From a virus (Duplodnaviria > Heunggongvirae > Uroviricota > Caudoviricetes): 64,000 bases of DNA. Positions within the stretch are counted from its first letter, which is position 1. The number at the start of each line of letters is the position of its first letter. Below are positions 1 to 64,000 of the stretch, piece by piece. Made by a program: the position numbers and the translations under genes. Where the stretch lies: IMG/VR virus record IMGVR_UViG_3300029746_000007, positions 19,505 through 83,504 of that record; one strand, given 5' to 3'. Under the pieces are notes generated by a model. The model was not told the DNA's origin. It saw only the letters and a program-made list of their open reading frames with translations, and made no database searches.

Positions 1-430
1 AGGAAAAGCAACTGTTGAAACAAAATATACAGTTGAATACATCACTGACGGAAAAATTGCGGATGAATTAGAACGTACAGGAGATAGCAGTCTATATACT
101 ACAAAAGAATTTGCTAACGTGTCAGAAGCAATGACATTTTATTTCAGGTGGTTTATTGATGATTCTTGTATCATTGTCCATTTATGGGAACAGATTTACA
201 TTAATGACGAAATGGTATTAGAACAAATGATAGAACCTACTGGAAATTTCAAATACTCAATGCAATCAGTTATTGACGATGGCATGAAAAAAGATCTGCA
301 TAAAGCGGAAATAAATAATGATGAATTAAAAAAGTCTAATAGATTATATTCAGACTTTATAAAAGCATTGGGAACACAATATGCGGAAATGTTTAAAGAG
401 TTTTGTAATAAGGAGGCACAAAACATATGA
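1..430 (+). CDS. hypothetical protein (5' partial; reading frame stays open to the window edge)
   Basis: The frame of ORF 119..430 has no stop back to position 2, so the gene starts upstream of the window. Confidence 0.4.
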   Translation, partial: GKATVETKYTVEYITDGKIADELERTGDSSLYTTKEFANVSEAMTFYFRWFIDDSCIIVHLWEQIYINDEMVLEQMIEPTGNFKYSMQSVIDDGMKKDLHKAEINNDELKKSNRLYSDFIKALGTQYAEMFKEFCNKEAQNI

Positions 431-615
431 ATGCAACTACATACAGCAACTATGATACCTACACAGCGGAAAAATTAATGGAGCGAAAGCGAAAATCACG
501 AAAGATTAAAGAAGATCGCCAAGCGGTCGTTGGTGCAGTCATTGGAAGTTTTGCCATGATTGGCATATTTACCGGAATGATAGCATTTTACATTGCTTTT
601 GGTTATCCATTATAG
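427..615 (+). CDS. small membrane protein (hydrophobic C-terminal segment)
   Basis: AGGAGG RBS precedes the ATG; C-terminal stretch VVGAVIGSFAMIGIFTGMIAFYIAF looks like a TM helix. Confidence 0.45.
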   Translation: MNATTYSNYDTYTAEKLMERKRKSRKIKEDRQAVVGAVIGSFAMIGIFTGMIAFYIAFGYPL

Positions 616-632
616 AAAAGGAGTGGAAAACA

Positions 633-1004
633 ATGGCAGAAATAAAAGATTGTATTAACAAGAAAATTAAAATCAGTAAAAACAGTATCACTATTAAAGA
701 TGATAATAATAAAACGTGCAGAGTTATAAGAAATATTACAAGTTTATACAATATGCAACCGAATAAACAGATTGAATATTATAAAACATTAAAGCGGATA
801 GGCTTGCATGGGAAAATAAGTATCAAAGATATCATAGTTAAAGATAATACTATGTATGCATTTAGAGATATTCAATCTAAACTATTTCATCAAAAATATG
901 GCTATTTTTCAGAATCAGAAAAACAAAAAGAACAGGAACAAGATCAGTATTTTGAAACAGCAAATTTAAATGACATTCAGGTAATAGAATGCATTTTCGT
1001 ATAA
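633..1004 (+). CDS. hypothetical protein
   Basis: AAAGGAG RBS; plus-strand ORF in the co-directional gene array. Confidence 0.45.
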   Translation: MAEIKDCINKKIKISKNSITIKDDNNKTCRVIRNITSLYNMQPNKQIEYYKTLKRIGLHGKISIKDIIVKDNTMYAFRDIQSKLFHQKYGYFSESEKQKEQEQDQYFETANLNDIQVIECIFV

Positions 1005-1195
1005 AAAAGGAGATAACACAAAATGAATAACACATATAACGTCTATGCTGATAACGTTCACAGCGGAAAATTTCAGAATGAACAGACAGCTTTTAAGTTT
1101 GCGGATTGTTTCTCAAAATTCCACGGTGTAAAGCGTGTAGCAGTCATTCACAACGGAAAAATAATCAAAAGAATAGATAAAGGGGTGAAGATCTT

Positions 1196-1528
1196 ATGAT
1201 GGAAAATATTAAAAGAATCACGATCACAGACTTTCACAGAATGGAAACTGCTGCTAAACAGTCCGTGAAAAATATTCCTGACGGTCATTGCCGGATTAAA
1301 GAAGAAGCTTATAACAGAAAGCTTGTTAATTTGTGCGAGAGCGCAAAGACACGTACTGACGGGAAAATTAAGTACATAGTAGTTATGGAAAACTACAATC
1401 AAGGCAATGCACGTTATCCACATAATATCAAGAAAGTATCAATGTATTCTGTTGGAAAATTTGCAAAAGAAACAGAAAAGACATTTGCCGGATATCGGAA
1501 AAGCAATATATTGGCATTGGTTAAGTAA
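1196..1528 (+). CDS. hypothetical protein
   Basis: plus-strand ORF preceded by an RBS-like AAAGGGGTG. Confidence 0.45.
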   Translation: MMENIKRITITDFHRMETAAKQSVKNIPDGHCRIKEEAYNRKLVNLCESAKTRTDGKIKYIVVMENYNQGNARYPHNIKKVSMYSVGKFAKETEKTFAGYRKSNILALVK

Positions 1529-1815
1529 TGGAGGGGAAAACGATTATGATAAGATATTCACTTGCATTGTATAACAATCATCCGGCATCGGAAAGAAAAG
1601 AAAATAAGAAGATGCAAAGTAGAATCATTGCGTATTGTACCAATAACAGATATGCAAGCCATTGCAAGAACTATTTTCTATTAGATTTTAGCGATGGTGA
1701 TAGAGAATCAGCTATTAAATTGTGCTTACTTGAAAATCTAATTGAAAAATATTTCAAAATAACTTACAGAAGATCATATTGTTTCATTAGAGAATTGCGA
1801 TATCAGGAAAATTAG
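1528..1815 (+). CDS. hypothetical protein
   Basis: plus-strand ORF; GGAGGGG lies at its start, so the true start may be the ATG at 1546. Confidence 0.4.
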   Translation: MEGKTIMIRYSLALYNNHPASERKENKKMQSRIIAYCTNNRYASHCKNYFLLDFSDGDRESAIKLCLLENLIEKYFKITYRRSYCFIRELRYQEN

Positions 1816-1855
1816 GCAGAAACAGTAAACCATATTATCGGAAAGAAAGTATTGA

Positions 1856-2530
1856 ATGAAGAATAGGAGACAGAAAGAAATGACAAGCGAAAAAATCTTA
1901 GAAATGTTACACGACGGGAAAATTGAAGAACTGGAAAAGATTTTACAGAATGAAATCTATAAGAAGTCTTTGAAAAACAATGGAAGTGCAGTTAAACGCT
2001 ATAAAGCTATGGAAAGATATTTTAAAACGCTTTACGAAAATCAGCGTGAAGAAATGAGTAAACCATGTAAAAATATCTCTGTGTTTGGGAAAAATTATAC
2101 ATGTTTTTTAGATGGATATTGTATTGCTTTAACTACGGAAAGTATTGGAAATATTGAAGAATATGATAACTCTAATAATACATATTTTGACGTAGAAAAG
2201 ATGATAGACTTTAGCATGGCAAATGAAACGAAAGAAGTTAATATATCGGAAATTTTAGCCAATGCAAAAAGTAAAGGTTATAAATATAAAAAATGTGAAT
2301 ATTGGACTGGTGAAAAAGCTAATTACTTATTAAAGATTAATGACTGTTATGTAAAAATCGGTCTATTAGATAAAGCGTTTTCAATCATTAATGACGGAAA
2401 TAATGCAGAGTTGTATTACATAAATAGAGTTTCACCCATTCTTATAAAAAATGAACTAGGTATTGCTCTTGTATTACCCATCAATATGAATGAAACAATG
2501 GAAAAAAATTATACAATTATTAATGCATAG
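1856..2530 (+). CDS. hypothetical protein
   Basis: 224-aa plus-strand ORF, upstream GAATAGGAGA RBS. Confidence 0.5.
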   Translation: MKNRRQKEMTSEKILEMLHDGKIEELEKILQNEIYKKSLKNNGSAVKRYKAMERYFKTLYENQREEMSKPCKNISVFGKNYTCFLDGYCIALTTESIGNIEEYDNSNNTYFDVEKMIDFSMANETKEVNISEILANAKSKGYKYKKCEYWTGEKANYLLKINDCYVKIGLLDKAFSIINDGNNAELYYINRVSPILIKNELGIALVLPINMNETMEKNYTIINA

Positions 2531-2564
2531 AAACACACGACTAGCAGCCATAAAAAGTTGCTAG

Positions 2565-2813
2565 TTGTTTCACTTATTAAAGAGAATAAGACAAAAGGAA
2601 GGAATGAGAAATATGAAAGAATATGAATTTACACCAAAACAATCAGCGGAAAAATTAATGAACTTTATCCGTGATATGGGAGACGATGAAGATCAGATTG
2701 AACAGGAAAAAGAATACGTTGCAGAGCTGTTTGACGAATTGCAGAAGTCGGAAAAATTTGAAGTGTTAGCACATTATTTCGATCTTATGTTTATGGATAG
2801 TGCTTTCAAATAA
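2565..2813 (+). CDS. hypothetical acidic protein
   Basis: plus-strand ORF; a likelier start is the ATG at 2613 after AAGGAAGGAATGAG. Confidence 0.4.
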   Translation: MFHLLKRIRQKEGMRNMKEYEFTPKQSAEKLMNFIRDMGDDEDQIEQEKEYVAELFDELQKSEKFEVLAHYFDLMFMDSAFK

Positions 2814-2829
2814 AAAGGGGTAGTGAGTA

Positions 2830-3021
2830 ATGATGGAAAATAATCTTATCAATGCATTTAATGAAATGAATAATACAAGCTATAGCAGCGTAGAAGAAAT
2901 TCAGGAAATGTATTCTAAAGCGGAAATTTTTCAATCATGGTTAGAATATGAGGGTATTTACGGATATACTACAAAAATACTTCACGTATTGGAAATTTTA
3001 GAGAATAAGGAGTTGTTATGA
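2830..3021 (+). CDS. hypothetical protein
   Basis: plus-strand ORF after AAAGGGGTAGTGAG. Confidence 0.4.
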   Translation: MMENNLINAFNEMNNTSYSSVEEIQEMYSKAEIFQSWLEYEGIYGYTTKILHVLEILENKELL

Positions 3022-3455
3022 ATTATATAGAAATAGCAAAAGCAATAGAAGAGTTTGATTCTATGACATCAGAAGAAATTCAAAATAACATAAAACCCAT
3101 TATTAAAAGTTATAGCAAAGAGTTTCTTTCTGAGTATCTTGGGGTGTCAAAGGAAAATTTATATAGAATGTGTAAAAGCTTATTTGTAAGAAATAATGAA
3201 AAAATTAGATTTACAACATATATTAAAATTATGAGTTTAGGTGTTAATCCAAAATATAACGGGAAAAGATTCTACAAATCAAGAAAAACAAGCGTACAAA
3301 AATCTACTGGAAATAATAATGATATTGTTCATATCAGAACAAGAAAAACGCCGGAAGAAATCAAAGCAAAGCAGAAAGAATATCAGCATAGATATTACGT
3401 GGAAGTAACTAAGAAAAAACGAGCACAAAAGCGAATGGAAACAACAAGGAAATAG
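3018..3455 (+). CDS. hypothetical protein with basic C-terminus
   Basis: overlaps the upstream stop (ATGA coupling); KR-rich tail. Confidence 0.45.
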   Translation: MNYIEIAKAIEEFDSMTSEEIQNNIKPIIKSYSKEFLSEYLGVSKENLYRMCKSLFVRNNEKIRFTTYIKIMSLGVNPKYNGKRFYKSRKTSVQKSTGNNNDIVHIRTRKTPEEIKAKQKEYQHRYYVEVTKKKRAQKRMETTRK

Positions 3456-3476
3456 CAATTTCATTATAGAAATGGA

Positions 3477-4181
3477 GTGAAAATTATGTATGTTAAAAAA
3501 GATTATAGTTATATCAATAACAATAGAATGACGTTGATTAAAAAAGGATATGGAAAATTAACGGTTCATTCTATTAATTTTAATCGGCATTATTCAGAAG
3601 AACAGAAAGAAGAGAATTGTCAGATTGCAAAATCTATGACAGATGCGGAATGGAGTAAACATTGTGAAGATGTCGCAAGAGGCTTTTCAAAATCATTAAA
3701 TGACATTTTAAAGCATTTTGTGGATAAATATGATGTCCATCAAGTTTCAGAAGAAACAAGCACGATGGAACATTACAAAAGTAACTGGGATTTATATTTT
3801 TGGAGTAATGAGGGATGGAATGGGAAAGATTATATGGATTGTTTCAAATTATCTTTTAATAAAAATAGAACACCAGAAGAGAATATCAAACTGTTGGAAG
3901 AAATTATTCCTATGGTAGAAGGTATGGATTATGAAAATATTGGTTGTCGTATTCAATATAATGCTGTTATCAACAATGAAAAAGTAGAAAAAGAAGCGAA
4001 AATAATTTGTGATAGTTTGATTGGGAAATCCATAATTTATTGCGGAATGATTGGGAAAATAAAAGTGGTAAGTGAACGCAATGGAAATAAAGAATATGGA
4101 TTCTTCAAAAAATATGCAAGAAGTAAATACTATCATATATCATATGTTGATATTTTGGCAATGAATATGGAAAAGGAGTAA
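3477..4181 (+). CDS. hypothetical protein
   Basis: 234-aa ORF after AATGGAGTGAAAATT. Confidence 0.5.
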   Translation: MKIMYVKKDYSYINNNRMTLIKKGYGKLTVHSINFNRHYSEEQKEENCQIAKSMTDAEWSKHCEDVARGFSKSLNDILKHFVDKYDVHQVSEETSTMEHYKSNWDLYFWSNEGWNGKDYMDCFKLSFNKNRTPEENIKLLEEIIPMVEGMDYENIGCRIQYNAVINNEKVEKEAKIICDSLIGKSIIYCGMIGKIKVVSERNGNKEYGFFKKYARSKYYHISYVDILAMNMEKE

Positions 4182-4341
4182 TCAAAATGAAAACATGGTG
4201 TATTGATTTTGAAAATGAAGAATTAGGTATATCTGTAGACGCAAGAACTAAGGAACAGGCAGTGGAAATTTCGGAAAATCCTTGTAACTGGAAAGACGGA
4301 AAGAAGAGAAAAGTATCTTCTGTATATGAATTTTAGGGCGG

Positions 4342-4590
4342 TTGATGGAAATGAAAAATATAGATTATGATAAGTTAGCTATGGCAATTATCAATGAGTA
4401 TGAATCAGATCGTGCAGAATCTGGTAGGAAAGAAATTAGAAAAGGAATGAAATATGTGTTAGATAAATATAAATCTGAGCACGATAAAGAGATTATTGAT
4501 GAAATGCTTATGACCTTTACTGGATGGAATTTAGAAACACTTATTCAAAAGTCAGAAAAGATAAGTGATGATGAAGTAGAAGAGGAATAA
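4342..4590 (+). CDS. hypothetical protein
   Basis: plus-strand ORF. Confidence 0.4.
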   Translation: MMEMKNIDYDKLAMAIINEYESDRAESGRKEIRKGMKYVLDKYKSEHDKEIIDEMLMTFTGWNLETLIQKSEKISDDEVEEE

Positions 4591-4593
4591 TTT

Positions 4594-4878
4594 ATGACAG
4601 AAGAGCAGCGGAAATTTAAAGAGAAAATAAAACATGATTTAGGTTATGATGCTGATTTTAACACATATTGCATCACAAGAGGACGTGGATGGTCTAAGTC
4701 AGGTGGATCGTGCGGGGCTTGTATTGATGCAACTTTTACAGGTGATAACGGAATTACTGGAACTGTAACGTTACTACTTTGTCATCCATTAAGAGTATAT
4801 AACAGAAATAAATATAAATTGATAGAAAGAGATAATGAACGTACACATGATACTTTTATTGAGATTGAAGAGAAATAG
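4594..4878 (+). CDS. hypothetical protein
   Basis: plus-strand ORF starting right after the upstream stop. Confidence 0.4.
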   Translation: MTEEQRKFKEKIKHDLGYDADFNTYCITRGRGWSKSGGSCGACIDATFTGDNGITGTVTLLLCHPLRVYNRNKYKLIERDNERTHDTFIEIEEK

Positions 4879-4897
4879 GAAATGGAGATGATAATTA

Positions 4898-5167
4898 ATG
4901 AATGCAACAATACAAAATGGTCAAGTAACGTATGTCGGTTTTAATCCGAATGATAACAACAAATGGCTTATTGAGACAAGAGGCAGTTATACATACGTGA
5001 ACTATCAGAAAGATGAATTCACACAAGTGATCTTTGGATATGTAATAAAACAGTCCAATGGAAAATATAAAGCATTTCATGGATTAGATGAAAAGGATGC
5101 AAAGTATTTTGATACTGTTGATGATGGAATTAAATATGTTAAATCATTTAAAACAGAAATGGAGTAA
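4898..5167 (+). CDS. hypothetical protein
   Basis: plus-strand ORF after GGAAATGGAGATG. Confidence 0.4.
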   Translation: MNATIQNGQVTYVGFNPNDNNKWLIETRGSYTYVNYQKDEFTQVIFGYVIKQSNGKYKAFHGLDEKDAKYFDTVDDGIKYVKSFKTEME

Positions 5168-5391
5168 TGATAATGGAAATTAACAATGTTGTAAATAATG
5201 GAGTACAGATACCAAACGAATGTACTTGTATATGGTGTGGCTCAAAGATGAAACGTGGTGGTGCTAATCGTATTGGTGCAGGAGTCAATAGTTTTTCTTT
5301 ATGGTGTGATAATTGCGGAGCAGTAGTTGTACACGCTTGTGATTTTGGAAAGAAGATTACTGGATATGAAGTGAAATGGGATGTGGAATAG
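5167..5391 (+). CDS. zinc-ribbon protein (CxxC ... CxxC)
   Basis: motifs CTCIWCG ... CDNCG. Confidence 0.4.
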   Translation: MIMEINNVVNNGVQIPNECTCIWCGSKMKRGGANRIGAGVNSFSLWCDNCGAVVVHACDFGKKITGYEVKWDVE

Positions 5392-5430
5392 ACTTGAAAC
5401 AAGATTTTTAATAGGTAAGGAGAAGAGAAT

Positions 5431-5757
5431 ATGACAGTAGAAAGACTGATTAAACAATTGGAAAATTACAATCCAAAGGCAGAAGTTAGGTTGAATGATT
5501 GTAGAGGAACAACCGCTTTATTTGCTGTGGCTTTAGCTGATAACGATGACCTTGTGTGGATTGAAGGCAAAGATGATATTGATCTCGGAGAGGAAATTTC
5601 TGCAAGGTTTGAAAGAGCAAGCGAAATTCAGACGGATGAACTTGATTTCTTTATGGATTTACTTGATATGGGGATCACATTGAAAGATATTGAGTTATAT
5701 TGTCCAGACAAATATGAATACAGTAAGACATTTATGGAAGATCATGGGCTGATTTAA
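5431..5757 (+). CDS. hypothetical protein
   Basis: AAGGAGAAG RBS. Confidence 0.45.
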   Translation: MTVERLIKQLENYNPKAEVRLNDCRGTTALFAVALADNDDLVWIEGKDDIDLGEEISARFERASEIQTDELDFFMDLLDMGITLKDIELYCPDKYEYSKTFMEDHGLI

Positions 5758-5788
5758 TCAGCCTTTGAAACGATGATTTCAGAAACGC

Positions 5789-6055
5789 ATGTATAGAAAG
5801 AAGAGGTGCATAATGGAAACTTTATTCTTTAATAACGAAACGATCATTGTTACGGAAAATATAAATGGAGATATGTATTTATTAAAGTCAAAATATATTC
5901 AAGACATTTTGGATGATTCGGACGGAAATTGTGATTTTGTTCCACCAAACGATGCAAGAGTGTATTTTGCAAGCTGGAACGGAAAACCGATCAGTCCATA
6001 TGAATATACCGATTTTGAATCACTAATTAAATGGTTTAGAGAATTACAGAGATGA
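5789..6055 (+). CDS. hypothetical protein
   Basis: plus-strand ORF. Confidence 0.4.
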   Translation: MYRKKRCIMETLFFNNETIIVTENINGDMYLLKSKYIQDILDDSDGNCDFVPPNDARVYFASWNGKPISPYEYTDFESLIKWFRELQR

Positions 6056-6088
6056 TAAAACAATGATTTCTTAATTGGAGGAAATATT

Positions 6089-6409
6089 ATGTTGGAGTAC
6101 AGAGAAAGAAATGGAAATAAGCATATTGTATCTGATAATGAATTGAATGCTTTTGCATGGGCTGGATACTATGCGAATTGTTCAACTATTTTAATTAATG
6201 GTAAAAGCTACGAAGTTGTTCATGTAACTGATAGCGAAATTGAATTTGCAGATGGGACATACCTTCCATTTGGGTGCTATTCAATTTTCAAAAGTGATGA
6301 TGAAGTGAAATTCTTTGATGACTATAAATTGAGAGAAGTCAGAAAGGAGAACCCGTTAGAACACGAATATTACTGTTTTAATGATGAACAGTTTTTAAAA
6401 GTGGCATGA
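6089..6409 (+). CDS. hypothetical protein
   Basis: TTGGAGGAAAT RBS. Confidence 0.45.
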   Translation: MLEYRERNGNKHIVSDNELNAFAWAGYYANCSTILINGKSYEVVHVTDSEIEFADGTYLPFGCYSIFKSDDEVKFFDDYKLREVRKENPLEHEYYCFNDEQFLKVA

Positions 6410-6434
6410 TGAAACGGAAATTTCAAAAAGGAGA

Positions 6435-6746
6435 TTGATAAGTATGAATAAAGAGATACATTGGTATGAATTATGCTTCTATGGAGACGAGGATGAAGAA
6501 TGTGAAAAATACGATGCAAGTAAAGCTTGTAGTTTTGTAATTAAAACAGAAATACCACCTGTAATTGATCCAGAAGTTGCTCTGAAAATTTTGTTTGGAG
6601 ATCCAAGGGAGCAGTGGGAAAAAGAACTTATGGAAAATTGTACTTGTGTAATGGAAATAACGGAAGATGATGCGAATTATTTTGATATAGAAGATCTTAC
6701 CAAAAGGGTAGAAAGTGAGTACGGAGTATATTACACAAGGCAATGA
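6435..6746 (+). CDS. hypothetical acidic protein
   Basis: AAAGGAGATTG RBS; the likely start is the ATG at 6444. Confidence 0.45.
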   Translation: MISMNKEIHWYELCFYGDEDEECEKYDASKACSFVIKTEIPPVIDPEVALKILFGDPREQWEKELMENCTCVMEITEDDANYFDIEDLTKRVESEYGVYYTRQ

Positions 6747-6773
6747 AAAGCACATTTCAAGGGAGGATACGAT

Positions 6774-7124
6774 ATGGATTTACTTAGTTTTATTACGAAG
6801 AAATATAAAGATAAAATTAAAAAATTGGAAGATCAAATTAAATTTATGAAATGGGAATGGGAACAAGAGCGACAATTATATGGAAAAAAAACAAAAGAAA
6901 GATTTTTAAAACAGAAGGTTGATTGGATAATTGGTGGAGTCGATTTAAAAACACATAGGGAAATACATAGACCTATATATGGATTAACAAAAACAGAAAC
7001 AAAAGAGATATGCGAGGTTACAAAATACCATTTAAACAAAACAGGATTTAAAGCACAAGTTTTATTTCATTGGAGCGAAGATAAATCGTGTTACGTTATT
7101 GATGTAAAAATAATCGGATATTGA
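6774..7124 (+). CDS. hypothetical protein
   Basis: AGGGAGGATACG RBS. Confidence 0.45.
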   Translation: MDLLSFITKKYKDKIKKLEDQIKFMKWEWEQERQLYGKKTKERFLKQKVDWIIGGVDLKTHREIHRPIYGLTKTETKEICEVTKYHLNKTGFKAQVLFHWSEDKSCYVIDVKIIGY

Positions 7125-7377
7125 TGAAAAGTACGTTTCTATAGAAAGGAAAATAAATGGATTATGGAAGATATTGAAGATTGATTGGAGGTAGATGATA
7201 TGTTGAGATGTTTAATTGATGCTTCTATTCCAGAAGATGATAAATGCTCTAAATGTTGTTTTTATTGTGATGAAAAAGATAGTTGCGAACACAGATGTGT
7301 TGGACTTGAAGAATGGAAAACGGAAGAAGAAATTGAAAATAATTGTACAGAATGTTGTTAATGAAAACCGCATTTGA

Positions 7378-7674
7378 TTGGAGGTTAAATATATGGATTC
7401 AAGATTTTTTGAAAGAAAATGTTTTACAACAACGTCAGATTGTTTGTTGGAATTTATGAAAGAACAGGTTGACGATTCATCTTTGACATTTAATATGGAA
7501 AAAGATACTAAAGAAGTGTTTCTATATAGTCCAGCATATGATGTTGAGTATAATGAAGATGATATTATTGATCGGGTTGGAAATGAATTAGGAGTTGAGA
7601 TTAATAATATTTTTGTAGATGGAGATGAATATTGCGCTGCAATTTATTTTACAGTAAGAAAATTAGAGCAATGA
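7378..7674 (+). CDS. hypothetical protein
   Basis: TTGGAGGTTAAAT RBS. Confidence 0.45.
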   Translation: MEVKYMDSRFFERKCFTTTSDCLLEFMKEQVDDSSLTFNMEKDTKEVFLYSPAYDVEYNEDDIIDRVGNELGVEINNIFVDGDEYCAAIYFTVRKLEQ

Positions 7675-7842
7675 AAACAGTATTTCTTGGAGGAAGTTTA
7701 TGGAAGAAAAATATAAAGAATTATTAGACGAATTAGAAGAAAAGTATAATGATTTAATAGAAATTTACCCGGATAAATTTGAGTTAGTGATATTTGCACA
7801 TGAGGTAACAGAAATTTTAATAAAATATGACAAATTAAAACA

Positions 7843-7873
7843 AAGCAGATAACAATATGTTGTCTGCTTTTTA
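7843..7873 (+). terminator. rho-independent terminator
   Basis: stem AAGCAGATA/TGTCTGCTT (8-9 bp, one G-U) with a 9-nt loop, then TTTTT. Confidence 0.6.
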
Positions 7874-7911
7874 AGTTGGAGAATATAAAATTGAAAGGTG
7901 GTAGATAAAAT

Positions 7912-8145
7912 ATGAGCACAGAAAGTATTGAAGGAAGCAAACAGGAAGCAAGAGACTATGAGGAAATCGGAGATTATTTTTCTGAAATTGTAGAGAACAA
8001 CAGTGACAGGTACTCTTTTGAATGGGGAGTTTCTTCATCAGCAAATGTAAAAATGGAAGTTTATGATAAGGAAAAAGAAGTTGGATATATCGTAAAAATT
8101 GAAAAGATCGAATATGATGAAAATGACGAGCCAGTGAATATTTAA
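7912..8145 (+). CDS. hypothetical acidic protein
   Basis: AAAGGTGGTAG RBS. Confidence 0.4.
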   Translation: MSTESIEGSKQEARDYEEIGDYFSEIVENNSDRYSFEWGVSSSANVKMEVYDKEKEVGYIVKIEKIEYDENDEPVNI

Positions 8146-8164
8146 AAAAATGAGGTGTTGAATT

Positions 8165-8392
8165 ATGGCAAAAGAATTTATTTATAACAAAGTAAAAGAA
8201 ATTGGAAAACTTGAAGAAAATACAACGGTGGAAATCGGACATTACAAAGTGGACGGAAAAGATATGCCGGATAAAGTATATCTTGTATCACATTTTACAC
8301 GGAGAAATGGAACGGAAGATAGTAAGGCAACGGCAATTTGCAAAGTTGAAGATGCAAAGCAGCTTGGAGAATTATTGATTGGAATTGAGTAG
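8165..8392 (+). CDS. hypothetical protein
   Basis: GAGGTG RBS. Confidence 0.4.
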   Translation: MAKEFIYNKVKEIGKLEENTTVEIGHYKVDGKDMPDKVYLVSHFTRRNGTEDSKATAICKVEDAKQLGELLIGIE

Positions 8393-8405
8393 ATGAAAGA
8401 GAGGT

Positions 8406-8714
8406 TTGATTGTAATGGAAAGAGCTAAAGCAATTATTATTGCACATGATTTTATTGAAAATATGAATCCTGATCATTGGAATGGGGTTGGAAACAAACC
8501 AAAATCTTTCAAAGATTACTCACAGCAGCGTTCATTAACAAAAAATGTAAATTTGGAAATTACATTTGTATATAATGAAGTAGACGGATGGCATCATTGT
8601 TGTGATTTGGTGAATAAATCAGATAACAGTTCTTTTGATATGTTAAGCGGAAATAGTATTAATTCAGTAATAGATCTTGCAAATACAATTATGGATTTAT
8701 GTAAGGACTATTAA
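8406..8714 (+). CDS. hypothetical protein
   Basis: plus-strand ORF; an intrinsic terminator follows it. Confidence 0.45.
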   Translation: MIVMERAKAIIIAHDFIENMNPDHWNGVGNKPKSFKDYSQQRSLTKNVNLEITFVYNEVDGWHHCCDLVNKSDNSSFDMLSGNSINSVIDLANTIMDLCKDY

Positions 8715-8773
8715 CAAGACAATGAAAGTCGGATTTCAAACGGAGGAAATAATCAAATAAATACATAGAGAAT

Positions 8774-8805
8774 ATAAGAGTGTCAAAACGATACTCTTAT
8801 TTTTT
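8774..8805 (+). terminator. rho-independent terminator
   Basis: 8-bp stem ATAAGAGT/ACTCTTAT with an 11-nt loop, then TTTTTT. Confidence 0.65.
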
Positions 8806-8976
8806 AATATGAAAGGAAAATTACAATGAAAAAAATATTTTGTGAAACCGAAGAAAAATTTTACGAGATGAAAAGAAGATATGACTTGGAAGATTGTGGA
8901 ATGTCTGGGTTGTATCCGGAATACCACTGGTATCAAGATGCAAATGCAAATGTGGCAGTATATAGGAGGTGCTGAT

Positions 8977-9228
8977 ATGTTATACAAAAAAGTTGCCGGA
9001 TTTGAGGATTATGATATTTTGGAACCGGCTATTAAAGACATAGACATTATGGATTTTCAGAAAGAAGTTGTAAATGAATATATAGATGTACCATTCACAA
9101 TCGTTGAGAAAGAAATAGAGACTGAGAAGAATAGACAGAAATACGAGATCAGTGATTCGTTCGTTACCGGTTTTGCAATATTCGTAATAGTTGTCGGACT
9201 AATAATGCTAAAAATTTGTTGGATTTAG
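8977..9228 (+). CDS. membrane-anchored hypothetical protein
   Basis: ATAGGAGGTGCTGAT RBS before the ATG at 8977; C-terminal TM stretch FAIFVIVVGLIMLKICWI; the 8881 start listed in the ORF track is probably too far upstream. Confidence 0.4.
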   Translation: MLYKKVAGFEDYDILEPAIKDIDIMDFQKEVVNEYIDVPFTIVEKEIETEKNRQKYEISDSFVTGFAIFVIVVGLIMLKICWI

Positions 9229-9242
9229 AAAGGAAATGAAAA

Positions 9243-9323
9243 ATGTACGAGTTAGGAAGAATAATTGGATATGTGATATTTTTTGGGTTTATTATTGGTA
9301 TCTTATGGGGAGCAGCACAATAA
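9243..9323 (+). CDS. tiny hydrophobic peptide (26 aa)
   Basis: AAAGGAAATG RBS; single TM helix; first of three tandem mini-ORFs. Confidence 0.3.
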   Translation: MYELGRIIGYVIFFGFIIGILWGAAQ

Positions 9324-9339
9324 GGGAAGGTGATATAAA

Positions 9340-9399
9340 ATGGTTAAAATGATTGTTGCTGGAATATTATATTTAATCGGATGTATTTTAGACAGGTAG
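9340..9399 (+). CDS. tiny hydrophobic peptide (19 aa)
   Basis: AGGGAAGGTGA RBS; second of three tandem mini-ORFs. Confidence 0.25.
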   Translation: MVKMIVAGILYLIGCILDR

Positions 9400-9408
9400 G
9401 TGATAAGA

Positions 9409-9477
9409 ATGTATGGGTTCGGGATAGTTCTACTTATCATCGGATTTGGAATAGCCGGAATTATTAAAGGTGAATAG
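9409..9477 (+). CDS. tiny hydrophobic peptide (22 aa)
   Basis: AGGTAGGTGA RBS; third of three tandem mini-ORFs. Confidence 0.3.
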   Translation: MYGFGIVLLIIGFGIAGIIKGE

Positions 9478-9478
9478 C

Positions 9479-9766
9479 ATGAGCAAAAGAAAAGGGAATC
9501 CGAAGAAGTCATCGGAATTTATTTGTCTAAGATGCTTGAGAACAGAAGGATGTACTTGTAACGGATTGCAGAGAATACACAATATGAGAAAAGAGAATCA
9601 TGTGAAAAATCAATGGTGCGCTTTTGGCAAAGAAGAAGTTAAAGCATTGGAGATTAGAGAAAAGGATTTTTATTGTGAAAAACGTATAGAAGCAGAGATT
9701 TTGCATGAGAAATATTATGGAGGAAATGATTATGCAGGGATTGGCAGTAAAAGATGTAGAATTTAA
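9479..9766 (+). CDS. Cys-rich hypothetical protein
   Basis: CLRCLRTEGCTC motif; probable start is the ATG at 9479 (the ORF track lists 9470). Confidence 0.4.
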   Translation: MSKRKGNPKKSSEFICLRCLRTEGCTCNGLQRIHNMRKENHVKNQWCAFGKEEVKALEIREKDFYCEKRIEAEILHEKYYGGNDYAGIGSKRCRI

Positions 9767-10874
9767 TGGTGCGGTATTGAGAGCTGCACAGGTGGAAGAT
9801 ATTGTATATGTAGGTGTTAGATGGGTATGTCAAGGACTTGGATTAAGTGACGGGAAAGTTAAAAGTGAAAGAAAGAAAATACAAGAAGATTTAGTTTTAA
9901 AGCAAGGGACGAGATTTCTTCCCTTGGGTACAGGTAATTCAGACAGCGAAGTTTTATGTCTAATATTAGACTATCTTCCATTATGGTTAGCAAAGATTTC
10001 TATTACTCCGACAATGAAAAGAGAAAATCCGGAATTGGTCAATAGGTTAATTGAATATCAGCTTAAAGCGAAAAATGTGTTAGCCGAAGCATTTCTTTCC
10101 AAGAGAAAAGAAGAGATTATTCCGGCAGTTAGGAATAATATGATTCAGATTCCTATTCCTGAAGCTCCAAACTATGCAGAAGAATTTGAAATTCTTTATG
10201 CAAAATTAGACGACCTGGAAGAACAGAATCAGAAATTATATAATGGTATGTCAAACATGGCGAAGTTGCTTCTTGACATGAGTTCACGAAAAGAAACACA
10301 ATTGCCGGATATTAAACCTGTAAAAGAAATTTCGGAAGAAGATTCGTGGAAACAGATTGTGTACGGCAAAGCGGAAAACATCGTATGTAATAGTAGTTTC
10401 CGTAAAACAGCAAGTGTCCTGAAACATATCTATGATTATATGAGACAGAATTATGGTATTTGTTGGGAACAGGAGGCAAAAGACTATAAGGAACGGAATA
10501 ATCTCAGCTATTCACCAAAGACCATTGAGGTTGTGTATCAAAATGAAGATCTTCGAAGTATTTTCATAGCTGTGTTGACAGATATGGAATATAAAGCAAA
10601 AGAAGCTAAGGAAAAGAAGAATGAAATTGATTGGTCAGACCAACAGATTCTTCCATTGGTTAAGAAATACAATGATCACAGTAATGGTTTCATGGTTACA
10701 TATAGAAAAGTGTACGTTAGGATGGAAGAAAATAGTCGAATCAGTTGGAAAAATCTAACCACTAGATACATAAATGAATGTGGTGGAAAACCAACCAAGA
10801 AAGATTTGATTAATACACGAAAGTCTTTACAGAAAAAATTTACAAAGGCAATTGAAGAATTGATGGCAGAATAA
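9705..10874 (+). CDS. phage antirepressor-like protein (P22 Ant N-terminal / ORF6N-like domain)
   Basis: N-terminus LAVKDVEFNGAVLRAAQVEDIVYVGVRWVCQGLGLS resembles the antirepressor N-domain family; the true start is probably the ATG near 9724-9731 after GGAGG. Confidence 0.55.
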   Translation: MRNIMEEMIMQGLAVKDVEFNGAVLRAAQVEDIVYVGVRWVCQGLGLSDGKVKSERKKIQEDLVLKQGTRFLPLGTGNSDSEVLCLILDYLPLWLAKISITPTMKRENPELVNRLIEYQLKAKNVLAEAFLSKRKEEIIPAVRNNMIQIPIPEAPNYAEEFEILYAKLDDLEEQNQKLYNGMSNMAKLLLDMSSRKETQLPDIKPVKEISEEDSWKQIVYGKAENIVCNSSFRKTASVLKHIYDYMRQNYGICWEQEAKDYKERNNLSYSPKTIEVVYQNEDLRSIFIAVLTDMEYKAKEAKEKKNEIDWSDQQILPLVKKYNDHSNGFMVTYRKVYVRMEENSRISWKNLTTRYINECGGKPTKKDLINTRKSLQKKFTKAIEELMAE

Positions 10875-11091
10875 TCGGATATTTGATATAATGGAGGTAC
10901 AATTATGAGAGTAATTAGTAGATTTGAGACTTGTGGCAAGAAAATGGTTACAGTTGTGATCGGAAAGAATGTTTCTGTTATGACAGAAAAAGATTATAAT
11001 TGGATTTGCAATAAAGAAAAAAATATGGTGTCCAGATAATAGGACACCTTATGTGATATTATATTAAAAAATATCAGGAGGTTGATGAATT

Positions 11092-11346
11092 ATGAAAATA
11101 AGAAAATATTGGTGCAATGCAATGAGCACCTATAATCAGAAATATGCAGAGTGCCCAGAAATAGACACATTAGAAAATGTGTCAGAAGAAATTGTAGTTG
11201 CGTTAAAGGGAGAAGATCACCCATTGCAAATAAATAAGCTGCCTGGCTTGTTGGCAGAAAGCGAAGCTAGAAAACGTGGTGAACGTATTTGGAGAAACGA
11301 ATATGGCGTATGGTCAGCAACACCGTTTGGAAAATTTGTTGATTAA
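11092..11346 (+). CDS. hypothetical protein
   Basis: AGGAGGTTGATGAATT RBS. Confidence 0.4.
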   Translation: MKIRKYWCNAMSTYNQKYAECPEIDTLENVSEEIVVALKGEDHPLQINKLPGLLAESEARKRGERIWRNEYGVWSATPFGKFVD

Positions 11347-11364
11347 AATGGAGGGCGATAAGAT

Positions 11365-11655
11365 ATGATTAAATATGAATTGAAAGAAAATTCGGTTGAG
11401 GTAAGGAAAAAAGATTTGGCTAAGGGGTGTGCAGTTGAGGATATGAATGCAGATCCGAAAATTATTAAGTCATTCGACAGCAAAGAAGAAGCATTAAATG
11501 AGCTTAAAAAGTATAAAACAGATGTATATGATTTTAGTTCTCCAGTTGGTGCAATGTGTAATGTAACGGAATATTATGTAGAGGAAAACGAATATGACGA
11601 AGACAACGAATGGATATCTGGTGGTGACATATGGGAAATTAGCGAAATAAAATAG
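11365..11655 (+). CDS. hypothetical acidic protein
   Basis: GGAGGGCGATAAG RBS. Confidence 0.4.
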   Translation: MIKYELKENSVEVRKKDLAKGCAVEDMNADPKIIKSFDSKEEALNELKKYKTDVYDFSSPVGAMCNVTEYYVEENEYDEDNEWISGGDIWEISEIK

Positions 11656-11717
11656 ACATAAAAGAATTGTTTCATGCGAGGTAAATGAATAATAGAATAA
11701 TAATTTTATTTAGATGG

Positions 11718-11780
11718 AAATACCACCAAATTAGTGGAAAAATGTGTTGACATACCACTTAATTGGTGGTATTTTATAAT
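11718..11780 (+). promoter_or_regulatory. promoter with a flanking 20-bp inverted-repeat operator (AAATACCACCAAATTAGTGG / CCACTTAATTGGTGGTATTT) around a TTGACA -35 box
   Basis: the two arms are reverse complements at 18 of 20 positions; TTGACA at 11747..11752; the right arm overlaps the spacer and -10; it lies upstream of the HTH gene 11807..12307. Confidence 0.45.
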
Positions 11781-11806
11781 TAGTAAATGACTAGGAGGAA
11801 ATATAT

Positions 11807-12307
11807 ATGGGAACTTGGACAATAAGCGTTGATGATGGTCAAATGAATAGTTTAAGAGAATATGGGACGACATATAAAACAGGCGGTGGAGCTGGTGGGT
11901 GTTTTGAACTTTCCGGCAATACATTGCAAGAGGCTGCCGACAATATATTAAAACCTTTAGCACTGGCATTTTCAAATGATAGTATTTTAGAATATCCAGA
12001 GCATGTACAAATAGAAGATGAACTCTTTGGGTATTCAAATGTTGCAGAAAGGCATATGAAGATCATTATTCCGTGTACATTTGAAGGATATCATGGAGAA
12101 TATAAGAGAGACGTAATTATTTACGTAGACACTCAGAAAATGAATGTTTCTGAGATGAGAGAACTTTTAAACGAGTCAAGAGCAGCATTTTCTAGACGGT
12201 ATAACATTCCAATTCGTACACTTGAAAATTGGGAGTCAGGAAAAAATAAATGCCCTGAGTATGTAAGAGAATTGCTTGAAAGAGCAGTAAAAGAAGACGT
12301 AAAATAG
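11807..12307 (+). CDS. DNA-binding protein with C-terminal XRE-type HTH (possible HicB-like fold)
   Basis: C-terminal NIPIRTLENWESGKNKCPEYVRELLERA matches the HTH_3 pattern; TAGGAGGAAAT RBS. Confidence 0.5.
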   Translation: MGTWTISVDDGQMNSLREYGTTYKTGGGAGGCFELSGNTLQEAADNILKPLALAFSNDSILEYPEHVQIEDELFGYSNVAERHMKIIIPCTFEGYHGEYKRDVIIYVDTQKMNVSEMRELLNESRAAFSRRYNIPIRTLENWESGKNKCPEYVRELLERAVKEDVK

Positions 12308-12402
12308 TATCGGAAGAAATAATAGATTCAAAGATAATGGAATTGTCGTAAGGCAGTTCCATTTCTGATATAATAGAGAATATAATATTGAGGTGATAAT
12401 AA

Positions 12403-12603
12403 ATGTATTATATAAAATGTGGAACAGATTATATTTGCAAAGGTTCTTATATTGTAGGTGGCGAAAAATACAAAGTTCTTGGAACAATTGAAGAAGCGAG
12501 AGCATTTAAAACATATTTAGGCGCACAAATAGCATTGGATACACTGATGGATACCAATGTTTATAACAATTTAATTGATTGTGAGATAGTTGAGGTGATA
12601 TAA
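12403..12603 (+). CDS. hypothetical protein
   Basis: GAGGTGATAATAA RBS. Confidence 0.35.
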   Translation: MYYIKCGTDYICKGSYIVGGEKYKVLGTIEEARAFKTYLGAQIALDTLMDTNVYNNLIDCEIVEVI

Positions 12604-12789
12604 ATGAACAAATTACAAAAAGTATGGAATGATCTGGATAAAGCATATGAACATATGGAAAATGCAATTGAGACATTATCAAAAATGGATACTGTAAGTG
12701 TTGAATTGAAAAATGCGGTCGAAAAATTTGATATGTCAGAAATCTCTTATATGAAGCAGCTTGTAGAAGAAATGATGGAGAATAAATAG
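12604..12789 (+). CDS. hypothetical protein
   Basis: start overlaps the upstream stop; GAGGTGATATAA RBS. Confidence 0.35.
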   Translation: MNKLQKVWNDLDKAYEHMENAIETLSKMDTVSVELKNAVEKFDMSEISYMKQLVEEMMENK

Positions 12790-13056
12790 ATGAAATGTAA
12801 AGTAAATAATTATATGGTTCTGATAGTTAATAACAATAAAGATCTAGTATTTCGTGGATTCGATATTTCTAAAAAATTTTTTTCAAATCATGATAAAGCC
12901 ATAGGATATATGATTGAGTATTCTAAAAAATTTAAAGCAGCAAAAGAAATCAACATAGAAAAAGAAATGGCATATATAAATTGTGGAGAATATTTCGTTG
13001 AAATCCATATTATTGACTGTTCAAAATATATAGAAATAATAGGAGTAGAATCCTAG
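12790..13056 (+). CDS. hypothetical protein
   Basis: plus-strand ORF starting right after the upstream stop. Confidence 0.4.
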   Translation: MKCKVNNYMVLIVNNNKDLVFRGFDISKKFFSNHDKAIGYMIEYSKKFKAAKEINIEKEMAYINCGEYFVEIHIIDCSKYIEIIGVES

Positions 13057-13111
13057 GAAATTTAAGAACAAATGAAACCAAGTTTTTATCCAACGGAATG
13101 GAGAATAGATT

Positions 13112-13327
13112 ATGAAAGAAATGTTAGAAAATAGATTGGCTGCTAAAAAAGAAGAACTGAAAAAGAAACAGGAATATTTTCAGATAGGCATTCAAAATAT
13201 AAAACAGCCTAGTTATGAGGATAATGCAATTAATGATTTGTTATATATGAAGAAACTTAAAACGGAAATTGCTGAGTTGGAACTTATGTTACAGATGTTC
13301 AGAGTGTATGAAGATGGAAATAAATAA
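13112..13327 (+). CDS. hypothetical coiled-coil protein
   Basis: AATGGAGAATAG RBS. Confidence 0.35.
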   Translation: MKEMLENRLAAKKEELKKKQEYFQIGIQNIKQPSYEDNAINDLLYMKKLKTEIAELELMLQMFRVYEDGNK

Positions 13328-13670
13328 AATGGAATTAGATGATTTTATTAAATATTCTAAAGAGAGGTTTGGGGTTGAAGTTTCTGTGAAAGAGAGCGAA
13401 GATCCTGATACGTTTGGTAAGATTTTTGGAGATGTAGTAGAGGATAATGGTATGAAAATAAGTAAAAATGCAATTGAAAATATGATGTTGGTATATATTA
13501 ATCATAAGCAAATTCTTAATGAATATGAATCAGAAATGGATGAAAGAGAAATGGAAGAAGACGCTAACTATAATTTCCATAGAGGATGCTGCGAAACGGC
13601 AGAAACATGGATGAGAGCAATCGGCGTCAGTCCGGATTGTGAGTTTATTAGAGAAAAAATGAGTGAATGA
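13314..13670 (+). CDS. hypothetical acidic protein
   Basis: ATG at 13314 overlaps the upstream stop; the ORF track lists an earlier start at 13269. Confidence 0.4.
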   Translation: MEINKMELDDFIKYSKERFGVEVSVKESEDPDTFGKIFGDVVEDNGMKISKNAIENMMLVYINHKQILNEYESEMDEREMEEDANYNFHRGCCETAETWMRAIGVSPDCEFIREKMSE

Positions 13671-13694
13671 AATCTAAGTTCCAGGAGGTAACTA

Positions 13695-13946
13695 ATGTTT
13701 TTAAATAAAGAAAGAGTTGGCGTAAAAGTAGAACGTTTCGGTAGTAAGCGTGAACACAAATATAAAATTATGGAAGATTCTATTGTGATGGTTAAAAGTG
13801 AGACACTTGTTATGCCAGTAGATTTTATTTCTAATGACTTTGAAGTATATGATAAAGAAGGAAAAGAAGTAATAGAACAAACCGGACGGTTCTTCATTAC
13901 AGCAGAAACGATAGATCCGTATCATATCATTTTAGATATATTTTAA
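13695..13946 (+). CDS. hypothetical protein
   Basis: CAGGAGGTAACTA RBS. Confidence 0.4.
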   Translation: MFLNKERVGVKVERFGSKREHKYKIMEDSIVMVKSETLVMPVDFISNDFEVYDKEGKEVIEQTGRFFITAETIDPYHIILDIF

Positions 13947-13959
13947 AGAGGAGGACAAT

Positions 13960-14184
13960 ATGTGTAAAAAATTTAAAAATTTTGATGGAGGAGAACCATT
14001 TTTAAAACCTGAAAAGCCTTTTATGTTAGTGTATGAAAGTGAAAAGGATGGAATGTCTATTGCATGGTTGGAAACAGAAGAAGATATGATGGAAACTATC
14101 GAAGAAGTAAAATCTTTTGGTAGTACAATTGTTGATGCAATAGAAATTGGAAGTTGTAGAGAATTTGATATTGATGAAATCTAG
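13960..14184 (+). CDS. hypothetical protein
   Basis: AGAGGAGGACAAT RBS. Confidence 0.4.
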   Translation: MCKKFKNFDGGEPFLKPEKPFMLVYESEKDGMSIAWLETEEDMMETIEEVKSFGSTIVDAIEIGSCREFDIDEI

Positions 14185-14203
14185 GTTTCGGGAGGCAAAT
14201 TAA

Positions 14204-14440
14204 ATGAAAAATAGTTGGAAATATTTTATTGTATTAAATGAGATTAAATACGGATTAAGCAATATTGTAGAAAATAAAGATTACTCTGGTAATGGATTAC
14301 CATTATGTCAAGATTTTTCTGTAGCAATTAATTTTTCGTCACCAGATGAACTGCTTAGATGGGTGCAAGAAAATACAGATCTTGAAATGGAAAATGGAGA
14401 TTTTCATATTGAGGGGCATTATTTGCCAGTTGAAATTTAA
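14204..14440 (+). CDS. hypothetical protein
   Basis: GGGAGGCAAATTAA RBS. Confidence 0.4.
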   Translation: MKNSWKYFIVLNEIKYGLSNIVENKDYSGNGLPLCQDFSVAINFSSPDELLRWVQENTDLEMENGDFHIEGHYLPVEI

Positions 14441-14534
14441 CTTTCCTTTGTTATTAAGGATAAAGATTTTTTTGAGATATTTGGAATTGAGGTGAAAGAC
14501 AATTAGTAAATTAATACAGAAATTAAATTGGGAT

Positions 14535-14834
14535 ATGCCATTTATGAAAAATCAGTGTATGTTTGTATATGCTGAAGCTGATTTAGATTCTAATCAAAAA
14601 ATGCAAGAACCACTACAAAAACTGTATCAGTATGAAAATCAATCAGATATGAGAGAAAAGATAAGAGAATACATTAATGAGCTTGATACAGAAATTGACA
14701 GACTTGAATCTGACCTAGAAAAGCAAATGACCTATAATGTAGAAGCTTGCAAGGTTACTGCAACAGAATCAAGGTTGAATACAATAATCGAAGTAAAGAA
14801 TGATTTATTGGGAAGATTGGAAGAGGTGATATAA
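14535..14834 (+). CDS. hypothetical coiled-coil protein
   Basis: plus-strand ORF. Confidence 0.4.
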   Translation: MPFMKNQCMFVYAEADLDSNQKMQEPLQKLYQYENQSDMREKIREYINELDTEIDRLESDLEKQMTYNVEACKVTATESRLNTIIEVKNDLLGRLEEVI

Positions 14835-15293
14835 ATGGATTCAGACAAATATAATGGAGATATCATCAAGATTGACCGACTGATTGAATTTTTACCAACC
14901 GAACATTGGTCTTGGGATGAAACAGGAGAAATTGATCTGGATGATATCTCTGTTGCAATATACGAACCCGTTCCAGAAATACCTGATCCATATGGAGATA
15001 CATGGAAACATCCAGTGTTAGAACAGAGATCAAGAGAATGGCATATTGGAAGAATAATTTATTTTATTAATCATCCAATGGAAATAAGAGATATTGAGAT
15101 TGATAATGAATGCAGTGGTAATTTTATTCTTCCACAACCAATTATTGTAGATGGTTGGCATAGATATGCAGCAGCAAGATGGTTATATGACCAAGGCAAA
15201 CTGACAGAAATTCATTGTAGATATGGTGGTCGAGCTGATGTGCTTGAATATTTACAAGGGAAAACAGATGACTTATTGTGGGAAGCTATATAA
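14835..15293 (+). CDS. ParB/Srx-fold (ParB N-terminal-like) domain protein
   Basis: motif PIIVDGWHRYAAARWL resembles the ParB N-domain DGhhR...A signature. Confidence 0.45.
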   Translation: MDSDKYNGDIIKIDRLIEFLPTEHWSWDETGEIDLDDISVAIYEPVPEIPDPYGDTWKHPVLEQRSREWHIGRIIYFINHPMEIRDIEIDNECSGNFILPQPIIVDGWHRYAAARWLYDQGKLTEIHCRYGGRADVLEYLQGKTDDLLWEAI

Positions 15294-15338
15294 TAAAGAA
15301 ATGACGATTTCATGGTTATGGAAAGCAGGTGAAGTAAA

Positions 15339-15872
15339 GTGAAAATAACAAGATTTAAAGATATTCCTCAATTGACAAGAGCTGGAACGTACAATACCAA
15401 TATTCCATTAACTCATATTTTAAAAACGCTTTCAGAATGGGAAGAAGATGAATATTATCGTTTACAATTAAATCCTAATTTTCAACGTGGGCATGTATGG
15501 ACAGAAATTCAACAAATTGCATATGTTGAATTTTTACTGCGTGGAGGGAAATCAGCAAAGGTAATTTATTTTAACAAACCAAGTTGGCAGATGGTTAAAC
15601 CTATTAATGGATATGATGATTTTGTATGTGTTGATGGTTTGCAAAGAATTACAGCAGTAACTAAATTTTTAAAAAATGAAATTAAAGTCTTTGGTAGTTA
15701 CTATAAAGATTTTGAGGACAAAATACCTCTCAGTGTAGACCTGATTTTCAATGTAAATGATCTTAAAAGTGAAAAAGAAGTTCTTCAATGGTATGTTGAT
15801 ATGAACGCCGGTGGAACACCACATACAAATGAAGAGATTGAGCGTGTTAAGAAAATGATTGGAAAATTATAA
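15339..15872 (+). CDS. DUF262 (ParB-like, GmrSD N-terminal-type) domain protein
   Basis: motifs NFQRGHVW and VDGLQRITAV match the DUF262 QR..VW / DGQQR signatures; GTG start after AGCAGGTGAAGTAAA. Confidence 0.55.
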   Translation: MKITRFKDIPQLTRAGTYNTNIPLTHILKTLSEWEEDEYYRLQLNPNFQRGHVWTEIQQIAYVEFLLRGGKSAKVIYFNKPSWQMVKPINGYDDFVCVDGLQRITAVTKFLKNEIKVFGSYYKDFEDKIPLSVDLIFNVNDLKSEKEVLQWYVDMNAGGTPHTNEEIERVKKMIGKL

Positions 15873-16048
15873 TGAGACGTAGGTAAGTGAAATAATGAAA
15901 GATGAATATGGAAGAACTAATACGAGAGCGCAGGTTATTAGAAATTTAGCAAATTTAAGACTTACATTGCTCTTAGATGATATGGGCTGAATGGCTTGAT
16001 AAAGAAAGCGGAGAAGACATTTTAAATTTATAGGATGGTGTAAGCATA

Positions 16049-16270
16049 ATGAAAATTCCTAAGAAAATTATAAAGCTTCTTGACAAAAGAGAAAAGTTAG
16101 CAATGAATCTGATAAGCACAACAACAGAAATAGATAGATGGCTCGTCAATCACGGTGCAGACTTGAATGATTGTGATTTAAATGATAGTGTATTGACCGG
16201 ATGTATGATTTATTGTGAGCCTGGAAGTGCAAAAGCAAATGTAATAAATTATATAGAAAATAAAATGTAG
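16049..16270 (+). CDS. hypothetical protein
   Basis: plus-strand ORF. Confidence 0.4.
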   Translation: MKIPKKIIKLLDKREKLAMNLISTTTEIDRWLVNHGADLNDCDLNDSVLTGCMIYCEPGSAKANVINYIENKM

Positions 16271-16287
16271 GTTGAAAAATTGCTTTC

Positions 16288-16539
16288 ATGGAGAATTATA
16301 TAATGGGTTATTCAATACAAGAAGAGAATGAGTTAAATAATCAACTTAAAAAATGGCAAGATAAACAAATAAAAGCAGTGAGAAGAAAGAATTTTGATTA
16401 TGCTTGTGAGAAAATGCATCCCGGAGATATGAGTGTTTGGAAAATAATTGCAAATGCAGAATCGTATAAAGATGTGAGCAATGGAGCATGGGATCAGGCA
16501 GAACGTGTGGTTGAAAAATATTATAAGTTGGCAAAATGA
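16288..16539 (+). CDS. hypothetical protein
   Basis: plus-strand ORF. Confidence 0.4.
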   Translation: MENYIMGYSIQEENELNNQLKKWQDKQIKAVRRKNFDYACEKMHPGDMSVWKIIANAESYKDVSNGAWDQAERVVEKYYKLAK

Positions 16540-16549
16540 TGGTGAGAAT

Positions 16550-16852
16550 ATGAGTAACATTGGATATAAACCAAAAGTTTATGATTGTACTATAGACGGA
16601 ATAAAAAGGGTTAAAGGCGAAAATTTATTTGTCTTACATTGGAAAGATTCAAATGGTGTTGGAAGTATGCCGATTCGGGTAGATCAACCACCAGAATTAA
16701 TTCTTAATAGAATGAAAGAGATTGTAAATGGAAAGCGAGATAAATTATACTTAACAAGAGGAATGAGAGATATTGATGTTTTGTATCTCGGTGATAATAA
16801 ATGGCAACTATATGATGAATTTGATTTTTATGAATTTGAAATGGTGGTATGA
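16550..16852 (+). CDS. hypothetical protein
   Basis: ATG at 16550 after GGTGAGAAT; the ORF-track start at 16481 would overlap the upstream gene. Confidence 0.4.
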   Translation: MSNIGYKPKVYDCTIDGIKRVKGENLFVLHWKDSNGVGSMPIRVDQPPELILNRMKEIVNGKRDKLYLTRGMRDIDVLYLGDNKWQLYDEFDFYEFEMVV

Positions 16853-17004
16853 AATATGGTAGAAAAATGGAAAGCACAGGAGATTGTACAATATTTGGAA
16901 GAACAGCTTTCTAATTCATTACTTCATGATGATTTTGAAGCTAATGAAAATGGATATAGATGTGCAATCAATGATATCAAAGAAAAATATATTGATGAGG
17001 TAAA

Positions 17005-17205
17005 ATGATGATGGCGGATGTTTCAACAAAATGTAAATATAGAGATGCTATATTAAATCAAATTAAAAAAGAAATTAATCCATCAGAAAATGACTTAATG
17101 TTGATACGATACAGATTAAATAAGGCAACTCCTGACGAGCTGGAAAGAACGTATGAAGCCTTCGAAAGATTTGGAGTTAAAGTTGTGATGGATTTAATAA
17201 GATAA
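17005..17205 (+). CDS. hypothetical protein
   Basis: plus-strand ORF. Confidence 0.35.
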   Translation: MMMADVSTKCKYRDAILNQIKKEINPSENDLMLIRYRLNKATPDELERTYEAFERFGVKVVMDLIR

Positions 17206-17540
17206 TGAAAGATTGTTTTCATATAAGAGAGGTGAATAATAATGAATGAACGTGTCTTATATAATGCGCAAAAATCTGTTATTGAGGAAGTAAAACAAGA
17301 GTTGCTTAAAAAAGCAGAAACAGAAAGACAGAGAAATGTTATTAAAGAAGTATGCAGAGCCGTGGCTAGAAAACATAAATTTGATGATTTGAAAACCTGA
17401 TGAAACAGACTTTTCTTCAAGAAAATTCTTGAATATTAATAAGTAAAAATGTAATATAAAAGAAAGATCGTCTGTCAAAATGATAAACAGTAACATATTG
17501 ATGTACCGGAAACGGAATATATTTTTAGGAGGATTTTTAT

Positions 17541-17948
17541 ATGAAATCACCAGTAGGAATTATGGCAGATGATGTGCAGAATAGAATTTCTGAAGAGGCT
17601 GCGAAGAAAAAATTTGAATGTAATAATATGGAGGAATGGTATTATATTTGCGGTTTGTGGGCAAATAGGATTCTTAATGGAACGAACTGGTCTTCTGAAA
17701 CACAAACAAAAAAGAGAGCTGAACTCTCAAGACTTGTATCTGCAAAGCAACCTGAATTGTTAAGAAAACAGCTTACAAATCTTTTTACAAGAGAGTACAC
17801 AAATATGTCTTCTAAGTTTCAGAATGATCTGATGGATGGAGTGTTTTATGCAATACTCGATTGGAAGTTTGAAGATGAAGATCAAAATTTTGATGGAGGA
17901 GAAGCTTTTAGTTTTGCCTGTGTCGACTCAAGACATTGGTGGAAATAG
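17541..17948 (+). CDS. hypothetical protein
   Basis: TTTAGGAGGATTTTTAT RBS; followed by a strong terminator. Confidence 0.45.
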   Translation: MKSPVGIMADDVQNRISEEAAKKKFECNNMEEWYYICGLWANRILNGTNWSSETQTKKRAELSRLVSAKQPELLRKQLTNLFTREYTNMSSKFQNDLMDGVFYAILDWKFEDEDQNFDGGEAFSFACVDSRHWWK

Positions 17949-17977
17949 AGATAAAATTAAATAATGCAAAGTATAAG

Positions 17978-18009
17978 GCAATTAACCGTAAAAAGTTAGT
18001 TGCTTTTTT
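17978..18009 (+). terminator. rho-independent terminator
   Basis: 9-bp stem GCAATTAAC/GTTAGTTGC with an 8-nt loop, then TTTTTT. Confidence 0.65.
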
Positions 18010-18163
18010 GTTACTTAAAAATAAATAGACGGAGAATAAATAATAGGAAAGGAAGTGATAGATATGTGTGAAAAGATTGATGAAAAGAATCCGGATGTTC
18101 AGGAGAAAGAAGTCAGGCGAATGGAAGTTTGGGAATATTTAGAATGGAAGGTTGGTGAGAAGA

Positions 18164-19213
18164 ATGAAAAAGACAGATAAATTAAAAAAACAATTACAGG
18201 ATAAAATCATCACAATGGATGAATTAGATATTACAATGGAAGACATCGGATATAATCTGGTAGAAATTGATGACAATGAAAACAACGTGATTAAATATAC
18301 AAATGGAAAGTCATTTATCAATGTATATGTCATGCATGATGGACAAGAATATATGGTAACGGATATTACGATGTCCAATAAGAAACGTGGTAGCACAACT
18401 GTAAGAGCATTTCATACAATTGAAGAAATAAAAGGAATGATGGATTGGTTCAGAGACAATGAGCAATATGATAATTTCTTGACTTTTATGTTAGGCTTAT
18501 TCCTTGCAAGACGTGTTGGTGATACGTTGTCATTAAAGTGGAGAGACTTCTACTTTGAAAATGGTAGAAGAAAAGAAAGTCTTAATACATTAATTGAAGA
18601 TAAAACCGACAAAATAGTTGATATGCATATTTCTGATGTTACGTGGAAATATATTGATTGGTATTGTGAAAAAACAAATATTGATCCAAAAGAACATCTC
18701 AATGAGGATATCTTTAAATCTTTGCATAAAGATTGGTTGCCGAATAATTATACGAAAAAACAATATGATGAAGCTGTAGAAAAAATGGAATCTTCATATC
18801 GTAATCAATTTAAAAAGGCAGCAGAAGCGTGTGGAATCAATGGTGTAAGTACACATAGCACACGTAAGTCATTTGGATATATAGCGCATGAAATTAACAG
18901 ATTTGATCCAGATTGCTATCCGGTATTACAGAGTGTGTATGGTCATGGTTCTGTAGAAACAACAAAAAGATACATTGATTGCATAAGAGAGAAAGCAAAT
19001 AAGATGTTTGAAGATGTAGCAAAATACATTGAAGATGTAGATAATGGGATAACACCTGAAATAAAGAATTTACTCATTGTAGCACTTTCGACAAATGATT
19101 TACGAGATGTATTATATACTGCTCTTAAACTTGGAAGAGAAACGAATGTAGAAGATGATGTTGAAAGTATGAATATGCTATTATCTATGGTAGAAGAAAA
19201 GCGTGTATCATGA
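18164..19213 (+). CDS. int: tyrosine recombinase / phage integrase
   Basis: motifs ARRVGDTLSLKWRDF (Arg I), HSTRKSF (HxxR box) and HGSVETTKRYI (catalytic Tyr) are typical of the tyrosine-recombinase family; the ATG at 18164 follows GGTGAGAAG. Confidence 0.85.
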   Translation: MKKTDKLKKQLQDKIITMDELDITMEDIGYNLVEIDDNENNVIKYTNGKSFINVYVMHDGQEYMVTDITMSNKKRGSTTVRAFHTIEEIKGMMDWFRDNEQYDNFLTFMLGLFLARRVGDTLSLKWRDFYFENGRRKESLNTLIEDKTDKIVDMHISDVTWKYIDWYCEKTNIDPKEHLNEDIFKSLHKDWLPNNYTKKQYDEAVEKMESSYRNQFKKAAEACGINGVSTHSTRKSFGYIAHEINRFDPDCYPVLQSVYGHGSVETTKRYIDCIREKANKMFEDVAKYIEDVDNGITPEIKNLLIVALSTNDLRDVLYTALKLGRETNVEDDVESMNMLLSMVEEKRVS

Positions 19214-19247
19214 TATAATTAGAACATATGTATGGAGGCGATAAATA

Positions 19248-19406
19248 ATGAAAATAAATATTAATGAACCAATTGATCACAAATGGACACCTGAAGACCT
19301 TGTAGAAGATTATAGAAAATATCAAGATAAAAAGAAAGTGGCAAAAATATACGGTATAACAGCAAAAGAAGTCGCACAGATTATTAAGGAGAAATGCTAT
19401 GAATAA
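19248..19406 (+). CDS. small HTH-like protein (possible excisionase/regulator)
   Basis: GGAGGCGATAAATA RBS; VAKIYGITAKEVAQIIK looks like a helix-turn-helix. Confidence 0.3.
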   Translation: MKININEPIDHKWTPEDLVEDYRKYQDKKKVAKIYGITAKEVAQIIKEKCYE

Positions 19407-19514
19407 GATATATTTGTCAGAAGAAGAGATGGAATTCATTTTATCTTATAGGAAGGCTAATTCTAATGATAAAAAGAAAGCAAAAGAAGTGTTAAAGATA
19501 GAAGGTGATGATAA

Positions 19515-19793
19515 ATGTTTGAGCGAGGAGACAAATGCTTCATCGTAGAAAATAATCGAACAGTAAAAGCTGCAAAAGTAATAGGCAGACAAGGAGAATT
19601 TTATACTATTCAGACCGTTGGATCGTGTGGAGCTATCCGGTTAAAAGAAAGCCGGTTGTTTATGACGGAAGAAGAAGCAAATAATCATATTAATGGAAAG
19701 CGTATAATTGAAAACAATAAAGGTAATAATGATGATATAGGATTCATTGACGTATTTGAGGGAAAACGTTTTAAGAAGAATCCTTATATATAG
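19515..19793 (+). CDS. hypothetical protein
   Basis: AGGTGATGATAA RBS. Confidence 0.4.
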   Translation: MFERGDKCFIVENNRTVKAAKVIGRQGEFYTIQTVGSCGAIRLKESRLFMTEEEANNHINGKRIIENNKGNNDDIGFIDVFEGKRFKKNPYI

Positions 19794-19828
19794 AAAAGAC
19801 GATACTTATTTGGTATCGTCTTTTTCGT
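19794..19828. terminator. bidirectional rho-independent terminator
   Basis: perfect 10-bp stem AAGACGATAC/GTATCGTCTT with a 7-nt loop, flanked by an A-run and a T-run; it overlaps the last codons of the minus-strand repressor. Confidence 0.7.
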
Positions 19829-20153
19829 TATATTCTTTTATTAAAGCCTTTACTCGTTCTGAAAATACTTCATCTATAATTTCTCCAAAACTAACGTGTG
19901 CATCTTTAGCGAATTCTTCTTTTGGTAATTGAGAATTATCCTTTTTTGATTTGCTATAATCTGTGAATAAGTCATTGGGTGTACAATGGAATAAAACACA
20001 AAGTTTTTGAAGAGTTTCAAATTGAATACTTGTTGCCTCTCCTTTATATAATGCATAGAAAGTAGATCTTGATATCCCAAGATATTTTATTATTTCTCCT
20101 TTTGATAATTCACAGTCGTTAATAAATTCAGAAATATTTATCTTCATCTTCAT
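19806..20153 (-). CDS. XRE-family HTH transcriptional repressor (CI-like)
   Basis: N-terminus ELSKGEIIKYLGISRSTFYALYKGEATSIQFETLQKLCVLFHCTPNDLF fits the HTH_3 pattern; it is the only convincing minus-strand gene and diverges from the toxin promoter. Confidence 0.8.
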   Translation of the reverse strand: MKMKINISEFINDCELSKGEIIKYLGISRSTFYALYKGEATSIQFETLQKLCVLFHCTPNDLFTDYSKSKKDNSQLPKEEFAKDAHVSFGEIIDEVFSERVKALIKEYNEKDDTK

Positions 20154-20187
20154 ACCTCCTTTATATATGTAAAAGGATGCTCGAATT

Positions 20188-20196
20188 ATTATAACA
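20188..20196 (-). promoter_or_regulatory. candidate extended -10 element (TGTTATAAT) for the repressor gene
   Basis: reverse complement of ATTATAACA; located about 35 nt upstream of the minus-strand ATG. Confidence 0.3.
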
Positions 20197-20270
20197 TATA
20201 CTAAACATATTGGAAAGTATTAAAAATCGAACTAAAAATGATAAAAAGTACGTTATATAAGACAAAATAC

Positions 20271-20299
20271 TTGACAAACAGTCTGAAATATCGTACAAT
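20271..20299 (+). promoter_or_regulatory. sigma-A type promoter TTGACA-17nt-TACAAT
   Basis: exact -35 consensus at 20271..20276, 17-nt spacer, TACAAT at 20294..20299; about 40 nt upstream of the toxin ATG. Confidence 0.65.
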
Positions 20300-20341
20300 A
20301 CATTCAAAGGTAAGCAATACATAACGAAAGGAGGAATACAT

Positions 20342-20743
20342 ATGGAAAGTAAAAGAAATTTACATCGCTACGATATAATTGAAGCAGAAATTATAATGAA
20401 AGAAACATCTGGATCAATACAGAAGAAAAAACGTCCATATGTGATAGTTGGCAATGAGTTAGGCACAGCAACTGCTCCAACTGTAATTGCTATGCCTTTA
20501 ACTCATGTAATAAAAAGAAAAAATATGCCGGTGCATGGTTGTATTGAAGCTAAAGAAGGAAATGGATTACATCTGTACTCGATGGTTCTTGGCGAACAAC
20601 CTCAGACATTGGACAAAAATCATGAAATCATCAAAAAACTTGGTAATATTGCAGATCAAAAACAAAGAGATATTGTAAATAAAGTTTGCTTTAATACATT
20701 GTTTTACGGTGAAAATATTAAATGGGAGGAAGTGTTAGCATGA
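20342..20743 (+). CDS. mazF: MazF/PemK/EndoA-family endoribonuclease toxin homolog
   Basis: aligns along its length with B. subtilis EndoA (recalled from memory): KKRPYVIVGNELGTATAPTVIAMPLTHVIKRKNMPVHGCIEAKEGNGL vs [61 protein letters not shown] RBS. Confidence 0.75.
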   Translation: MESKRNLHRYDIIEAEIIMKETSGSIQKKKRPYVIVGNELGTATAPTVIAMPLTHVIKRKNMPVHGCIEAKEGNGLHLYSMVLGEQPQTLDKNHEIIKKLGNIADQKQRDIVNKVCFNTLFYGENIKWEEVLA

Positions 20744-21030
20744 TGAGTATTAATATTGTAGATAAAAAAACAGCTAAACAAATAATAGATAATGCACCTG
20801 TAGATAAAATTACAATAATCTGCTTGGATAGAAAAACACTTATACATGAGAAACCAGAAAGAAGAGAAAAAAAATATGGAAAAGAATTAGTAGAAATTGC
20901 GAAAAGCATTTCTTATGATGAAAATGATATTTTTGGAATTCTCTCGCTTGATGGAGAATTGAAAAGTAATCGTGATATTCTAAGAAATATTCTTTTCCCT
21001 AAATGGAATAAAACAAACAAATGTTCGTAA
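20740..21030 (+). CDS. hypothetical protein (overlaps the end of the toxin gene)
   Basis: ATG at 20740 preceded by GGGAGGAAG; the ORF-track start at 20722 contains the RBS itself. Confidence 0.4.
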   Translation: MMSINIVDKKTAKQIIDNAPVDKITIICLDRKTLIHEKPERREKKYGKELVEIAKSISYDENDIFGILSLDGELKSNRDILRNILFPKWNKTNKCS

Positions 21031-21093
21031 AGATGTTGACAAGAACATTTGTTCGAAGCTATAATAAACATGTCGAAAATAACAGAATAAAAA

Positions 21094-21134
21094 AGGCAAG
21101 TTCACATAATGGGCTGCCACCCGTGAACTTGCCT
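21094..21134 (-). terminator. hairpin that acts as a rho-independent terminator for leftward transcription
   Basis: 12-bp perfect stem AGGCAAGTTCAC/GTGAACTTGCCT with a 17-nt loop; an A6 run on the plus side gives a T-run on the minus strand. Confidence 0.45.
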
Positions 21135-21358
21135 AGTGAATTAACACCATAGCCGTTAACGACTATAACTATATTATTACATATTATCAAGAATATAGTC
21201 AAGGCAAATTCTGCCAATTTTTCGCAAATGTAATAATTAAATATTGTAACTCTGTGAAAGAGAATACGTTCTTGAACGATAAAAGACGTACAAGGTTTAT
21301 TTCTTGTGTCATTTTATCGAAATCGAGGATTATTTCTTGAAAATATTTTTATGAAAGG

Positions 21359-22078
21359 GTGATTTCTTTGGGCTATTTTATGCTCGTTTGTCGCAAAAAG
21401 AAGCTCTACTTACGCATTGGCGAAGGTGGAAGTCCTATTGTTTGTGGCAAAAAGGAAGCAAAAGTCTTCGATGAAATAAAAGCACAGAATGTTTTAGATC
21501 ATCTGCCAAAAGCATTGCAAAAGATGAATTTTGTAAAAGAGCCGGTAGTACAATCTGAGCTTAATATTTCTGATGAAGAAGAAATTCCAAGAAAAAAGAT
21601 AGTAATTGTTGAAAAAACTGTGGTAAAAAACACTTCTTATAATAAGAAGACAAAGAAAGTTATCAAAAATACTTCTTATAAAACACCACAAAATGTTATG
21701 AATTGGGTCGATAGAGTAACGCAATGCAACGATTTGTTCTTAGATGCCGAAGAGAGAAGACGTGAATTGCTAGACTGCTTATCAAATACGGATAAGAATC
21801 TATCGAATATATTACATAAAATTGAACTTGAAGATGATATGAATGCCTGCATGGGCTTCATGCAATACAAAAAGATAAGAGAATGTCTCCGTCGTAGAAG
21901 AATAGTAAAAGATGAAATATACATATTAGATGTAATTCTTGCGAAGCCAACTGGTGAACATAAAATCCCTTCATCACAAAAAATACTAGGAAGTGTAAAA
22001 CATTTGGAGAATAGAGTATTCAAAGTAAGAGAAACAGAAGATATTGAATGGCTTGACAAATTATGTGAGGGGGAGTGA
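21359..22078 (+). CDS. hypothetical basic protein
   Basis: 239-aa ORF; start uncertain (GTG at 21359 or ATG at 21380). Confidence 0.4.
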   Translation: MISLGYFMLVCRKKKLYLRIGEGGSPIVCGKKEAKVFDEIKAQNVLDHLPKALQKMNFVKEPVVQSELNISDEEEIPRKKIVIVEKTVVKNTSYNKKTKKVIKNTSYKTPQNVMNWVDRVTQCNDLFLDAEERRRELLDCLSNTDKNLSNILHKIELEDDMNACMGFMQYKKIRECLRRRRIVKDEIYILDVILAKPTGEHKIPSSQKILGSVKHLENRVFKVRETEDIEWLDKLCEGE

Positions 22079-22083
22079 TACCG

Positions 22084-22773
22084 ATGGCATCTTTAAAAGA
22101 TATGGAAGATAACAACTTGGAAGACACTGACGAATACAGAAAGAGAGAAGCTTGGATTGAGAAAATTTGTAATGAATATGCGAGTGATAATTTGCGAAAA
22201 CTCAAAATGTTCATTTCGAAAAAAATAAGTGCATTTGGAATTTCGCATAATGATCAAAGATATTTGGACTTTATAAGTATGGCGAATTGGCAATTATATA
22301 TGCTATTAAGAACTTTTGACCCAGATAAAAACGATTCAGTACATGGATACATAGAAGCGAAAATTGTTTATAAGATGAATACTGCATTGAGAGATGTGAG
22401 TACACAAAAACTTGTTAATTATGCAAGAGATGAGAACGGGAATATAAAAGAAGATGAAGATGGATATCGAACAATTATAACAAATGTCTCTTTAGAATAT
22501 AAAAATGAAGATGGATATTCTGTTGGAGATGTTTGTAAATCTAAATTCGATATACATAAAGAAGCATTTGGCGAAGAATATAGCGATGAGTATTACAAGT
22601 ATATGGCGAAACTTGGCAAAAAAGAACGAAGAGTTGCCAAGAAAATTGCGCAAGGATATTCACAACCTGAGATTGCTGAAATTTTACATATGACAATAAA
22701 TGAAGTCCAAGATTGTGTAAGAGAAATGAAAGAAACAAAAAATGTTTCGATATTTTATAAGAGGAAGTACTAG
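22084..22773 (+). CDS. sigma-70 family (ECF-like) sigma factor
   Basis: region-2-like FISMANWQLYMLLRTFDPDKNDSVHGYIEAKIVYKMNTALRD and region-4 HTH KKERRVAKKIAQGYSQPEIAEILHMTINEVQDCV; GGGGGAG RBS before the ATG at 22084. Confidence 0.55.
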   Translation: MASLKDMEDNNLEDTDEYRKREAWIEKICNEYASDNLRKLKMFISKKISAFGISHNDQRYLDFISMANWQLYMLLRTFDPDKNDSVHGYIEAKIVYKMNTALRDVSTQKLVNYARDENGNIKEDEDGYRTIITNVSLEYKNEDGYSVGDVCKSKFDIHKEAFGEEYSDEYYKYMAKLGKKERRVAKKIAQGYSQPEIAEILHMTINEVQDCVREMKETKNVSIFYKRKY

Positions 22774-22775
22774 GT

Positions 22776-24221
22776 ATGTGTATGTATGGAAGAGATAAGA
22801 CAAAAAAAGATCCTTATATGATAAGAATCATAATGAAAATGTTTAGTAGAGGTGAATTACATAAAGATTATATTCTCCAAAGGCAAAGTGGACAGTTTGA
22901 TATAGAAACTCGTGATGGCTTAGTTGCCTCAATTTTACGATCAGAAGATATCGATCCAATTAAATTATGTGAGCAGTTGATTGGAGAAAGAATAATCATT
23001 TGGTTAATTGATGGATTACAGAGAATTACAACCTGCGATGATTTTCGAAATGGAAAATTTAAAATGGGCAAAAATCTCAGGATGCCATATACATATTATC
23101 AGAAAGATGGACAGGTTGTTGAATTCGACATGAGAGGAAAGGGTTGGTCAGATCTTCCAGAAGAATTACAGGATAGATTTGATGACTATTCATTTGATGT
23201 TGTAAAACATCTGGATTGTACAGATGAAGAAATTGCGTATCATATGGCAAGATGTAACCGTTGTGCAAAGATGAATGCAAATCAGAAGGGAATATTATAT
23301 ATGTACAAAATTGCCGGATACGTTAAAAAGCTTTCACAGAATCATAGATTTTTCTTCGATTGTGGAAATTATACATCTACTGAAAAGAAAAAAGGTGTAA
23401 TAGATCGTGTGGTAAATGAAACAATTATGCTGATTTATCATCTTGACGATTGGAAACGTGGAAAAGCAATGAACATTTATTTGAATGAAAATGCAAACAA
23501 AGAAGAATTTGATGAATTTGAAAACGAATTAGACAGATTGAATAAATTTATTGACCAGGGCACAACTGGAAAGCTTTTTAATAGTAAAGATAGTTTGTTG
23601 TGGTTTGCTACATATCATGAGTTCCTTACATATAACCTTGACGATGAAAAATTTGACGGATTCTTAAAAGAGTTTATGTCTACATTAAAAGATAAGAAAT
23701 TTAAAGAGTATGATGACATGTCATTTGAAGAATACGGAAAACAGAAAAGCACGAAGGATAGAAAGGTAATTATTACTAAGATGGACATGCTTGAAAAACT
23801 CATGAAAGAGTACTTACATATTGAAGACATTGACGAAGTTGAATTGCCAGAAGAAGTAAAAAATGAAGAAACCCCGTCACTTGATGATGAATTAGAACCA
23901 ATTGAATTCTTACATAAATACGTAAGTACTGAGATTACAGAAAATGATCTGGACGAATATTATGATGACATTAATTATTTCACTAAAAAAAGGCTGATAC
24001 CAAAGGATCACAACCTTATAAATGAAAAGAATGAGATATCATTCCTTGCTATTGTTGCATATGCGATGAGAAAAGAGAAAGATAATGAATTTGAAATGTG
24101 GCTCAAGCGATATGCGATTACACATAGAAGTGTTACTGCAAAAACGCAGCGAGATAATTATATCGAAATGGTGAATAATTTTGAGAGAGCATTAAATATG
24201 AAAAGAGGTGTGGTTGCATAA
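22776..24221 (+). CDS. DUF262 (ParB-like) domain protein, 481 aa with acidic C-terminal region
   Basis: motifs YILQRQSGQFD and IDGLQRITTCDDF match the DUF262 signatures; no DUF1524/HNH partner domain is visible. Confidence 0.55.
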   Translation: MCMYGRDKTKKDPYMIRIIMKMFSRGELHKDYILQRQSGQFDIETRDGLVASILRSEDIDPIKLCEQLIGERIIIWLIDGLQRITTCDDFRNGKFKMGKNLRMPYTYYQKDGQVVEFDMRGKGWSDLPEELQDRFDDYSFDVVKHLDCTDEEIAYHMARCNRCAKMNANQKGILYMYKIAGYVKKLSQNHRFFFDCGNYTSTEKKKGVIDRVVNETIMLIYHLDDWKRGKAMNIYLNENANKEEFDEFENELDRLNKFIDQGTTGKLFNSKDSLLWFATYHEFLTYNLDDEKFDGFLKEFMSTLKDKKFKEYDDMSFEEYGKQKSTKDRKVIITKMDMLEKLMKEYLHIEDIDEVELPEEVKNEETPSLDDELEPIEFLHKYVSTEITENDLDEYYDDINYFTKKRLIPKDHNLINEKNEISFLAIVAYAMRKEKDNEFEMWLKRYAITHRSVTAKTQRDNYIEMVNNFERALNMKRGVVA

Positions 24222-24757
24222 TGAAAACAATGAAATTATCCGATATTAAAATTACGGAGGCTTTTGAAAGTACTCATCCAAGTCCAGATAAAATTAGGAA
24301 GAAAAAAGAGCAGTGGCTAAAGACTGGTAGACAGGGGAAATACATAGTTGTAAATAAAGATGGATATCTTGTAGATGGATATATTACATATCTTATTATG
24401 AAAGAGTTAGGCGTTGAAAAAGCGAAAATTATTAAAAAGAAATCATGGATGAATCCGATTGAAAGTTTGGAAATTAAAGAACCTGCCTATAGAACAGAGA
24501 ATACTACATATGTGTGGGGTGTTCATCCAAATTCTCCGGATAATAAACTGTATGTTTGGAGAGTTCCGAATGGTGGAAACTGGAATGAATTCAAAAAGAA
24601 TATAACCGTAGGAGATATGATTTTCTGTTACGCAAAAGGGAAGGTGTCTCCGGTGATCATTAAAGCGATTCAGACTACAGATGTTTGCCCGACACCATTG
24701 GATGTGAAGAAGGTTTGTAGTAAGAATATTGTGAAAGAAAGTGAGAACAATGCCTGA
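24221..24757 (+). CDS. ParB N-terminal-like domain protein with C-terminal PUA/EVE-like region
   Basis: GKYIVVNKDGYLVDGYITYLIMKELGVEKAKII fits the ParB N-domain pattern; C-terminal YVWGVHPNSPDNKLYVWRVPNGGNW block suggests an EVE/PUA-type fold; ATGA overlap with the upstream gene. Confidence 0.45.
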   Translation: MKTMKLSDIKITEAFESTHPSPDKIRKKKEQWLKTGRQGKYIVVNKDGYLVDGYITYLIMKELGVEKAKIIKKKSWMNPIESLEIKEPAYRTENTTYVWGVHPNSPDNKLYVWRVPNGGNWNEFKKNITVGDMIFCYAKGKVSPVIIKAIQTTDVCPTPLDVKKVCSKNIVKESENNA

Positions 24758-24922
24758 TATTACGATGTGCATGAGTAAAGATTGTCCCAAAAAGAATGAA
24801 TGTTATCGTTCTATGGCAAAACCAGATAAATATTATCAAAGCTATGCTGATTATGGAAAGATTTGCTTAGAAAATGATTATAAATACTTTTGGGAAACAA
24901 TTGTTCAAAAGAAAGAATAAAT
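24755..24922 (+). CDS. small Cys-rich protein (CxxC-like)
   Basis: MCMSKDCPKKNECYRS; its stop codon lies inside a 22-bp direct repeat. Confidence 0.3.
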
Positions 24923-24929
24923 CAATAGA
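24908..24929. repeat. 22-bp direct repeat copy 1 (AAAGAAAGAATAAATCAATAGA)
   Basis: exact second copy at 25165..25186. Confidence 0.8.
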
Positions 24930-25164
24930 TAATATTTCTGGTAGCCACTAAGCAGGGTAATTATCGTGTCGGATAATTACGCCAGTGTTCACAAACAAGT
25001 TCCCATCTGTTAAGACGGAACCGCTTGTATGCACGTACGTGCACCTTTGGTCTACTCATACAATCAACTCCTTTCATGTGTCGTTAAGGTTTAAATACCA
25101 TACGATCACTTGGGACAAGTTGAAATTGCACTTAGTGACTACCATTAATATACATTATACGTCT

Positions 25165-25186
25165 AAAGAAAGAATAAATCAATAGA
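25165..25186. repeat. 22-bp direct repeat copy 2
   Basis: exact copy of 24908..24929; the pair flanks a 235-bp GC-richer segment. Confidence 0.8.
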
Positions 25187-25422
25187 CATGAATTTTAGGT
25201 TTCAAAGGCAGAAAAGTTTGGCGACCGACCTGCCTAAGAAACCCAGGATAACAAAGGATAAACCTTGTTAGTTCTTATTATAAATAGTTCTAATGGCTTG
25301 GTCAAGTCAGTTTTATCCTTAAGAAATTAAAAATATCGCAGGTGGTTTTGCTCCTGAAGGTGAGTATCAATACAAACCAGAATCTATGTAAATAATATGT
25401 GTAAAGATTTGAGGTTTTGGAT

Positions 25423-25515
25423 ACCTATAGAATTACATTGGTACAAAACCGAAATCCATCTGCAAGTCCTGTCCAAACAGATTCAGACACCTATAGAATT
25501 ACATTGGTACAAAAC
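25423..25515. CRISPR. CRISPR-like minimal unit: two identical 27-bp repeats (ACCTATAGAATTACATTGGTACAAAAC) around a 39-bp GC-richer unique spacer
   Basis: repeat 1 at 25423..25449, spacer 25450..25488, repeat 2 at 25489..25515; the flanks differ; iterons are an alternative reading. Confidence 0.35.
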
Positions 25516-25595
25516 AGAGATATCTAATTTAACATAGTAACAAAAAACATAATTAAAATTAATATACAAATTTATATAAGTAATGAGGTGATAAA

Positions 25596-25745
25596 AATGT
25601 TCATGTTGGTAACACATATTATATTGATGCTATTTTGCATATATGAAGTGGCTTATCAGGATAGAAAATCTCAAAAAGCCATATGGACATGCATGGCGAT
25701 ATGTTGGCTTGGAATGATACTTTGTGATATTCCGACGGTGTTTTG
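25596..25745 (+). CDS. small membrane protein (2 predicted TM helices)
   Basis: AATGAGGTGATAAAA RBS; MFMLVTHIILMLFCIYEV ... AIWTCMAICWLGMILC. Confidence 0.3.
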
Positions 25746-25789
25746 ACAACCGGAAGAAGAAATATATAACAAGAAAGGAAATAAAAAAC

Positions 25790-27847
25790 ATGGAAGGTTT
25801 TATTAAATTTAAGAGTGAATTACAGAAGCATTTTGAAGAAATGCAGGAAAATGTAACGCAGTTATTTGAAGTAGATGTTGATAAAGATGAGCTTTGGAAT
25901 ACATATCTTGATAGTTTTTCGGCTGGAACAAATGAAATTTTCAGAGAAAGAAGAGAACATGATTGTAGTTGCTGTAGACATTTTATTAAGAATATTGGTG
26001 CAGCAGTATCTATTAAAGACAATAAAATACATACGATTTGGGAACTTAATCTTGGTGATACTACATATCAGCCAGTATGCGATGCGCTTGATAAATATGT
26101 AAAAGCTCATTCTGTTATCGGCATGTATACTAGTAAGTTTAAAAATATTGGAACTGATTACAATTACGAAGAAATTAATGGAAAGCCACATAAATGGGAT
26201 CATTTCTTCTTGACGTTGCCTAGAAGATTTGTGAATGAATCAAATAAGTCAAATGAAGAAGTAAAGGGACAGTTCAGAGATACAAGAAATGTATTCAAAC
26301 GATCGCTTGATGAAATCACAATGGATGCGGTTAATACAATTCTTGAATTGATTAATTCTAACACTCTTTATAAAGGAGAAGAATGGAAAGCTGTACTTAC
26401 TGAATTCAAAAAATACAAGAAAGAATATGACAAATTATCAAGCGAATCAGAAAAAGAATTATATGCATGGGAGAAATCAGCAACGGCAGGCATGACGATC
26501 GGAAGAATTAGAAATCATTCTATCGGGACGCTTCTCGTAAATGTAAGTAATGATATGGATCTTGACACTGCTGTTAAAAAATATGAGCAGATTGTAGCTC
26601 CGGCAAATTATAAAAGACCGAAAGCTATTTTTACAAAGAAAATGCTTGAAGATGCTAAGAAAACAATTACAGAACTCGGTTATATGGAATCATTGCAGAG
26701 AAGATTCGCAAACTTAAATGATATTACAGTAAACAATGTACTGTTTTCAAATAAGAGCGCAACAGGAAGGATGCTTGGAGCAGATGACATTTTCGGTCAG
26801 ATGGAAAAAGAAGTAGTCACAAGTCCGAAGAAATTTTCAAAGGTTGAAGAGATTCCTGTGCAAGATTTTATTGATAAGGTACTTCCAACTGCAAAAGAAG
26901 TCGAAGCATATGTAGAGAATAAGCATGAAAAGAATTTTGTATCTATGATTGCTCCTGTGAATCCGAACTCTAAACCGATGTTTAAATGGGGGAATAGACT
27001 TAGCTGGGCATACACAGGTAATATTACCGATTCTGACATGAAACAGAAAGTAAAGGCAGCCGGTGGAAATGTAGAAGGAGTATTAAGATTCTCTATTCAG
27101 TGGAACGAAGACGGACGAGATAATTGTGATCTTGATGCACATTGTATCGAGCCAGACAAGAATCATATTTATTTTGGCAATTGTAGAAAACCACGTCCAT
27201 CTAAGATGACAGGAGAGTTAGATGTTGACGTAATTAATCCTTGTGGTCGTGTTGCTGTAGAAAATATTACTTGGTCTGATTTATCAAAGATGAAACCGGG
27301 TGTGTATAAGTTCTTTGTAAATCAGTTTAGCGGATCTGTTAGGAAAGGATTTAGAGCAGAAATTGAATTTAATGGAGAGTTGTATAAATTTGATTATAAC
27401 AAATCTATGAGAAGTGGAGAAAATGTACAAGTTGCAGAAGTGACACTTGACAAAGATGGTAATTTTTCTATCAAAGAGGAACTTGCTGGAAATTCTTCAA
27501 TTTCAAGCCATGAAGTTTGGGGTGTAAATACAAATAAATTTATTCCCGTTTCTGTCATTAGTTATAGTCCGAATTATTTTGATGGTCAGGACGGAATTGG
27601 ACATAGACATTTGTTCTTTTTCTTAAAAGATTGTGTAAATGCTGAAGAACCAAATGGGTTCTATAATGAATTTTTAAAGCAGGATTTACAAAAGCACAAA
27701 AGAGTATTTGAGGCTCTTGGAGCGAAATGTCATGTAGAAGACACAGAAGATCAGCTTTCTGGAATCGGATTCTCTATGACAAAAAGATCGGATTTGATTG
27801 TAAAAGTCAAGGGTGCGACAGAGCGTGTGATGAAGATTAAATTTTAA
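25790..27847 (+). CDS. large hypothetical protein (686 aa), no recognised domain
   Basis: long uninterrupted ORF; AGAAAGGAAATAAAAAAC RBS before the ATG at 25790 (the ORF track starts at an upstream GTG at 25724). Confidence 0.6.
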   Translation: MEGFIKFKSELQKHFEEMQENVTQLFEVDVDKDELWNTYLDSFSAGTNEIFRERREHDCSCCRHFIKNIGAAVSIKDNKIHTIWELNLGDTTYQPVCDALDKYVKAHSVIGMYTSKFKNIGTDYNYEEINGKPHKWDHFFLTLPRRFVNESNKSNEEVKGQFRDTRNVFKRSLDEITMDAVNTILELINSNTLYKGEEWKAVLTEFKKYKKEYDKLSSESEKELYAWEKSATAGMTIGRIRNHSIGTLLVNVSNDMDLDTAVKKYEQIVAPANYKRPKAIFTKKMLEDAKKTITELGYMESLQRRFANLNDITVNNVLFSNKSATGRMLGADDIFGQMEKEVVTSPKKFSKVEEIPVQDFIDKVLPTAKEVEAYVENKHEKNFVSMIAPVNPNSKPMFKWGNRLSWAYTGNITDSDMKQKVKAAGGNVEGVLRFSIQWNEDGRDNCDLDAHCIEPDKNHIYFGNCRKPRPSKMTGELDVDVINPCGRVAVENITWSDLSKMKPGVYKFFVNQFSGSVRKGFRAEIEFNGELYKFDYNKSMRSGENVQVAEVTLDKDGNFSIKEELAGNSSISSHEVWGVNTNKFIPVSVISYSPNYFDGQDGIGHRHLFFFLKDCVNAEEPNGFYNEFLKQDLQKHKRVFEALGAKCHVEDTEDQLSGIGFSMTKRSDLIVKVKGATERVMKIKF

Positions 27848-27865
27848 TTAAAGGAGAATATAAAC

Positions 27866-28252
27866 ATGAGTGAAGTAAATTTATTTGAAGTAGCAACAAG
27901 AGAGAACTATTTATTTCCATTCAAAGGAATGATTAATGTGATTGATTTATGGAATTTATCTCTCACAAATCTCGATTCTGTATTCAAGACTCTCAATGCA
28001 GAAGTAAAAAAATCAGAAGAAGAAAGCCTTTTAAACGCAAAGACCAAAGAAGATGAAGATTTAACTAATAAAATTGAGATTATCAAATATATCGTCAACA
28101 AAAAATTAGCAGAAAAAGAAGCAAGAGAGAATGAAAAGAAGAACAAAGAAAAGAGACAGCGTATTCTTGAAATCAAAGCAAAAAGACAAGATGAAGCTCT
28201 TGAGAATATGTCTGATGAAGATTTGGATAAGTTGCTTGCGGACTTAAATTAA
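27866..28252 (+). CDS. charged coiled-coil protein
   Basis: AAAGGAGAATATAAAC RBS; KE-rich heptad-like sequence. Confidence 0.45.
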   Translation: MSEVNLFEVATRENYLFPFKGMINVIDLWNLSLTNLDSVFKTLNAEVKKSEEESLLNAKTKEDEDLTNKIEIIKYIVNKKLAEKEARENEKKNKEKRQRILEIKAKRQDEALENMSDEDLDKLLADLN

Positions 28253-28399
28253 TAGTATGTGGTGTGGTTGGTTTCATAACTAGCCACACTATTAGTAGCT
28301 AGATGAAAAGCATGTTTCATTGACAAAATTAATCAATATATAGTGTACGGTAAAGTATAAAACACAATATATAGTATATAAAATAGGAGGTAGTACATA

Positions 28400-28585
28400 T
28401 TGAAGTATAAGGTAGGAGATAAAGTACGTGTCAGACAATGGGATGATATGGTTGAAGAGTTCGGAGGAGGTGCTGGATCGATTGATACACCAGCATGTTC
28501 ATTCGAAGAAGATATGCGTCTATATTGTGGGACAATTGTAACTATAATGAAAACTGCTAAAGAGGAAGGATTAGTAACAGAATAA
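28400..28585 (+). CDS. hypothetical protein
   Basis: TTG start after ATAGGAGGTAGTACAT. Confidence 0.4.
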   Translation: MKYKVGDKVRVRQWDDMVEEFGGGAGSIDTPACSFEEDMRLYCGTIVTIMKTAKEEGLVTE

Positions 28586-28594
28586 CAGTATATT

Positions 28595-28623
28595 ATATGG
28601 CGGTCTGAAATAGATCGCCATAT
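28595..28623 (+). other. 8-bp hairpin (ATATGGCG/CGCCATAT) downstream of gene 28400..28585
   Basis: perfect stem with a 13-nt loop; the downstream T-run is weak. Confidence 0.35.
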
Positions 28624-28802
28624 TTCAAAAAGAGGTGAGAGTATGAAAGATTCTAGTAAGGTTTTGATGTCGGCTTGGATTTGTACGGCTTTAGTAGTGA
28701 TTGAGTCTATGATTATTAATCAAAATGCCGATAATGCATGGGTATTATTGATTCCAGGGTTGATTACCTTGACGAATTTTGTTGGATTTGGCGGTGACAA
28801 AG

Positions 28803-29069
28803 ATGATATGGAATAGAAATTTAGATAGAAAAATTAAAGAAGCAGGATGGCTATTGGATAAAAAAGATGACTATGGAGTCGTATACAAAAAGATTGCATC
28901 GGTTCACATTTATACTAAATATAAAGTTGTAAAAATACTCTATAATCAATTTGCTTTATATTCATCAATTCCAGGAATATCAGAGGAACCGGCAAGACTT
29001 ACATACAAAGAATTAAGGTTATTTGAAAAGAAATTCAAACAACTTAAGAAAGAATATGGGTGGAAGTAA
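28803..29069 (+). CDS. hypothetical protein
   Basis: ATG at 28803; the ORF track lists an earlier start at 28779. Confidence 0.35.
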   Translation: MIWNRNLDRKIKEAGWLLDKKDDYGVVYKKIASVHIYTKYKVVKILYNQFALYSSIPGISEEPARLTYKELRLFEKKFKQLKKEYGWK

Positions 29070-29380
29070 TGAAATATTATGTAGATGTTAGGGTACATGA
29101 AATTGTGCCAGAGACAAAGTTAAACCTTATTTTTATGGCTCCAGAGTTGTATTACGAATATTGTGATTCCGGTGTAGAGAATCAGATTAAAGAGGTCTGG
29201 AAATGTAGAAGTAACAAAGAAGTTGAATATGTATTACCAGTAGAAAACTATGGAACTGATAAGGAAATGGATCTTCGCATGGCTTATTTTAATGCAATTG
29301 GAGAAGTGCCGGTGTATCTTCAGAAATTTGAAGTTCCACATAGCTGGTATGTAAAGAAGATTGAAGAGGTTGGAGAATAA
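29069..29380 (+). CDS. hypothetical protein
   Basis: ATG at 29069 after GGGTGGAAGTA. Confidence 0.4.
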   Translation: MKYYVDVRVHEIVPETKLNLIFMAPELYYEYCDSGVENQIKEVWKCRSNKEVEYVLPVENYGTDKEMDLRMAYFNAIGEVPVYLQKFEVPHSWYVKKIEEVGE

Positions 29381-29422
29381 ATAGATAAACTGATGAAATC
29401 GAAATTTCAGGAGGTGTATTGA

Positions 29423-29992
29423 ATGGATCTTGGAGCATACATGAATATAGGAGAATTGGATAAAATTGCAAAGAATAATGGGATTGAAATTCCACGTATT
29501 CGTGGTTATAGATTAATGGAGAACGAGGAGCCGTTATCTAAAGAAGAGATAAAAGAAATTCAAAACAAATCTGTCATTGATGTAGCAAAAGGATTATGTG
29601 AAGCAGTTCCATTCTGGAGGGCAAACCCAGAATACCATGAATATAGTTCATGGACAAATATCCTAGAAGATTATTATCTTATTAAAGACAAAGATAGTAA
29701 ATATCCAAAATATATCGGAATTCGATGGGATAGAATTCATGGGTGGAAGCGTAAAATTCTAAAATTTGAGATTAAGAAGAAAAAGAAAAAGATTCAAAAG
29801 CAGTATGATCTTTGGAATAAATATGCTGGCGTGGAAAATGTATTATATATTCATTCAAGAATGGGCGGTTGGAATTGGAAAGAATATGATAAGAAAAATG
29901 ATATTCTAAACCAGCCGTGGTTTTTGGATAGAGTAGATGATTACTTTGATTCAACATATTGCGATTTCTATGCGAAGATAAAAGGAGAATAA
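29423..29992 (+). CDS. hypothetical protein
   Basis: CAGGAGGTGTATTGA RBS. Confidence 0.45.
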   Translation: MDLGAYMNIGELDKIAKNNGIEIPRIRGYRLMENEEPLSKEEIKEIQNKSVIDVAKGLCEAVPFWRANPEYHEYSSWTNILEDYYLIKDKDSKYPKYIGIRWDRIHGWKRKILKFEIKKKKKKIQKQYDLWNKYAGVENVLYIHSRMGGWNWKEYDKKNDILNQPWFLDRVDDYFDSTYCDFYAKIKGE

Positions 29993-29995
29993 GAA

Positions 29996-30301
29996 ATGAG
30001 AGATATGTCAATTGAAGGTAAAATCGAAGAAGCAAACATTGGCAATCCATTGTTGCAATTTCTTGGTAAAGAGAATGTTGAAGATATGAAAAAGCGTATT
30101 GTTGATGTGATTGTTGAGCAAGTTAGAGATGACATGCATGATTATCGTGAATATCTTATTAATCCGGATGATATTGTTGAATGTCTTATGGATGATACGA
30201 TTGATCGGGTTCAGGATCGAGTGCATGAGAAACTTGAAAAAGCTGTAATGGAAAGAGCGATGAAAAAGTTAGGACTTGATGTATCGGAGGTTGGTGAATA
30301 A
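29996..30301 (+). CDS. hypothetical acidic protein
   Basis: AAAGGAGAATAAGAA RBS. Confidence 0.4.
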   Translation: MRDMSIEGKIEEANIGNPLLQFLGKENVEDMKKRIVDVIVEQVRDDMHDYREYLINPDDIVECLMDDTIDRVQDRVHEKLEKAVMERAMKKLGLDVSEVGE

Positions 30302-30303
30302 GT

Positions 30304-30603
30304 ATGGGAATATTTAAAAATCACGTATCACGAAATTTATTCTGTGGTATGCCAAATGATAAGTTACAGAAATGTTATAGAAGCCGACAGAAAAGTTTGA
30401 TTGCAGGAGAAGCAATTGGAATTTGGGAAGATATGATTGATGCTTATAAAGAATTTGTGGATTGTAGTGAACACTCAAAAGCAGCCGAAGCACTCTGCGA
30501 AGCCCATATGAATGGAGAAATTGCTCATAGATTCTTCAAAATAATAAATATGAGTAATGATTTATGCGAATTATTTGGAGTTAAAAGAGATGACAGAGAA
30601 TAA
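30304..30603 (+). CDS. hypothetical protein
   Basis: GGAGGTTGGTGAATAAGT RBS. Confidence 0.4.
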   Translation: MGIFKNHVSRNLFCGMPNDKLQKCYRSRQKSLIAGEAIGIWEDMIDAYKEFVDCSEHSKAAEALCEAHMNGEIAHRFFKIINMSNDLCELFGVKRDDRE

Positions 30604-30988
30604 ACAATTAACAGATATCTACCTAATTTGCAAAGGTTGGTATAACAAGAGATTATATGATGATGAACTAGAAGCAATGAATGCTTATTATCATAAACAT
30701 TATTCAGGATGCGACGACATTGTTATGGATATTCCATTTGCGTTGCATTTGTTTCTAAAACCATTAGCATTGGAAATTATAAATAGAGATCCAAATAAAG
30801 CAAGATTTCTTTTTGTGGATGTAACGTTAAATGAAAATACTGAACTATTTCCTAATGCCATGTATAAAAGGATCATTCATATGATTTCTCAATGTACGAT
30901 TGGAATGTTTAATTTGTCTGAATATGAAGATATGTTTGCAAAAGCAAGAGCGTGTAAATACGAAGATGAAACACTCGGAATTATTTGA
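30590..30988 (+). CDS. hypothetical protein
   Basis: in-frame ATG at 30590 (the ORF track starts at 30557). Confidence 0.4.
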   Translation: MTENKQLTDIYLICKGWYNKRLYDDELEAMNAYYHKHYSGCDDIVMDIPFALHLFLKPLALEIINRDPNKARFLFVDVTLNENTELFPNAMYKRIIHMISQCTIGMFNLSEYEDMFAKARACKYEDETLGII

Positions 30989-31003
30989 TATGAGGCGATA
31001 TAT

Positions 31004-31300
31004 ATGATAAATGAATTTATTAATGAGATAAAAGAATTACAAAAATACAAAGAAAAATATTTATATGCAGAGAAAGACAAAGAACGTATGTCTGATTTGT
31101 TATATGAGTATATGATGAGAGAATATAAGAGAATGCCAAAACAAAAAAGAATAGAAAAATATGAAGAAGAATGTTGTAAATGTTGCAGATATAGAGAGTA
31201 TTGTAATTTTGATTTCCCACAAAATATTTATCAACCAATTCAAAGTAACAACGCATGGATTCCTGGCAGAGTAGGGTGCGGAAAATTTGAATGGTCATGA
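31004..31300 (+). CDS. Cys-rich hypothetical protein
   Basis: EECCKCCRYREYC motif; GAGGCGATATAT RBS. Confidence 0.45.
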   Translation: MINEFINEIKELQKYKEKYLYAEKDKERMSDLLYEYMMREYKRMPKQKRIEKYEEECCKCCRYREYCNFDFPQNIYQPIQSNNAWIPGRVGCGKFEWS

Positions 31301-31367
31301 AACCGATATTTCATTGTTAATTTATAACTATATATAGTATGTGACTGTATTATGACATACTATATGT

Positions 31368-31559
31368 ATGGTGTGGAGAGTGATTATGGAAAAACAAATA
31401 GTAGCTTTGGCAATGGGTATTTCTCTTATATATTTCATAGATGGACTAGCAGAAATTATATCAAAGAAAAAAGATGCAGAATATAAATTCTATTATGTTG
31501 CATGTCCTCTATATATAACTTTGGTGCTGGCGTATCTGACGGTAAAATATTTGAGTTGA
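31368..31559 (+). CDS. small membrane protein
   Basis: two hydrophobic stretches; GGTGTGGAGAGTGATT RBS. Confidence 0.35.
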   Translation: MVWRVIMEKQIVALAMGISLIYFIDGLAEIISKKKDAEYKFYYVACPLYITLVLAYLTVKYLS

Positions 31560-31598
31560 TGACTACAAAAGTGGTGGAATATTTTAGGAGATATATAT

Positions 31599-31814
31599 AT
31601 GAAAGTAGAACAAAAAACAATTAGATTAACCGAAGAAGAGAGTAAAACGCTCTGGCGAGCAGAAATGCTTTGTCGTGGTATAGAAAACGAGGTCAACAAG
31701 ATTATTGATTTAAACGATAAAGAGAAAGAAGAAATGACTAAAGAATTAGGAGTTTTTAGACATTTGTTATGTCTTAGTCCATATGATGTGGAAGTGCGAT
31801 TTCCAATCTTTTAA
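31599..31814 (+). CDS. hypothetical protein
   Basis: TTTTAGGAGATATATAT RBS. Confidence 0.35.
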   Translation: MKVEQKTIRLTEEESKTLWRAEMLCRGIENEVNKIIDLNDKEKEEMTKELGVFRHLLCLSPYDVEVRFPIF

Positions 31815-31848
31815 TGGTAACTAAACGGCAGTTTCAAGGTGATAAATT

Positions 31849-32058
31849 ATGAAAATAATTAGTGTTGGAAACATACAAAAGAAATGCCAAAAATGTGGAT
31901 GTCTTATGGAATATGATTTAAATGATATACGCAGGAAGAAAGTTTCTACAAAGACAGGCACATTTGGTAAGCGAGAGTATTGGAATATCGAATATATTAT
32001 ATGTCCTTGGTGCAATAAAGAAATTGAAATCGATGCACATTGTACAAGTAATTGGTAA
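31849..32058 (+). CDS. zinc-ribbon protein
   Basis: CQKCGC ... CPWCNKE. Confidence 0.4.
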   Translation: MKIISVGNIQKKCQKCGCLMEYDLNDIRRKKVSTKTGTFGKREYWNIEYIICPWCNKEIEIDAHCTSNW

Positions 32059-32079
32059 TTTGAGAAAGAGGTAGGATAA

Positions 32080-32451
32080 ATGTTGGATGAAATTACGGTT
32101 AAAGATATAAAAAAGAAATTTGTAAAACCTGAATTTTGGGATTTCATTTTTGAGACGGCATACGGTATGACTGATTCGGAAGCACTGAACAAGGCAGCGG
32201 ATAAACATTATATAAAAACATTCGATACTGTTATGAACACAAATGTAGATGGGCTGATAGATTACATTAATATGCACATTCGTCATAAAGTTCCTATTAC
32301 AAGAAAAGGCATAAATGATTTTATTCTTTATATCATGGACGGTTTAAATGAAAATATTGAATTAACTGGGATGAAAGGTGTTCGTTTTCAGATGATTGTG
32401 TCTTATTTATATGATATGATTTTCGAATCTACATGGCAATACTTTCGATAG
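32080..32451 (+). CDS. hypothetical protein
   Basis: AGAGGTAGGATAA RBS. Confidence 0.45.
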   Translation: MLDEITVKDIKKKFVKPEFWDFIFETAYGMTDSEALNKAADKHYIKTFDTVMNTNVDGLIDYINMHIRHKVPITRKGINDFILYIMDGLNENIELTGMKGVRFQMIVSYLYDMIFESTWQYFR

Positions 32452-32482
32452 GAAAATAAATGATATGAATAAAGAATAGAGG

Positions 32483-32779
32483 ATGGACATTATGAATTTA
32501 CAGGAGAATCTTAAACAAATAAGGAAGAACTCAGAGCAAATGTCATGGTCTGGATGTGGAAATTGCAGCAGAAGAAAATTTTATCAAACCGGATATGAAG
32601 ATGGACTGAAAGAATCAGAAAAAGAATTGCGAGAGCTTAGAGAATATAAGCATAAGGTTGAAAAGTTTATTTCAGAGTATGACGGTAGTATTGTATTGCT
32701 TCCGGGAGAAGTTGTTTTGACTTCGAATCAGTGTATTCAGAAATTAAAAGAGGAACTTGGGTATGAAGAAGAAAGATAA
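32483..32779 (+). CDS. hypothetical protein
   Basis: ATAGAGGATGGACATT RBS. Confidence 0.4.
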   Translation: MDIMNLQENLKQIRKNSEQMSWSGCGNCSRRKFYQTGYEDGLKESEKELRELREYKHKVEKFISEYDGSIVLLPGEVVLTSNQCIQKLKEELGYEEER

Positions 32780-33002
32780 AATTAAAAAATTAGAAGAAGA
32801 ATTGGAGTGGTATAGAAAAAATTATAAAAAAGTGTGTAGCACTGTATACGAGATTAGTGAAGCTCTTATGCCTGGATATTATATTACAGATAGTTGTAAT
32901 GGGACTCAAGCGTGTGAGATTCTCTCCAAAAAGATAATTAAAGATTTTGCTCCAAAGAAAAAGATAAACTGGGGATGCTGGTTCCCAAAATGTATGAAGT
33001 GA
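32757..33002 (+). CDS. hypothetical protein
   Basis: overlaps the upstream gene by 23 nt. Confidence 0.35.
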   Translation: MGMKKKDKIKKLEEELEWYRKNYKKVCSTVYEISEALMPGYYITDSCNGTQACEILSKKIIKDFAPKKKINWGCWFPKCMK

Positions 33003-33117
33003 AAATTACTGTGGAAATAAAAAATCAGATAGAAAAATTTTTACGAGTAAATAGAGGAAAATAAGCGAACGTTGCTTTCATGAGGAGAAATATATAAAAC
33101 AAAAAGGAGATAAAAAT

Positions 33118-33744
33118 ATGATGAATAATTTATTAAATGGAATGTTTGGAAAAGTAGGAAGTGGAATGTGTAGACTGTCGATGAATGGGAATATTGCAGT
33201 TAAAACTTCTAATGGGTATAAAACTTATAATGTAAAAACTGGTAGACTTACAAATTGTAATAATTTTGTATTCGATCTTGGAGAGGAATTCTTCTTTGTT
33301 ATTCCAACAAACAAAGTGTCTAAAGGAGATATTATTCTTGCAAATGATGGAACCGGAAGAAAGCCAAAATGCGTTATGGAAGTAGAAGAAAATAAGATTA
33401 CTGTTATCAATTATGAAGATTCTACAATCGAAACGATTCTTCCGGAAAGACATGTATTTATGGGGAATACATATTTCTATGGAAAAATTGTATCAATGTT
33501 TGGAAATGACGCTGTGAAAGGCAAGAAAGGTACAAATAATATTTTTAAATATATGATGCTTTCTCAGATGATGAAGGGCAACGACGGAAATGCAACTGGT
33601 ATGATTGGTGCAAATAATGGTATGAGCGCAATGTTACCGTTTATGATGATGGGAGGTAATATGGGAGATATGTTTGACGGAATGTTTGATTTCGATATGA
33701 ACGATGAAGATGAAGTAGAGAATACAGAAGAGGAGGACGCATAG
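33118..33744 (+). CDS. Gly/Met-rich low-complexity protein with acidic tail
   Basis: AAAGGAGATAAAAAT RBS; C-terminal NGMSAMLPFMMMGGNMGDMFDGMFDFD repeats. Confidence 0.45.
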   Translation: MMNNLLNGMFGKVGSGMCRLSMNGNIAVKTSNGYKTYNVKTGRLTNCNNFVFDLGEEFFFVIPTNKVSKGDIILANDGTGRKPKCVMEVEENKITVINYEDSTIETILPERHVFMGNTYFYGKIVSMFGNDAVKGKKGTNNIFKYMMLSQMMKGNDGNATGMIGANNGMSAMLPFMMMGGNMGDMFDGMFDFDMNDEDEVENTEEEDA

Positions 33745-33745
33745 T

Positions 33746-34624
33746 ATGGGATGTGGTTCATGGACAAGTGATAGTTTTAAAAGTTATTCAAAATCAGTAG
33801 GAAGATCAGTTTCGAAGTCTGGGGTTATCGATTCAGTCTATAGTAATCAGGAGATGTTTAAGGCAAAATATCTTGATCCGGCATTAGATCCCAAAAATGT
33901 TATTAGAGAGTGTTGTGATTCAGAAGAACATCCAAATACATTGCCGGTTATTTTGGCTTTAGATGTTACTGGAAGTATGGGAAATGCAGCTGTCGAAGTT
34001 GCTAAAAAGTTAAATGTAATTATGACAAAACTTTACAAGGACGTAAAAGATGTAGAGTTTATGATTATGGGAATTGGGGATTTAGCATATGATGGTTGTC
34101 CAATTCAGGTATCTCAGTTTGAGTCAGATATTCGCATCGCTGAACAATTGGATAAAATTTACTTCGAATTTGGAGGAGGTGGAAATAGTTTTGAATCATA
34201 TACAGCTGCATGGTATTTCGGTTCACGTCACACCAAACTTGATTGTTTAAATCGTGGTAAAAAAGGAATTATTATCACGATGGGAGATGAACAACTTAAT
34301 CCATATCTCCCATTAAAAGGCAGAAGAAGTGGTTTAATGGAGGTAACTGGAGACGATCTTCAGTCAGACGTAGAAACAAAAGACTTATACGATGAAGCTT
34401 CTCAGAAATTTAATATTTATCATTTAGACGTAAGTCATGGTTACAGATGGGATGAAGATGAGATTGAAAAATCTTATAAAAAGTATCTTGACGATGTTCA
34501 TTTTAGAAGAGTAACTATGGATAATATTACGAATGAGATTGTGGATATTATCATCAATGAAGCGGAGAATAATATAACAGATACAGTTGTAACACCTTCT
34601 AACTCAGAAGGGATTACTTGGTAA
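33746..34624 (+). CDS. von Willebrand factor A (vWA) domain protein
   Basis: MIDAS-like LALDVTGSMGN plus later ITMGDE and GGGGNS motifs; start overlaps the upstream stop. Confidence 0.6.
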   Translation: MGCGSWTSDSFKSYSKSVGRSVSKSGVIDSVYSNQEMFKAKYLDPALDPKNVIRECCDSEEHPNTLPVILALDVTGSMGNAAVEVAKKLNVIMTKLYKDVKDVEFMIMGIGDLAYDGCPIQVSQFESDIRIAEQLDKIYFEFGGGGNSFESYTAAWYFGSRHTKLDCLNRGKKGIIITMGDEQLNPYLPLKGRRSGLMEVTGDDLQSDVETKDLYDEASQKFNIYHLDVSHGYRWDEDEIEKSYKKYLDDVHFRRVTMDNITNEIVDIIINEAENNITDTVVTPSNSEGITW

Positions 34625-34683
34625 GATAGGAGATAAAAAAGATAAGTAAATTTATAGATATAACAGGTAATAAGTACGGTCAT

Positions 34684-35409
34684 TTGACCGTACTTAGAAG
34701 AGGAGAAGATTTAGTAAAAAAGAATGGAAATAGAGATACAAGATGGTATTGCTCTTGTGATTGTGGAAGCGGTAAAGAAGTATTGGTTCTTGGATACAAT
34801 CTGAAAAATGGAAATACAACTTCTTGTGGTTGTGAACATTTAAAAAATGCAAAAAGAAGTGGAAGTTTGACTGGAAAAATAAATGGAAAAAAGAATAAAA
34901 AATATAATACGTATAATCTTAGTGGAGAATATGGTATTGGATACACAACTAAAGGAGAAGAGTTTTATTTCGACTTAGAGGATTATGACAAAATCAAAGA
35001 TTATTGTTGGTATATAGATGAAAATGGATATGTTGTTAATCGTACAGATAAAGATGATGTATTGATGCATAGATTAATAATGGGATTAACAAAGGGCGAC
35101 AAACGTGAAATAGATCACATATATCACAAAACTAATGATAATAGAAAAGCACAATTGAGAGTGGTTTGTTCTTCTGAAAATAAAATGAATAAAAGACTTC
35201 AATCAAATAATAGTAGTGGTCATAGAGGTGTTTCTTATAATAAGCAATATGGAAAATGGGAAGCAGAAATAAGCGCATATAACTCTAAAGTTCGATTAGG
35301 ATATTTTGATGATATAAATGAAGCTATTCATATTCGTGAGCAAGCAGAAGAAAAATATTTTGGAGAATATAACTATAAAGGAGGTGGTGTATCCTATGAA
35401 GAACATTAA
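34684..35409 (+). CDS. HNH homing endonuclease with AP2 DNA-binding domain
   Basis: HNH block HRLIMGL..REIDHIYH..NDNR..LRVV and AP2-like GHRGVSYNKQYGKWEAEISAYNSKVRLGYFDDINEAIHIREQAEEKYFG; the in-frame upstream stretch IDITGNKYGHL suggests the real start lies before the TTG at 34684. Confidence 0.7.
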   Translation: MTVLRRGEDLVKKNGNRDTRWYCSCDCGSGKEVLVLGYNLKNGNTTSCGCEHLKNAKRSGSLTGKINGKKNKKYNTYNLSGEYGIGYTTKGEEFYFDLEDYDKIKDYCWYIDENGYVVNRTDKDDVLMHRLIMGLTKGDKREIDHIYHKTNDNRKAQLRVVCSSENKMNKRLQSNNSSGHRGVSYNKQYGKWEAEISAYNSKVRLGYFDDINEAIHIREQAEEKYFGEYNYKGGGVSYEEH

Positions 35410-35453
35410 AGTTGTCATAGGAGCCTGAGAACTTTGGAGATGAGGGAAAAGGT

Positions 35454-36509
35454 TTGATGACAGATTATTTCTCGCAAAAACCTAATAGTATTGTTGTTTG
35501 TTCGAATGGTGGAGCGCAAAGAGGACATACTGTAGTTACCTCAACTGGAATCAGACATGTCTTTCATCATTTTGGCTCAGGGACTTTCAATCAAGCGGAT
35601 ACATATCTCTCAGAAGACTTTATTTGCAATCCGATTATTTTTAAGCAAGAATACAATGAATTAAAACAACTAGGCTATTGTCCGAACATTTATATAAATC
35701 AACATTGTATGGTAACAACTCCATATGATATGATGGCTAATCAAATTATAGAAGAGAAACGTGGAAAGAATAAGCATGGAAGTTGTGGTCTTGGAATTTA
35801 TGAGACAATTAAAAGATATAAAGCCGGAGTAACTACTTTGTATGCCTCCGATTATATCCGAGATTATTACTTAAAGATTTTCGACAGAGAAGGAATTGTC
35901 TTAACTAAGAAATGGGAAGATTTGTTCAATGATTCAGGAATTTACGATCATTGTTTGGAAGATTGGGATTTTATGAACGAAGTAGCAACAACGATTTCTG
36001 ATGAATGTTTTCTCAATGAGTACGAGAATATAGTATTTGAAGCTGCACAAGGTCTTTTACTTGATCAAAATAATCTGAAATATTATCCACATCTTACACC
36101 CTCTAACACAGGAATAAAAAATCCAAAGAAAATAATTGAAAATGTGAAATGGGACGATGATATTAACATTGAGACATGTTATGTGTCAAGGACATATTTA
36201 ACAAGGCATGGAGCAGGGCAATTCCCATCTGAATGTGACAAGTCGCTAATCAATCAAAGAATGTATGATAAGACTAATGTTCCAAATCCGCATCAAGATA
36301 CTTTGAGATATGGTTTGCTCGATTTAGATCAATTATACGATAGATGTATAAAAGATGTTGAAGGTTTTGGACATAAAAAATCTATTGTGTTTACACATAT
36401 AAATGAATACTCCATGAGTAAAAAAAGAATTAAGAGTCTATTTGACGATTGGGACATCTATTTTTCAGACGGCGAGACACATAATGATATATATAGAATA
36501 AATAATTAA
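35454..36509 (+). CDS. adenylosuccinate synthetase-family protein (PurA homolog; candidate PurZ-type enzyme); N-terminus unresolved
   Basis: SNGGAQRGHT, FEAAQGLLLD and TRHGAGQFPSE align with PurA motifs GGHNAGHT, FEGAQGTLLD and TRVGAGPFPTE (PurA sequence recalled from memory); the P-loop GDEGKG is encoded in frame at 35436..35453, before the first start codon and after an in-frame TAG at 35418. Confidence 0.7.
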   Translation: MMTDYFSQKPNSIVVCSNGGAQRGHTVVTSTGIRHVFHHFGSGTFNQADTYLSEDFICNPIIFKQEYNELKQLGYCPNIYINQHCMVTTPYDMMANQIIEEKRGKNKHGSCGLGIYETIKRYKAGVTTLYASDYIRDYYLKIFDREGIVLTKKWEDLFNDSGIYDHCLEDWDFMNEVATTISDECFLNEYENIVFEAAQGLLLDQNNLKYYPHLTPSNTGIKNPKKIIENVKWDDDINIETCYVSRTYLTRHGAGQFPSECDKSLINQRMYDKTNVPNPHQDTLRYGLLDLDQLYDRCIKDVEGFGHKKSIVFTHINEYSMSKKRIKSLFDDWDIYFSDGETHNDIYRINN

Positions 36510-36718
36510 TGAAATGTTGGTTTCATTGGGTGGTGATTTTTATAAATTTTCAAGAAATAATCAAAAAAGATGATAAGATCATCGAAATTAAGCTAAGTAG
36601 ATACTTTTATACAGACGAAGAGTTTAAAAACCTTGAAAATAAAGGGTTTTTGGTGTCCTGGATGGAAGATAATATAAAAAATGAGGAAGAAATTTTTGAT
36701 ATTATAATTCCAGAATAA
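36509..36718 (+). CDS. hypothetical protein (doubtful start)
   Basis: its ATG lies inside the recurrent TGAAA...TTTCA hairpin motif. Confidence 0.3.
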   Translation: MKCWFHWVVIFINFQEIIKKDDKIIEIKLSRYFYTDEEFKNLENKGFLVSWMEDNIKNEEEIFDIIIPE

Positions 36719-36933
36719 TAAATAAAAACAAATGAAACACGCATTTCATTGGAGGTGAGTATATGGCGTATAAATCAAAAAAAGATGTTGCAAAAGCATT
36801 AATAATTTGTGCCAATGCAGACTCATGTGAATTATGTCCATATAAAGATTTTGATTATGCAGTAGAGAAAATTCATTGTAGCGAACAAGTAATGATGGAT
36901 GCTGCCGAATATTTGAGCGAAGAATAATTTTGT

Positions 36934-37407
36934 TTGGAGACAGAAATGAATATAGAAAGATATATAGTAAAGGCAAAGACGCTTAGAACTAGAGAATGGG
37001 TAACTGGTTATTATTACAAAATAGCAGAAACAACACATTGTCCGATTGGTGATTGTTCTCCTGTTCCGGTACATCATTACATATTACATGAGACAATGAC
37101 CGATTGGGAACTACCAAATCAAATGTTACAGTATGAAATCGACCAGGATACAATTTGTCAATGTGTTGGATTTGAAGACAAGAACAAGAAAATGATTTGG
37201 GAGAACGATATTATTCATTGTACTACTATTGATTGCGAAGAGTATGCATGGCAAATAGTTTGGGATAAAGAAGAATTTGGCTTTAAAGCGACAAACGGCA
37301 AAGAAAATTACGGAACAGAATTTGGATATTTACCGTGTCTGGAAGACATTAAAATTGTAGGAAATATTTTCGATAATCCAGAATTATTAAGAGGGAGAAT
37401 AGCATGA
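36934..37407 (+). CDS. hypothetical protein
   Basis: plus-strand ORF. Confidence 0.45.
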   Translation: METEMNIERYIVKAKTLRTREWVTGYYYKIAETTHCPIGDCSPVPVHHYILHETMTDWELPNQMLQYEIDQDTICQCVGFEDKNKKMIWENDIIHCTTIDCEEYAWQIVWDKEEFGFKATNGKENYGTEFGYLPCLEDIKIVGNIFDNPELLRGRIA

Positions 37408-37652
37408 GTAAGAACAAAGATTTGTTTGATCTTCTGAATTGGATAGATAAACAATGCAACTTATGCGAAGAAAATCTAGAAAAAGAAAAAACCTTTTTAG
37501 CGGTAGCAGAAAAAGAATGTATTGAAGACGATGAGCAATTTATTATTGAAAAAGCCAAGAAAAGGATAATTAAATGGGAAAACAGACTGGATGCATATCA
37601 GGCGGTAGAGAATCATATCGAAGAACTGATTTGGAAAGATAGAAAAAGATGA
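37404..37652 (+). CDS. hypothetical protein
   Basis: ATGA overlap with the upstream gene. Confidence 0.4.
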   Translation: MSKNKDLFDLLNWIDKQCNLCEENLEKEKTFLAVAEKECIEDDEQFIIEKAKKRIIKWENRLDAYQAVENHIEELIWKDRKR

Positions 37653-37840
37653 ACCTTATTATATTAGAACTATGCATATTATTATTTCTATCAACAGCGC
37701 TCATTATATTTATTTATTGCATACTAGAGGGAGGAAGTACTGTAGAGTCATTTCTAATCTCAATTGTATGTGGAATAATATTCGAGTTGTTTACTTTTAT
37801 GATCATTTTAGCGATATGTAAAATAATAAAAATTATATAA
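37649..37840 (+). CDS. small membrane protein (2-3 TM helices, holin-like topology)
   Basis: LIILELCILLFLSTALIIFIYCIL ... ISIVCGIIFELFTFMIILAIC. Confidence 0.4.
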   Translation: MNLIILELCILLFLSTALIIFIYCILEGGSTVESFLISIVCGIIFELFTFMIILAICKIIKII

Positions 37841-37857
37841 AAACGGGAGAGTATAAG

Positions 37858-38154
37858 ATGACAGAAAGAGAAGTACATATTTGGATGGACAAGGTAGGAT
37901 TTGATGAGTTTGAAAACACAGCCTATCTTTGTACTACATACGCAGAAACTAGAGTGATGATCGATGCGGAGCAAGAAGTGATTCATACTACGCAGCCACA
38001 TTTTTGCCAGTTTGAGTTCGGCAGAATTTTTGTGCATACAAATGGTGAAGTGCATGAGATTACAAAAGGTGAATGTGAAGGAACGGAGCGTGAAATTCGA
38101 CAGGCGCACAATCTTGAGAAGATGCTAATTGCCGGTGAATTTAGTTGGTTTTAG
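37858..38154 (+). CDS. hypothetical protein
   Basis: CGGGAGAGTATAAG RBS. Confidence 0.4.
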   Translation: MTEREVHIWMDKVGFDEFENTAYLCTTYAETRVMIDAEQEVIHTTQPHFCQFEFGRIFVHTNGEVHEITKGECEGTEREIRQAHNLEKMLIAGEFSWF

Positions 38155-38160
38155 GAGAGA

Positions 38161-38448
38161 ATGGTTATGGCAAGTATATATATCAAAGAAAATTTATCAA
38201 AACTTTCAAAAGAACAGCTTATTTATATTATTGAACAATATTATGATGCTTGTTTTATGATTAGTGAAACTCTTGTGGAAGAAAGTAAATGGCATATTGA
38301 GAAGAAAAATGCTATTGAAAAAATCAGAGAATACTTATCTGATACTCATATGGATTTGTATGATGATCATCTTGGAGAATATATTGATATGAAACAAGGC
38401 AAAATTTCAGGGAAAGAATATAGAAGAATTATATTAGGAGGTGACTAA
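38161..38448 (+). CDS. hypothetical protein
   Basis: TTTTAGGAGAGAATG RBS. Confidence 0.4.
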   Translation: MVMASIYIKENLSKLSKEQLIYIIEQYYDACFMISETLVEESKWHIEKKNAIEKIREYLSDTHMDLYDDHLGEYIDMKQGKISGKEYRRIILGGD

Positions 38449-38874
38449 ATGTTATTTGATTGTGAAGAGATTGTAGCACCATATAAAAAGACAATATATG
38501 AATATACAAAGAAAGAAATTGCGATTAAAGATTTATTATTGGAATCTGCACATTATAAAAATCCAGAAAACAAAGTGTGGTATCTTGATCAAATTGCTAG
38601 AATCATGTGTGGCAATAATTATAAACTTCTTGTAGGTTGTTGTTGTGAAAGTGGAGACGGATGGGATTGTGGTATCAGCCCACATCAAAGGAGTGATAAT
38701 ATGGAGAATAATATTAAAGAAGCAATTAAATTGTTAGAAAATAATGGATACTTTGTAACAAAAGTACCGGAAGATAAAGATTTATGTAGCAATGCAAGAG
38801 AATGTATGGAAACAGGACATGGAGAATGTATGGACTGTAGTTGTTTCGCATGCCTTTGCGGTGGAGATATGTAG
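38449..38874 (+). CDS. Cys-rich protein
   Basis: CGNNYKLLVGCCCESGDGWDC and GHGECMDCSCFACLCGGDM. Confidence 0.4.
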   Translation: MLFDCEEIVAPYKKTIYEYTKKEIAIKDLLLESAHYKNPENKVWYLDQIARIMCGNNYKLLVGCCCESGDGWDCGISPHQRSDNMENNIKEAIKLLENNGYFVTKVPEDKDLCSNARECMETGHGECMDCSCFACLCGGDM

Positions 38875-38882
38875 GAGGGTAT

Positions 38883-39131
38883 ATGGATTTTTATTCAGTC
38901 GATTGTAAAAGAGTGATATTTAAAAATGGAAAATGGGAAGCTAATAATCGGACAGAAATGCTAGTTGTGTTAGCAGAAAATGAAGAAGATGCGTTAAAAA
39001 AGATAAATAATAGTCTTAATAATAGGGAAACTGATAATGTGAAATATGTATTATCAAGTGAAATTATTCGTCGTAATGGTTTGCTTTTTGTAAGCTTATT
39101 TGGGGATGGCGATGTCGCTGTGCCTGTTTAA
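38883..39131 (+). CDS. hypothetical protein
   Basis: ATG at 38883 after GGAGGGTAT; the ORF track lists 38841. Confidence 0.4.
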   Translation: MDFYSVDCKRVIFKNGKWEANNRTEMLVVLAENEEDALKKINNSLNNRETDNVKYVLSSEIIRRNGLLFVSLFGDGDVAVPV

Positions 39132-39158
39132 ATATTACTTTCATGGAGGTGAATTTGC

Positions 39159-39587
39159 ATGGGATATGACGGTGGCATAATTATTGTAAAAAAGAAAGCT
39201 ATTGAGAAAGTAAAACATCTATTGATTGCATATTCTTTTTCAGACCTATATAAAAATTATTTATATATGTGGGAATATCCAGAAAATTATGACATTCCGA
39301 AAGACGAGGCATCAATCGTGGCAGATTGGTTCAGTGAAGATATTTTCGAAGAATACTTTATAAAAAAGCCTCTTGAGAACGATGAAGCAAGAATTGTCAC
39401 AAAAGATATCTATGAAGACTTCGTAAAATGGATTGAGAATAAAGTAAAAACTACAACGTTATATGATATCGCAACAAAACGGTTGAATGATAATATGGCA
39501 CACACTTATATAGATGCGTATAATTCATTAAAAGATTTAAAAATTGACTGGGATACAGAATACGTAGTTTTTAGAAATGATTGGTAG
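39159..39587 (+). CDS. hypothetical protein
   Basis: ATGGAGGTGAATTTGC RBS. Confidence 0.45.
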   Translation: MGYDGGIIIVKKKAIEKVKHLLIAYSFSDLYKNYLYMWEYPENYDIPKDEASIVADWFSEDIFEEYFIKKPLENDEARIVTKDIYEDFVKWIENKVKTTTLYDIATKRLNDNMAHTYIDAYNSLKDLKIDWDTEYVVFRNDW

Positions 39588-39597
39588 GAGGTAAAAT

Positions 39598-40026
39598 ATG
39601 GGAAATCCTAAATGGTCTTATGATGACATGGTGCGAGAAGCAGATAGAATTATTACAGAAAGTATGAAAGCAGATAAAGATACTCCAATAGAAGGCTTAG
39701 AATTAAGATTAAAGGCTTGCAATCATGACAATAACTTCTATTTCAACTGCGGAATTGCTGCGTCAAATGTAGCAAATGACATTTGTATGAATGGCAGTTG
39801 CGACGAGATGAATGCAATGGTTGGCGGATTCGCAATGTTTAAAGATTTAATTGAATTGGACGATTCAAATGGAGAAAAGGTCAAGCGCAGACGTATTTTG
39901 TATGGTTTCAATGATAAACCATATGCAATTAAAGGTGATTGTCCTCGCTGTGGCGATCAAGAACTTATATCTATATCAGAACAGTATTGTCCTAAATGTG
40001 GTTTAAAGTTAGATTGGAGTGAGTAA
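39598..40026 (+). CDS. Cys-rich zinc-binding protein
   Basis: TAGGAGGTAAAAT RBS; CPRCGDQ...CPKCG. Confidence 0.45.
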   Translation: MGNPKWSYDDMVREADRIITESMKADKDTPIEGLELRLKACNHDNNFYFNCGIAASNVANDICMNGSCDEMNAMVGGFAMFKDLIELDDSNGEKVKRRRILYGFNDKPYAIKGDCPRCGDQELISISEQYCPKCGLKLDWSE

Positions 40027-40028
40027 AA

Positions 40029-40343
40029 ATGATTAGTGCAGAAAAAATGAGAAAGTATTTTTCTAGAAAATATTCTGATAGAAATACTGCAAAAATGATA
40101 ACAAAAGAGATAAAAATTAATATCGAATATGGTGTAGTTGATCCTACATTTGTTGGAAAATGGTATAAGGGATTATCTGAAGGCACTATAAGAATTCTAA
40201 TGAAAAAAGGATACATCATAAGGGTTGGAGAAGATAGGCATGAGGGTGAATTAGGCGTATTATTTAGAGACGTTGATGAAGACAATTATATTGGACGGCT
40301 TTATACGTTACCGGATGAAAAATCTGTTTCAAATGAGGAATAA
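40029..40343 (+). CDS. hypothetical protein
   Basis: plus-strand ORF. Confidence 0.4.
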   Translation: MISAEKMRKYFSRKYSDRNTAKMITKEIKINIEYGVVDPTFVGKWYKGLSEGTIRILMKKGYIIRVGEDRHEGELGVLFRDVDEDNYIGRLYTLPDEKSVSNEE

Positions 40344-40348
40344 TTAAT

Positions 40349-40576
40349 ATGAAAATTGAGAGAACGAACAGAACAAAAAACTACAAAGATTTTGAGGTTT
40401 CAAAAGAAGTTAAATTGTACAAAGTCACGATGCCTTGCAGTAGATGTGATGGAGAAATGGAGTTTACTGGCGAAAGCTTTTGTACATACCCTCCATGTAA
40501 TATACATGAGTGCAACAAATGCGGATATAAAGAAGAATTTTTGGGTGTTGAGTATCCAAGAATGGAGTATAGATAG
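40349..40576 (+). CDS. zinc-ribbon protein
   Basis: CSRCDGEM ... CNKCGY. Confidence 0.4.
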   Translation: MKIERTNRTKNYKDFEVSKEVKLYKVTMPCSRCDGEMEFTGESFCTYPPCNIHECNKCGYKEEFLGVEYPRMEYR

Positions 40577-40615
40577 CGGTAGAAATTCCGCTTTCAACTG
40601 GAGGTGAATCATAAG

Positions 40616-40873
40616 ATGATTAAAGAATATTGTGATATTTGTGGAAATAAAGCAAAAACAAAGAAGTATTATTTGCCAAAACGCAAAGACAATGGGGACG
40701 TAGTAAAAACAAAGAAATATATATGTCAAGAGTGCGAAAGTATATTGGATGTATTCGCTAATAATTTTAAATCGTTGGCGAAAGATAAAAATATATATTA
40801 TTGCACATCAAGATATAGAATTTCTGTTGAAGACAATAGACCTATGACACATCCTTTTATATGTAGAGAATAA
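40616..40873 (+). CDS. zinc-ribbon protein
   Basis: ATG at 40616 after CTGGAGGTGAATCATAAG; CDICGN...CQECES. Confidence 0.4.
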   Translation: MIKEYCDICGNKAKTKKYYLPKRKDNGDVVKTKKYICQECESILDVFANNFKSLAKDKNIYYCTSRYRISVEDNRPMTHPFICRE

Positions 40874-40935
40874 AATCTTAGAGCGATTCGCTCAAAATTT
40901 CAAAAAAAATAACAATTGAATAGAGGTGAGAAATA

Positions 40936-41484
40936 ATGTCTAATTTGTATGTCTATTTAATTCGTTCTAGAAACAAGGACAACAAGAATGTTCCCAATTT
41001 CAAAGAACGTGCAAAGACTATCTTAGAATACAAAGAAAACGAGGATAGGATTATCAAAGAATTTCATAGATTTGCAGCGGATGGAGTTCCTGGCGAAAAA
41101 ACAAGATTATATCGGTCTGTAAATTCTAGAAATGAAGAAAAGATAAGAGAAGAATTCATCATTAGATTGCTTAGAGATAAACCAAGTATGACAAAGCTGA
41201 ATCGTACATTAGCTTCGGTTGCACAGCATGTAGAAAATCGTGATGAAAGTAAATGGTTGTTTGATTTCGACGTAGATGATGAAAAAAAAGTAGATGATTT
41301 TATCGATGATATTTACTTTTGTTCTGAAACAGAAAATCATGAATTGCATAAAACTCCACATGGCTACGCAATTGTAGTTCCTCATGGGTTTGATACAAGA
41401 GAATTGATGGATAAGTGGAAAGATTGTGAGATCAGTATACACAAAGATAGATTACTGTTCTTAGATATGATTGTGAAGGAGTAA
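40936..41484 (+). CDS. hypothetical protein
   Basis: TAGAGGTGAGAAATA RBS. Confidence 0.45.
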   Translation: MSNLYVYLIRSRNKDNKNVPNFKERAKTILEYKENEDRIIKEFHRFAADGVPGEKTRLYRSVNSRNEEKIREEFIIRLLRDKPSMTKLNRTLASVAQHVENRDESKWLFDFDVDDEKKVDDFIDDIYFCSETENHELHKTPHGYAIVVPHGFDTRELMDKWKDCEISIHKDRLLFLDMIVKE

Positions 41485-41490
41485 AGTGGA

Positions 41491-41841
41491 TTGACATTTG
41501 AAGAAAGAATACGTGAACATTGTCTACAATCAGACACTGTGTATGAAAGAGTCCTTTCGTTATCATGTGAAAAAGATTTGTATATTTTGTACCCATTGGA
41601 ATTAGCAGATGAGCAGATTCTTAAAGATAATATTCCAAAAATGTTGAAAGTAATAAGAGAATATATTCATGAATCAGAAACATATCTAAGATGTATGGAT
41701 AAGTCTAAAGAATTTTATTTTAATTCACAGATGAAAAGTTTTGTAGACGAAGCACACAACCATCAAGAAAAAGTAGATGAACTAGCTGAAATTATGAATG
41801 AAGGAATTAGTCCTTATGCTTGGGTTATTACAATACTATGA
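41491..41841 (+). CDS. hypothetical protein
   Basis: TTG start after GAAGGAGTAAAGTGGA. Confidence 0.4.
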   Translation: MTFEERIREHCLQSDTVYERVLSLSCEKDLYILYPLELADEQILKDNIPKMLKVIREYIHESETYLRCMDKSKEFYFNSQMKSFVDEAHNHQEKVDELAEIMNEGISPYAWVITIL

Positions 41842-41893
41842 ATGGATATATCGTGTTTTTGGTTAAAATTTAATGTTTAGGAGGAATAAATAT

Positions 41894-42364
41894 ATGATTT
41901 ATAAATTAGTATTGGGCGATTGGTCAGAAGATGGACATGGAATTTCAGAGGATTTTTTATTTGAGTGTAATTATGATGTACATAAAATTAGACAAGCGTA
42001 TAAAGATAGTTGTAGAAAATTAGGTGTTACATTCAATTATAATGAAGATTATACAGGTCTTGGACTAGGATATGGAAGCGAGAGACAAGTGTGGACTGAA
42101 TATGGAGAAGATGGCATTACCAGAACAGCATTTGAAATTTTAAATCAGGCTGGTTGCTTTGATGAAATTGATTACTACGAAGACAGAGATGAATATTACA
42201 TTGAAAAGGATGAAGACTGTGCGAAACTTATTATGAATTTTATTTCTTTGTCAATGCCGGAAGATTTTACGTATAAGCTAATTGAGCAACAGGATTATGA
42301 ATGTATCAATGGTTTTTGGAATGAAGAATTAAATCATCAGTTTGGATATGGGTTGTTTGATTAG
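41894..42364 (+). CDS. hypothetical acidic protein
   Basis: ATG at 41894 after TTAGGAGGAATAAATAT. Confidence 0.45.
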   Translation: MIYKLVLGDWSEDGHGISEDFLFECNYDVHKIRQAYKDSCRKLGVTFNYNEDYTGLGLGYGSERQVWTEYGEDGITRTAFEILNQAGCFDEIDYYEDRDEYYIEKDEDCAKLIMNFISLSMPEDFTYKLIEQQDYECINGFWNEELNHQFGYGLFD

Positions 42365-42503
42365 AAATAAAATGAATTGAAATTTTTCTTTCATTCGGTA
42401 GTCATGAATGCTGCGTGAAAGAGCAAATAATTAATTACATATGGAAGGAAAGTAGAGTAATTCTAGATAAGATGCTTACGTAAGCCTTGAAAAATAAGGC
42501 AAT

Positions 42504-42755
42504 TTGAGCAATATAAATGAAAGAAAAACTTCCACTGATGGACTTAGAGTGTTAAGTCTATGTGGAGGAGTAGAAACTGGATTATATGCTTTACAAAAGT
42601 TGGGCATTCCGGTGAAAGAATATCATACATATGAGATTCTGCCTGAAGCTATTGCAGTTTCTCAGTACCATTTTCCGTTTGTGGTACATCATGGAGATTT
42701 ATATAAAGCGGATTTTGATCAATTCAAAGGATTTGACTTTTCAGATGTCTTATAG
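42504..42755 (+). pseudogene. N-terminal fragment of a C5 cytosine DNA methyltransferase (motif I region only)
   Basis: LRVLSLCGGVETGLYALQKLGIPVKEYHTYEILPEAIAVSQYHFPFVVHHGDLYKADF resembles Dcm motifs I-III (FxGxGG-type loop as LCGG); the ORF stops after 83 aa. Confidence 0.5.
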
Positions 42756-42808
42756 ATACAATCCAGACACAGTAGTGAATACATATAAGAAATTCCGTGG
42801 CATGGATG

Positions 42809-43299
42809 GAGACGATATTGTAGAAAGTAGAATCAAGCCGGTTCTTAAATCTAAGATTTCGGAAGTAACAACTGATTATTCCATGATGGATATCTATTCT
42901 GGAAACAGATCTAAGATTAATTCTGATATTACAAAATATTTGAATAAAGATTTTACTAAAAAATACGGTATTGAAGTTCTTGATGCTTCGATTATTGATG
43001 TTCATCCAGATGATAAATTAAAAACTGCAATTGATAATCGTGTAACCGCATTGCAGGAAAAACAGCAGGCAGAAGCAGAACAGCAGAAAGTGAAAGTGCA
43101 GAAAGAGACAGAAAAGATTCAGGCAGAGACAGATGCTCAGATTCAGATTACAAAAGCCAATGCTGAAGCAGAGTCGAATAGAGTCATTTCTTCATCTATT
43201 ACAGATGAGCTTATTCATATGAAAGAAGCAGAAGCAAGACTTAAATTCGGATGGGTAACTACCACCGGAGCGAATACTGTTGTTGCTGATAACAAATAA
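42809..43299 (+). pseudogene. C-terminal portion of an SPFH/band-7 (prohibitin/HflC-like) protein
   Basis: GIEVLDASIIDVHPDDKLKTAIDNRVTALQEKQQAEAEQQ ... ANAEAES is typical of SPFH C-terminal/coiled-coil regions; the frame is open from 42757, right after the MTase fragment; first ATG at 42809. Confidence 0.4.
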
Positions 43300-43384
43300 T
43301 CAAAAATAATTCCAACCATACAGAGCCTAAAAACTCTGCATGGTATTCAAAAGAAATATAAAAATAGAAGGAGAATATACAAAT

Positions 43385-43744
43385 ATGAGGTCTGATTTGT
43401 ATTTGGATGATCCAAAATCTATGGAAGTAATTGGAAAGAAATTTTTGAAAGATGAAGACGTTCAAAAAGTCCAATCCAGATTAGCTTCTTTAAGATATGG
43501 TTCTATGAGAAAAGGACTCTTTTATCAGAAAATTAAAGAATTCCAGAAACAAAATGGTTTACTGACGGATGGATTGCCTGGCAAATTGACATTGCGAGCT
43601 ATGGGGTATTCAGATGAAGGGATAGAAAGTCTAATGAAAGTATATTGTTCTTATTACAAAAGTGCAGGTTTATTTTCTATAAAGAATGAATATCTGAAAA
43701 CTTTTTACGAGAATGTAAAAATGCTATTAGGAATAGGAGAATAA
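43385..43744 (+). CDS. peptidoglycan-binding domain protein
   Basis: VQKVQSRLASLRYGSMRKGLFYQKIKEFQKQNGLLTDGLPGKLTLRAMGY fits the PG_binding_1 pattern; ATG at 43385 after AGAAGGAGAATATAC. Confidence 0.5.
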   Translation: MRSDLYLDDPKSMEVIGKKFLKDEDVQKVQSRLASLRYGSMRKGLFYQKIKEFQKQNGLLTDGLPGKLTLRAMGYSDEGIESLMKVYCSYYKSAGLFSIKNEYLKTFYENVKMLLGIGE

Positions 43745-43761
43745 ATAATTACAGATAGGAG

Positions 43762-44799
43762 ATGAAAATATTGACTGTAGAGAAAATAAAGAAGAAATTG
43801 AACAATCAAGAATATGATTTCCTTAGGACGAATGAACATCTTGGAGAGAATATTATACTGCTTGGTCTTGGCGGTAGTTATTCATATGGCACAAATATAG
43901 AATCCAGTGATGTTGATTGCAGAGGTGTGGCATTGAATTCAAAGAAAGAAATTCTATTTGGGAACGGATTTGAGCAAGTAGAGAATAAAGAAACAGATAC
44001 CGTGATTTATTCATTTGTAAAAATTGTAAGTCTCTTGTCTAATTGTAATCCAAATGTAATTGAAATGCTTGGACTTAAGCCAGAACATTACTTATACATA
44101 TCACCAATAGGGAAAGAACTTTTAGAGAATAAAAAAATGTTCTTATCTAAGAAGGCAGTAAATTCTTTCGGTGGTTATGCCAATTCTCAACTGCGACGTT
44201 TGGATAACAAGGCAGTAAGACTTGTGGGACAAGAACAACGAGAGAGACATATTTTGAATAGTATTAATAATGCTTCTGTGAATTTCAAAGAAAGATATTT
44301 TCAATACCCAGATGATGCAATCAAATTGTACATTGACAAATCTGATAGTGAGGATCTTGATTCAGAAATCTATATGGATGTAAAACTTACAAAATATCCT
44401 CTTAGAGATTATAAAGCAATGTGGTCTGAAATGAATAATGTAGTAAAAGATTATTCCAAGATTGGTAAAAGGAATAAACATGCAATTGAGCATGGAAAGC
44501 TTGGAAAACACATGATGCATCTGATTCGACTTTATATAATGTGTCTTGATATTCTGGAGAATAAAGAAATAGTGACATATAGAGAGAAAGAACATGATCT
44601 TCTGATGTCGATTAGAAATGGCGATTATTTAGATGATAATAGACAACCAATTCCAGAATTCTTTGAGCTGGTGGATGAATATGAAAAGAAAATGGAATAT
44701 GCAAAAGAGAATACAGATTTACCAGATAAACCGAATTACAAAGCCATTCAAGAGTTTGTGATGAGTGTGAATGAGAGAATTGTAAAAGGCGAGATTTGA
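43762..44799 (+). CDS. predicted nucleotidyltransferase-fold protein
   Basis: LLGLGGSYSYGTNIESSDVDCRGV resembles the minimal NTase G[SG]x(9-13)DxD motif. Confidence 0.4.
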   Translation: MKILTVEKIKKKLNNQEYDFLRTNEHLGENIILLGLGGSYSYGTNIESSDVDCRGVALNSKKEILFGNGFEQVENKETDTVIYSFVKIVSLLSNCNPNVIEMLGLKPEHYLYISPIGKELLENKKMFLSKKAVNSFGGYANSQLRRLDNKAVRLVGQEQRERHILNSINNASVNFKERYFQYPDDAIKLYIDKSDSEDLDSEIYMDVKLTKYPLRDYKAMWSEMNNVVKDYSKIGKRNKHAIEHGKLGKHMMHLIRLYIMCLDILENKEIVTYREKEHDLLMSIRNGDYLDDNRQPIPEFFELVDEYEKKMEYAKENTDLPDKPNYKAIQEFVMSVNERIVKGEI

Positions 44800-44833
44800 C
44801 AAAGAGACAGTAAAGAAAGGAGAATACATAATT

Positions 44834-45262
44834 ATGAATTTTACGGAAGCAATTAAAGCTATGCAAGAAGGTAAGATATGTTTCAGAAAACTAGATCCAG
44901 ACATACTTTTTAAAATTAAAGATAGGAATACTTATTTCAAAGAGAAAGGATGTGAATGGGAATTAGAAAATAATATATTCGAACTGCCGGATTATATAGC
45001 AATCGATTGGGAAGTGTCTTCTAAGGAATATATAAAAGATGCGTCTGTTGGAGATATCCTTTTAGATAATGAAGAAGATATTTTAATGGTTGTAATTGAT
45101 GTGGATGGAGATTATTACTATACGGCAATTAACGAAAATGGATGTATAGAAACAATTGACTTGGATTGCAATTGTTATGAAAAAGTAGGCGAATATACAT
45201 TAATCGAAACTGTTATTCGGTTGTTAAATAGATGCAGAGAAGATTTAAAAAATAGAGAATAA
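44834..45262 (+). CDS. DUF2829-family protein (Tad2-like fold candidate)
   Basis: MNFTEAIKAMQEGKICFRK start and PDYIAIDWEV block are characteristic of DUF2829. Confidence 0.5.
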   Translation: MNFTEAIKAMQEGKICFRKLDPDILFKIKDRNTYFKEKGCEWELENNIFELPDYIAIDWEVSSKEYIKDASVGDILLDNEEDILMVVIDVDGDYYYTAINENGCIETIDLDCNCYEKVGEYTLIETVIRLLNRCREDLKNRE

Positions 45263-45307
45263 ATAAGTACAAAGTTTAAAATTTAAAGATAAAAAGGAGA
45301 AATTATT

Positions 45308-45946
45308 ATGACAAAAGAGACAATGACAATTCATCAGGGATTAGCAGAACTTAAGATTCTTAATGACAGAATCTATAAAACAGTTACAGAATCTACATTC
45401 TGTAAAGAAAACATCCATTCAAATCAGAAGATTAATGGAGTAAGTATTGAAGAGTTCAAAAAAACAGTCGTTTCCGGATATGACAAGTCCAACGATTTGA
45501 TTAAACGAGCAATCGCAATTAAGAGAGCAATTACGAATTCCAATGCAGAAAAACATCTTAAAGGAGAATATGAAAAATATACAGTTGCGGAAGCTATCTA
45601 TATGAAACAGCATGGTATTGCTTTAAAAGAAACTCTTTTACTAGAAATGAAAGATCAGTATGCAAAAGCTTGCAATAAGATCAATGATGAGAATGCCAAT
45701 GTTGCTGAAAAGGCAAAGATTCATCTGGATGGTATTTATGGTTCTAAAGAAGGTAAAATCAACGCAAGCGAATATGAAACCATGAGAAAGGCTTACATTG
45801 AAGCACATACATATGAGATGGTTGATCCAATTGGTATCAAGGATAAAATCGACGAACTGGAAGATGAGATTTCTAAATTTAAAGCCGGAATCGACGCTGC
45901 GCTGAGTGTTAGCAATGCAACAACAGATATCACTATTGAGTATTAA
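45308..45946 (+). CDS. hypothetical protein
   Basis: AAAAGGAGAAATTATT RBS. Confidence 0.45.
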   Translation: MTKETMTIHQGLAELKILNDRIYKTVTESTFCKENIHSNQKINGVSIEEFKKTVVSGYDKSNDLIKRAIAIKRAITNSNAEKHLKGEYEKYTVAEAIYMKQHGIALKETLLLEMKDQYAKACNKINDENANVAEKAKIHLDGIYGSKEGKINASEYETMRKAYIEAHTYEMVDPIGIKDKIDELEDEISKFKAGIDAALSVSNATTDITIEY

Positions 45947-46690
45947 TTCAATAGAGAATATATAAATAGGTAATTATTCATTGTTTACTGGAAACTTTAG
46001 ACTATGACTCATCTGAGTTTTTATCAGTTACTCCGATGTAAAAAGATAAACAAACTGATACATAAAGAATATAATTTTTACAAAACAGATGGCTTACTAT
46101 GCTAAAGTAAATACCAAATATTAAGATATATTAAGATAACAAAAGCCTCCGGCATGAGAAGTAAACTGCTATAAAGCTAAAAGTTATAAATCTCAAAGAG
46201 TAAAGTTAAAGATTCAAAGTTTTTCATTAGTACAAAGTTCAAACAGTAAAGATAAAAGATATAAAGATTTATAAAATCCCAGATAAAAGGTTGCGAGTAT
46301 AGTTGTAATTGACTTTGGGTTGTCCTCTGGGCTGGTAAATGGTGAATATATTATAAATAATGTTTCCTCCTGTATGATGATACACGGGATACAAATTTTT
46401 CCATACTAAATATATGAGAGTGGAGTATAAATCTCTCACATCAAAATCCAATTGGTTAAGCAGTGGGTTGCGATTGGCATCAATATAGAGAATATATAGA
46501 TGAAGAAACTACTGTAAATTACAATGGGCTGTGGTGAATAAGTAAACACATATGGCTTTGACCCATATATTAGTGGGGGCAGTACCCACCAGCCTAGTTT
46601 GTCTGAATTATCAATCAGACACTCCTTTCTAAAATTGATGCTTTATCACAAATAGGTTGGCAACTTACCTCATAAAAGTTGTAAGTTTCT

Positions 46691-46764
46691 GGAGCGTTAG
46701 CATAGTTGGTTAATGCATGTGCCTCATAAGCATAAGATCACCCGTTCAAGTCGGGTACGCTCCA
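46691..46764 (+). tRNA. tRNA-Met/fMet-like (anticodon CAT)
   Basis: manual fold: acceptor GGAGCGT/ACGCTCC, D-arm GCAT-AGTTGGTTAA-TGC, anticodon stem TGTGC/GCATA with loop CTCATAA, T-arm ACCCG-TTCAAGT-CGGGT. Confidence 0.6.
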
Positions 46765-46880
46765 TGAGAGATACTTGACCTTACACTTTTCCAAAGCACT
46801 CTGGAACAAAGGTTAGCGAAAAGTGCGCTTAAGACATTGCGTATTAGTCATGTGCGAAAACATGGGTGCGCTTATAATAC

Positions 46881-47027
46881 GGTGGATGACAGCAACGGAA
46901 CGAATTTTGTTGTGCATGACAGGTTCTAGTATGAGTAGGAACGCTGTGGTTGTAAGTGAAGTTATCGAGAAGATGCGCCTTTGAGGTAATGAATCTTATA
47001 AAGGTGGTTCGAATCCACCATCCATCT
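46881..47027 (+). ncRNA. tRNA-like element: canonical T-arm plus 7-bp acceptor pairing, but 147 nt long (tRNA with a large insertion, or another structured RNA)
   Basis: GGTGG-TTCGAAT-CCACC at 47003..47019; 3' strand ATCCATC (47020..47026) pairs perfectly (one G-U) with GGTGGAT at 46881..46887. Confidence 0.25.
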
Positions 47028-47198
47028 TTTGTGGATTGATACAATGCTAGTTGTTGAGATTCACATATCCGAACGAAAGTATGCCATGAGAAAGCATATT
47101 TGAATTGTATAAGTGTCGTTAAACAGCAAACTTTCTCCGACATTTATATTTCATAGGTTGTAGCGCGCATAATCTGTGACGGAACTATTACATTAGTG

Positions 47199-47276
47199 TG
47201 GCAATTAGCTCAGTAGGGAGAGCAAAGAACAAGGTATACTTTTCTACGGTCGGTGGTTCGAGTCCATCATTGTCAC
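47199..47276 (+). tRNA. tRNA (anticodon unresolved; anticodon stem has a mismatch and the variable region is extended)
   Basis: acceptor TGGCAAT/ATTGTCA, D-arm GCTC-AGTAGGGA-GAGC, T-arm GGTGG-TTCGAGT-CCATC. Confidence 0.5.
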
Positions 47277-47340
47277 ATCGGTTAGATAATAACCGAAATC
47301 ATAGTTTTTCATACTTTTCATTGACGTTTGTTTACGGGTT

Positions 47341-47408
47341 TGGCTGTTGGTGTAAATGGATAGCACGTTATTGCCGTAAAGATAAAGGTTCGAATCCTTT
47401 ACAGTCAA
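47341..47408 (+). other. tRNA-like degenerate element (too short for a canonical tRNA)
   Basis: T-arm AAAGG-TTCGAAT-CCTTT and acceptor TGGCTGT/ACAGTCA pair, but only 17 nt lie between the D- and T-arms. Confidence 0.3.
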
Positions 47409-47629
47409 TTAAAAATAAGCAAAAAGGAGTGAAAATTTACAATGAAATTTGAATTTCAAATGGAACAAGATGAGCAGATGATTCATGGCAAAATCGAAGC
47501 GGATAGCGAAGAAATTGCTACAGAAATGGTAAAGAATGGTGAATATACAGATAAGGATATTATCAGCAGAGAGCCATATAACAAGCACGATTCGTACTTT
47601 GCTATTTGGTCTATATAGGAGGTGAATGT

Positions 47630-47944
47630 TTGAAAGATACAGAAAAATTCGAAAAAGAATTAGAAGATATGGTCAAGTATGTTTTCGGTGAAGAAGACTT
47701 CAAACCTCTTGTAGAAACATTAAAAAAATTATCAGAAGCCGGAGAGCATGAAGATAATTTAAATCTCAATATTTCTCAATTAAAAAAGAGAATAAAGTAT
47801 TGTAGAAATCCATTAGAAAAACAATCTCTACAGAGAGAATTAAATACATTATATAAGAAAAGAAAGAGAGGACTTAATTATGGGAACACATTATGGAAAG
47901 ATGAAAAGTATTTTTGCAAAACTGGACAATCAGTTAGGAGCTAA
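47630..47944 (+). CDS. hypothetical protein
   Basis: TTG start after TAGGAGGTGAATG; alternative upstream starts would overlap the RBS. Confidence 0.35.
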   Translation: MKDTEKFEKELEDMVKYVFGEEDFKPLVETLKKLSEAGEHEDNLNLNISQLKKRIKYCRNPLEKQSLQRELNTLYKKRKRGLNYGNTLWKDEKYFCKTGQSVRS

Positions 47945-48006
47945 TAAAGCTGCGATGGCAAAGAAGAAACATGATAAAGAGAATGCTAAGAAGGAGAATA
48001 AATAAT

Positions 48007-48351
48007 ATGGATACAATGACAAAAATGGCACTTAGAAAAATGCTTTCAGAGGGATTAGATACAGAAGAACCAAAGGATACATCAATGGATGATATGATTA
48101 AAGAATATATCAACAAATATAAGCCTACTGTATATATGGTATGTAAAGAAATGCTTGAGATTATGAAGGACTTTGTGAAGAACGATGACTATTACAAAGT
48201 AGTCGCAGAGAATAAAAGAAATATGTATGATGCATATGTAAAAACAGGATTCTCGGAAGATCAGGCAATGGCATTAGTTCTTAATGACAACCTCCAGCTT
48301 ATGAAATCCATTCAGAATGCTAAAACAACGACGAATTCAAAGAATAAATAA
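48007..48351 (+). CDS. hypothetical protein
   Basis: ATG at 48007 after AGAAGGAGAATAAATAAT. Confidence 0.4.
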   Translation: MDTMTKMALRKMLSEGLDTEEPKDTSMDDMIKEYINKYKPTVYMVCKEMLEIMKDFVKNDDYYKVVAENKRNMYDAYVKTGFSEDQAMALVLNDNLQLMKSIQNAKTTTNSKNK

Positions 48352-48386
48352 CCGGATGAAAGTGACATTTTAGGAGGAGATAGAAT

Positions 48387-48788
48387 ATGAATTTTGGAAA
48401 AGCAATTGAAGCATTAAAAGATGGTAAGAAAGTGGCACGTAAAGGATGGAATGGTAAAGGAATCTATCTGGAAATGTATTCGCCAGAAGTCAATCTTGAA
48501 ACTATTGCAGAAGCAGTGCATAACGCATGGTGGGAAGAAAAGAAAAAACAGGGAGTTACAGATCACCCGGATATGATTCCGTATTCTGAACTGAGTGAAG
48601 AAGTGAAAGAATACGACAGAGTTACAGCAAGAACAACTATTGAAGCATTCAATTATATGACGCATTCGTTCATATATATCAACACTACTGGATTACAGAC
48701 AGAAAATCCTTATGCGCCTAAAAATAAAGTGCCGTGGACACCGTCTCAGACAGATATGCTATCTGAAGACTGGATGATTGTAGAGTAA
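48387..48788 (+). CDS. DUF2829-family protein with an inserted RyR-like domain
   Basis: MNFGKAIEALKDGKKVARKGWNG start and SQTDMLSEDWMIVE end match DUF2829; the internal IAEAVHNAWWEEKKKQG...HPDMIPYSELSEEVKEYDRVTARTTIEAF matches the RyR-domain pattern. Confidence 0.5.
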   Translation: MNFGKAIEALKDGKKVARKGWNGKGIYLEMYSPEVNLETIAEAVHNAWWEEKKKQGVTDHPDMIPYSELSEEVKEYDRVTARTTIEAFNYMTHSFIYINTTGLQTENPYAPKNKVPWTPSQTDMLSEDWMIVE

Positions 48789-48833
48789 ACATAGATTTCA
48801 TTTTGGATTGGAGAATAACAAGGTGGTGAGATT

Positions 48834-49100
48834 TTGAAAAAGAAAATTGCAGCGATTGTTCTTGGGTTGTCAATATGTTTTTGTATGACAGGGTGTGGTA
48901 ATGGAGACATAACGCCAACAAACAACAAGCTTGGAAATAAATATTTTGATCTTGTTGATATTTATGAAGCTGGGTACACGACTGTTGCCTATGATAAAAA
49001 TACTAATGTAATGTATTATATGGTAGAATCTGGAAATGCTTTTGGTATAACACCAATTTATAATTCAGATGGAACTTTGAAATTATATGAAGGAGAATAG
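48834..49100 (+). CDS. lipoprotein
   Basis: signal peptide MKKKIAAIVLGLSICFCMTGC with lipobox MTGC. Confidence 0.55.
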   Translation: MKKKIAAIVLGLSICFCMTGCGNGDITPTNNKLGNKYFDLVDIYEAGYTTVAYDKNTNVMYYMVESGNAFGITPIYNSDGTLKLYEGE

Positions 49101-49102
49101 AA

Positions 49103-49597
49103 ATGGCAAAAAGTATATTTGTACAACGAGAAGTTGAAGAAATATATGAAAGTTATGTCAAGTATGATTGGATTTATGGTACTACTTCTTCAAGAGAACA
49201 TTATATCAAAAAACCAAAAAAGTATGATATGCGATATTCTTGTAAAGATAATGTACTAAGTCAAAAAATTATTGGAGAATATAATATTGACAATCCTCCA
49301 CTAAAAGTTGGAGAAGAATTTTTTCTGTGTGACATAAAAAAGTTGGTAAAAATTCATAAAAGATGTCGTAACTCAGATGGTTCATTTACATATTATATTG
49401 AAGATAAATATATCGAAACAGAGAATACAAAATTATCAAAAGAAAAATGTGAAAAAGATTTTGATAGATATTGCGCTTGTGTAGATGAGCTTGATGAATT
49501 ACGTAAAAAATTTTGTGATTACAAAAGAGAATATAAGTATAAACACAGATTCTTCAATTTTAGATCAGATAAAGCACCAAATGATAAGAACCGATGA
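49103..49597 (+). CDS. hypothetical protein
   Basis: plus-strand ORF starting right after the upstream stop. Confidence 0.45.
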   Translation: MAKSIFVQREVEEIYESYVKYDWIYGTTSSREHYIKKPKKYDMRYSCKDNVLSQKIIGEYNIDNPPLKVGEEFFLCDIKKLVKIHKRCRNSDGSFTYYIEDKYIETENTKLSKEKCEKDFDRYCACVDELDELRKKFCDYKREYKYKHRFFNFRSDKAPNDKNR

Positions 49598-49840
49598 ATC
49601 TAATCTTTCATTCGGACTAACATAAATATAAAAATCACGGATCAATTCGATCCATAAATTCCAAATATTCAAACAACCGAATAGAGAATAAATATGGGTG
49701 GACAGGCATACCCTTGGGTTTTTGCACTCAAAAATCACCTTTTACATAGAAATTCACATAAATTTATTTCTGTGTTCCGTCCGTATGGGCGTTTAAATAA
49801 ATAACAAAAAAATTATACATATATAAGGAGGATTCATTTA

Positions 49841-51070
49841 ATGAATTATGACATGATTGGAAAACTCAGTATTTCTAAGGAAACTGAGAAATTCAAGCCG
49901 TACACAGAAAACAAATATCCGTCTGGTTGGGTAAGAAAGCAGTTACTTTTTAACGCTACCTGTGGTGATAATCGGCATATGCTTTCAGTTACAGCCGGTG
50001 CTTTTGAAGACGGTCATGGTGATATTTACACATTCACAAAAGGCGGTACTGATGAAAATGGAAACAAAGTAAAAGGTGAGTCAATTCAGATTCCTTTCAA
50101 AGAAAGATTAACTTCTCCTAGACTTGCAGAAGTTGCAGAATTTAAGAAGTTTATTTTCGATCTTGAAAAACCAGGACGCAGATATAAACTTCAGAATATG
50201 GCGGAGAAACTTCATGAAGGAAAAGAACTTACAGATGAAGAATTAAAAGAAGTAGGTCTTGAATCAAAAGATGAAGTTGTAGAAGCTTACGAGAAGAGTA
50301 AAAAAAGAAGACATGAGTTTATTTCAGAATGGGACTACATCGACTTTATTAAAAAGGTAATCAATAGCGAGAAGTATAAAGATAAGATGTTCCTTATTAA
50401 AGGAAATGGTGACTATAATTATTCAGAAAAAAATCAGAGAGTTTATGAGTCATATGTGCCAAGCAGAATTTACCTTGCAGCAGACGATGCAGAGCCATCT
50501 TCGACAGCGACGATTAACATTATCTTTAATAAAGATAGTTTAGATGATTTAAGCGTAGAAGAAAAAGGTAAGTATTTCGTAAATGGATATATGATGGAAT
50601 ACGATCAGGGACGTAAATCTAACATCCCAGTACCAGTTACAATTACAATTCCAGTCCCATCGGATGATAGCGATCCAAAAGCAAAGAAAAAAGCAGAAGC
50701 AATTAAACATAAATTTATTGTTGAGGATGATTCATTTAAAGAATACGGAGCAATTGTAAATATGCTTAATGGAGCACAGAAGACGGAAATTACTGAGGAC
50801 ATGCTTACAGATGAACAGAAAGAAGACCTTGATCTAGGAATTATTACTATGGAGGACATTCGGGCGGATCTTGGAGGAGATGTTTATGGAGAGCGAATTA
50901 GAGAATACCAGTTTGCAAAACCTGCTCGTGGATTTACAAAAGGTCGTCAAGATACAGTTTGGACTGAAGAGGATATGATCATTAAACCTATCGAAGAAGA
51001 GGTTCAGGATGATGAGGATCTTTTTGAAGATGAAAAAGTAGATGATGTAGACGATGATGATGAATTATAA
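49841..51070 (+). CDS. replication-module protein with acidic C-terminal tail ending DDDDEL (possible ssDNA-binding or accessory protein)
   Basis: AAGGAGGATTCATTTA RBS; C-terminal QDDEDLFEDEKVDDVDDDDEL. Confidence 0.45.
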   Translation: MNYDMIGKLSISKETEKFKPYTENKYPSGWVRKQLLFNATCGDNRHMLSVTAGAFEDGHGDIYTFTKGGTDENGNKVKGESIQIPFKERLTSPRLAEVAEFKKFIFDLEKPGRRYKLQNMAEKLHEGKELTDEELKEVGLESKDEVVEAYEKSKKRRHEFISEWDYIDFIKKVINSEKYKDKMFLIKGNGDYNYSEKNQRVYESYVPSRIYLAADDAEPSSTATINIIFNKDSLDDLSVEEKGKYFVNGYMMEYDQGRKSNIPVPVTITIPVPSDDSDPKAKKKAEAIKHKFIVEDDSFKEYGAIVNMLNGAQKTEITEDMLTDEQKEDLDLGIITMEDIRADLGGDVYGERIREYQFAKPARGFTKGRQDTVWTEEDMIIKPIEEEVQDDEDLFEDEKVDDVDDDDEL

Positions 51071-51134
51071 GTTAGAGGGCTTCGTGCTCTCTAATCAACA
51101 AAACAAATTATATACAAGAGGAGAATAAATACAT

Positions 51135-52283
51135 ATGGCATTTAAGAAACCAGAAGTTAATGTAATTAAACCAGATATCAAAAACCTTTCAATTTATCTT
51201 AGAAGTACAAAGAAATTTGGTAAGTCCACACTTTTCAGAGACGTTATTCTCGCAAAATATGGTGATCCATCAAGAGGACTTCTTGTTGGCTGTGGTAACG
51301 AGATCGGATATAAAATGCTCGATAATTTAAATGTTACGCAGGTGACATCATATAAGGATATGACTGAGCTTGAAAAATGGTTAATTGAGAAGAAAGGTAT
51401 TGAACATAATATTGAAATCGTAGCATTTGATACAGGGGATGAGCTTGCACTTCTTGCTGATGCAGAAACAATTCGTCAGTCAAACGTAGAAAATCCTAAT
51501 AAGAAATGCAAATCAATTAAAGCAGCATTTGGAGGATATACGGCAGGGGAAAAATATTCTGCAAATGATATTATTAAGCCTTATATGTCAAAACTTCAGG
51601 CTGCTGGATTTGGTGTGTGGGTAATTGCACATACAAAATTCAAAACCATTAAAGAAAAGGGCGGTCTCGATGAAGATGGATATATGCAGTTATCTTCCAA
51701 TATGGGCGCAGATTATGAAGCTGCTTTCGGGGATATCTTCGATGTGACTCTTACAGGAGTAATTGATCGTGATCTTGAAGAGAAGAAAGTTGGAGATAAA
51801 ACTAAGAAATATGCTACAGACGAAGTAAGAAAGCTTTACTTTAGAGGTACGACACTCATTGATGCAGGTGGAAGATTTGCAGATGGGGCAGTGCCAGAAT
51901 TTATGATTTTCGACAAACCAGATATGGGAGCAGAATTCGTCAAAGTAGTGGAAGAAGGCATGGAGAAATCTAAAACTGAACTTAGTAAAAGACCTAAAGT
52001 AAGCGCAGAAGTTAAACCCACCGTTCAGACTCCATTGAGCACAGAACCATCTAACTCAGTTAGTGAAGATATTGATGATATTGACATGAAAGATAGCGTC
52101 GATACATCAGAAGAAGTAGCATCAGATTATCCAGATGATCTTAATTCTGTAATTAGAACAATGTTTAAAGAGTGTCAGGATAAAGAGCTTAAATCTCAGG
52201 TGAAATCAGTTATTGCTGAGTATGGAAAACTCAACGATGTTGATGAAGATGGTCTGAAAAAAATTTATGACATGATGAAATAG
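51135..52283 (+). CDS. RecA-fold ATPase, Sak4/AAA_24-like recombination protein
   Basis: Walker A TKKFGKSTLF and Walker B-like IEIVAFDTGDE. Confidence 0.5.
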   Translation: MAFKKPEVNVIKPDIKNLSIYLRSTKKFGKSTLFRDVILAKYGDPSRGLLVGCGNEIGYKMLDNLNVTQVTSYKDMTELEKWLIEKKGIEHNIEIVAFDTGDELALLADAETIRQSNVENPNKKCKSIKAAFGGYTAGEKYSANDIIKPYMSKLQAAGFGVWVIAHTKFKTIKEKGGLDEDGYMQLSSNMGADYEAAFGDIFDVTLTGVIDRDLEEKKVGDKTKKYATDEVRKLYFRGTTLIDAGGRFADGAVPEFMIFDKPDMGAEFVKVVEEGMEKSKTELSKRPKVSAEVKPTVQTPLSTEPSNSVSEDIDDIDMKDSVDTSEEVASDYPDDLNSVIRTMFKECQDKELKSQVKSVIAEYGKLNDVDEDGLKKIYDMMK

Positions 52284-52285
52284 GA

Positions 52286-52777
52286 GTGTGCACTACTATG
52301 GGAAGGACAGTAAAATGTCGTAAATGTGGTGCGAGAATAGATCAAAAAACAGCATTCAAAGTAGTAGTAGGTAAAGTCAATACCTACTACTGCAATGAAC
52401 AAGAATACAATGAGATTATTTCTGCACGACAAATGAAAGATGATACATATGAATGCATTAATAAAATATTTGGATATGTTGTTACAAATACAGCGATTTT
52501 CAAAGAAATAAATGCTCTCGTTAAAAATTATAACTATAGTTTGATTTTATCTTATTTGCAAGAAAATTTTGATTATTTATACGAAGTAATGCATCGAGAT
52601 TTTGAAAAAGAATATGGTAAGATTCGATACTTTTCTGCCATCTTAAACAATAATCTTAGAGATTATAAGAAAGAAAAAGAAGAGGAATACACTCCTGTAA
52701 AACAAGTAGAAGTAGAGATTATAGAAAATCATTATAAACGGAAGAAGAAACGTAGAGGACTTGATGAAATTGAATAA
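52286..52777 (+). CDS. hypothetical protein with N-terminal zinc ribbon
   Basis: VKCRKCGARID. Confidence 0.4.
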   Translation: MCTTMGRTVKCRKCGARIDQKTAFKVVVGKVNTYYCNEQEYNEIISARQMKDDTYECINKIFGYVVTNTAIFKEINALVKNYNYSLILSYLQENFDYLYEVMHRDFEKEYGKIRYFSAILNNNLRDYKKEKEEEYTPVKQVEVEIIENHYKRKKKRRGLDEIE

Positions 52778-52782
52778 GGAAG

Positions 52783-54342
52783 GTGATTAACATAGCAGAA
52801 TATATTTCTGGTGTAAAAGAAAAATATCCGGCACAATTATTAAAAAATCGGATAGAGACAGAGGGAAATGTAGTAAGTTGCTTTTTTAAAGATATGTTGT
52901 TGTTGGACGATACATGTTTTGAGCGAGACAACTTCATTACAGCAGATGGAAGATTCTATTTTGCAATGCTTAATCAACTTCGTAAAAAAGGATTCTACTC
53001 ATTAGATGAAGTGACTATTTTATCTAATCTTCCAGAAGAAACCATTGAAATATATGAAGATAAGGGTGGATGGGAAGCTATTCAGCATCAGATAGATATT
53101 ATCAATGTGCAGAATTTTGATACATATATAGATATTTTATATAGAGAGAATATTATCTTGAAGATGCATGATGATGGATTTAATCTTCTCAAAGAAATAG
53201 AAAGTAAAGGTAAGAAGATTGTTCCGTTAAAATTATTTCGTAAGATGACATCAGAAGAAGTAACTGATTGGTACGAATTGAGAATAAGTTCTTATGGAAC
53301 AGGTTACTCAAGCAAGATTCTTGAAGAAGAAGAAATTGACTTTGACGATGAATTCATAGAATCATGTGCTGAAGGAGAAGAAAATGGCGTACCATTTGAT
53401 ACTGCTGGATTTGATAAAAATGGTGAAGAGATAAATTGTTTTCCATTTCTATCTCGTCAGATAATGGGATTTCTTGAAGGTACTTTATCTATGATGGGTG
53501 GATTTTCTAGTGCTGGTAAGTCAACATGGTGGATCACTGTTCTAATGGCACTTCTGAATTATGATAGAAAAATCTTAATTATTTCCAACGAAGAAAATGT
53601 TAAGAAATTTAAAATCAAGTTTATAATCTGGTTGCTAGGAAAACGTAATCGATACTTTAAGTTGACAAAAAAGAAAATGATCTCTGGCGATATTTCCACT
53701 GAAAGTAGAGAACAGTTAGCAAATGTACAAAAATTTTGGAGAGAAAATTATAAGGGAAGAGTCAAGTTCATCTCTATCAACGAAGCGAATATGAATGTTG
53801 TAAAAAAGAAGATTCGTGAAAACGTATTAAGATATGGGTACGATACAGTGCTTTACGATACATTTAAAATCCAAGAAAGTGATTTTTCATCTGCAAGACA
53901 GGATCTTTCACTTGTAAGGGATAGCCGTGAGCTAGATAAGCTTGCAAAAAAATACAATCTTATTGTTTTGGCTTCTGTACAGTTAGCAGAATATATGAAA
54001 GGTAAGTTATTTCTGGATGCAGGAGTTCTTTCTAATGGTAAACAAATTAAAGAGGTACTTGAAAATCTATTTTTGATGCGCACTGTTTACACAGAAGAAT
54101 TAGATGAAAAAAATAAATTCTATTGTCGTCCATTCAGATTAAAGAAAGTAAACGATAAATGGATTGAAGAAGAATATAAACCAGATCCGACAGCGGTATG
54201 GAGAATGGTATTTACAGAGAAGTGTCGAAGCGGTGCAAATTCTAGTGATAACGGAATTGCCTATTTACTCAAATATGATGGAGATCACTGTATTTTCAGA
54301 GAGGCAGCACAATGCCGACCAAAACACGGAGAAATAAAATAA
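52783..54342 (+). CDS. DnaB-like replicative helicase (RecA-like C-terminal domain)
   Basis: Walker A GGFSSAGKSTWW; sits beside the primase gene. Confidence 0.55.
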   Translation: MINIAEYISGVKEKYPAQLLKNRIETEGNVVSCFFKDMLLLDDTCFERDNFITADGRFYFAMLNQLRKKGFYSLDEVTILSNLPEETIEIYEDKGGWEAIQHQIDIINVQNFDTYIDILYRENIILKMHDDGFNLLKEIESKGKKIVPLKLFRKMTSEEVTDWYELRISSYGTGYSSKILEEEEIDFDDEFIESCAEGEENGVPFDTAGFDKNGEEINCFPFLSRQIMGFLEGTLSMMGGFSSAGKSTWWITVLMALLNYDRKILIISNEENVKKFKIKFIIWLLGKRNRYFKLTKKKMISGDISTESREQLANVQKFWRENYKGRVKFISINEANMNVVKKKIRENVLRYGYDTVLYDTFKIQESDFSSARQDLSLVRDSRELDKLAKKYNLIVLASVQLAEYMKGKLFLDAGVLSNGKQIKEVLENLFLMRTVYTEELDEKNKFYCRPFRLKKVNDKWIEEEYKPDPTAVWRMVFTEKCRSGANSSDNGIAYLLKYDGDHCIFREAAQCRPKHGEIK

Positions 54343-54362
54343 AAATGGAGTATTAAGGTGAT

Positions 54363-55388
54363 ATGCTTGAAGATATTAAGAAAGAATTATTAAATCACCC
54401 GGATAAACTCAAAGATGTCTTAGAACATTTCGGATATTGTAATATTATCATTCGAGAAAAATATATGCAATTCGGTAGAGATGAAGTCTCATCAAAAAAA
54501 TCAATCGTAATTAAATTAAAAGAGAATAAATTTTTATACGTTCATGATTATGCCAGAAATATTCAAAAAGATTTATTTTCTTATATTATGTCACAGCGAC
54601 ATGTGGAATTTTCTGATGTTTTAAATGAAGTAAAAAAGGTTATTGGAATCACTGATTATTATGATTTTTTTGAAAGAAGAGGTATCTTTGGAGGATTTTA
54701 TGAAAGGGTTAGGAAAAGACGTACAAATTCAGAATCTAAAATATATGACGAGTCTGTATTAAATGAATTTTCTCATTTTGGTAATCTGAGATTTCTTCAA
54801 GACAATATATCCCTTAATGCTCAAAAGTTTTTCGAGATAGGATATGACGTTGAATCTCAAGGTATTACCATACCAATACGCAATCAATTTGGTCAATTAA
54901 TGGGAATAAAAGAAAGATTTAATTATGATACCGAAGACGGAGAAATGAAATATTTTTATAAATATTCTTGCCAGATGAGCAACACATTATATGGATTCTC
55001 ACAAAATTATAACTTTTTGGCAGATGGAGTGATTCTAATTTTTGAGAGTGAAAAATCAGTTATGCAATGTTATACATACGGAATAAGAAATTGTGTTGCA
55101 CTTGGGAGCGGAAGTATAAGTAAAAAGCAGATACAAATACTTCTTGAGCTTAATCCACAAAAGATAATTTTTATGCATGATGTAGGCTACAAAATGGAAT
55201 ACATCATGAGAAATATAGAATTGCTGCAAGGGTATTCGAGATTTATTGAATTAGAGATTGGATATTGGGATTTTTTTGGAAAAGATTATTCGGATAAAGT
55301 TTCTCCATCCGACATGGGGAAAGAAAAATTGGATTACATATTAACAAATGAGATAAAGATGATAGGGGATGATGATGACGAATTATAA
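54363..55388 (+). CDS. DNA primase (TOPRIM / DnaG-like catalytic core)
   Basis: ILIFESEKSVMQCY...ALGSGS...IIFMHDVG resembles TOPRIM E...DxD spacing; the C-terminus also ends DDDDEL. Confidence 0.5.
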   Translation: MLEDIKKELLNHPDKLKDVLEHFGYCNIIIREKYMQFGRDEVSSKKSIVIKLKENKFLYVHDYARNIQKDLFSYIMSQRHVEFSDVLNEVKKVIGITDYYDFFERRGIFGGFYERVRKRRTNSESKIYDESVLNEFSHFGNLRFLQDNISLNAQKFFEIGYDVESQGITIPIRNQFGQLMGIKERFNYDTEDGEMKYFYKYSCQMSNTLYGFSQNYNFLADGVILIFESEKSVMQCYTYGIRNCVALGSGSISKKQIQILLELNPQKIIFMHDVGYKMEYIMRNIELLQGYSRFIELEIGYWDFFGKDYSDKVSPSDMGKEKLDYILTNEIKMIGDDDDEL

Positions 55389-56976
55389 TATCAAGAACGA
55401 TTGCAGAGGAATGTATGAAGAAGAGATTTTTAATACAATTCTCGAAGAACGTGGAATTAATAATATAGATAAATTTTTAGAACCAACAGAAGATGCATTA
55501 TTGCCACTTAAAGATTTGGTCAATATTGATAAAGCAGCAGATAGAGTTATAGAAGCTATTAAAAATGAAGAAAGCGTTGCGATATTGTGGGATACTGATA
55601 CAGATGGTACGACATCCGGTGCAATAATGACGAGATATTTACAGCATTTTATAAGTTATCCAGTGGTTCCATTTATTGATGAAGGCAAAATGCATGGATT
55701 AAAGGGTCAGAATTTGGACAAGTTTAAAAGTTTTGACCTATTAATTATCGTAGATAGTTTGGATAAGAATGAAAAACAATATAAAAAATTATTTGAAATG
55801 GGTGTAGATATTATTATTCTTGATCATCATGCTATTAAACCCAATATCCCATATGACGAATATACAATATTTGTATCTTCTCAGAGATTTTATGATAATC
55901 CACAATTATCTGGCGCAGGGGTAGTATGGAAGTTTTGTAAATATTTAGATGAGTGTTTTGAAACTGATTATGCTGATGAATTAATTGATTTAGCAGCTTG
56001 TGGAATTGTTGCAGATATGATGGATATGACAATCATGGAGAATAGATACATAGTATATCAAGGACTTCAGAAGATATATAATCCTGCCATTAAAAAAATT
56101 ATTGGAGGATTTCAGTTTAATAGTACAGCAATTTCATTTAGTATTGCTCCAATTATAAATGCTGCAAATAGAATGGGTAAAAATGAGATTGTTGTAAAAG
56201 CTTTTCTTGCTGATGAGAATAAAACGGTCTTGAAATATATTAAGGAACTGAAAAAATGTAAAGAAGATCAGAATGAAGAAGTTAATAGACTTATGCCGGA
56301 TGTAATAAGCCAGTGTGAGAGTCAAAAAAATAAAAAGATGCTTACTGCTATTATTGATACTCCGTATGGCGTTGCAGGATTAATTGGTAATAAGTTATTA
56401 GAAAAATATCAAAGACCGGTATTAGTTTTGAAAGATGTTGGTAAAAAATATTCTGGTTCTATGAGAGCTATTGGAGTCGATGATTTTAGAGAAATATGCA
56501 ACGATAGTAAATTAGCAGAAGCTGACGGACACGAATTGGCAGCCGGTATTCAAATTAAAAAGGACAATTTCAATAAATTCTTGTCTTATATCGAGACAAA
56601 TCTTCCTGAATTAAAATCAGATACAACAATTAATATAGATGTTCAAATAGATATTTCTGATGTAACACGTAAATTGGTTGATTATATTAAAAAGATTGAT
56701 TTCGTGTCTGGCGAAAACTTTAAACCTGTAAGGTTTTACATCAATGATATCAGAGAATATGAAATTGGGCAGATGAGCAACTATAAGCATTTAGTAGTTA
56801 AACCTAATGATTATCTCCAGATTATTAAATGGAATTTCAATGGATCATTTGATGAAATGGATGATCATGCAATGATGAATGATGGGCTTGAGATTTGTTG
56901 CACATTAGATTCTGGTTTTCTTGGAAGAAAATTTGTTTTAAAAGCAGTATGTGATGAGATTGAGGAGGTTGATTAA
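55369..56976 (+). CDS. recJ: DHH-family phosphoesterase, RecJ-like ssDNA exonuclease
   Basis: motifs ILWDTDTDGTTSG (DxD), LLIIVDSLD and IIILDHHA (DHH). Confidence 0.75.
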   Translation: MMMTNYNIKNDCRGMYEEEIFNTILEERGINNIDKFLEPTEDALLPLKDLVNIDKAADRVIEAIKNEESVAILWDTDTDGTTSGAIMTRYLQHFISYPVVPFIDEGKMHGLKGQNLDKFKSFDLLIIVDSLDKNEKQYKKLFEMGVDIIILDHHAIKPNIPYDEYTIFVSSQRFYDNPQLSGAGVVWKFCKYLDECFETDYADELIDLAACGIVADMMDMTIMENRYIVYQGLQKIYNPAIKKIIGGFQFNSTAISFSIAPIINAANRMGKNEIVVKAFLADENKTVLKYIKELKKCKEDQNEEVNRLMPDVISQCESQKNKKMLTAIIDTPYGVAGLIGNKLLEKYQRPVLVLKDVGKKYSGSMRAIGVDDFREICNDSKLAEADGHELAAGIQIKKDNFNKFLSYIETNLPELKSDTTINIDVQIDISDVTRKLVDYIKKIDFVSGENFKPVRFYINDIREYEIGQMSNYKHLVVKPNDYLQIIKWNFNGSFDEMDDHAMMNDGLEICCTLDSGFLGRKFVLKAVCDEIEEVD

Positions 56977-59900
56977 TATTTCAGATATCGAATTAATCAA
57001 AGAAATAATTCCAACATTGACTTTTAATTTCCCTTATTCAGCAGAAGATTATGAAAAGAAGTTATATCTTGAAAATTATCATTGTCATAAAGATTTCAGC
57101 AATACTTCTACTCCAGATTGTGCGGAATTAATTAACACATATGCTGATAGAATACATGAATTTGGAGCAAAGTGTTTATATTCTGGTGAACATGGATCTC
57201 AAGGAAATCAATTCCAAGTATATAAGGTAGCAGAAAGTGAACATCTTAAATATGTACATTCTTCTGAAGTATATTGGGTAAAAGATAGAAAAGAAAAAGA
57301 TCGAACAAATTGCCATATGATTATAGCAGCAAAAAATGCTGAAGGTCGTGGTGATATTAATTTTGCTTTATCTATGGCAAATATAGATGGATATTATTAT
57401 AAACCACGTATTGATTTAGAATTATTATTCAACATTCCGAAAGATAACATAATTGTAACATCAGCATGTGTGGCTGGTTGGAATTATGAAGATGCAGAAG
57501 ATATATGGTTGAAAATACATGAATATTTTGGGGATAATTTTTTCTTAGAAGTGCAGTATCATAATACAGATAAACAAAAGGAACTCAATAAAAAAATTTT
57601 AAGAATTGCAAAAGAAAATAATATTCAAATTATATGTGGTCTTGATAGCCATTATATTAAAGAAGAAAACTCAATTAAGAGAGATCAGATTTTAAAATAC
57701 AAAAATATTAATTATCCAGATGAAGCAGGATGGTATCTAGATTATCCAGATACTAAAACAGTTATTAAGAGATTTGAAGAACAAGGGATTTTAAATAAAG
57801 AGGAAATATATAGAGCAATTATGAATACAAATGTTTTCGTAACGCAATGTGATGAAATTACTCTTGATAGGAAATTTAAAATTCCAAGTGTTCATAAGGA
57901 TAAAACGTATAAAGAAAAATGCAATATTTATAAAAATATTCTTAACAAGGCTTATTCAAAAGAAAAGGAAAAATCAAAAGAGAAGGCTGACGGTATTCGA
58001 TATGAAGCTAAACAAGTAATGGAAGCAGGTGTTGTTGATTATTTCTTGACCAGTAAAGCAATTGTAGATGATGCAGTAGAAAATGAAGGAGGCATTTTAA
58101 CAACTACTTCAAGAGGAAGTGCTGCCTCATATATCACAAATAAATTATTAGGACTTACAACAGTAGATAGATTTAATGCTGATATTCCAATCTACCCAGA
58201 ACGTTTTCTGACAAAAGAACGTGTGTTAGCTGGACAAATGCCAGATATTGATCTAAATGTAGCCACACAAGAACCATTTGTTAAAGCAGCAAGAAAATTA
58301 CTTGGAGAGCATGGTTGTTATCCATTAATGGCAGTAGAAAAACTTAAAGAAAAAGCAGCTTGGCAATTATATGCAGGAGCAAATGATGTAAAGCCAGAAG
58401 ATGCAAACCAAATTTCTAAATATCTTGATGAGTATAATAAAGCTTTAAAATATGCAGACGAAGATGAAAAAGATGATATTCATGTAGAAGACTATATTCC
58501 AGAAAAATATACAGAATTATTTAAACAGAGTAATGAATATCAAGGAATCACAATTAATTTAAAAGTTCATGCATGTGGTCATTTTATTTTTGATGGAGAT
58601 ATTCGTAGAGAAGTAGGGTTAATAAGTGCAGTTTCTGAATCGACAGGCAAAAGAACAGTATGTGCTGCTATTGAAGGTGGTTTCCTTGATGAATTTGGAT
58701 ATGTGAAAGAAGATTTTCTTATTGTAGATAGCGTTTATCTTACATATAAATTCTTTCATAGTATTGGAATGGAAGTCCCTACTTTTGATGAACTAAGACA
58801 CATGATTGCTGGGGACAAAAAAACATGGGATATTTACGCAAATGGCATTACATGTTGTGTTAATCAATGCGAGAAAGAAGCAACTACTAATCGAGTTAAA
58901 AAATATAAGCCACAGAATTTGGCAGAATTAAGTAGTTTTATTGCAGCTATTCGACCAGGATTTGCTTCATTACTTAGTACATTTTTGAATCGTGAACCAT
59001 ATACCACCGGAGAAAAAAAGATTGATGATTTACTATCGGATACAGCCCACTTCATGATATACCAAGAATCTATTATGAAAGTTTTATCTTTCTTGCAATT
59101 ACAAATGGGTGAAACATATGGTGTTATAAAGTCAATCTCAAAAAAGAAACTAAAAGGTGAGAAGAAAGAACATCTATTGGCTGAATTAAATCAATCATGG
59201 AATGATGAATTTGGAAATACTGATAATTTTAGAAATGTATGGAATGTAATTGAAGATTCTGCAAGATACGCTTTTAATTCACCACATGCTTACTCGATGG
59301 GTGGAGATTCCGCTTACCAAGCATGGTTTAAAGCGCATCATACTAAGACATTCTATGAAGTAGCAATTAATCATTATCAAGAAAAGAATAAAAAAGATAA
59401 AATAGATTCTTTGGTCAAAGAAGCAATCAGGTTTTGGGGATATAAATTAGGTGATTATGAATTTGGAGCAGATAACAGGAAAGTTACAATTAATGAAGAG
59501 AATAAATTAATATATCCTAATTTATCTAGTGTAAAAGGATTTGGAGAAGGAGTTGTCAATACTCTTTATGAATTAGGGAAAAATGAATATAAATCATTTA
59601 CAGAAGTTTTAAAAGCACTTACTTCAAATTCAATTAATAAGACAATTATAAACAAGTTAATTCGTCTTAATTACTTTAAAAAATATGGAGATGTAAATAC
59701 ATTACTTGAAACGACCAGATATTATGATTTATTGAATGGAACAAAACAGATATCTAAAGATAAAGCTGAAAAAAATAACATTCCATTTAATATCTTGAAT
59801 GAATATGGGAATGAAACAGCAAAGCAATTTAATAAATTGGATTCTGAAAAAATAATTCTCAAATTAATTTCTATGATTCCATATAGGAAATTATCTTTGA

Positions 59901-60265
59901 AAGAAATGTTAGATAATCAGCAACAAATTCTCGGAATTATAAATATCTTCGATTCGACAATAAATAAACGTTTTTATTATGTGTCCAATATAGAAGAAAA
60001 GAAAACAGTAGTTAATATTTCTTTATACGAAATCTATAGCGGTAAAACACGCCAGGTAAAAATGTGGACAAGTCAATTTTCAAAGCAAAGATTCGAACAA
60101 GGACAAATTCTATATATTATTTCCTTAGATAAAAAGAATAAAAAAGAACCAACTGGTGAAATCAATCCGAATACAGGAAAGAAAATATACAAAGAGGTTC
60201 CGGATAAATATGAATATTGGCTCAAGAAATTTATTGTAAAAGATGATTTGGAGGAAGAAGAGTGA
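56951..60265 (+). CDS. dnaE: DNA polymerase III alpha subunit (DnaE-type, PHP domain)
   Basis: 1104 aa; N-terminal PHP motif YHCHKDFSNTS; overall size and layout of a Pol III alpha; start codon unclear (no in-frame ATG near GAGGAGG at 56965). Confidence 0.75.
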   Translation: MMRLRRLINISDIELIKEIIPTLTFNFPYSAEDYEKKLYLENYHCHKDFSNTSTPDCAELINTYADRIHEFGAKCLYSGEHGSQGNQFQVYKVAESEHLKYVHSSEVYWVKDRKEKDRTNCHMIIAAKNAEGRGDINFALSMANIDGYYYKPRIDLELLFNIPKDNIIVTSACVAGWNYEDAEDIWLKIHEYFGDNFFLEVQYHNTDKQKELNKKILRIAKENNIQIICGLDSHYIKEENSIKRDQILKYKNINYPDEAGWYLDYPDTKTVIKRFEEQGILNKEEIYRAIMNTNVFVTQCDEITLDRKFKIPSVHKDKTYKEKCNIYKNILNKAYSKEKEKSKEKADGIRYEAKQVMEAGVVDYFLTSKAIVDDAVENEGGILTTTSRGSAASYITNKLLGLTTVDRFNADIPIYPERFLTKERVLAGQMPDIDLNVATQEPFVKAARKLLGEHGCYPLMAVEKLKEKAAWQLYAGANDVKPEDANQISKYLDEYNKALKYADEDEKDDIHVEDYIPEKYTELFKQSNEYQGITINLKVHACGHFIFDGDIRREVGLISAVSESTGKRTVCAAIEGGFLDEFGYVKEDFLIVDSVYLTYKFFHSIGMEVPTFDELRHMIAGDKKTWDIYANGITCCVNQCEKEATTNRVKKYKPQNLAELSSFIAAIRPGFASLLSTFLNREPYTTGEKKIDDLLSDTAHFMIYQESIMKVLSFLQLQMGETYGVIKSISKKKLKGEKKEHLLAELNQSWNDEFGNTDNFRNVWNVIEDSARYAFNSPHAYSMGGDSAYQAWFKAHHTKTFYEVAINHYQEKNKKDKIDSLVKEAIRFWGYKLGDYEFGADNRKVTINEENKLIYPNLSSVKGFGEGVVNTLYELGKNEYKSFTEVLKALTSNSINKTIINKLIRLNYFKKYGDVNTLLETTRYYDLLNGTKQISKDKAEKNNIPFNILNEYGNETAKQFNKLDSEKIILKLISMIPYRKLSLKEMLDNQQQILGIINIFDSTINKRFYYVSNIEEKKTVVNISLYEIYSGKTRQVKMWTSQFSKQRFEQGQILYIISLDKKNKKEPTGEINPNTGKKIYKEVPDKYEYWLKKFIVKDDLEEEE

Positions 60266-60795
60266 TAGATCATTTTAAATATACAGATAAGGAATTAGCA
60301 GAATTAATATCTTCTATGGTCATTTTGATTGACACGAGGGAGAAGAAGTGTGAGCATATCACGAACTACTTTGATAGAAAGAAAGTTGTTTATAAGAAGA
60401 AAGCTTTAGATTTTGGGGATTATAGTTTTATGATTCCCAAGAACGAAGCATTATCAATTCCAAGAGATTTGTATTTTAATAGGAAGACATGTATCGAGCG
60501 AAAAGCAAGTCTTGAAGAAATAAGCGGAAATTTGACCAATGGTAGGGATAGGTTTGAAAAGGAATTAAGTCTTGCGCCGGAAACTAAAGTTCTTCTTATT
60601 GAAAATGCTGACTATGGAGATATCGCAGCTGGCAATTACAATACACAATATAATAAGAAGTCTTTCGTAGGATCATTGCATAGCTTTTGGTTTAAATATA
60701 ACGTTCCGGTATTTTTCATGAAGGAGAATAAATACTCAGGACTTTTTATTCGAATGTATTTTGAATATTACTTTAAAAATTATCTGAAAGGATAA
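60262..60795 (+). CDS. ERCC4/XPF-type nuclease-like protein
   Basis: LIDTREKKCEH...ALDFGDYSF resembles the ERCC4 VDxRE...GDY signature. Confidence 0.45.
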   Translation: MIDHFKYTDKELAELISSMVILIDTREKKCEHITNYFDRKKVVYKKKALDFGDYSFMIPKNEALSIPRDLYFNRKTCIERKASLEEISGNLTNGRDRFEKELSLAPETKVLLIENADYGDIAAGNYNTQYNKKSFVGSLHSFWFKYNVPVFFMKENKYSGLFIRMYFEYYFKNYLKG

Positions 60796-60799
60796 AGCT

Positions 60800-61057
60800 A
60801 TGAATTATGAGACTCAGTATTATAAAGGAATACCATTAAATCTTGTAAGAAGAAAATATGGTAATAGGAATGCAAAGCGATTTGTAATAAACCATACAAA
60901 TCAAAATGTATGGATTCCAAACAAACATCTTAAAGAAGATGGAACAATTAAGATCACGGAGAATATAGATTATGTATTTAGAAGATCGATAAGGCAATTG
61001 GAATTAGCTGGAATTACTCAGCCAATTATAGGAATCAAAAAAAGAACAATAAAATAA
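60800..61057 (+). CDS. hypothetical protein
   Basis: plus-strand ORF. Confidence 0.4.
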   Translation: MNYETQYYKGIPLNLVRRKYGNRNAKRFVINHTNQNVWIPNKHLKEDGTIKITENIDYVFRRSIRQLELAGITQPIIGIKKRTIK

Positions 61058-61073
61058 GGAAAGAGGAGAATAA

Positions 61074-61829
61074 ATGGATAAAGTATTAGTATTTGAAACA
61101 CTTTTAAATAAATTTGAAATAGAAGAAATGAAAGATTATTGTACAGATATGATTAAAGAAATCCCTGATTATATCTTCGTAATTCCTAGTAGTACATCAT
61201 TAAAATATCACAATAAAACCCAGTGTCAACCTCATGGTCAGATTTTACATATGTTAATGTTTGGAGAAGTAATGAATTATATTCTTGACTTGGAATATGT
61301 AAAAGAAAAGACTAATGAAAGACAAAGAGATTGTCTAAGATGTACCCCAATTTTTCACGATGCTATTAAGTGTGGGACAAATGGATCTCAGTACACAGTA
61401 CATGATCATCCGTTGCTTGCTGGTGAATGGATCAGAGATACAGTCGTAGAACACGATATTGATAAAGAGACAAAAGCATATATTGCAAGATTATGTGAAA
61501 GTCATTCTGGACAGTGGATCTCAAACAGACGAAGCAGCGTTGTATTACCTAAACCAGAAAACGACGAGCAGTTTTTGGTTCATCTGTGTGATTACTTATC
61601 AAGCAGATCAAATATTGATATGACATATTCAGATGAGGTATATGATGCGCTTGGTGGTATTAAGGTTGCGAAAGAAGATCTTCCAGATATTAATGAATAT
61701 AAATTAACTTTTGGCAAACATGCCGGTATGACGTTGCCAGAAATTCAGAATGTTGCTCCTGGATATATTAGATGGGCAAAAGAGAATATTACTAGAGAGC
61801 CTGTAAGAAGTTTATTGGCTCAAATGTAA
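61074..61829 (+). CDS. HD-domain phosphohydrolase
   Basis: ILHMLMFGE (H), IFHDAIKCG (HD) and VHDHPLLAGE (H...D) blocks. Confidence 0.6.
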   Translation: MDKVLVFETLLNKFEIEEMKDYCTDMIKEIPDYIFVIPSSTSLKYHNKTQCQPHGQILHMLMFGEVMNYILDLEYVKEKTNERQRDCLRCTPIFHDAIKCGTNGSQYTVHDHPLLAGEWIRDTVVEHDIDKETKAYIARLCESHSGQWISNRRSSVVLPKPENDEQFLVHLCDYLSSRSNIDMTYSDEVYDALGGIKVAKEDLPDINEYKLTFGKHAGMTLPEIQNVAPGYIRWAKENITREPVRSLLAQM

Positions 61830-62169
61830 AAAATTAAAAATCTATGTCAAAAATTTCCCTTAAAATGGGGCTTTTTTGGACGTGATTTTCGGATGAAAGG
61901 TCGATTTCATTATGTGGGGTGAAGAATAAATGAATATAGAATTAAGTGAAGGATTTTGTAAAACAATTGCTGATATTCTTGACTACTGTGTAGAAGGACA
62001 TACTGATAGTTGTACTATAAAAATGAATGTAAATGAAAATACGGACATTAAGATTAATATGCATTTCGAAGTATTAAAAACAGAAAGAGAATAGCAGAAC
62101 AAGGAAGATATGAAAAAGCTGCTATATTGAATTAAGTTATGGGAATAAAGAATAAAGGAGTATAGACCA

Positions 62170-62730
62170 ATGGGAACTAAAGATAATACTTATGCAAACA
62201 CAGGAAAGAGGTTATATTTTCTATCTGATGATGTAGATAATGAATCAATTGGACAACTTACATGGAACATCTTGCATCAGCTTGCAGAAGATGACGAGAA
62301 AGACAAGAAAGAAAAAGATTATAAACGTGAGCCAATTAAAATCTATATTAATTCGTATGGTGGAGAAGTTTATGACATGTGGGGATTGATTGACATTATT
62401 GTAAATAGTAAAACACCAATCTATACATATTGTACTGGCTATGCTATGAGTGCAGCTTTCAATATCTTCTTAGCAGGTCATAAGAGATATTGCTATAAAC
62501 ATTCTACATTTATGTTCCATCAGCCTGCTTGTTGGATTAGTGGAAAATATACAGATATTAAAGAAGACATGGCAGAACATGATCGAATGAATGAATATAT
62601 TATCCAGTATATTCTTGACAGAACATACTTTAAAAAAGAAAAATTGGATAATATTTGGGAGAAAAAACAAGATTTTTATATTAATTCAGAAGGTGCTGAG
62701 AAATATGGAATTGTTAATGAAGTTTTGTAA
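62170..62730 (+). CDS. clpP: ClpP-family serine protease
   Basis: INSYGGEVYDMWGLID, catalytic Ser in GYAMSAAF and His in FMFHQPA. Confidence 0.8.
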   Translation: MGTKDNTYANTGKRLYFLSDDVDNESIGQLTWNILHQLAEDDEKDKKEKDYKREPIKIYINSYGGEVYDMWGLIDIIVNSKTPIYTYCTGYAMSAAFNIFLAGHKRYCYKHSTFMFHQPACWISGKYTDIKEDMAEHDRMNEYIIQYILDRTYFKKEKLDNIWEKKQDFYINSEGAEKYGIVNEVL

Positions 62731-63051
62731 AAACGAATGTGGTAGTGAACGATCTATTATTATTAGAAATAACAAAAGTAAAACCTTGGGCTATATATTT
62801 TAATTATGGAAACAAACATTATTTGCTTCATGGTAAAGCTAGTATGTTTGAAATTTTTCTAGAAGTATGGAGGACGGAGAATAAAAAGCATGAGTAACGT
62901 AAAAATATACACAGTCGATGACGAAGAACCAAATTGTAATAGATGTGATCATGTATGTGATTCCGATATAGTGTGTCAACAGTATTGTGGAAACGAGCAT
63001 TATTGGAATGGATATTCACGAACTGAATTTATCGAAGATGGAGAATAAAAA

Positions 63052-63864
63052 ATGACAGAATTTATTTCATGTAAAGAATATGCAGCCAATCTAAAAGAAG
63101 AACTAAAAGAGTTATGCAAAAACTCACTAAGACAGCGTTGCCTTACAGTAATTCAGATTGGAGACAACAAAGCAAGTAACTCTTATATAAAAGGTAAAAG
63201 AAAAGATTGTGAATATGTTGGTATAAAGTTTAATCATATTCATATTACAGATTATGAAAATCTTGATGAATCAGATTTATGTCAAATTATTAAAGGTCTA
63301 GACAATTCTAAAGAAGTTGATGGAATCATTATTCAACTTCCTATTCCGGATAAATACAATATAAAAATATTACAACAGTTTATTAGTCCAGAAAAAGATG
63401 TTGACGGATTTAGAAAAGATTCACTTTATAATCCATGTACACCACAGGGAATTATTGACTGGCTTGAAGTTAATGACATTGATCTAAGAGGTAAATTAGT
63501 AACTGTATTAGGAAGAAGCGAGATAGTAGGAAAACCACTTGTAAATATGCTTATTGATAAAGGCGCAACAGTTATTAGTTGCAATAGCAAGACACAAAAA
63601 TATCACATGGAGAATTTTATGAAAATGTCAGACATTGTTATTTCTGCAATTGGCAAGCCTAAGAAGTTTGATTCATCTTATTTCGGCATCGATACTATTA
63701 TTATAGATGTTGGTATAAACAGAGATGAAAACGGAAAGTTATGTGGAGATATTGATCAAAAAGATGTTGAAGATTATTTTGGTAATTGTTGTTATGTAAC
63801 ACCTGTGCCTGGAGGGGTGGGATTGCTTACAAGAGTCACGTTGTTAAAAAACGTAATGAAATAA
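63052..63864 (+). CDS. folD: bifunctional methylenetetrahydrofolate dehydrogenase / methenyl-THF cyclohydrolase
   Basis: aligns along its length with E. coli FolD (recalled from memory): IQIGDNKASNSYIKGKRKDCEYVGI, DGIIIQLPIP, PEKDVDGF, PCTPQGI, SEIVGKP, AIGKP, IIDVGINR, VTPVPGGVG. Confidence 0.9.
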   Translation: MTEFISCKEYAANLKEELKELCKNSLRQRCLTVIQIGDNKASNSYIKGKRKDCEYVGIKFNHIHITDYENLDESDLCQIIKGLDNSKEVDGIIIQLPIPDKYNIKILQQFISPEKDVDGFRKDSLYNPCTPQGIIDWLEVNDIDLRGKLVTVLGRSEIVGKPLVNMLIDKGATVISCNSKTQKYHMENFMKMSDIVISAIGKPKKFDSSYFGIDTIIIDVGINRDENGKLCGDIDQKDVEDYFGNCCYVTPVPGGVGLLTRVTLLKNVMK

Positions 63865-64000
63865 TCAAGTAGGAGAGAATATCTATAATAAATATCATCG
63901 ATGTGTAAAAATGGAGGAATAATAGTAAGCGCTTAAATTTTAGACATGGATACAAAAATCCCCGGCCACATTTCTGCAACCGGAGCACCTTGATAATTCA

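Follow-up and report, generated by a model that had tools for sequence, protein, structure and literature searches.

The 64-kb window, i.e. the whole stretch of DNA analysed here, belongs to a large gut prophage and carries an interrupted palindrome of 16–18 bp, (A)TGAAA-N6-TTTCA(T), at approximately 30 junctions among small accessory genes. The same element recurs throughout the phage family, and in many related contigs from gut phages no inverted repeat ranks higher. We tentatively favor, over an RNA hairpin, a docking site in double-stranded DNA that serves a symmetric dimer and is present many times along the accessory-gene arrays.

Form and enrichment of the palindrome

Exact copies of TGAAA-N6-TTTCA were counted in the window 16 times at a spacing of six and zero to two times at each other spacing between 0 and 30. 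The spacer had originally been described as N5/6; six (N5 plus a frequent A) is the strict value, and five did not hold up as an alternative. Family-wide, 265 copies were found at spacing 6 as compared to about 14 at others. When each of the 1024 possible pentamers was screened without bias at spacings 2–12, the TGAAA repeat ranked first. In the whole window, the exact motif at spacings 4–8 was observed 17 times (2.8 in shuffles), and the motif with at most one mismatch 41 times (13.2 in shuffles). Non-coding DNA, which makes up approximately 17% of the window, harbors 32–33 of these 41 sites. When 9.3 kb of non-coding segments were compared with dinucleotide shuffles, 12 exact copies (0.05 expected) and 30 copies with at most one mismatch (1.2 expected) were observed. 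This enrichment scan against shuffled intergenic DNA, which had been proposed along with the claim that the motif is too regular for chance, placed the motif far above chance and bore the claim out; it also defeats the null explanation of stop-codon context plus Shine-Dalgarno (SD) composition. All 18 positions named in the original prediction carry TGAAA-N6-TTTCA, nine exactly (5766, 6410, 6744, 8723, 17206, 29394, 31298, 36510 and 36733/42378) and nine with one arm mismatch (including 5395, 7362, 7672, 8394, 13668, 14175, 48357 and 49595).

Among 260 unique family sites the arms are invariant, and the spacer is fixed in length with a sequence information of about 0 bits (at most 0.14 bit per position). 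Its inner edges follow a symmetric 'not A / not T' rule. Of the family sites, 72% have A and 21% have T at position 0, the A being mirrored by T at position 17. No further conserved element was found within ±50 bp of the motif.

Sites in the window and in related phages

Two further parts of the original prediction apply to a minority of sites. The TGA of the motif, which had been thought to be the upstream stop codon, is a real stop in five of 32 junction sites; a further 15 are preceded by a separate stop codon that ends 0–10 nt upstream. A ribosome-binding site (RBS) was said to follow directly, and a strong one is present at about 13 of the 32 sites (GGAGG, GGAG or GAGG 0–6 nt past the motif) and not at the others. 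An SD-like sequence lies within 12 nt of 125 of the 260 unique family sites, and approximately one third of motif sites are far from any start codon.

The junction site GGAAATAGCAATTTCA (3448-3463, one mismatch) coincides with a homology breakpoint with the related loci L093 and L094. It is followed by TGAAACAAGATTTTTA (5395-5410, one mismatch), TGAAACGATGATTTCA (5766-5781, exact) and the exact junction sites 6410-6425, where a stop codon ends immediately 5', and 6744-6759, whose TGA is the stop codon and which has GGAGG 2 nt 3'. Junction sites with one mismatch are located at 7125-7140 (adjoining a stop, next start 59 nt away), 7362-7377 (GGAGG 2 nt 3'), 7672-7687 (TGA is the stop codon, GGAGG 1 nt 3') and 8394-8409, a breakpoint in six related loci. 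The exact junction site at 8723-8738 is followed by GGAGG without an ORF, a deletion scar relative to L094, and a terminator-like hairpin (8774-8800) lies downstream of it. Two weak sites with one mismatch may be due to chance: TGAAAGGAAAATTACA (8810-8825) and 21352-21367, which has a TTG start directly 3'. The junction site TAAAAGAATTGTTTCA (11659-11674, one mismatch) marks a gene-block end upstream of a terminator-like sequence (11752-11772). One mismatch is also present in the junction sites 13073-13088, 13668-13683 (TGA is the stop codon, GGAGG abuts), 14175-14190 (GGAGG abuts), 14431-14446, AGAAATGACGATTTCA (15297-15312) and 17401-17416 (adjoining a stop, next start 124 nt away), while those at 16273-16288 and 17206-17221 are exact.

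Further downstream, the HSP with L082 ends at the intergenic site 25189-25204 (one mismatch). Exact sites are found at 28304-28319, where promoter-like TTGACA...TATATAGT follows; at 29394-29409, a junction with abutting GGAGG; at 31298-31313, where TGA is the stop codon and L083 homology ends exactly at the right arm; at 36510-36525, abutting the stop of a PurA-like gene and differing in its spacer in L086; and at 36733-36748, a junction with GGAGG 2 nt 3'. The junction site TTAAATATTACTTTCA (39128-39143, one mismatch) has GGAGG 1 nt 3'. The exact site 40316-40331 lies within the last 28 nt of the CDS 40029-40343, and its spacer and downstream gene are replaced in L081. One-mismatch junction sites are present at 40581-40596 and 48357-48372 (GGAGG abuts), and a long non-coding stretch begins at the exact site 42378-42393. 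The site at 49595-49610 (one mismatch, longer flanking stem) forms the left boundary of the conserved replication module, and 57 related loci break there. Just right of this module, L003 homology ends at the right arm of the exact site 61894-61909.

In the complete 176-kb relative MT835469, all 25 exact sites map to the early/accessory arm (11–103 kb), and none was found in the 73-kb late arm. The motif is confined to one arm and absent from replication and late/structural modules. In long spacers 41 sites lie near a stop and 24 near a start, with few in mid-spacer, so that the motif hugs ORF ends. The C. difficile phage phiCD211 has TAAAA-N6-TTTTA, a sister form, at the equivalent position, and both arms have switched together to this form in L129, L149 and phiCD211. 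Such a joint switch between lineages is the pattern expected of a dimer co-evolving with its palindrome, and it is equally what a hairpin would show. On the sense strand the phiCD211 element is asymmetric (12 of 14 sites have T at position 6, with no corresponding A at position 11), which hints at an orientation-dependent role. The only proteins common to the window phage and phiCD211 are replication proteins. No homologues of the window's HTH repressor (19806-20153) and none of its tyrosine recombinase (18155-19213) were found in MT835469, where the motif is the same. Identical arms occur even in phages with DnaE only 39% identical; this would be unusual for an immunity repressor, and a host factor or RNA-level partner would fit better.

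Hairpin, linker and promoter as alternatives

It is possible, if rather doubtful, that the motif acts in polycistronic early mRNA as a small hairpin between stop codon and next RBS, bound or cut by a sequence-specific protein such as a phage translational repressor, an endoribonuclease (RegA-, RegB- or Csy4-like) or a conserved host factor, with individual cistrons being uncoupled, silenced or processed as a result. The motif is invariably located in transcribed spacers within arrays of co-directional genes, is found in the early arm only and is near an SD at the frequencies given above; the G-C to A-U change between lineages retains arm complementarity, the phiCD211 element is asymmetric on the sense strand, and deep conservation amid phage-protein turnover would fit a host RNA-handling partner. 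However, the stem is marginal (0 to -2.7 kcal/mol for the 18-nt core, mean -1.1) and the SD is never within it, which speaks against the RBS-occluding hairpin originally suggested. The loop holds no information, whereas RNA-binding proteins usually read loops. About half of the family sites adjoin no RBS/SD or ORF, and Rfam contains no family matching the motif. Pairing is not favored by the variants either. SD-adjacent sites in TG-type genomes comprised 83 of class cc, 8 of A·C type, 12 of G·U type and 3 compensated, with no compensated pairs at the other four stem positions; these counts give no RNA-pairing signature. Single-arm variants that keep a G·U pair are hence not preferred over those giving A·C, A-to-G changes in the 5' arm are not in excess, and compensated pairs are not enriched within a lineage at any of the five stem positions. 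Nor is there selection for closing pairs, as positions 0/17, -1/18 and 6/11 pair no more than expected.

Breakpoint data raise the question of whether the palindrome is primarily a recognition or crossover point for the exchange of accessory cassettes between co-infecting phages or prophages, which we consider unlikely. Such exchange would be carried out by a dimeric recombinase or nuclease, or else by microhomology recombination, and in this sense the palindrome would resemble T4-type PeSLs or integron attC sites. The share of locus comparisons with a break was 92% at motif junctions, 77% at spacers of 15 nt or more that lack the motif and 42% at tight junctions; counted by junction, 30 of 31 with the motif showed a break as compared to 31 of 44 (Fisher p=0.005). 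Many site pairs have one flank in common and the other unrelated, switching exactly at the motif edge (right arm 55, left arm 51). Motif density tracks hyperplastic ORFan arrays, the motif brackets the conserved replication module without entering it, and a shared linker would account for conservation across a gene-exchange community without a shared regulator. Yet the locus comparisons are non-independent, and since motif-less junctions often break too, enrichment of breakpoints at the motif is moderate. A homology-driven linker should be one contiguous conserved stretch, not two 5-bp arms and a free spacer; classical tyrosine-recombinase exchange would be blocked by spacers that vary among sites, and the window's own enzyme is not conserved in MT835469. 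Moreover, a conserved island amid fast-evolving DNA yields breakpoints whatever its function. Very improbable are two further explanations. A phage sigma-like factor (22075-22773; phrog_1740 match with E=3.9e-5, weak GerE/region-4 match) is encoded in the window, and the motif is class-specific to the early arm; as a promoter or promoter element, also proposed originally, it would nevertheless lack a partner element within ±50 bp, its palindromic form with a 6-bp gap is unlike a -35/-10 layout, a start site downstream would strip the adjacent SD from the mRNA, and MT835469, despite an identical motif, has a sigma-like protein of only 27% identity. It is just as hard to accept that ATGAAA starts a short coupled peptide (M-K-x-x-F-H/Q...) that hands ribosomes on from the stop of the upstream gene to the start of the next. 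The A or T at position 0 would give ATG or TTG, and the mini-ORF stop adjoins the following start in a few cases (6410, 14175, 29394 and 36733), but lengths scatter from 0 to 32 codons and stops lie anywhere between 66 nt into the next gene and 326 nt ahead of that gene; besides, the position-0 A matches the T at position 17 as palindrome symmetry and is partly due to abutting TGA/TAA stops.

A proposed dimer site among dispersed phage operators

The reading as a DNA site builds on two half-sites of 5–6 bp with centres about one helical turn apart, a geometry that suits a two-fold symmetric, dimeric DNA-binding protein. Across the family, the half-sites degenerate independently of each other, and the left arm does so as much as the right (excess +34/+24, +16/+13 and +38/+31). 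Against it stands that all sites are on transcribed spacers, 40–50% abutting an SD, and that a road-block gives no obvious reason for their hugging ORF ends. The layout is identical to that of the CRP-type site, TGTGA-N6-TCACA, which differs in arm sequence, and the arms resemble half-sites of the CcpA cre (TGAAA-N4-TTTCA-like), from which the motif differs by a spacing of six instead of four and by having no central CG. Unlike these operators, it has no fixed distance from promoters. An operator repeated intergenically in a large temperate phage and bound by a master repressor is known from the C1 operators of P1.

Among precedents for dispersed intergenic operators is SPBRE of the Bacillus prophage SPbeta, a single sequence that recurs in many intergenic locations of a large temperate phage, where the master repressor MrpR binds it (PMC10516654). 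SPBRE sites number approximately 10 and all lie in promoter regions, whereas about 30 putative sites per 64 kb, mostly without promoter, occur here. Another precedent are the stoperators of Cluster A mycobacteriophages, sites of the L5 gp71 repressor thought to stop read-through transcription; they likewise exist in dozens of copies within a temperate phage, placed in its short intergenic gaps and often in contact with a stop or start codon, and co-vary in sequence with phage lineage (PMC9283540, PMC6550527). Stoperators are, however, 13-bp asymmetric sites of a monomeric repressor, oriented with transcription in both genome arms, while the symmetric 5-6-5 palindrome is restricted to the early/accessory arm, with arms identical across very divergent phages. 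The start-associated sequences and extended SAS (SAS/ESAS) of Cluster K mycobacteriophages share with the motif the restriction to the non-structural genome half, a location directly 5' of start codons that includes or adjoins the SD, and a consensus varying between sub-lineages; ESAS is also an inverted repeat just 5' of the SD (PMC3203893, PMC12699233). In contrast, SAS is asymmetric, spans 13 bp and contains the SD, and ESAS has 17-bp arms with a variable 4–13 bp spacer, whereas the motif has arms of 5–6 bp, a spacer of exactly 6 bp and the SD outside the element, and approximately half of its sites are not start-associated. PeSLs (promoter-early stem-loops) of T4-type phages are comparable as short repeats in hyperplastic ORFan-rich regions which flank gained, lost or swapped genes and have recombination breakpoints at the repeats (PMC2839356, PMC4122927), but they combine a strong sigma70 promoter with a stable terminator stem-loop, both of which the motif lacks.

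Of the roles originally offered, that of a regulator's binding site still stands as a general idea, while the specific mechanisms fare poorly. The motif coincides with cassette-exchange points because the same short sequence flanks unrelated cassettes. As a dimer site, it would have been planted at junctions of small accessory/early gene cassettes in this Lachnospiraceae prophage and its relatives. The few sites abutting promoter-like sequence could work as classical operators. Given its many copies, one regulator might control the whole accessory arm at once, and could silence or road-block read-through transcription along the arrays in a way comparable to stoperators, the C1 operators of P1 or SPBRE of SPbeta.

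A palindrome of fixed spacing at gene junctions

The original prediction had described, at 18 gene junctions of the window, an inverted repeat of TGAAA and TTTCA that was separated by five or six bases and too regular to be due to chance. TGAAA-N6-TTTCA was found at all 18 positions (nine exact copies, nine with one mismatch), and the spacing proved to be six rather than variable: the window contains 16 exact copies with N6 and none to two at any other spacing between 0 and 30. The reversed order TTTCA...TGAAA gave no spacing peak in the window. The regularity was confirmed for the whole window, where 17 exact copies (spacing 4 to 8) were counted compared with 2.8 in shuffled sequences, and 41 compared with 13.2 when up to one mismatch was allowed. 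An origin from stop-codon context and Shine-Dalgarno (SD) composition was contradicted by a test restricted to non-coding segments (9.3 kb), which yielded 12 exact copies compared with 0.05 expected, and 30 compared with 1.2 with up to one mismatch. Twelve of the 30 intergenic TTTCA pentamers lie exactly six bases 3' of TGAAA, and the repeat came first when all 1024 pentamers were scanned blindly at 11 spacings. Shuffles of the whole window and of intergenic DNA alone, together with the spacing histogram and the scan of all pentamers, rule out chance or base composition. In full, the consensus is a palindrome of 18 bp, WTGAAA-N6-TTTCAW. The motif is genuine, and the case for it is far stronger than the original prediction could know.

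Genes were called with a rough heuristic of our own, by which 32 to 34 junction sites are present in the 64-kb window. They cluster in arrays of ORFan genes at 3.4-17.4 kb, 28.3-42.4 kb and 47-49.6 kb. The replication module is bracketed by sites 49595 and 61894, and its interior is devoid of the motif. The TGA of the motif had been taken for the stop codon of the upstream gene; this applies to five of 32 junction sites, while a further 15 are preceded at 0 to 10 nt by a distinct stop codon. Similarly, a ribosome-binding site directly after the motif was seen as a strong SD within 0 to 6 nt at 13 of the 32 sites but not at the others. Among 260 unique sites from the family of related phages, 125 have an SD-like sequence at a distance of up to 12 nt and about half have none; the SD lies outside the conserved element and never within the stem. 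With rough gene calls, 240 of 268 unique exact family sites were intergenic. In long spacers of the family the motif is located at the edge, beside a stop (41 sites) or a start codon (24 sites), and seldom in the middle. The bias towards stop codons, which looked strong in the window (9:2), is weaker at this family-wide ratio obtained with rough gene calls, and was not retained.

The exact motif at 42378 also serves as an arm of an imperfect inverted repeat of 24 nt (42372-42539) whose partner is located 120 nt downstream at 42516-42539. The segment between these arms aligns in opposite orientation with positions 19099-19460 of a related phage locus (L082), so that 42372-42539 is possibly a small stretch of non-coding DNA that is invertible or has been rearranged.

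Several other roles were considered. Promoters of the sigma70 family are bipartite, with some 17 bp between elements whose distance to the start site is fixed. The gap in the motif is 6 bp, and the idea that a phage sigma factor recognizes it was abandoned because no further conserved element was present within 50 bp on either side. Scans for sigma70-type promoters and terminators gave counts that were not enriched, and none of the matches was tied to the motif. Intrinsic terminators have a G+C-rich stem followed by a T-run; the motif stems are A/T-rich without T-run, and the sites were not among the terminator-like matches. A mini-ORF of the form ATG-AAA-x-x-TTT-CAx was rejected in view of its erratic lengths and stop positions.

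The phage and its relatives

The window is AT-rich (31% G+C) and has a strong positive GC skew, with almost all genes on the + strand. Its genes include those for a DnaE-type polymerase (56969-60265), a DnaB-like helicase and an AAA_24 protein. Also encoded are a tyrosine recombinase (18155-19213), an antirepressor domain of the P22 type (9726-10874), a PemK/MazF-like endoribonuclease toxin (20342-20743; Pfam, E=1.6e-14), a Cro/CI-type helix-turn-helix (HTH) protein (HTH_26 repressor; 19806-20153, - strand), a sigma-like protein (22075-22773), a short PurA-like enzyme (35454-36509), and two or three tRNAs. Most of the remaining small proteins (about 110) had no family match in Pfam, and in the search for a motif binder with Pfam and PHROGs (about 110 window proteins) the array genes were almost all ORFans; these searches were run on concatenated proteins, and spurious Serglycin matches due to the GS linker were disregarded. 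Near and distant DNA searches of INPHARED did not give a close or useful match to the window. A DnaE search of IMG/VR revealed 113 stretches encoding a relative, of which 76 distinct loci (62-90% amino-acid identity) were kept. Many of these relatives are located on gut-phage genome contigs of 110-220 kb, and integrated copies are present in Konateibacter massiliensis and Eubacterium segne (Lachnospiraceae). From these large contigs and integrated copies the window is assigned to a large temperate Lachnospiraceae phage. A more distant DnaE relative (37%) is encoded by the Clostridium difficile phage phiCD211.

A number of individual loci deserve mention. ARAGORN predicted tRNA-Met at 46690-46765 and tRNA-Pro(agg) at 47198-47277, while Rfam placed tRNAs at 46691-46764 and 47341-47408, so that the tools disagree. 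Near the tRNA genes lies a gene of the RlaP family (RNA-repair-pathway nucleotidyltransferase; 43771-44799), which is widely conserved (93 IMG/VR phage stretches encode a relative; 80 loci kept, 56-76% identity); this neighborhood is suggestive of a module for RNA damage and repair. The toxin gene (20342-20743) is the first gene rightward of the divergent HTH gene (19806-20153, - strand), with a TTGACA-17-TACAAT promoter between the two at 20271. Within 21016-21065, two Gram-positive LexA (Cheo) boxes, GAACAAATGTTC and GAACATTTGTTC, flank the -35 region of a perfect sigmaA-type promoter (TTGACA-18-TATAAT) upstream of the operon with the sigma-like gene, and from this arrangement the lytic programme looks to be directly under SOS control. 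A three-gene block at 33118-36509 encodes an unknown 208-aa protein, a 292-aa protein of phrog_2971 (function unknown) and the 351-aa PurA-like adenylosuccinate synthetase, and is interrupted by an HNH-AP2 endonuclease gene (34684-35409). In a PDB search bearing on possible 2-aminoadenine synthesis, the PurA-like protein matched PurA only (1e-13) and no PurZ chain. The block appears to be a horizontally mobile module because it is 71-82% identical to its counterpart in MT835469, a complete 176-kb relative, compared with 39% for DnaE. Adjacent genes at 14835-15872 encode a ParB/DGxHR-like and a DUF262/GmrSD_N-like protein, which are among the few window proteins well conserved in MT835469 (75% and 59%, respectively); both might be DNA binders, with no tie to the motif.

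In close relatives the motif was the top inverted repeat, with 71 copies in 160 kb compared with 1.0 at other spacings, and 36 copies in 221 kb compared with 1.5; these related loci are phylogenetically non-independent, and most relatives are represented by 20-kb pieces. The motif again ranked at the top in loci flanking DnaE and in MT835469.1 (176 kb, DnaE 39% identical; 25 copies compared with 1.4). All 25 exact copies of MT835469.1 are located at 11-103 kb, in the positive-GC-skew arm which carries small-gene arrays and replication genes. The opposite (late) arm of 73 kb contained no exact copy, and sites with up to one mismatch were near background there. In L129 and L149, two loci from distant lineages, TAAAA-N6-TTTTA is found in the equivalent place between stop codon and SD. 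The same sister motif occurs in 26 copies in phiCD211 (NC_029048.2), compared with 2 to 12 at other spacings. Of these, 21 lie at junctions of the early arm (68-126 kb, loci L216 and L217), which is encoded on the - strand, and are usually followed by ATA..GGAGG. A tandem pair 24 bp apart (86141, 86165) is present upstream of the gene adjoining DNA polymerase. Given the TG form in the family and the TA form in distant lineages, the general form is therefore TRAAA-N6-TTTYA, in which both arms change jointly between lineages. A literature search with the motif string found no paper that mentions it, and such repeats are not mentioned in the phiCD211-group genome paper.

DNA site, RNA site or site of exchange

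Because the search itself was defined by the ten arm positions, these do not vary among the 260 unique sites. None of the six spacer positions carries more than 0.14 bit, spacer length is invariant, and the sole bias in the spacer is symmetric, A being under-represented at position 6 and T at position 11, just inside the arms. Loop bases are usually what proteins binding RNA hairpins recognize, whereas a dimeric DNA binder reads its two half-sites irrespective of what lies between them. Across the family, variants affecting one arm were equally frequent on the left and on the right, and those preserving a G·U pair were no commoner than those creating A·C. SD-adjacent sites of TG-type genomes, i.e. 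those with TGAAA...TTTCA, comprised 83 consensus sites, eight of the A·C type, 12 of the G·U type and three compensated A-U sites (background 0.7), which is what independent half-sites would predict. In the same set, no compensated pair occurred at any of the remaining four positions of the stem, nor was there an excess of A-to-G changes compatible with pairing. Complementarity at positions 0/17 and -1/18 outside the arms and at 6/11 inside them did not exceed expectation, despite the marginal 5-bp stem. These features suggest, tentatively, that the motif is a duplex-DNA site read by a symmetric (dimeric) protein. The predicted hairpin occluding the ribosome-binding site is at odds with a core folding energy of 0 to -2.7 kcal/mol (mean, -1.1 kcal/mol) and with an SD outside the stem. 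The accompanying idea of a binding site for a phage regulator survives as a repeated putative protein-binding site, DNA being the likeliest form in which it is read.

An operator or processing site acting at the RNA level would fit with the location of the motif, which is always within transcribed spacers, and with the switch to TAAAA/TTTTA between lineages, the only change that retains complementarity. Moreover, phages with almost no proteins in common carry identical arms, a finding that conserved host machinery as the partner would explain more readily, and in phiCD211 the sense strand is asymmetric: 12 of the 14 sites have T at position 6, with no mirrored A. Against it stand the lack of compensated pairs within lineages, of G·U preference and of excess closing pairs, the weak mean folding energy, and the many family sites without SD within 12 nt. 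An excess of TAAAA-N6-TTTTA had been considered as within-lineage compensation and was dismissed, as most pooled copies were conserved coding sites or came from other lineages; within TG-type genomes the compensated form was not enriched. Rfam detected only tRNAs and did not match the motif. Because of the observations favoring RNA, the reading as a DNA site is held with less than even confidence, and an RNA operator or processing site is regarded as less probable.

The motif also coincides with mosaicism. Blocks of homology to 200 related loci very often begin or end at the motif. Comparisons were broken at motif junctions in 92%, at motif-less spacers of at least 15 nt in 77% and at tight junctions in 42% of cases, and at least one break was found at 30 of 31 motif junctions compared with 31 of 44 (Fisher p=0.005); this enrichment is moderate, and the locus comparisons are not independent. 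In many pairs of sites one flank is common and the other unrelated, with the switch exactly at the edge of the motif (31298 compared with locus L083, 40316 with L081, 61894 with L003), and left and right edges are used almost equally (51 and 55). A deletion scar is seen at 8723 when compared with L094. The more frequent breakage of motif junctions than of motif-less spacers would speak for recombination as an explanation in its own right, but a conserved island amid fast-evolving cassettes gives such edges whatever the island does, and we consider this explanation unlikely. Recombination at the motif is best seen as a likely secondary effect that may also be a second function, and not as the main explanation. 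It is likewise unlikely that the motif is the working part of an undescribed cassette system in large Clostridia phages. In one version a dedicated dimeric recombinase or nuclease would read the motif and capture and shuffle accessory genes, as an integron-like platform on phages; in the other a sequence-specific endoribonuclease would cut or bind an RNA site at every junction and thereby insulate cistrons. If true, either version would be common to many gut Lachnospiraceae phages and, in the sister form, to C. difficile phiCD211-like phages.

With respect to a protein that might read the motif as DNA, MT835469 lacks homologues of the HTH_26 repressor and the tyrosine recombinase of the window, though its motif is identical. 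In the family loci there is no homologue of either the HU-like protein or the sigma factor encoded by phiCD211, and only replication proteins are common to the window and phiCD211. A PDB search with the window recombinase gave no match. We infer that one symmetric site at most co-directional junctions of the accessory arrays would let a single protein silence or road-block the whole region. In the few places where the right arm adjoins a promoter-like sequence, TTGACA...TATATAGT (28304, 31298 and MT835469 78809), a classical operator role would be possible.

Comparison with known repeats and significance

The C1 operators of phage P1 are dispersed and act through one protein. Stoperators, the repressor sites of Cluster A mycobacteriophages, are bound by the immunity repressor and block elongation. 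The pattern observed here (temperate phage, late genes without motif, lineage-specific variant) makes the logic of the motif, by analogy, closest to that of such dispersed operators, which also include SPBRE/MrpR (PMC10516654; for stoperators, see PMC9283540, PMC6550527). Like stoperators, the motif recurs many times along the phage genome, in short spaces between genes. However, stoperators are asymmetric 13-bp sites, oriented with transcription and present in both arms; the motif, being symmetric and, in MT835469, confined to one arm, does not belong to this class. It shares with the SAS/ESAS elements of Cluster K mycobacteriophages the confinement to the non-structural half (MT835469; sister motif in phiCD211). 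Those elements contain the SD and lie 3-7 bp upstream of the start codon, and the motif is distinct from them because its SD is outside the element, its arms are short and its spacer is fixed. The PeSLs of T4-type phages likewise flank swapped or inserted and deleted genes in hyperplastic regions (PMC2839356). They combine a strong sigma70 promoter with a terminator stem-loop, whereas the motif has no promoter, a stem of 0 to -2.7 kcal/mol and no U-tract; it is not a PeSL because promoter and stable stem are missing.

Integron attC sites and tyrosine-recombinase core sites have inverted arms around a crossover of 6-8 bp, at the 3' end of a promoterless cassette. The layout of the motif (stop, palindrome, SD, ORF) and its 6-bp spacer are reminiscent of this, but the arms measure only 5-6 bp, spacers vary by site, homology switches about equally often at left and right edges, and the window recombinase is not conserved in MT835469. 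CcpA cre sites and other LacI-family operators are 14-bp palindromes with a central CG (TGWAANCGNTNWCA); the spacing of the motif is six instead of four, and its spacer shows no CG preference. The LexA (Cheo) box, GAAC-N4-GTTC, differs in both sequence and spacing, and genuine Cheo boxes are present elsewhere in the window, at 21016-21055. In sequence or in spacing the motif departs from cre, CRP and LexA sites and is none of these. For SAS/ESAS, and to a degree for PeSLs, a molecular mechanism has not yet been demonstrated (PMC3203893, PMC12699233). By analogy, the motif can be placed in the same broad kind as stoperators, SAS/ESAS and PeSLs, i.e. dispersed intergenic repeats of phage non-structural regions, to whose few known examples it adds a symmetric one that is restricted to one arm.

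Long arrays of uncharacterized small genes are a feature of large temperate phages from gut Firmicutes. One 16-bp signal is placed at most array junctions and kept from uncultured Lachnospiraceae prophages to the cultured phiCD211 (as TAAAA-N6-TTTTA). As a marker it could help to delimit accessory-gene cassettes in metagenomic phage genomes, and as a bait sequence it could serve to fish out the regulator. Lysogens of C. difficile carrying phiCD211 would offer a tractable test of whether such arrays are silenced or shuffled through one common site.

Follow-up and report, generated by a model that had tools for sequence, protein, structure and literature searches.

The cassette at 20342..21030 of the window (the whole stretch of DNA analysed here, 64,000 nucleotides long) consists of a MazF-like toxin gene followed by a partner gene, and it may well be a fixed part of the lysis–lysogeny switch region of large temperate phages of Clostridia. 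In the full reading, to which we give about equal credence and doubt, the pair acts as a component of the switch by regulating the phage's early mRNAs and its own mRNA, and the loading of the early operon with the hexamer UACAUA reflects selection at the RNA level. The cassette is probably not a stray defence toxin but a device that tunes the switch, because UACAUA clusters in the mazF leader and in the neighbouring early genes, which are predicted to be under SOS control. An earlier note on this DNA had suggested a non-classical role, which is indeed likely.

The mazF-like gene and its partner

The two genes of the cassette overlap and are arranged as follows:

20342..20743, plus strand: mazF-like gene, whose 133-aa product is predicted to cut RNA in a sequence-specific manner (Pfam, PHROG, PDB, and fold matches)
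20725..20729, plus strand: internal GGAGG for the partner, set within the final codons of mazF (WEEV)
20740..21030, plus strand: partner gene (ORF2), 96 aa, in ATGA overlap with the mazF stop codon, putative cognate MazF inhibitor

The earlier note had assigned the first gene to the MazF/PemK/EndoA family, and profile, sequence, and structure comparisons all agree. Its product matches the Pfam profile PemK_toxin (PF02452) with an E-value of 1.5e-15 and 57.8 bits (cutoff 23.1), over positions 2–105 of the 109 in the profile, and it matches PHROG 1936, "MazF-like growth inhibitor," with 1.7e-16. Its PDB sequence matches include the MazF proteins of S. aureus (7e-10) and B. subtilis (8e-8). The AlphaFold model (pLDDT 80, pTM 0.77) shows the SH3-like barrel of MazF/Kid/CcdB, and its top 40 Foldseek matches in the PDB are MazF-family chains only (TM 0.6–0.68).

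Residues G24, Q27, R31, P32, T54, S80, E85, and Q86 are invariant or nearly so in the phage MazF family. The conservation of the MazF catalytic residues had been proposed as a check on the assignment, and the outcome is split. R31, T54, G24, and P32 correspond to Arg25, Thr48, Gly18, and Pro26 of B. subtilis MazF and vary little or not at all across alignments of 21 and of 63 sequences, so that the catalytic Arg and Thr are retained (the roles of the catalytic and RNA-binding residues are taken from PMC8634880). The conserved Glu20 of B. subtilis MazF, equivalent to Glu20 of MazF-Da and Glu24 of the E. coli protein, is replaced by Ile26 in the window and by Ile or Val clade-wide; only L031-type and short-MazF relatives still have a Glu there. 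This residue is needed for substrate binding, and the E20A change nearly abolishes the activity of MazF-Da (PMC8634880). The phage MazF may therefore differ in activity or specificity. The near-invariance of its catalytic and RNA-contacting residues speaks for a working enzyme and against a decoy.

The toxin gene had been described as solitary, the overlapping downstream ORF being a candidate partner with no recognisable fold. The second half of this description stands and the first does not: a partner-type ORF of 83–107 aa starts at or beside the MazF stop codon in all 109 MazF loci. The ATGA or TAATG overlap at the junction is conserved across related loci, and a GGAGG lies 9–11 nt 5' of the partner ATG in every one of the 31 related loci listed (18 distinct partner proteins). 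All 51 distinct partner proteins belong to a single family. When loci are compared pairwise, MazF identity and partner identity correlate with r 0.92, partly as an effect of adjacency itself, compared with r 0.42 for MazF and d481, the DUF262 gene 2 kb away. No pair of loci combines a MazF identity above 90% with a partner identity below 60%, against 26 pairs when d481 takes the place of the partner. The MazF loci are phylogenetically related, and such counts are not those of independent events. As in toxin–antitoxin (TA) systems of type II, this is an adjacent, overlapping, co-transcribed, translationally coupled pair whose members always travel together.

The partner has no match in Pfam, PHROGs, NCBIfam, or PADLOC and no similarity to known antitoxins, with neither MazE-like sequence nor a MazE-like helix. 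It is confidently modelled as a well-folded, globular protein, without the disordered toxin-binding tail typical of MazE. A fold search of the PDB gave no neighbour, DNA-binding folds included, and a search of BFVD gave one match, an uncharacterised phage protein. No HTH, RHH, or AbrB signature was found in the partner; the separate divergent HTH_26 gene (see below) could supply regulation. Domain fusions are absent among 79 representative clusters. We dropped the idea of an orphan protein when a profile search returned 583 matches (a single-sequence protein search returned 7, owing to its word-index limit). The charge of the partner was considered as a sign of RNA mimicry, on which we draw no conclusion: the window protein is basic (pI 9.1), and the family median is 5.7. 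We infer that the partner binds MazF and restrains it.

The switch region and its conservation

The cassette is flanked by a divergent regulator gene on one side and by an early promoter on the other:

19806..20153, minus strand: divergent Cro/C1-type HTH regulator gene, 115 aa (Pfam HTH_26, 9.2e-13)
20188..20216, minus strand: putative regulator promoter, TTTCCA-17-TATAAT preceded by a TG (10/12)
20271..20299, plus strand: P_mazF, TTGACA-17-TACAAT (11/12 consensus match)
21036..21065, plus strand: P_early, TTGACA-18-TATAAT (12/12), directly after the partner gene
21043..21054: Cheo/LexA box GAACATTTGTTC, in the P_early spacer, the sole such box in the 64-kb window
21078..21202, minus strand: candidate antisense small RNA, predicted length ~90 nt, with predicted promoters and a terminator hairpin
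21202->21173 and 21190->21162, minus strand: predicted promoters of the candidate antisense RNA (promoter scan)
21094..21105 and 21123..21134, minus strand: arms of the terminator hairpin, followed by a U-run (MFE -34.8 kcal/mol, z -4.4)

The HTH neighbour diverging from mazF and the near-perfect promoter at 20271..20299 had both been read correctly in the earlier note, as had the lack of an upstream MazE/PemI gene. The only ORF between the HTH_26 gene and mazF is one of 28 aa that covers P_mazF, and no same-strand ORF of at least 30 aa lies there. The locus thus departs from the canonical mazEF, pemIK, and kis-kid layout, in which an upstream antitoxin of AbrB or RHH type carries a C-terminal toxin-binding tail. 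P_mazF scores at least 11/12 in 45 of 58 distinct related upstream regions; promoter-like sites show no excess in this AT-rich stretch (12 vs 10.1 in shuffles), and P_mazF is nonetheless conserved.

The Cheo box (GAAC-N4-GTTC) is present in exact form in 24 of 69 related regions and in relaxed form in 55 of 69, against none of 69 size-matched controls. P_early has the conserved consensus box over its core that marks SOS promoters in Bacillota, and LexA control is predicted. The minus-strand hairpin with its T-run recurs in 60 of 64 distinct related regions, with differing stem sequences; Rfam models match only tRNAs within the window.

A small minus-strand HTH gene occupies the same place in nearly all related loci, and the HTH_26 product probably regulates transcription in the switch region. 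In the distant, L031-type relatives it gives way to a CI-like repressor with HTH and Peptidase_S24 domains (1.4e-18), and the earlier suggestion that the repressor could neutralise MazF finds no support. That the divergent regulator, instead of the downstream ORF, is the antitoxin seems to us extremely improbable. XRE-type antitoxins such as HigA and MqsA are known, and the HTH gene is nearly always adjacent to the cassette. However, it is transcribed divergently, L031-type loci swap it for the unrelated S24 CI-like gene or displace it while MazF and its partner remain together, and a phmmer search of the 55 MazF-bearing loci fetched via d481 left 19 without a match to such a gene.

These loci belong to a set of 59 distinct relatives retrieved through the DUF262 gene, independently of MazF, of which 55 carry MazF at the same site. 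Three of the four without it come from a different, GC-rich element, and as a natural control for motif load these four proved uninformative. A megablast search with a 5-kb query gave no match at the DNA level among annotated phage records. A variable accessory slot lies beyond the regulator gene, on the side away from mazF, and holds HicAB, RelE-HTH, Fic, or Abi_alpha genes. The cassette itself shows neither the patchy presence nor the variable slot of accessory morons, and the moron/defence position beside the repressor proposed for it has to be given up.

We consider it unlikely that the cassette is an ordinary type II TA system of reversed order with a new antitoxin, serving addiction, abortive infection, or superinfection exclusion, with UACAUA unrelated to it. 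MazF/PemK proteins are classic addiction and defence toxins, the coupling and co-inheritance are as strict as in cognate TA pairs, other TA and Abi genes lie near the cassette in relatives, and the PHROG class is "moron, auxiliary metabolic gene and host takeover." Against this, the cassette keeps its position in nearly all relatives, whereas true accessory genes vary; PADLOC defence models match neither MazF nor the partner; and the enrichment of the MazF hexamer in the adjacent operon, together with its conservation in the leader, would be left unexplained.

UACAUA in the mazF leader and the early operon

The MazF proteins of B. subtilis, Listeria, and S. aureus cut strictly at U^ACAUA (bioRxiv 10.64898/2026.08.06.743204). 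The mazF leader contains the following elements:

20299..20304, plus strand: UACAUU (sequence)
20318..20323, plus strand: distal UACAUA
20330..20334, plus strand: Shine-Dalgarno (SD) sequence GGAGG, 7 nt 5' of the ATG (direct sequence reading)
20337..20342, plus strand: proximal UACAUA (UACAU-AUG), between the SD and the start codon (sequence)

The GGAGG bears out the strong ribosome-binding site claimed for mazF. The mazF coding sequence contains no UACAUA, and the leader stands out within the window: TACAT occurs at -12 to -1 in 4 of 99 SD-bearing genes, and mazF alone has at least two at -45 to -1. All 12 aligned clade-A leaders carry the distal TACATA at -24 to -45, with varying flanks and spacing. 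Of the 48 distinct leaders, 17 have the proximal site, placed at -3 to -12, and nearly all of these belong to the clade of the window. Nearly every clade-A locus has leader UACAUA sites (40 of 42), whereas few background leaders do (58 of 837). Self-cleavage would not be universal, because the short-MazF clade is nearly without leader sites (3/27). We rejected, as the main reading, AATACAT repeats forming a protein operator: their spacing is 19–27 nt among relatives, and the hexamer is constant. The divergent regulator, too, has a UACAUA in its leader, both in the window and in close relatives; with only 10 of 50 distinct regulator leaders carrying it, we excluded it as evidence.

Downstream of P_early, the motif is concentrated in the early operon:

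21178..26067, plus strand: UACAUA-rich early operon, 18 sense-strand sites
21359..22078, plus strand: gene with no assigned function
22075..22773, plus strand: sigma-70/ECF-like gene (NCBIfam TIGR02937, 8e-9, below its cut-off; PHROG 1740)
22776..24221, plus strand: DUF262/GmrSD_N, NsnA-like gene
24221..24757, plus strand: early-operon gene
25724..27847, plus strand: early-operon gene, of which only the 5' part lies in the UACAUA-rich stretch

The UACAUA sites of the leader, the UACAUA-loaded operon, and the LexA-box promoter after the partner gene are absent from the earlier note. Across 70 loci, the downstream operon contains 480 UACAUA against 215.5±11.4 in synonymous-codon shuffles (z 23); every one of the 70 loci lies above its own shuffle mean, and the upstream genes hold 23 against 21.7. 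On the downstream sense strand of 70 distinct loci we counted 634 UACAUA, compared with a Markov expectation of 404 and with 153 on the antisense strand, and the sister hexamers UACAUU, UACAUC, and UACAUG reach 92, 22, and 66 on the same sense strands. In each of the two MazF clades, no sense-strand hexamer is more over-represented than UACAUA (z 8.2 and 7.9). The operon of the window alone has 17 against 4.8±1.75, spread over all three reading frames. The density starts at about 3.5/kb and drops below 1/kb past 4.5 kb.

This load could instead be tuned to the MazF of the host, with the phage pair acting on host MazEF through titration of MazE, through mixed dimers, or through a partner that is an anti-MazF enabling lysis. 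There is precedent for it: SPbeta and phi3T transcripts are enriched in host MazF sites, and AimX and YosL bind host MazF. The replacement of the Glu20 equivalent would fit as well, as would the presence of the enrichment in the clade without leader sites. We nevertheless hold this to be improbable, given the near-invariance of the catalytic Arg and Thr and of the RNA-contacting Gly and Pro, and given a partner devoid of MazE-like features.

Alternatively, MazF could be a lytic-phase weapon that shuts off host mRNA early after induction, the partner protecting phage functions. The cassette does lie where early lytic genes usually begin, divergent from the regulator, and directly opposite the S24 CI-like repressor in L031-type relatives. 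However, the sense strand of the whole window is not depleted of the motif (TACAT 120 vs 106 expected, TACATA 57 vs 42 expected), and its most motif-rich stretch is the phage's early operon, contrary to what a self-sparing nuclease would leave. We dropped a self-sparing shut-off nuclease on the former count, and we judge the weapon reading in general to be quite improbable.

Proposed mechanism and related systems

The conservation and enrichment of UACAUA in cis suggest that the phage MazF, in its tuning of the switch, cleaves RNA at this sequence, cutting U^ACAUA like the characterised MazF proteins of Bacillota. Its first target would be the mazF leader, at the site between the SD and the AUG, where a cut would lower the translation of MazF and spare the internal SD of the partner. 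Such self-cleavage would give negative feedback and an excess of partner, and hence a rationale for the toxin-first order. The second target would be early-operon mRNA from the first ~4 kb, including that of the sigma-like factor. With the partner binding MazF and holding it back, the pair as a whole would dampen or gate early lytic-switch expression, from a site between the divergent HTH regulator and an early promoter presumably controlled by host LexA. As to direction and timing, the most likely outcome is that lysogeny would be stabilised, as host MazF does for SPbeta and phi3T, and the alternative is a RegB-like shut-off of early mRNAs following induction. In its most specific form, which we put forward only tentatively, the phage MazF might be a hexamer-specific post-transcriptional gate on the SOS-controlled early operon, phage sigma factor included, and on its own mRNA, restrained by an antitoxin of new fold whose stability or ligand state decides the outcome.

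If true, no MazF system before this one would have combined a toxin-first order with a partner other than MazE, and this would be a testable case of a phage that owns the MazF nuclease and whose early transcripts are shaped around the cut site. It would bring forward a candidate MazF inhibitor of new family and fold, encoded in a compact stretch for regulation (HTH regulator, MazF pair, LexA-box promoter, and candidate antisense RNA) of abundant uncultured Clostridia phages of the human gut. The in-cis motif pattern would also mean that the recognition sequence of a MazF can be inferred from genome data alone.

The chromosomal MazEF systems of Bacillota (EndoA/EndoAI, i.e., NdoA/NdoAI, of B. 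subtilis and MazEF of S. aureus) have the same toxin fold and family as the phage cassette. Their catalytic Arg and Thr recur in the phage protein, as do the UACAU-contacting Gly and Pro, and their experimentally determined cut site is the UACAUA proposed here. The phage cassette differs in being toxin-first and without MazE (no RHH or AbrB antitoxin), its partner being a globular protein of a new family in which no DNA-binding domain is detectable. Its MazF has Ile or Val for Glu20 and an extra C-terminal tail, and the cassette is phage-borne, with predicted targets concentrated in cis. Homologues of PHROG 1936 in Heliusvirales gut phages and in Psychrobacillus phage Perkons are likewise phage MazF genes with no annotated adjacent MazE; they are 30–43% identical and lie in different genomic contexts, and neither a function nor a partner nor a target pattern is described in their database records.

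In HigBA, MqsRA, and HicAB the toxin gene precedes the antitoxin gene, as in the cassette, and three-component TA systems (omega-epsilon-zeta, PaaR-PaaA-ParE) combine, as here, a separate regulator with an antitoxin lacking a DNA-binding domain. Those systems involve other toxin families, whereas here the regulator is divergent and probably also that of the phage switch. RegB of T4 is a phage sequence-specific endoribonuclease of toxin-like fold that inactivates early mRNAs of the phage as well as its own message, at the ribosome-binding region, which is the behaviour proposed for the phage MazF. RegB is RelE/YoeB-like, cuts GGAG, needs ribosomal protein S1, has no partner protein, and belongs to a virulent phage.

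MazF toxins are usually viewed as host stress or defence factors. Recent work shows that they steer lysis–lysogeny in the arbitrium phages of Bacillus and that they act as precise, non-lethal mRNA regulators. The transcripts of SPbeta and phi3T are enriched in the MazF sites UACAU(A), and host MazF activity favours lysogeny. We propose that MazF acting on site-enriched phage transcripts likewise decides lysis–lysogeny here. These phages also encode proteins that restrain MazF (AimX, YosL, phi3T_93), a role similar to that suggested for the partner. In SPbeta and phi3T the nuclease is that of the host and the inhibitors are MazE mimics, whereas here the phage owns both the nuclease and an unrelated partner, and the site enrichment, unlike theirs, is restricted to the first ~4 kb of an early operon under predicted SOS control. 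If the proposed mechanism is true, the cassette would be a self-contained, phage-encoded counterpart of the host-MazF circuit of the arbitrium phages.

The phage and its MazF gene

The window is AT-rich (32% GC), carries almost all of its genes on the plus strand, and encodes replication proteins of phage type (a DNA polymerase, a DnaB-like helicase, a RecJ-like exonuclease, and a Sak4-like protein), along with an Ant-like anti-repressor and a tyrosine recombinase. Relatives were recovered as IMG/VR and metagenome contigs of 90–185 kb and also within bacterial contigs (Lacrimispora, Acetivibrio, Eubacteriales). This gene content and the kind of relatives identify the source as a large temperate phage of Clostridia. 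The recombinase gene (18152..19213; Pfam Phage_integrase, 4e-9; PHROG 216, 5e-30) lies upstream of the switch and shares its strand with the lytic genes, and its TTG start is probably too early because its relatives are shorter (259–300 aa). The anti-repressor domain (PHROG 524, 5e-20) is the N-terminal part of a 389-aa protein (9705..10874), which may be another player in the lysis–lysogeny decision. The product of 35454..36509 matches adenylosuccinate-synthetase-like proteins of the 2-aminoadenine pathway, PurZ type (PHROG 1211, 5e-59), which hints that adenine may be replaced in the phage DNA. ARAGORN and Rfam disagree on the tRNA genes in 46690..47408:

46690..46765, tRNA-Met (ARAGORN)
47198..47277, tRNA-Pro(agg) (ARAGORN)
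46691..46764 and 47341..47408, tRNA calls (Rfam)

The earlier note had read the ORF at 20342..20743 as a MazF-type toxin, and its 133-aa product indeed matches Pfam PemK_toxin (1.5e-15), PHROG 1936, and solved MazF proteins; the best 40 PDB matches of its AlphaFold model are all MazF-family chains. The catalytic Arg and Thr are kept, as are the RNA-contact Gly and Pro (roles from PMC8634880), and the equivalent of Glu20 is replaced by Ile or Val in the clade of this MazF. Sequence, fold, and most key residues place the protein in the MazF/PemK family. The surroundings described in that note were also recovered: a TTGACA-17-TACAAT promoter at 20271..20299, a strong ribosome-binding site (GGAGG, 7 nt upstream of the ATG), a divergent gene for an HTH_26 protein (19806..20153), and no MazE-like ORF upstream of mazF. 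Directly 3' of the -10 element lies a conserved block, (A/U)AUCAAAGGUAA (20300..20316), seen at the equivalent place in relatives of both MazF clades (the window's own and a short-MazF clade), which may act as an operator or as an RNA element. In the related element of Lacrimispora indolis, a second PemK-domain protein (240 aa, 8.6e-7) is encoded directly upstream of the HTH gene (2578..3300 of that locus).

A coupled partner at a conserved position

The ORF that overlaps the mazF stop codon (20740..21030) has no matches in four profile libraries. The toxin gene had been proposed to be solitary, but it is not: all 109 fetched loci with this MazF hold a coupled partner, an ORF of 83–107 aa that begins -40 to +60 nt from the MazF stop. 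The initial search with the partner protein alone gave just 7 relatives, a misleading number, because the neighbourhoods of MazF homologues show an ORF of about 90 aa at the same overlapping spot; the one in L. indolis is 40% identical to the partner. A 13-sequence profile retrieved 583 proteins, all lacking Pfam domains and informative names, and an exhaustive profile search gave 79 clusters (50% identity), every one made up of small stand-alone proteins. One HMM iteration suffices to merge the 51 distinct partners into a single family.

The junction between the two genes is always ATGA or TAATG, with GGAGG within the last MazF codons. Pairwise identities of MazF correlate with those of the partner at r 0.92, against 0.42 for the DUF262/NsnA-like gene 2 kb away, and among pairs with MazF above 90% none has a partner below 60%, versus 26 for the DUF262 protein. 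The correlations and the coupled junction therefore show that mazF and its partner are inherited as a single unit in otherwise mosaic genomes, a unit that differs from the canonical mazEF or pemIK operon.

The site itself had been taken for a moron position. We fetched 80 loci using the DUF262/NsnA-like gene (22776..24221) as bait, thus avoiding circularity, and MazF was at the same place in 55 of the 59 distinct loci whose upstream DNA was long enough, which contradicts that reading. The order kept is a minus-strand HTH regulator, mazF, the partner, a gap of about 350–450 nt, an unknown gene, a sigma-like gene, and the DUF262 gene. The variable stretch lies upstream of the HTH gene, where the cargo is HicAB, RelE-HTH, Fic, Abi_alpha, GIY-YIG, or IS66; in L004 and L034–L038 the slot lies 1–4 kb upstream of that gene and an acetyltransferase is also found there. 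In L031-type loci, the most distant relatives, the divergent gene codes for a CI- or LexA-like repressor with HTH and Peptidase_S24 domains, and MazF is kept together with a 105-aa downstream protein. Two of these loci (L031 and L033) have an ORF of 48–53 aa before mazF and a Cys-rich 61-aa ORF after the partner (3291..3452, 4313..4498), both without Pfam matches, and carry an HTH_26 gene and an RHH-like gene on the minus strand, ahead of the sigma-like gene.

UACAUA sites and control of the early operon

UACAU is the classical cut site of MazF from Bacillus subtilis, Staphylococcus aureus, and Clostridioides difficile. The mazF leader holds three AATACAT copies at 19-nt spacing, the last between the Shine–Dalgarno (SD) sequence and the ATG, and mazF is the only one of 99 SD-bearing window genes with at least two TACAT in -45..-1. 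MazF of B. subtilis and Listeria cuts only U^ACAUA, which S. aureus MazF prefers (bioRxiv 10.64898/2026.08.06.743204). This hexamer, at 20318 and 20337 in the window, is retained in the mazF leaders of relatives while flanks and spacing vary: it occurs in 40 of 42 leaders of the window's MazF clade versus 58 of 837 other leaders of the same loci. The coding sequences of mazF and partner are free of it in 15/16 distinct close relatives, and leader sites are nearly absent from the short-MazF clade (3 of 27). A minus-strand UACAUA (20166..20171) right before the SD of the divergent HTH gene is kept in near relatives only (10/50 distinct leaders).

Sense-strand sites are very uneven in the window, with 18 of 57 in 21178..26062 and none in the 9.5 kb of 10768..20317, for which the window average predicts about 8; this empty stretch holds the recombinase and many small genes. 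The upstream regions of relatives are likewise poor (0.4–0.55/kb). In the 4 kb after the partner of 70 distinct loci, which are related, so that these and the other counts are non-independent, UACAUA occurs 634 times on the sense strand, against a Markov expectation of 404 and 153 antisense occurrences (UACAUU 92, UACAUC 22, UACAUG 66). An unbiased scan ranked TACATA first among over-represented hexamers in each of the two MazF clades (z 8.2 and 7.9). Synonymous-codon shuffles, which preserve proteins and codon usage, gave 215.5±11.4 sites for the early operons of the 70 loci versus 480 observed (z 23), every locus exceeding its own shuffle mean; upstream genes had 23 versus 21.7. The window's early-operon sites occupy all three reading frames, and density falls from about 3.5/kb right after the partner gene to <1/kb past 4.5 kb. 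Simple inheritance is disfavoured because the flanks vary, the signal is specific to strand and position, and the shuffle controls differ. There is thus RNA-level selection for the MazF hexamer, limited to the initial portion of the neighbouring operon.

This operon encodes the unknown protein (239 aa), a sigma-70/ECF-like protein (weak match), and the DUF262/NsnA-like protein. Its perfect TTGACA-18-TATAAT promoter (21036..21065) starts six bases past the partner stop codon, and no terminator was found between the two, so transcripts from the mazF promoter may read into the early operon. A single GAAC-N4-GTTC (Cheo/LexA) box exists in the 64-kb window, GAACATTTGTTC (21043..21054), and it lies in the promoter spacer. 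Such boxes occur at related early promoters in 24/69 distinct regions (exact) or 55/69 (relaxed), against 0/69 size-matched controls, and two are frequent; loci that encode their own S24 repressor are among those without a box. Because these boxes are conserved, the early promoter is probably controlled directly by host LexA, i.e., by the SOS response. The early leader also holds a minus-strand element:

21078..21202, minus strand, candidate antisense RNA of about 90 nt: promoter-like sites and a long bulged hairpin, then U6

The hairpin and U-run have a z of -4.4, and an equivalent with different, covarying stem sequences is present in 60/64 distinct relatives, several of which share the apical motif GGUGCGCCAACACC. 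Together, these features suggest a small RNA antisense to the early-operon leader.

A possible circuit and its known counterparts

We propose that the phage MazF would cut U^ACAUA. Cleavage between SD and AUG would reduce its own translation and spare the internal SD of the partner, giving feedback and an excess of partner, which would bind and restrain MazF. Free MazF would destroy early-operon mRNA, and the switch would fire only once transcription or partner supply exceeds MazF. In the arbitrium phages SPbeta and phi3T, phage transcripts are enriched in host MazF sites, MazF activity favours lysogeny, and phage-made MazE mimics allow lysis. By this analogy we favour a role in stabilising lysogeny. 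Weak points of the proposed circuit are the Ile or Val at the Glu20 equivalent and the near-absence of leader sites in the short-MazF clade. The UACAUA sites might instead be read by host MazF, and a RegB-like pulse of shut-off after induction fits the anatomy of L031-type loci equally well as the lysogeny-stabilising role.

Annotated phage MazF homologues are already known (PHROG 1936); our literature search turned up no account of this partner family or of a toxin-first MazF pair, and no report of a phage whose own early operon concentrates the MazF site. The pair is of real interest to the toxin–antitoxin and phage-decision fields, and simple experiments can test it. Its closest working analogues are the host-MazF circuit of the arbitrium phages, RegB of T4, and toxin-first or three-component toxin–antitoxin systems.

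Follow-up and report, generated by a model that had tools for sequence, protein, structure and literature searches.

Alternative sigma factors typically have a downstream co-transcribed regulator or a fused C-terminal regulatory domain. ECF-type sigma factors, for example those of the ECF41 and ECF42 groups, follow this logic, with a co-transcribed anti-sigma or a regulatory extension fused at the C-terminus. On mobile elements there is the precedent of SigN (ZpdN), the sigma factor of the Bacillus subtilis plasmid/prophage pBS32, which is LexA-repressed and DNA-damage-induced (PMC10601692).

Proteins of the ParB fold are familiar as clamps in partition and, now and then, as repressors. Those that act in transcription, such as KorB (RK2), VirB (Shigella) and DndB, are repressors or anti-silencers that work alone or with small partners, and none is known to be fused to or paired with a sigma factor. 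In contrast to these ParB-superfamily transcription proteins, DUF262 is not known to act as a CTP clamp; it is known almost only from anti-phage nucleases, and is the sensor or NTPase of GmrSD, BrxU and SspE (PMC12065111). In the Menshen system (NsnABC), the sensor NsnA consists of a two-domain core, namely a ParB-DUF262 domain with QR, DGxQR and N motifs and a helical ParBDB domain, to which type II NsnA proteins add an N-terminal wHTH and other sensor domains (PMC12065111).

In this report, we analyze an operon in which an NsnA-like protein is coupled to a sigma factor. The window, that is, the whole stretch of DNA analyzed, is 64,000 nucleotides long and belongs to a temperate gut phage whose genome, judging from related contigs, has a size of roughly 110-200 kb.

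Gene content of the operon

The operon comprises five genes, encoding in order p232, the sigma factor, a 481-aa DUF262 protein, a 178-aa ParB-N protein and p56 (Table 1). The first-pass annotation had recognized the central three as translationally coupled, and their reading frames and junctions agree with this: the TAG stop of the sigma gene is followed after 2 nt by the ATG of the 481-aa frame (22776-24221), which in turn overlaps the 178-aa frame in a TAATG. The coupled unit extends beyond these three genes, as the stop of p232 lies 5 nt before the sigma ATG and the 56-aa Cys-rich gene p56 overlaps the 3' end of the 178-aa gene. The sigma frame encodes 229 aa from its ATG; a GTG further upstream, at 22075, would give 232 aa. 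As for p232, it has no match in Pfam, NCBIfam, PADLOC or PDB, the last also searched with a family profile.

Table 1. Features of the operon and of its upstream region (window coordinates)
Feature	Position	Strand	Evidence
Tyrosine integrase	18152..19213	+	Phage_integrase E 4.4e-9, phrog_216 5e-30
Xre/HTH_26 repressor-like gene, conserved upstream neighbour	19806..20153	-	HTH_26 E 9e-13
PemK/MazF-like gene and overlapping p96	20342..21030	+	PemK_toxin E 1.5e-15
Operon promoter, consensus host sigma-A type, TTGACA-18-TATAAT	21036..21065	+	12/12 match (promoter scan)
LexA (Cheo/SOS) box GAACATTTGTTC, in promoter spacer	21043..21054	.	Consensus PMC4234289
Structured leader, ~310 nt, strong hairpin at ~21094-21134	21068..21379	+	RNA fold z-score -5.1 versus shuffles
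p232, first operon gene, no recognizable domain	21380..22078	+	Directly upstream of sigma in 85/90 loci
Phage sigma-70-family factor, regions 2 and 4	22084..22773	+	TIGR02937, phrog_1740, FliA profile match
NsnA-like protein, ParB-DUF262 domain, predicted nucleotide-binding, aa 1-165	22776..23270	+	QR, DGLQR and N161 motifs; PF03235 in relatives; PADLOC NsnA
NsnA-like protein, helical ParBDB-type domain, aa 166-349	23271..23822	+	
NsnA-like protein, acidic linker aa 350-405 and family-specific helical C-terminal domain aa 406-481	23823..24221	+	
178-aa accessory: ParB/Srx-fold N-domain aa 1-74 and DUF5839 small beta domain aa ~88-170	24221..24757	+	
p56, small Cys-rich protein, last coupled gene	24750..24920	+	phrog_20586 E 2.7e-6

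Judged by its profile matches, the 229-aa protein is a genuine sigma-70-family factor, as had been proposed. The NCBIfam sigma70-ECF model TIGR02937 covers residues 53-210 (E 7.8e-9, 35.4 bits against a curated cut-off of 42.9), and the phrog_1740 sigma factor profile is matched at E 3.9e-5. The sigma family as a whole stays under the curated cut-off of every sigma model. Because a word-indexed search gave only 3 homologues, the family alignment was built instead from the neighbours of NsnA-like genes; the resulting profile matches FliA (1rp3) over regions 2-4 (E 1.1e-9, chain residues 28-221), SigH (4e-8) and region 2 of SigA. In PADLOC, the only match of the sigma factor is an unrelated and weak CARF one (E 0.0011). 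It differs from SigN of pBS32 in having no detectable similarity to plasmid records, a tblastn search of plasmids yielding no match.

The assignment of the 481-aa protein to DUF262 holds indirectly, through homologues and motifs. The window protein itself gives nothing against PF03235 at E ≤ 0.1, and the model is matched by 16 of 26 close and 22 of 31 diverse homologues, at best with E 1.4e-9; phage and plasmid relatives at 23% identity carry the NCBI annotation DUF262. Motifs I (QRxxxW), II (DGxQR) and III (FxxxN) are present, with Q35-R36, D79-G80 and N161 invariant, and R83 nearly so, among 31 diverse sequences, so that the predicted nucleotide-binding motifs are intact. The exception is the motif-I tryptophan, spaced as QRxxxx(W/F), which is replaced by phenylalanine in the window clade and so sets it apart from Menshen NsnA; the QR and DGLQR motifs of the earlier annotation therefore stand, but not its tryptophan. 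Residues 10-347 match the PADLOC NsnA model at E 1e-12 (model positions 47-383 of 385), and relatives do so down to 2.5e-17. On these motif and profile matches, the protein is to be placed among the DUF262-type sensors that defence systems use, Menshen NsnA being the nearest model. The characterized proteins closest to it (NsnA, GmrSD, SspE) serve as sensors in defence rather than as transcription factors.

Several features nevertheless distinguish it from NsnA: it is phage-encoded, it is syntenic with or fused to a sigma factor, and it carries an additional acidic linker and C-terminal helical domain. The linker, with 21 D/E against 4 K/R, is the part that remains of the long acidic C-terminal domain described earlier, the remainder being the helical domain. 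An AF2 model computed from a 26-sequence alignment is confident for the helices at 367-480 and of low confidence for the N-terminal DUF262 domain; the top structural match of the protein is BrxU. PDB profile searches with shallow and with diverse alignments of the family returned nothing useful, and no similarity to sigma or anti-sigma domains was detected. Pfam and PADLOC scans revealed no HNH, DUF1524 or nuclease domain, in line with the first-pass annotation; unlike the type IV restriction enzymes GmrSD, BrxU and SspE, the protein has no C-terminal DUF1524/HNH nuclease, and it therefore cannot be an enzyme of that type. The NsnB transducer and NsnC (inPIN-nuclease) effector of Menshen are also absent, neither these nor other Menshen models being matched in PADLOC by p232, the sigma factor or the 178-aa protein; the conserved neighbours here are p232, sigma and p56.

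The N-terminal domain of the 178-aa protein has a confident structural match to the sulfiredoxin/ParB N-domain, which agrees with its first description and is the only part matched in a BFVD structure search. Neither this protein nor the 481-aa one matches ParB_N (PF02195). The 178-aa family has an invariant DGYxxY, no conserved Arg and no HTH, and the window protein lacks the phosphate-binding Arg. Its C-terminus had been likened to a PUA/EVE reader, a proposal that was not sustained: the EVE model aligns with 40 residues at E 0.057, and among the 32 homologues only 2 attain E ≤ 1, against 29 that match DUF5839. Considered as an EVE, ASCH, YTH or PUA reader, the domain was recovered neither by profile nor by fold, and is DUF5839 instead.

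Synteny and fusion in related phages

We compared 90 loci from gut phages of ~110-200 kb, 80 of them found by a search with the 481-aa protein and 10 others, spanning 36-94% identity to that protein. The order Xre (on the opposite strand), PemK, p232, sigma, NsnA-like is conserved. A sigma gene precedes the NsnA-like gene in 88 of the 90 loci, the two being separated by -4 to 54 nt; p232 is present in 85, PemK in 81 and Xre, at the same position, in 72, and p56 lies downstream of the NsnA-like gene in 40. The 178-aa gene is missing from 84/90, and when 80 loci that do carry it are considered, no more than 26 have it immediately behind an NsnA-like gene. What constantly accompanies the DUF262 protein is the sigma factor, and the 178-aa protein is a lineage-variable accessory.

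In about 30 loci, sigma and NsnA-like proteins form a single ORF of 690-766 aa that matches the complete sigma profile and, behind it, the complete NsnA-like profile; coverage of the latter reaches about position 475, so that the C-terminal part is kept. These fusions fall into 11 clusters sharing less than 62% identity and into two deep, adjacent clades; they were neither limited to the assemblies of one study nor marked by internal stops. The NsnA-like family as a whole divides into 304 clusters when grouped at 50% identity (matches below E 1e-30), and in the exhaustive library fusions make up 55 of the 150 best cluster representatives. In the window, and in most lineages, sigma is encoded on its own and has the usual size of an alternative sigma factor. 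Large Bacillus and Paenibacillus plasmids encode more distant relatives with the DUF262 and ParBDB domains. No sigma gene is annotated next to the relatives of the DUF262 protein in Bacillus phages or on pBS32-like or Paenibacillus plasmids.

This coupling of sigma and DUF262 appears to be undescribed. SigN has no known protein partner or anti-sigma, whereas here the DUF262 protein is obligatorily coupled or fused. The arrangement resembles that of ECF sigma systems, in that sigma is immediately followed by a translationally coupled partner which some lineages fuse to it behind region 4, but the partner is a predicted NTP- and DNA-binding protein of the ParB superfamily, and not a zinc-binding or transmembrane anti-sigma, nor a SnoaL or TPR extension. 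Since sigma is always paired with, and often fused to, a ParB/DUF262-type protein, the locus is most likely a transcription switch for lytic growth.

One may ask whether the sigma-like protein engages the RNA polymerase core at all. It could be a DNA-binding 'sensor' module on an NsnA-type protein, the pair then acting as a DndB-like regulator or repressor. Extra N-terminal DNA-binding domains are found in 23% of NsnA proteins, some of them resembling sigma region 1.1 (PMC12065111), the sigma moiety of the fused forms occupies exactly that position, and the family falls below the sigma cut-offs as noted above. However, the sigma profile goes beyond an HTH, since its alignment with FliA, SigH and SigA takes in region 4 as well as region 2, which binds the core and the -10 element, and the protein stands alone in most lineages; we consider this explanation unlikely.

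Promoter, LexA box and neighbouring genes

The spacer of the operon promoter contains the palindrome GAAC-N4-GTTC, of which this is the single occurrence in the 64-kb window. It agrees with the published LexA operators of Bacillus and Clostridium (PMC4234289). At the sequence level, a hallmark of the LexA (SOS) regulon is therefore present, namely a GAAC-N4-GTT(C/T) operator overlapping a promoter. Of 128 evaluable related loci, 87 have the same arrangement of promoter and box ahead of the p232/sigma operon; in full it is missing from the other 41, 13 of which have no recognizable box. Among relatives, the palindrome is conserved and its flanks are divergent, and the boxes include GTTT variants typical of clostridia. 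Such a promoter would give the operon early expression that depends on the host polymerase and is under SOS control. A phage repressor could in principle bind the palindrome instead of LexA. Conservation of the structured leader that follows is limited to close relatives, and it matches no Rfam family.

K-mer enrichment in the window yielded no motif that could convincingly be taken for a promoter recognized by the phage sigma factor. The word TAGAGAATA is over-represented there but has no consistent -35 partner or distance to gene starts; lacking a clear promoter geometry, it is not claimed as a promoter.

Just upstream of the operon lie the integrase, the Xre gene on the opposite strand and PemK, a lysogeny-switch neighbourhood as initially described. 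PemK and p96 have a promoter of their own (TTGACA-17-TACAAT at 20271-20299, promoter scan). With a PemK toxin and a tyrosine recombinase adjacent to two proteins assigned to the ParB/Srx fold, for the 481-aa one only putatively, and distant relatives on large plasmids, the locus might be thought to maintain a plasmid-prophage as in P1, the two proteins serving as centromere-binding partition or segregation factors, PemK as addiction toxin and the recombinase as dimer resolvase. Yet no ParA, ParM or TubZ-type Pfam match exists among the window ORFs of at least 200 aa, there is no parS-like array of tandem or dispersed repeats at the locus or in its vicinity (the window being 64 kb of a genome that is probably larger than 110 kb), and neither the 481-aa nor the 178-aa protein has the HTH or the GERRxR-type arginine box of a canonical ParB, the latter also lacking the phosphate-binding Arg. 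Together these findings argue that the locus is not a partition system, in agreement with the first-pass annotation, which had also noted the missing ParA partner. A fusion to sigma would, moreover, be senseless for a centromere-binding protein, and we regard a partition role as very improbable.

The window also contains a FolD gene and a PurA-like gene. The latter had been described as PurZ-like, but its structure matches are to PurA only, with no PurZ chain at E ≤ 1e-3, so that modification of the phage genome is unproven. A second, small DUF262 gene, 7 kb upstream, matches several defence models in PADLOC. These genes, the full-length NsnA match, the sensor or NTPase role of DUF262 in GmrSD, BrxU and SspE, and the existence of SOS-induced defence genes are all compatible with a role in defence, superinfection exclusion or anti-restriction, in which the DUF262 protein would recognize DNA that is foreign or modified and, together with the 178-aa protein as 'reader', would block incoming phages or protect the phage's own DNA, which might itself be modified. 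The modified-DNA sensing, anti-restriction or superinfection exclusion proposed in the first place is unsupported, since it relied on pairing DUF262 with an EVE reader, a call that fails, and the gene concerned is absent from most loci. The operon genes scanned, moreover, include no effector, be it NsnB/NsnC, HNH, DUF1524 or another nuclease. Nor is the DUF262 gene variable cargo: it stands in fixed synteny with regulatory genes across the family, and is fused to a complete sigma in over a third of the best cluster representatives. Strict synteny, fusion to sigma and putative SOS control together make the locus look like the phage's own regulatory switch rather than a defence moron, and we hold a defence role to be improbable.

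A putative SOS-derepressed switch

On balance, we think it probable, if not by a wide measure, that the locus is a lytic-switch operon, in which an SOS-derepressed phage sigma factor is gated or targeted by a dedicated NTP- and DNA-binding partner. In the lysogen, we infer that host LexA sits on GAAC-N4-GTTC between the -35 and -10 boxes of the sigma-A promoter and keeps the operon off. DNA damage would remove LexA, and host RNA polymerase would then transcribe p232, sigma, the NsnA-like gene, the 178-aa gene and p56 together, after which the phage sigma factor would redirect RNA polymerase to middle or late phage promoters. The NsnA-like protein would be its dedicated partner, in physical contact with sigma and binding both DNA and nucleotide. 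It might restrain sigma until it detects the appropriate state of the DNA or NTP, in the manner of an anti-sigma or of a C-terminal regulatory extension; alternatively, it might tether the sigma-RNA polymerase complex to phage DNA in the style of a co-activator. The contribution of the DUF262 module to the switch may be DNA sensing, and the 178-aa protein, with its degenerate ParB/Srx domain, would be an optional accessory DNA-binding factor.

A more specific version of the partner's role is rather speculative, and we advance it only tentatively: the DUF262/ParBDB protein could be an NTP-gated DNA clamp, or a DNA-state sensor, physically coupled to sigma, and as such a ParB-superfamily counterpart of the T4 pair of sliding clamp gp45 and sigma gp55. 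Once loaded on phage DNA, perhaps where this is replicating, damaged or chemically distinct, it would bring the sigma-RNA polymerase complex to such sites or license it there. If true, lytic transcription would be coupled to the state of the phage genome, the protein would represent a previously unknown class of sigma co-regulator, and DUF262 would have a new role outside immunity.

Whatever its mode of action, a DUF262 module is here firmly tied to a sigma factor across a very large phage family of the human gut. Should the two function jointly, the pair would constitute a new type of sigma-factor regulator, and would suggest a kinship between the Menshen sensor and a phage regulatory protein, whichever of the two came first. 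It would also be a tractable system for asking what DUF262 senses, with the natural fusions as ready-made reporters. Finally, the conserved LexA box provides a simple, testable induction model for abundant uncultured gut prophages.

Organization and protein content of the operon

The window is AT-rich (GC about 31%), with nearly all genes on the + strand, and its 481-aa NsnA-like protein is encoded with identical sequence on human-gut metagenome contigs. From the sequence, three translationally coupled genes had been described, for a sigma factor, this NsnA-like (DUF262) protein and a 178-aa ParB-N protein. All three ORFs are present, and the operon junctions show classical translational coupling: the sigma TAG stop is separated by 2 nt from the next ATG, the NsnA-like and 178-aa genes overlap in TAATG, and the RBSs lie within the 3' end of the preceding gene. 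The unit is larger than described, however, as p232 upstream and p56 downstream also belong to it; both are conserved operon members with no recognisable fold. The p56 cysteines are C7, C12, C18 and C39 (family phrog_20586). The position of p56 behind the NsnA-like gene is conserved in 40 loci. Instead of p56, some lineages with the fusion carry a zinc-ribbon protein (CxxC...CxxC, 66 aa), encoded between p232 and sigma::NsnA.

Features of the operon, its surroundings and other window regions discussed
Feature	Position	Strand	Remarks
P22_AR_N protein	9705-10874	+	P22 antirepressor N-domain, E 3.5e-16
Small DUF262-only protein	15339-15872	+	177 aa
Xre repressor	19806-20153	-	
PemK/MazF-like toxin and p96	20342-21030	+	p96 overlaps and follows the toxin gene
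Promoter	21036-21065		TTGACA-18-TATAAT
Putative LexA box	21043		GAAC-N4-GTTC
Leader	21068-21379		~310 nt, promoter to p232
p232	21380-22078	+	232 aa; ends 5 nt ahead of sigma ATG
Sigma	22084-22773	+	229 aa from ATG; alternative GTG start at 22075
NsnA-like	22776-24221	+	481 aa
178-aa gene	24221-24757	+	178 aa
p56	24750-24920	+	56 aa, Cys-rich; overlaps 3' end of 178-aa gene
Non-coding gap	24921-25723		800 nt; no Rfam family matches
PurA-like protein	35454-36509	+	short, 351 aa, adenylosuccinate-synthetase-like
tRNA-Met	46690-46765		ARAGORN; confirmed by Rfam
tRNA-Pro	47198-47277		ARAGORN; Rfam puts this second gene at 47341-47408 (tools disagree)
DnaE	56951-60265		
HD-domain protein	61074-61829	+	
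FolD	63052-63864	+	

Pfam gave only sub-threshold region-4/GerE matches to the sigma protein. NCBIfam sigma70-ECF matched residues 53-210 (E 7.8e-9), the sigma factor family PHROG 1740 matched the protein at 3.9e-5, and a family profile of 12 sequences (A3) matched FliA (1rp3) from region 2 to region 4 (E 1.1e-9), together with SigH (4e-8) and many SigA region-2 segments. By these profile matches the protein, annotated as ECF-like, is a divergent but genuine sigma-70-family member.

For the NsnA-like protein, a PF03235 search with the window's own protein alone gave no match. The DUF262 assignment is nevertheless borne out by its homologues, of which 16 of 26 in one set and 22 of 31 in another match (best 1.4e-9), and by its motifs, all three of which are kept: no variation occurs at Q35-R36, D79-G80 or N161 and almost none at R83, the motif-I tryptophan being replaced by phenylalanine in the window clade. 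PADLOC matches the protein to NsnA, the Menshen sensor (E 1e-12, model positions 47-383 of 385), in which ParB-DUF262 is followed by a helical DNA-binding 'ParBDB' domain (PMC12065111). What had been called a long acidic C-terminal domain is indeed acidic past residue 350 (21 D/E versus 4 K/R), but this part is a linker, followed by a helical domain roughly 75 residues long; Menshen NsnA lacks both. With its nucleotide-binding motifs intact and a ParBDB domain present, the protein may bind DNA in an NTP-dependent manner. It has no nuclease domain (Pfam, PADLOC), and a PADLOC scan of p232, sigma and the 178-aa gene did not find NsnB or NsnC. In PADLOC, the second, small DUF262-only protein of the window matches NsnA (4e-10) and PD-T4-2_A (3e-8), as well as HEC-06 and a model of type II REases; many relatives encode a homologue 5' of the integrase gene.

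Conservation of the neighbourhood and fusion of sigma to NsnA-like

Distant NsnA-like homologues (36-49% identity) are encoded by gut-phage contigs some 110-200 kb long. In 90 loci, ORFs were called and compared with the window proteins by iterated profile search. Their order, Xre(-), PemK, (p96), p232, sigma, NsnA-like, is nearly exceptionless: 88 loci have sigma, 85 p232 and 81 PemK, and sigma lies -4 to 54 nt from NsnA-like. The PemK/MazF-like gene occupies the 'cro' position, divergent from Xre, and is overlapped and followed by a 96-aa gene, an arrangement kept in 81 of the 90 loci; Pfam, PHROG and this survey revealed no recognisable antitoxin. Directly 3' of the operon, relatives have a cargo hotspot (L005, L006 and L008, 11-18 kb; L002, 8669-13245; L001, 9973-11019) holding a NAD-salvage cassette (isochorismatase, NMNAT-like, NAPRTase, NAD synthase, NUDIX), TerD genes with a P-type ATPase, or a reverse transcriptase. 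The window's non-coding gap there contains a direct repeat of 36 nt, whose copies (25420-25455 and 25486-25521) are 92% identical and lie 66 nt apart, and another repeat of 25 nt (24905 and 25162).

In one related locus, L093, a single 699-aa ORF precedes the 178-aa homologue and matches the sigma profile at residues 4-196 (E 9e-40) and the NsnA-like profile at 221-696 (E 3e-93). Such sigma::NsnA-like ORFs (690-766 aa, both profiles covered end to end) were found in about 30 loci; they make up 11 clusters sharing <62% identity and, in a distance tree, two deep neighbouring clades. When 1.84 billion cluster representatives were searched exhaustively, the family numbered 1231 at E<=1e-3, of which 304 reached E<=1e-30; among the best 150 representatives, 55 were fusions whose sigma part is complete, 75 were full-length but unfused and 20 were fragments. 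The fusion is too old and too widespread for an assembly artefact, which we reject. Fusion is standard evidence that two proteins, here sigma and NsnA-like, would act together physically. The sigma-like part could be a mere DNA-binding sensor domain of an NsnA-type protein, since type II NsnA proteins bear such N-terminal modules (PMC12065111), but it has both region 2 and region 4.

The 178-aa gene is less tightly linked, occurring in just 6 of the 90 NsnA-like loci, the window's own clade. In the 80 loci recovered by the reverse search, which started from the 178-aa protein, it directly follows the NsnA-like gene in 26, follows it after one small gene in 11 and lies 2-5.6 kb downstream in 29; the NsnA-like gene is present but not upstream in 2 and absent from the flank in 12. 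In small phages the 178-aa gene sits beside DNA methyltransferase and replication genes. It is, from this distribution, a frequent but dispensable companion, and its product an accessory factor. The AF2 model of that protein is confident (pLDDT 91). The family motif is DGYxxY, so that the phosphate-binding arginine is not conserved, and the C-domain, first taken for EVE/PUA-like, is Pfam DUF5839, matched by 29 of 32 homologues; the earlier call failed.

A putative LexA box within the operon promoter

The 350-nt gap ahead of p232 holds a perfect promoter with spacer GAACATTTGTTC. Within this spacer lies the only GAAC-N4-GTTC of the 64-kb window, a putative LexA box with the sequence of the Bacillus and clostridial operator (GAACN4GTTC and GAACnnnnGTTT/GTTC, respectively; PMC4234289). 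In 87 of 128 related loci with enough upstream sequence, the p232/sigma operon is preceded by the same arrangement of -35 element, box (no more than one mismatch) and -10 element; the palindrome is kept while its flanks diverge, and GTTT variants are common. Because the window's sole box is here, the Xre-PemK intergenic region has none; this, and the diversity of Xre proteins among relatives (14 clusters), argue for an operator that would be read by a host factor and not by the phage repressor. Among described cases the nearest is SigN of pBS32: one of its promoters is LexA-repressed, and DNA damage turns SigN on (PMC10601692). Taken with the LexA box, the P22_AR_N protein points to induction by more than one route.

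The leader is unusually structured (fold z -5.1), with an 11-12 bp hairpin lacking a U-tract at about 21094-21134; it matches no Rfam family and is conserved in close relatives only. The 9-mer TAGAGAATA has 14 sites on the + strand of the window (1.8 expected), including 2999, 8766, 12374, 40864, 45952, 46486 and 49682, and 0 on the - strand; the bias also holds across related loci (2.4 Mb), at a strand ratio of 313:1. Intergenic sites make up about half, and some stand right before an RBS or hairpin. The 9-mer resembles a sigma-H-type -10 (RnnGAAT), but no consistent -35 element accompanies it.

A proposed lytic switch

The operon is best read as an SOS-inducible lytic switch of a temperate phage. 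LexA cleavage would allow host RNAP to make the phage sigma factor and its obligatory NsnA-like partner, which would bind DNA in an NTP-dependent manner. The partner may hold sigma back until a DNA or NTP signal comes, or else tether sigma-RNAP to phage DNA. Its gene lies directly 3' of sigma and is coupled to it, and in the frequent fusions its product extends the C-terminus of region 4; anti-sigma factors and the regulatory C-terminal extensions of alternative sigma factors typically occupy this position.

The defence or anti-restriction role favoured in the first-pass annotation is weakened by the lack of an effector, the failed EVE call, the fixed synteny and the fusion with sigma. That proposal also drew on PurZ-like and FolD genes. 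FolD is present, but the synthetase matched PurA structures only, no PurZ chain being found at E<=1e-3, so that phage genome modification is unproven; Z-genome chemistry is possible, and equally unproven. FolD and the HD-domain protein lie near replication genes (DnaE, DnaB-like, DHH/DHHA1, ClpP). A partition role, already doubted, is disfavoured: no ParA-type match was found among window ORFs of at least 200 aa (the 64 kb being part of the genome), nor any repeat array at the locus or close to it, and canonical ParB features are absent.

Full-text literature searches returned no paper tying DUF262 or ParB-like proteins to sigma factors in phages and nothing on DUF5839, and the Menshen survey (PMC12065111) is silent on NsnA forms encoded by phages or fused to sigma. 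Taken singly, the phage sigma factor, the LexA control and the DUF262/NsnA fold are of known kinds; the obligatory sigma-DUF262 coupling appears to be new.
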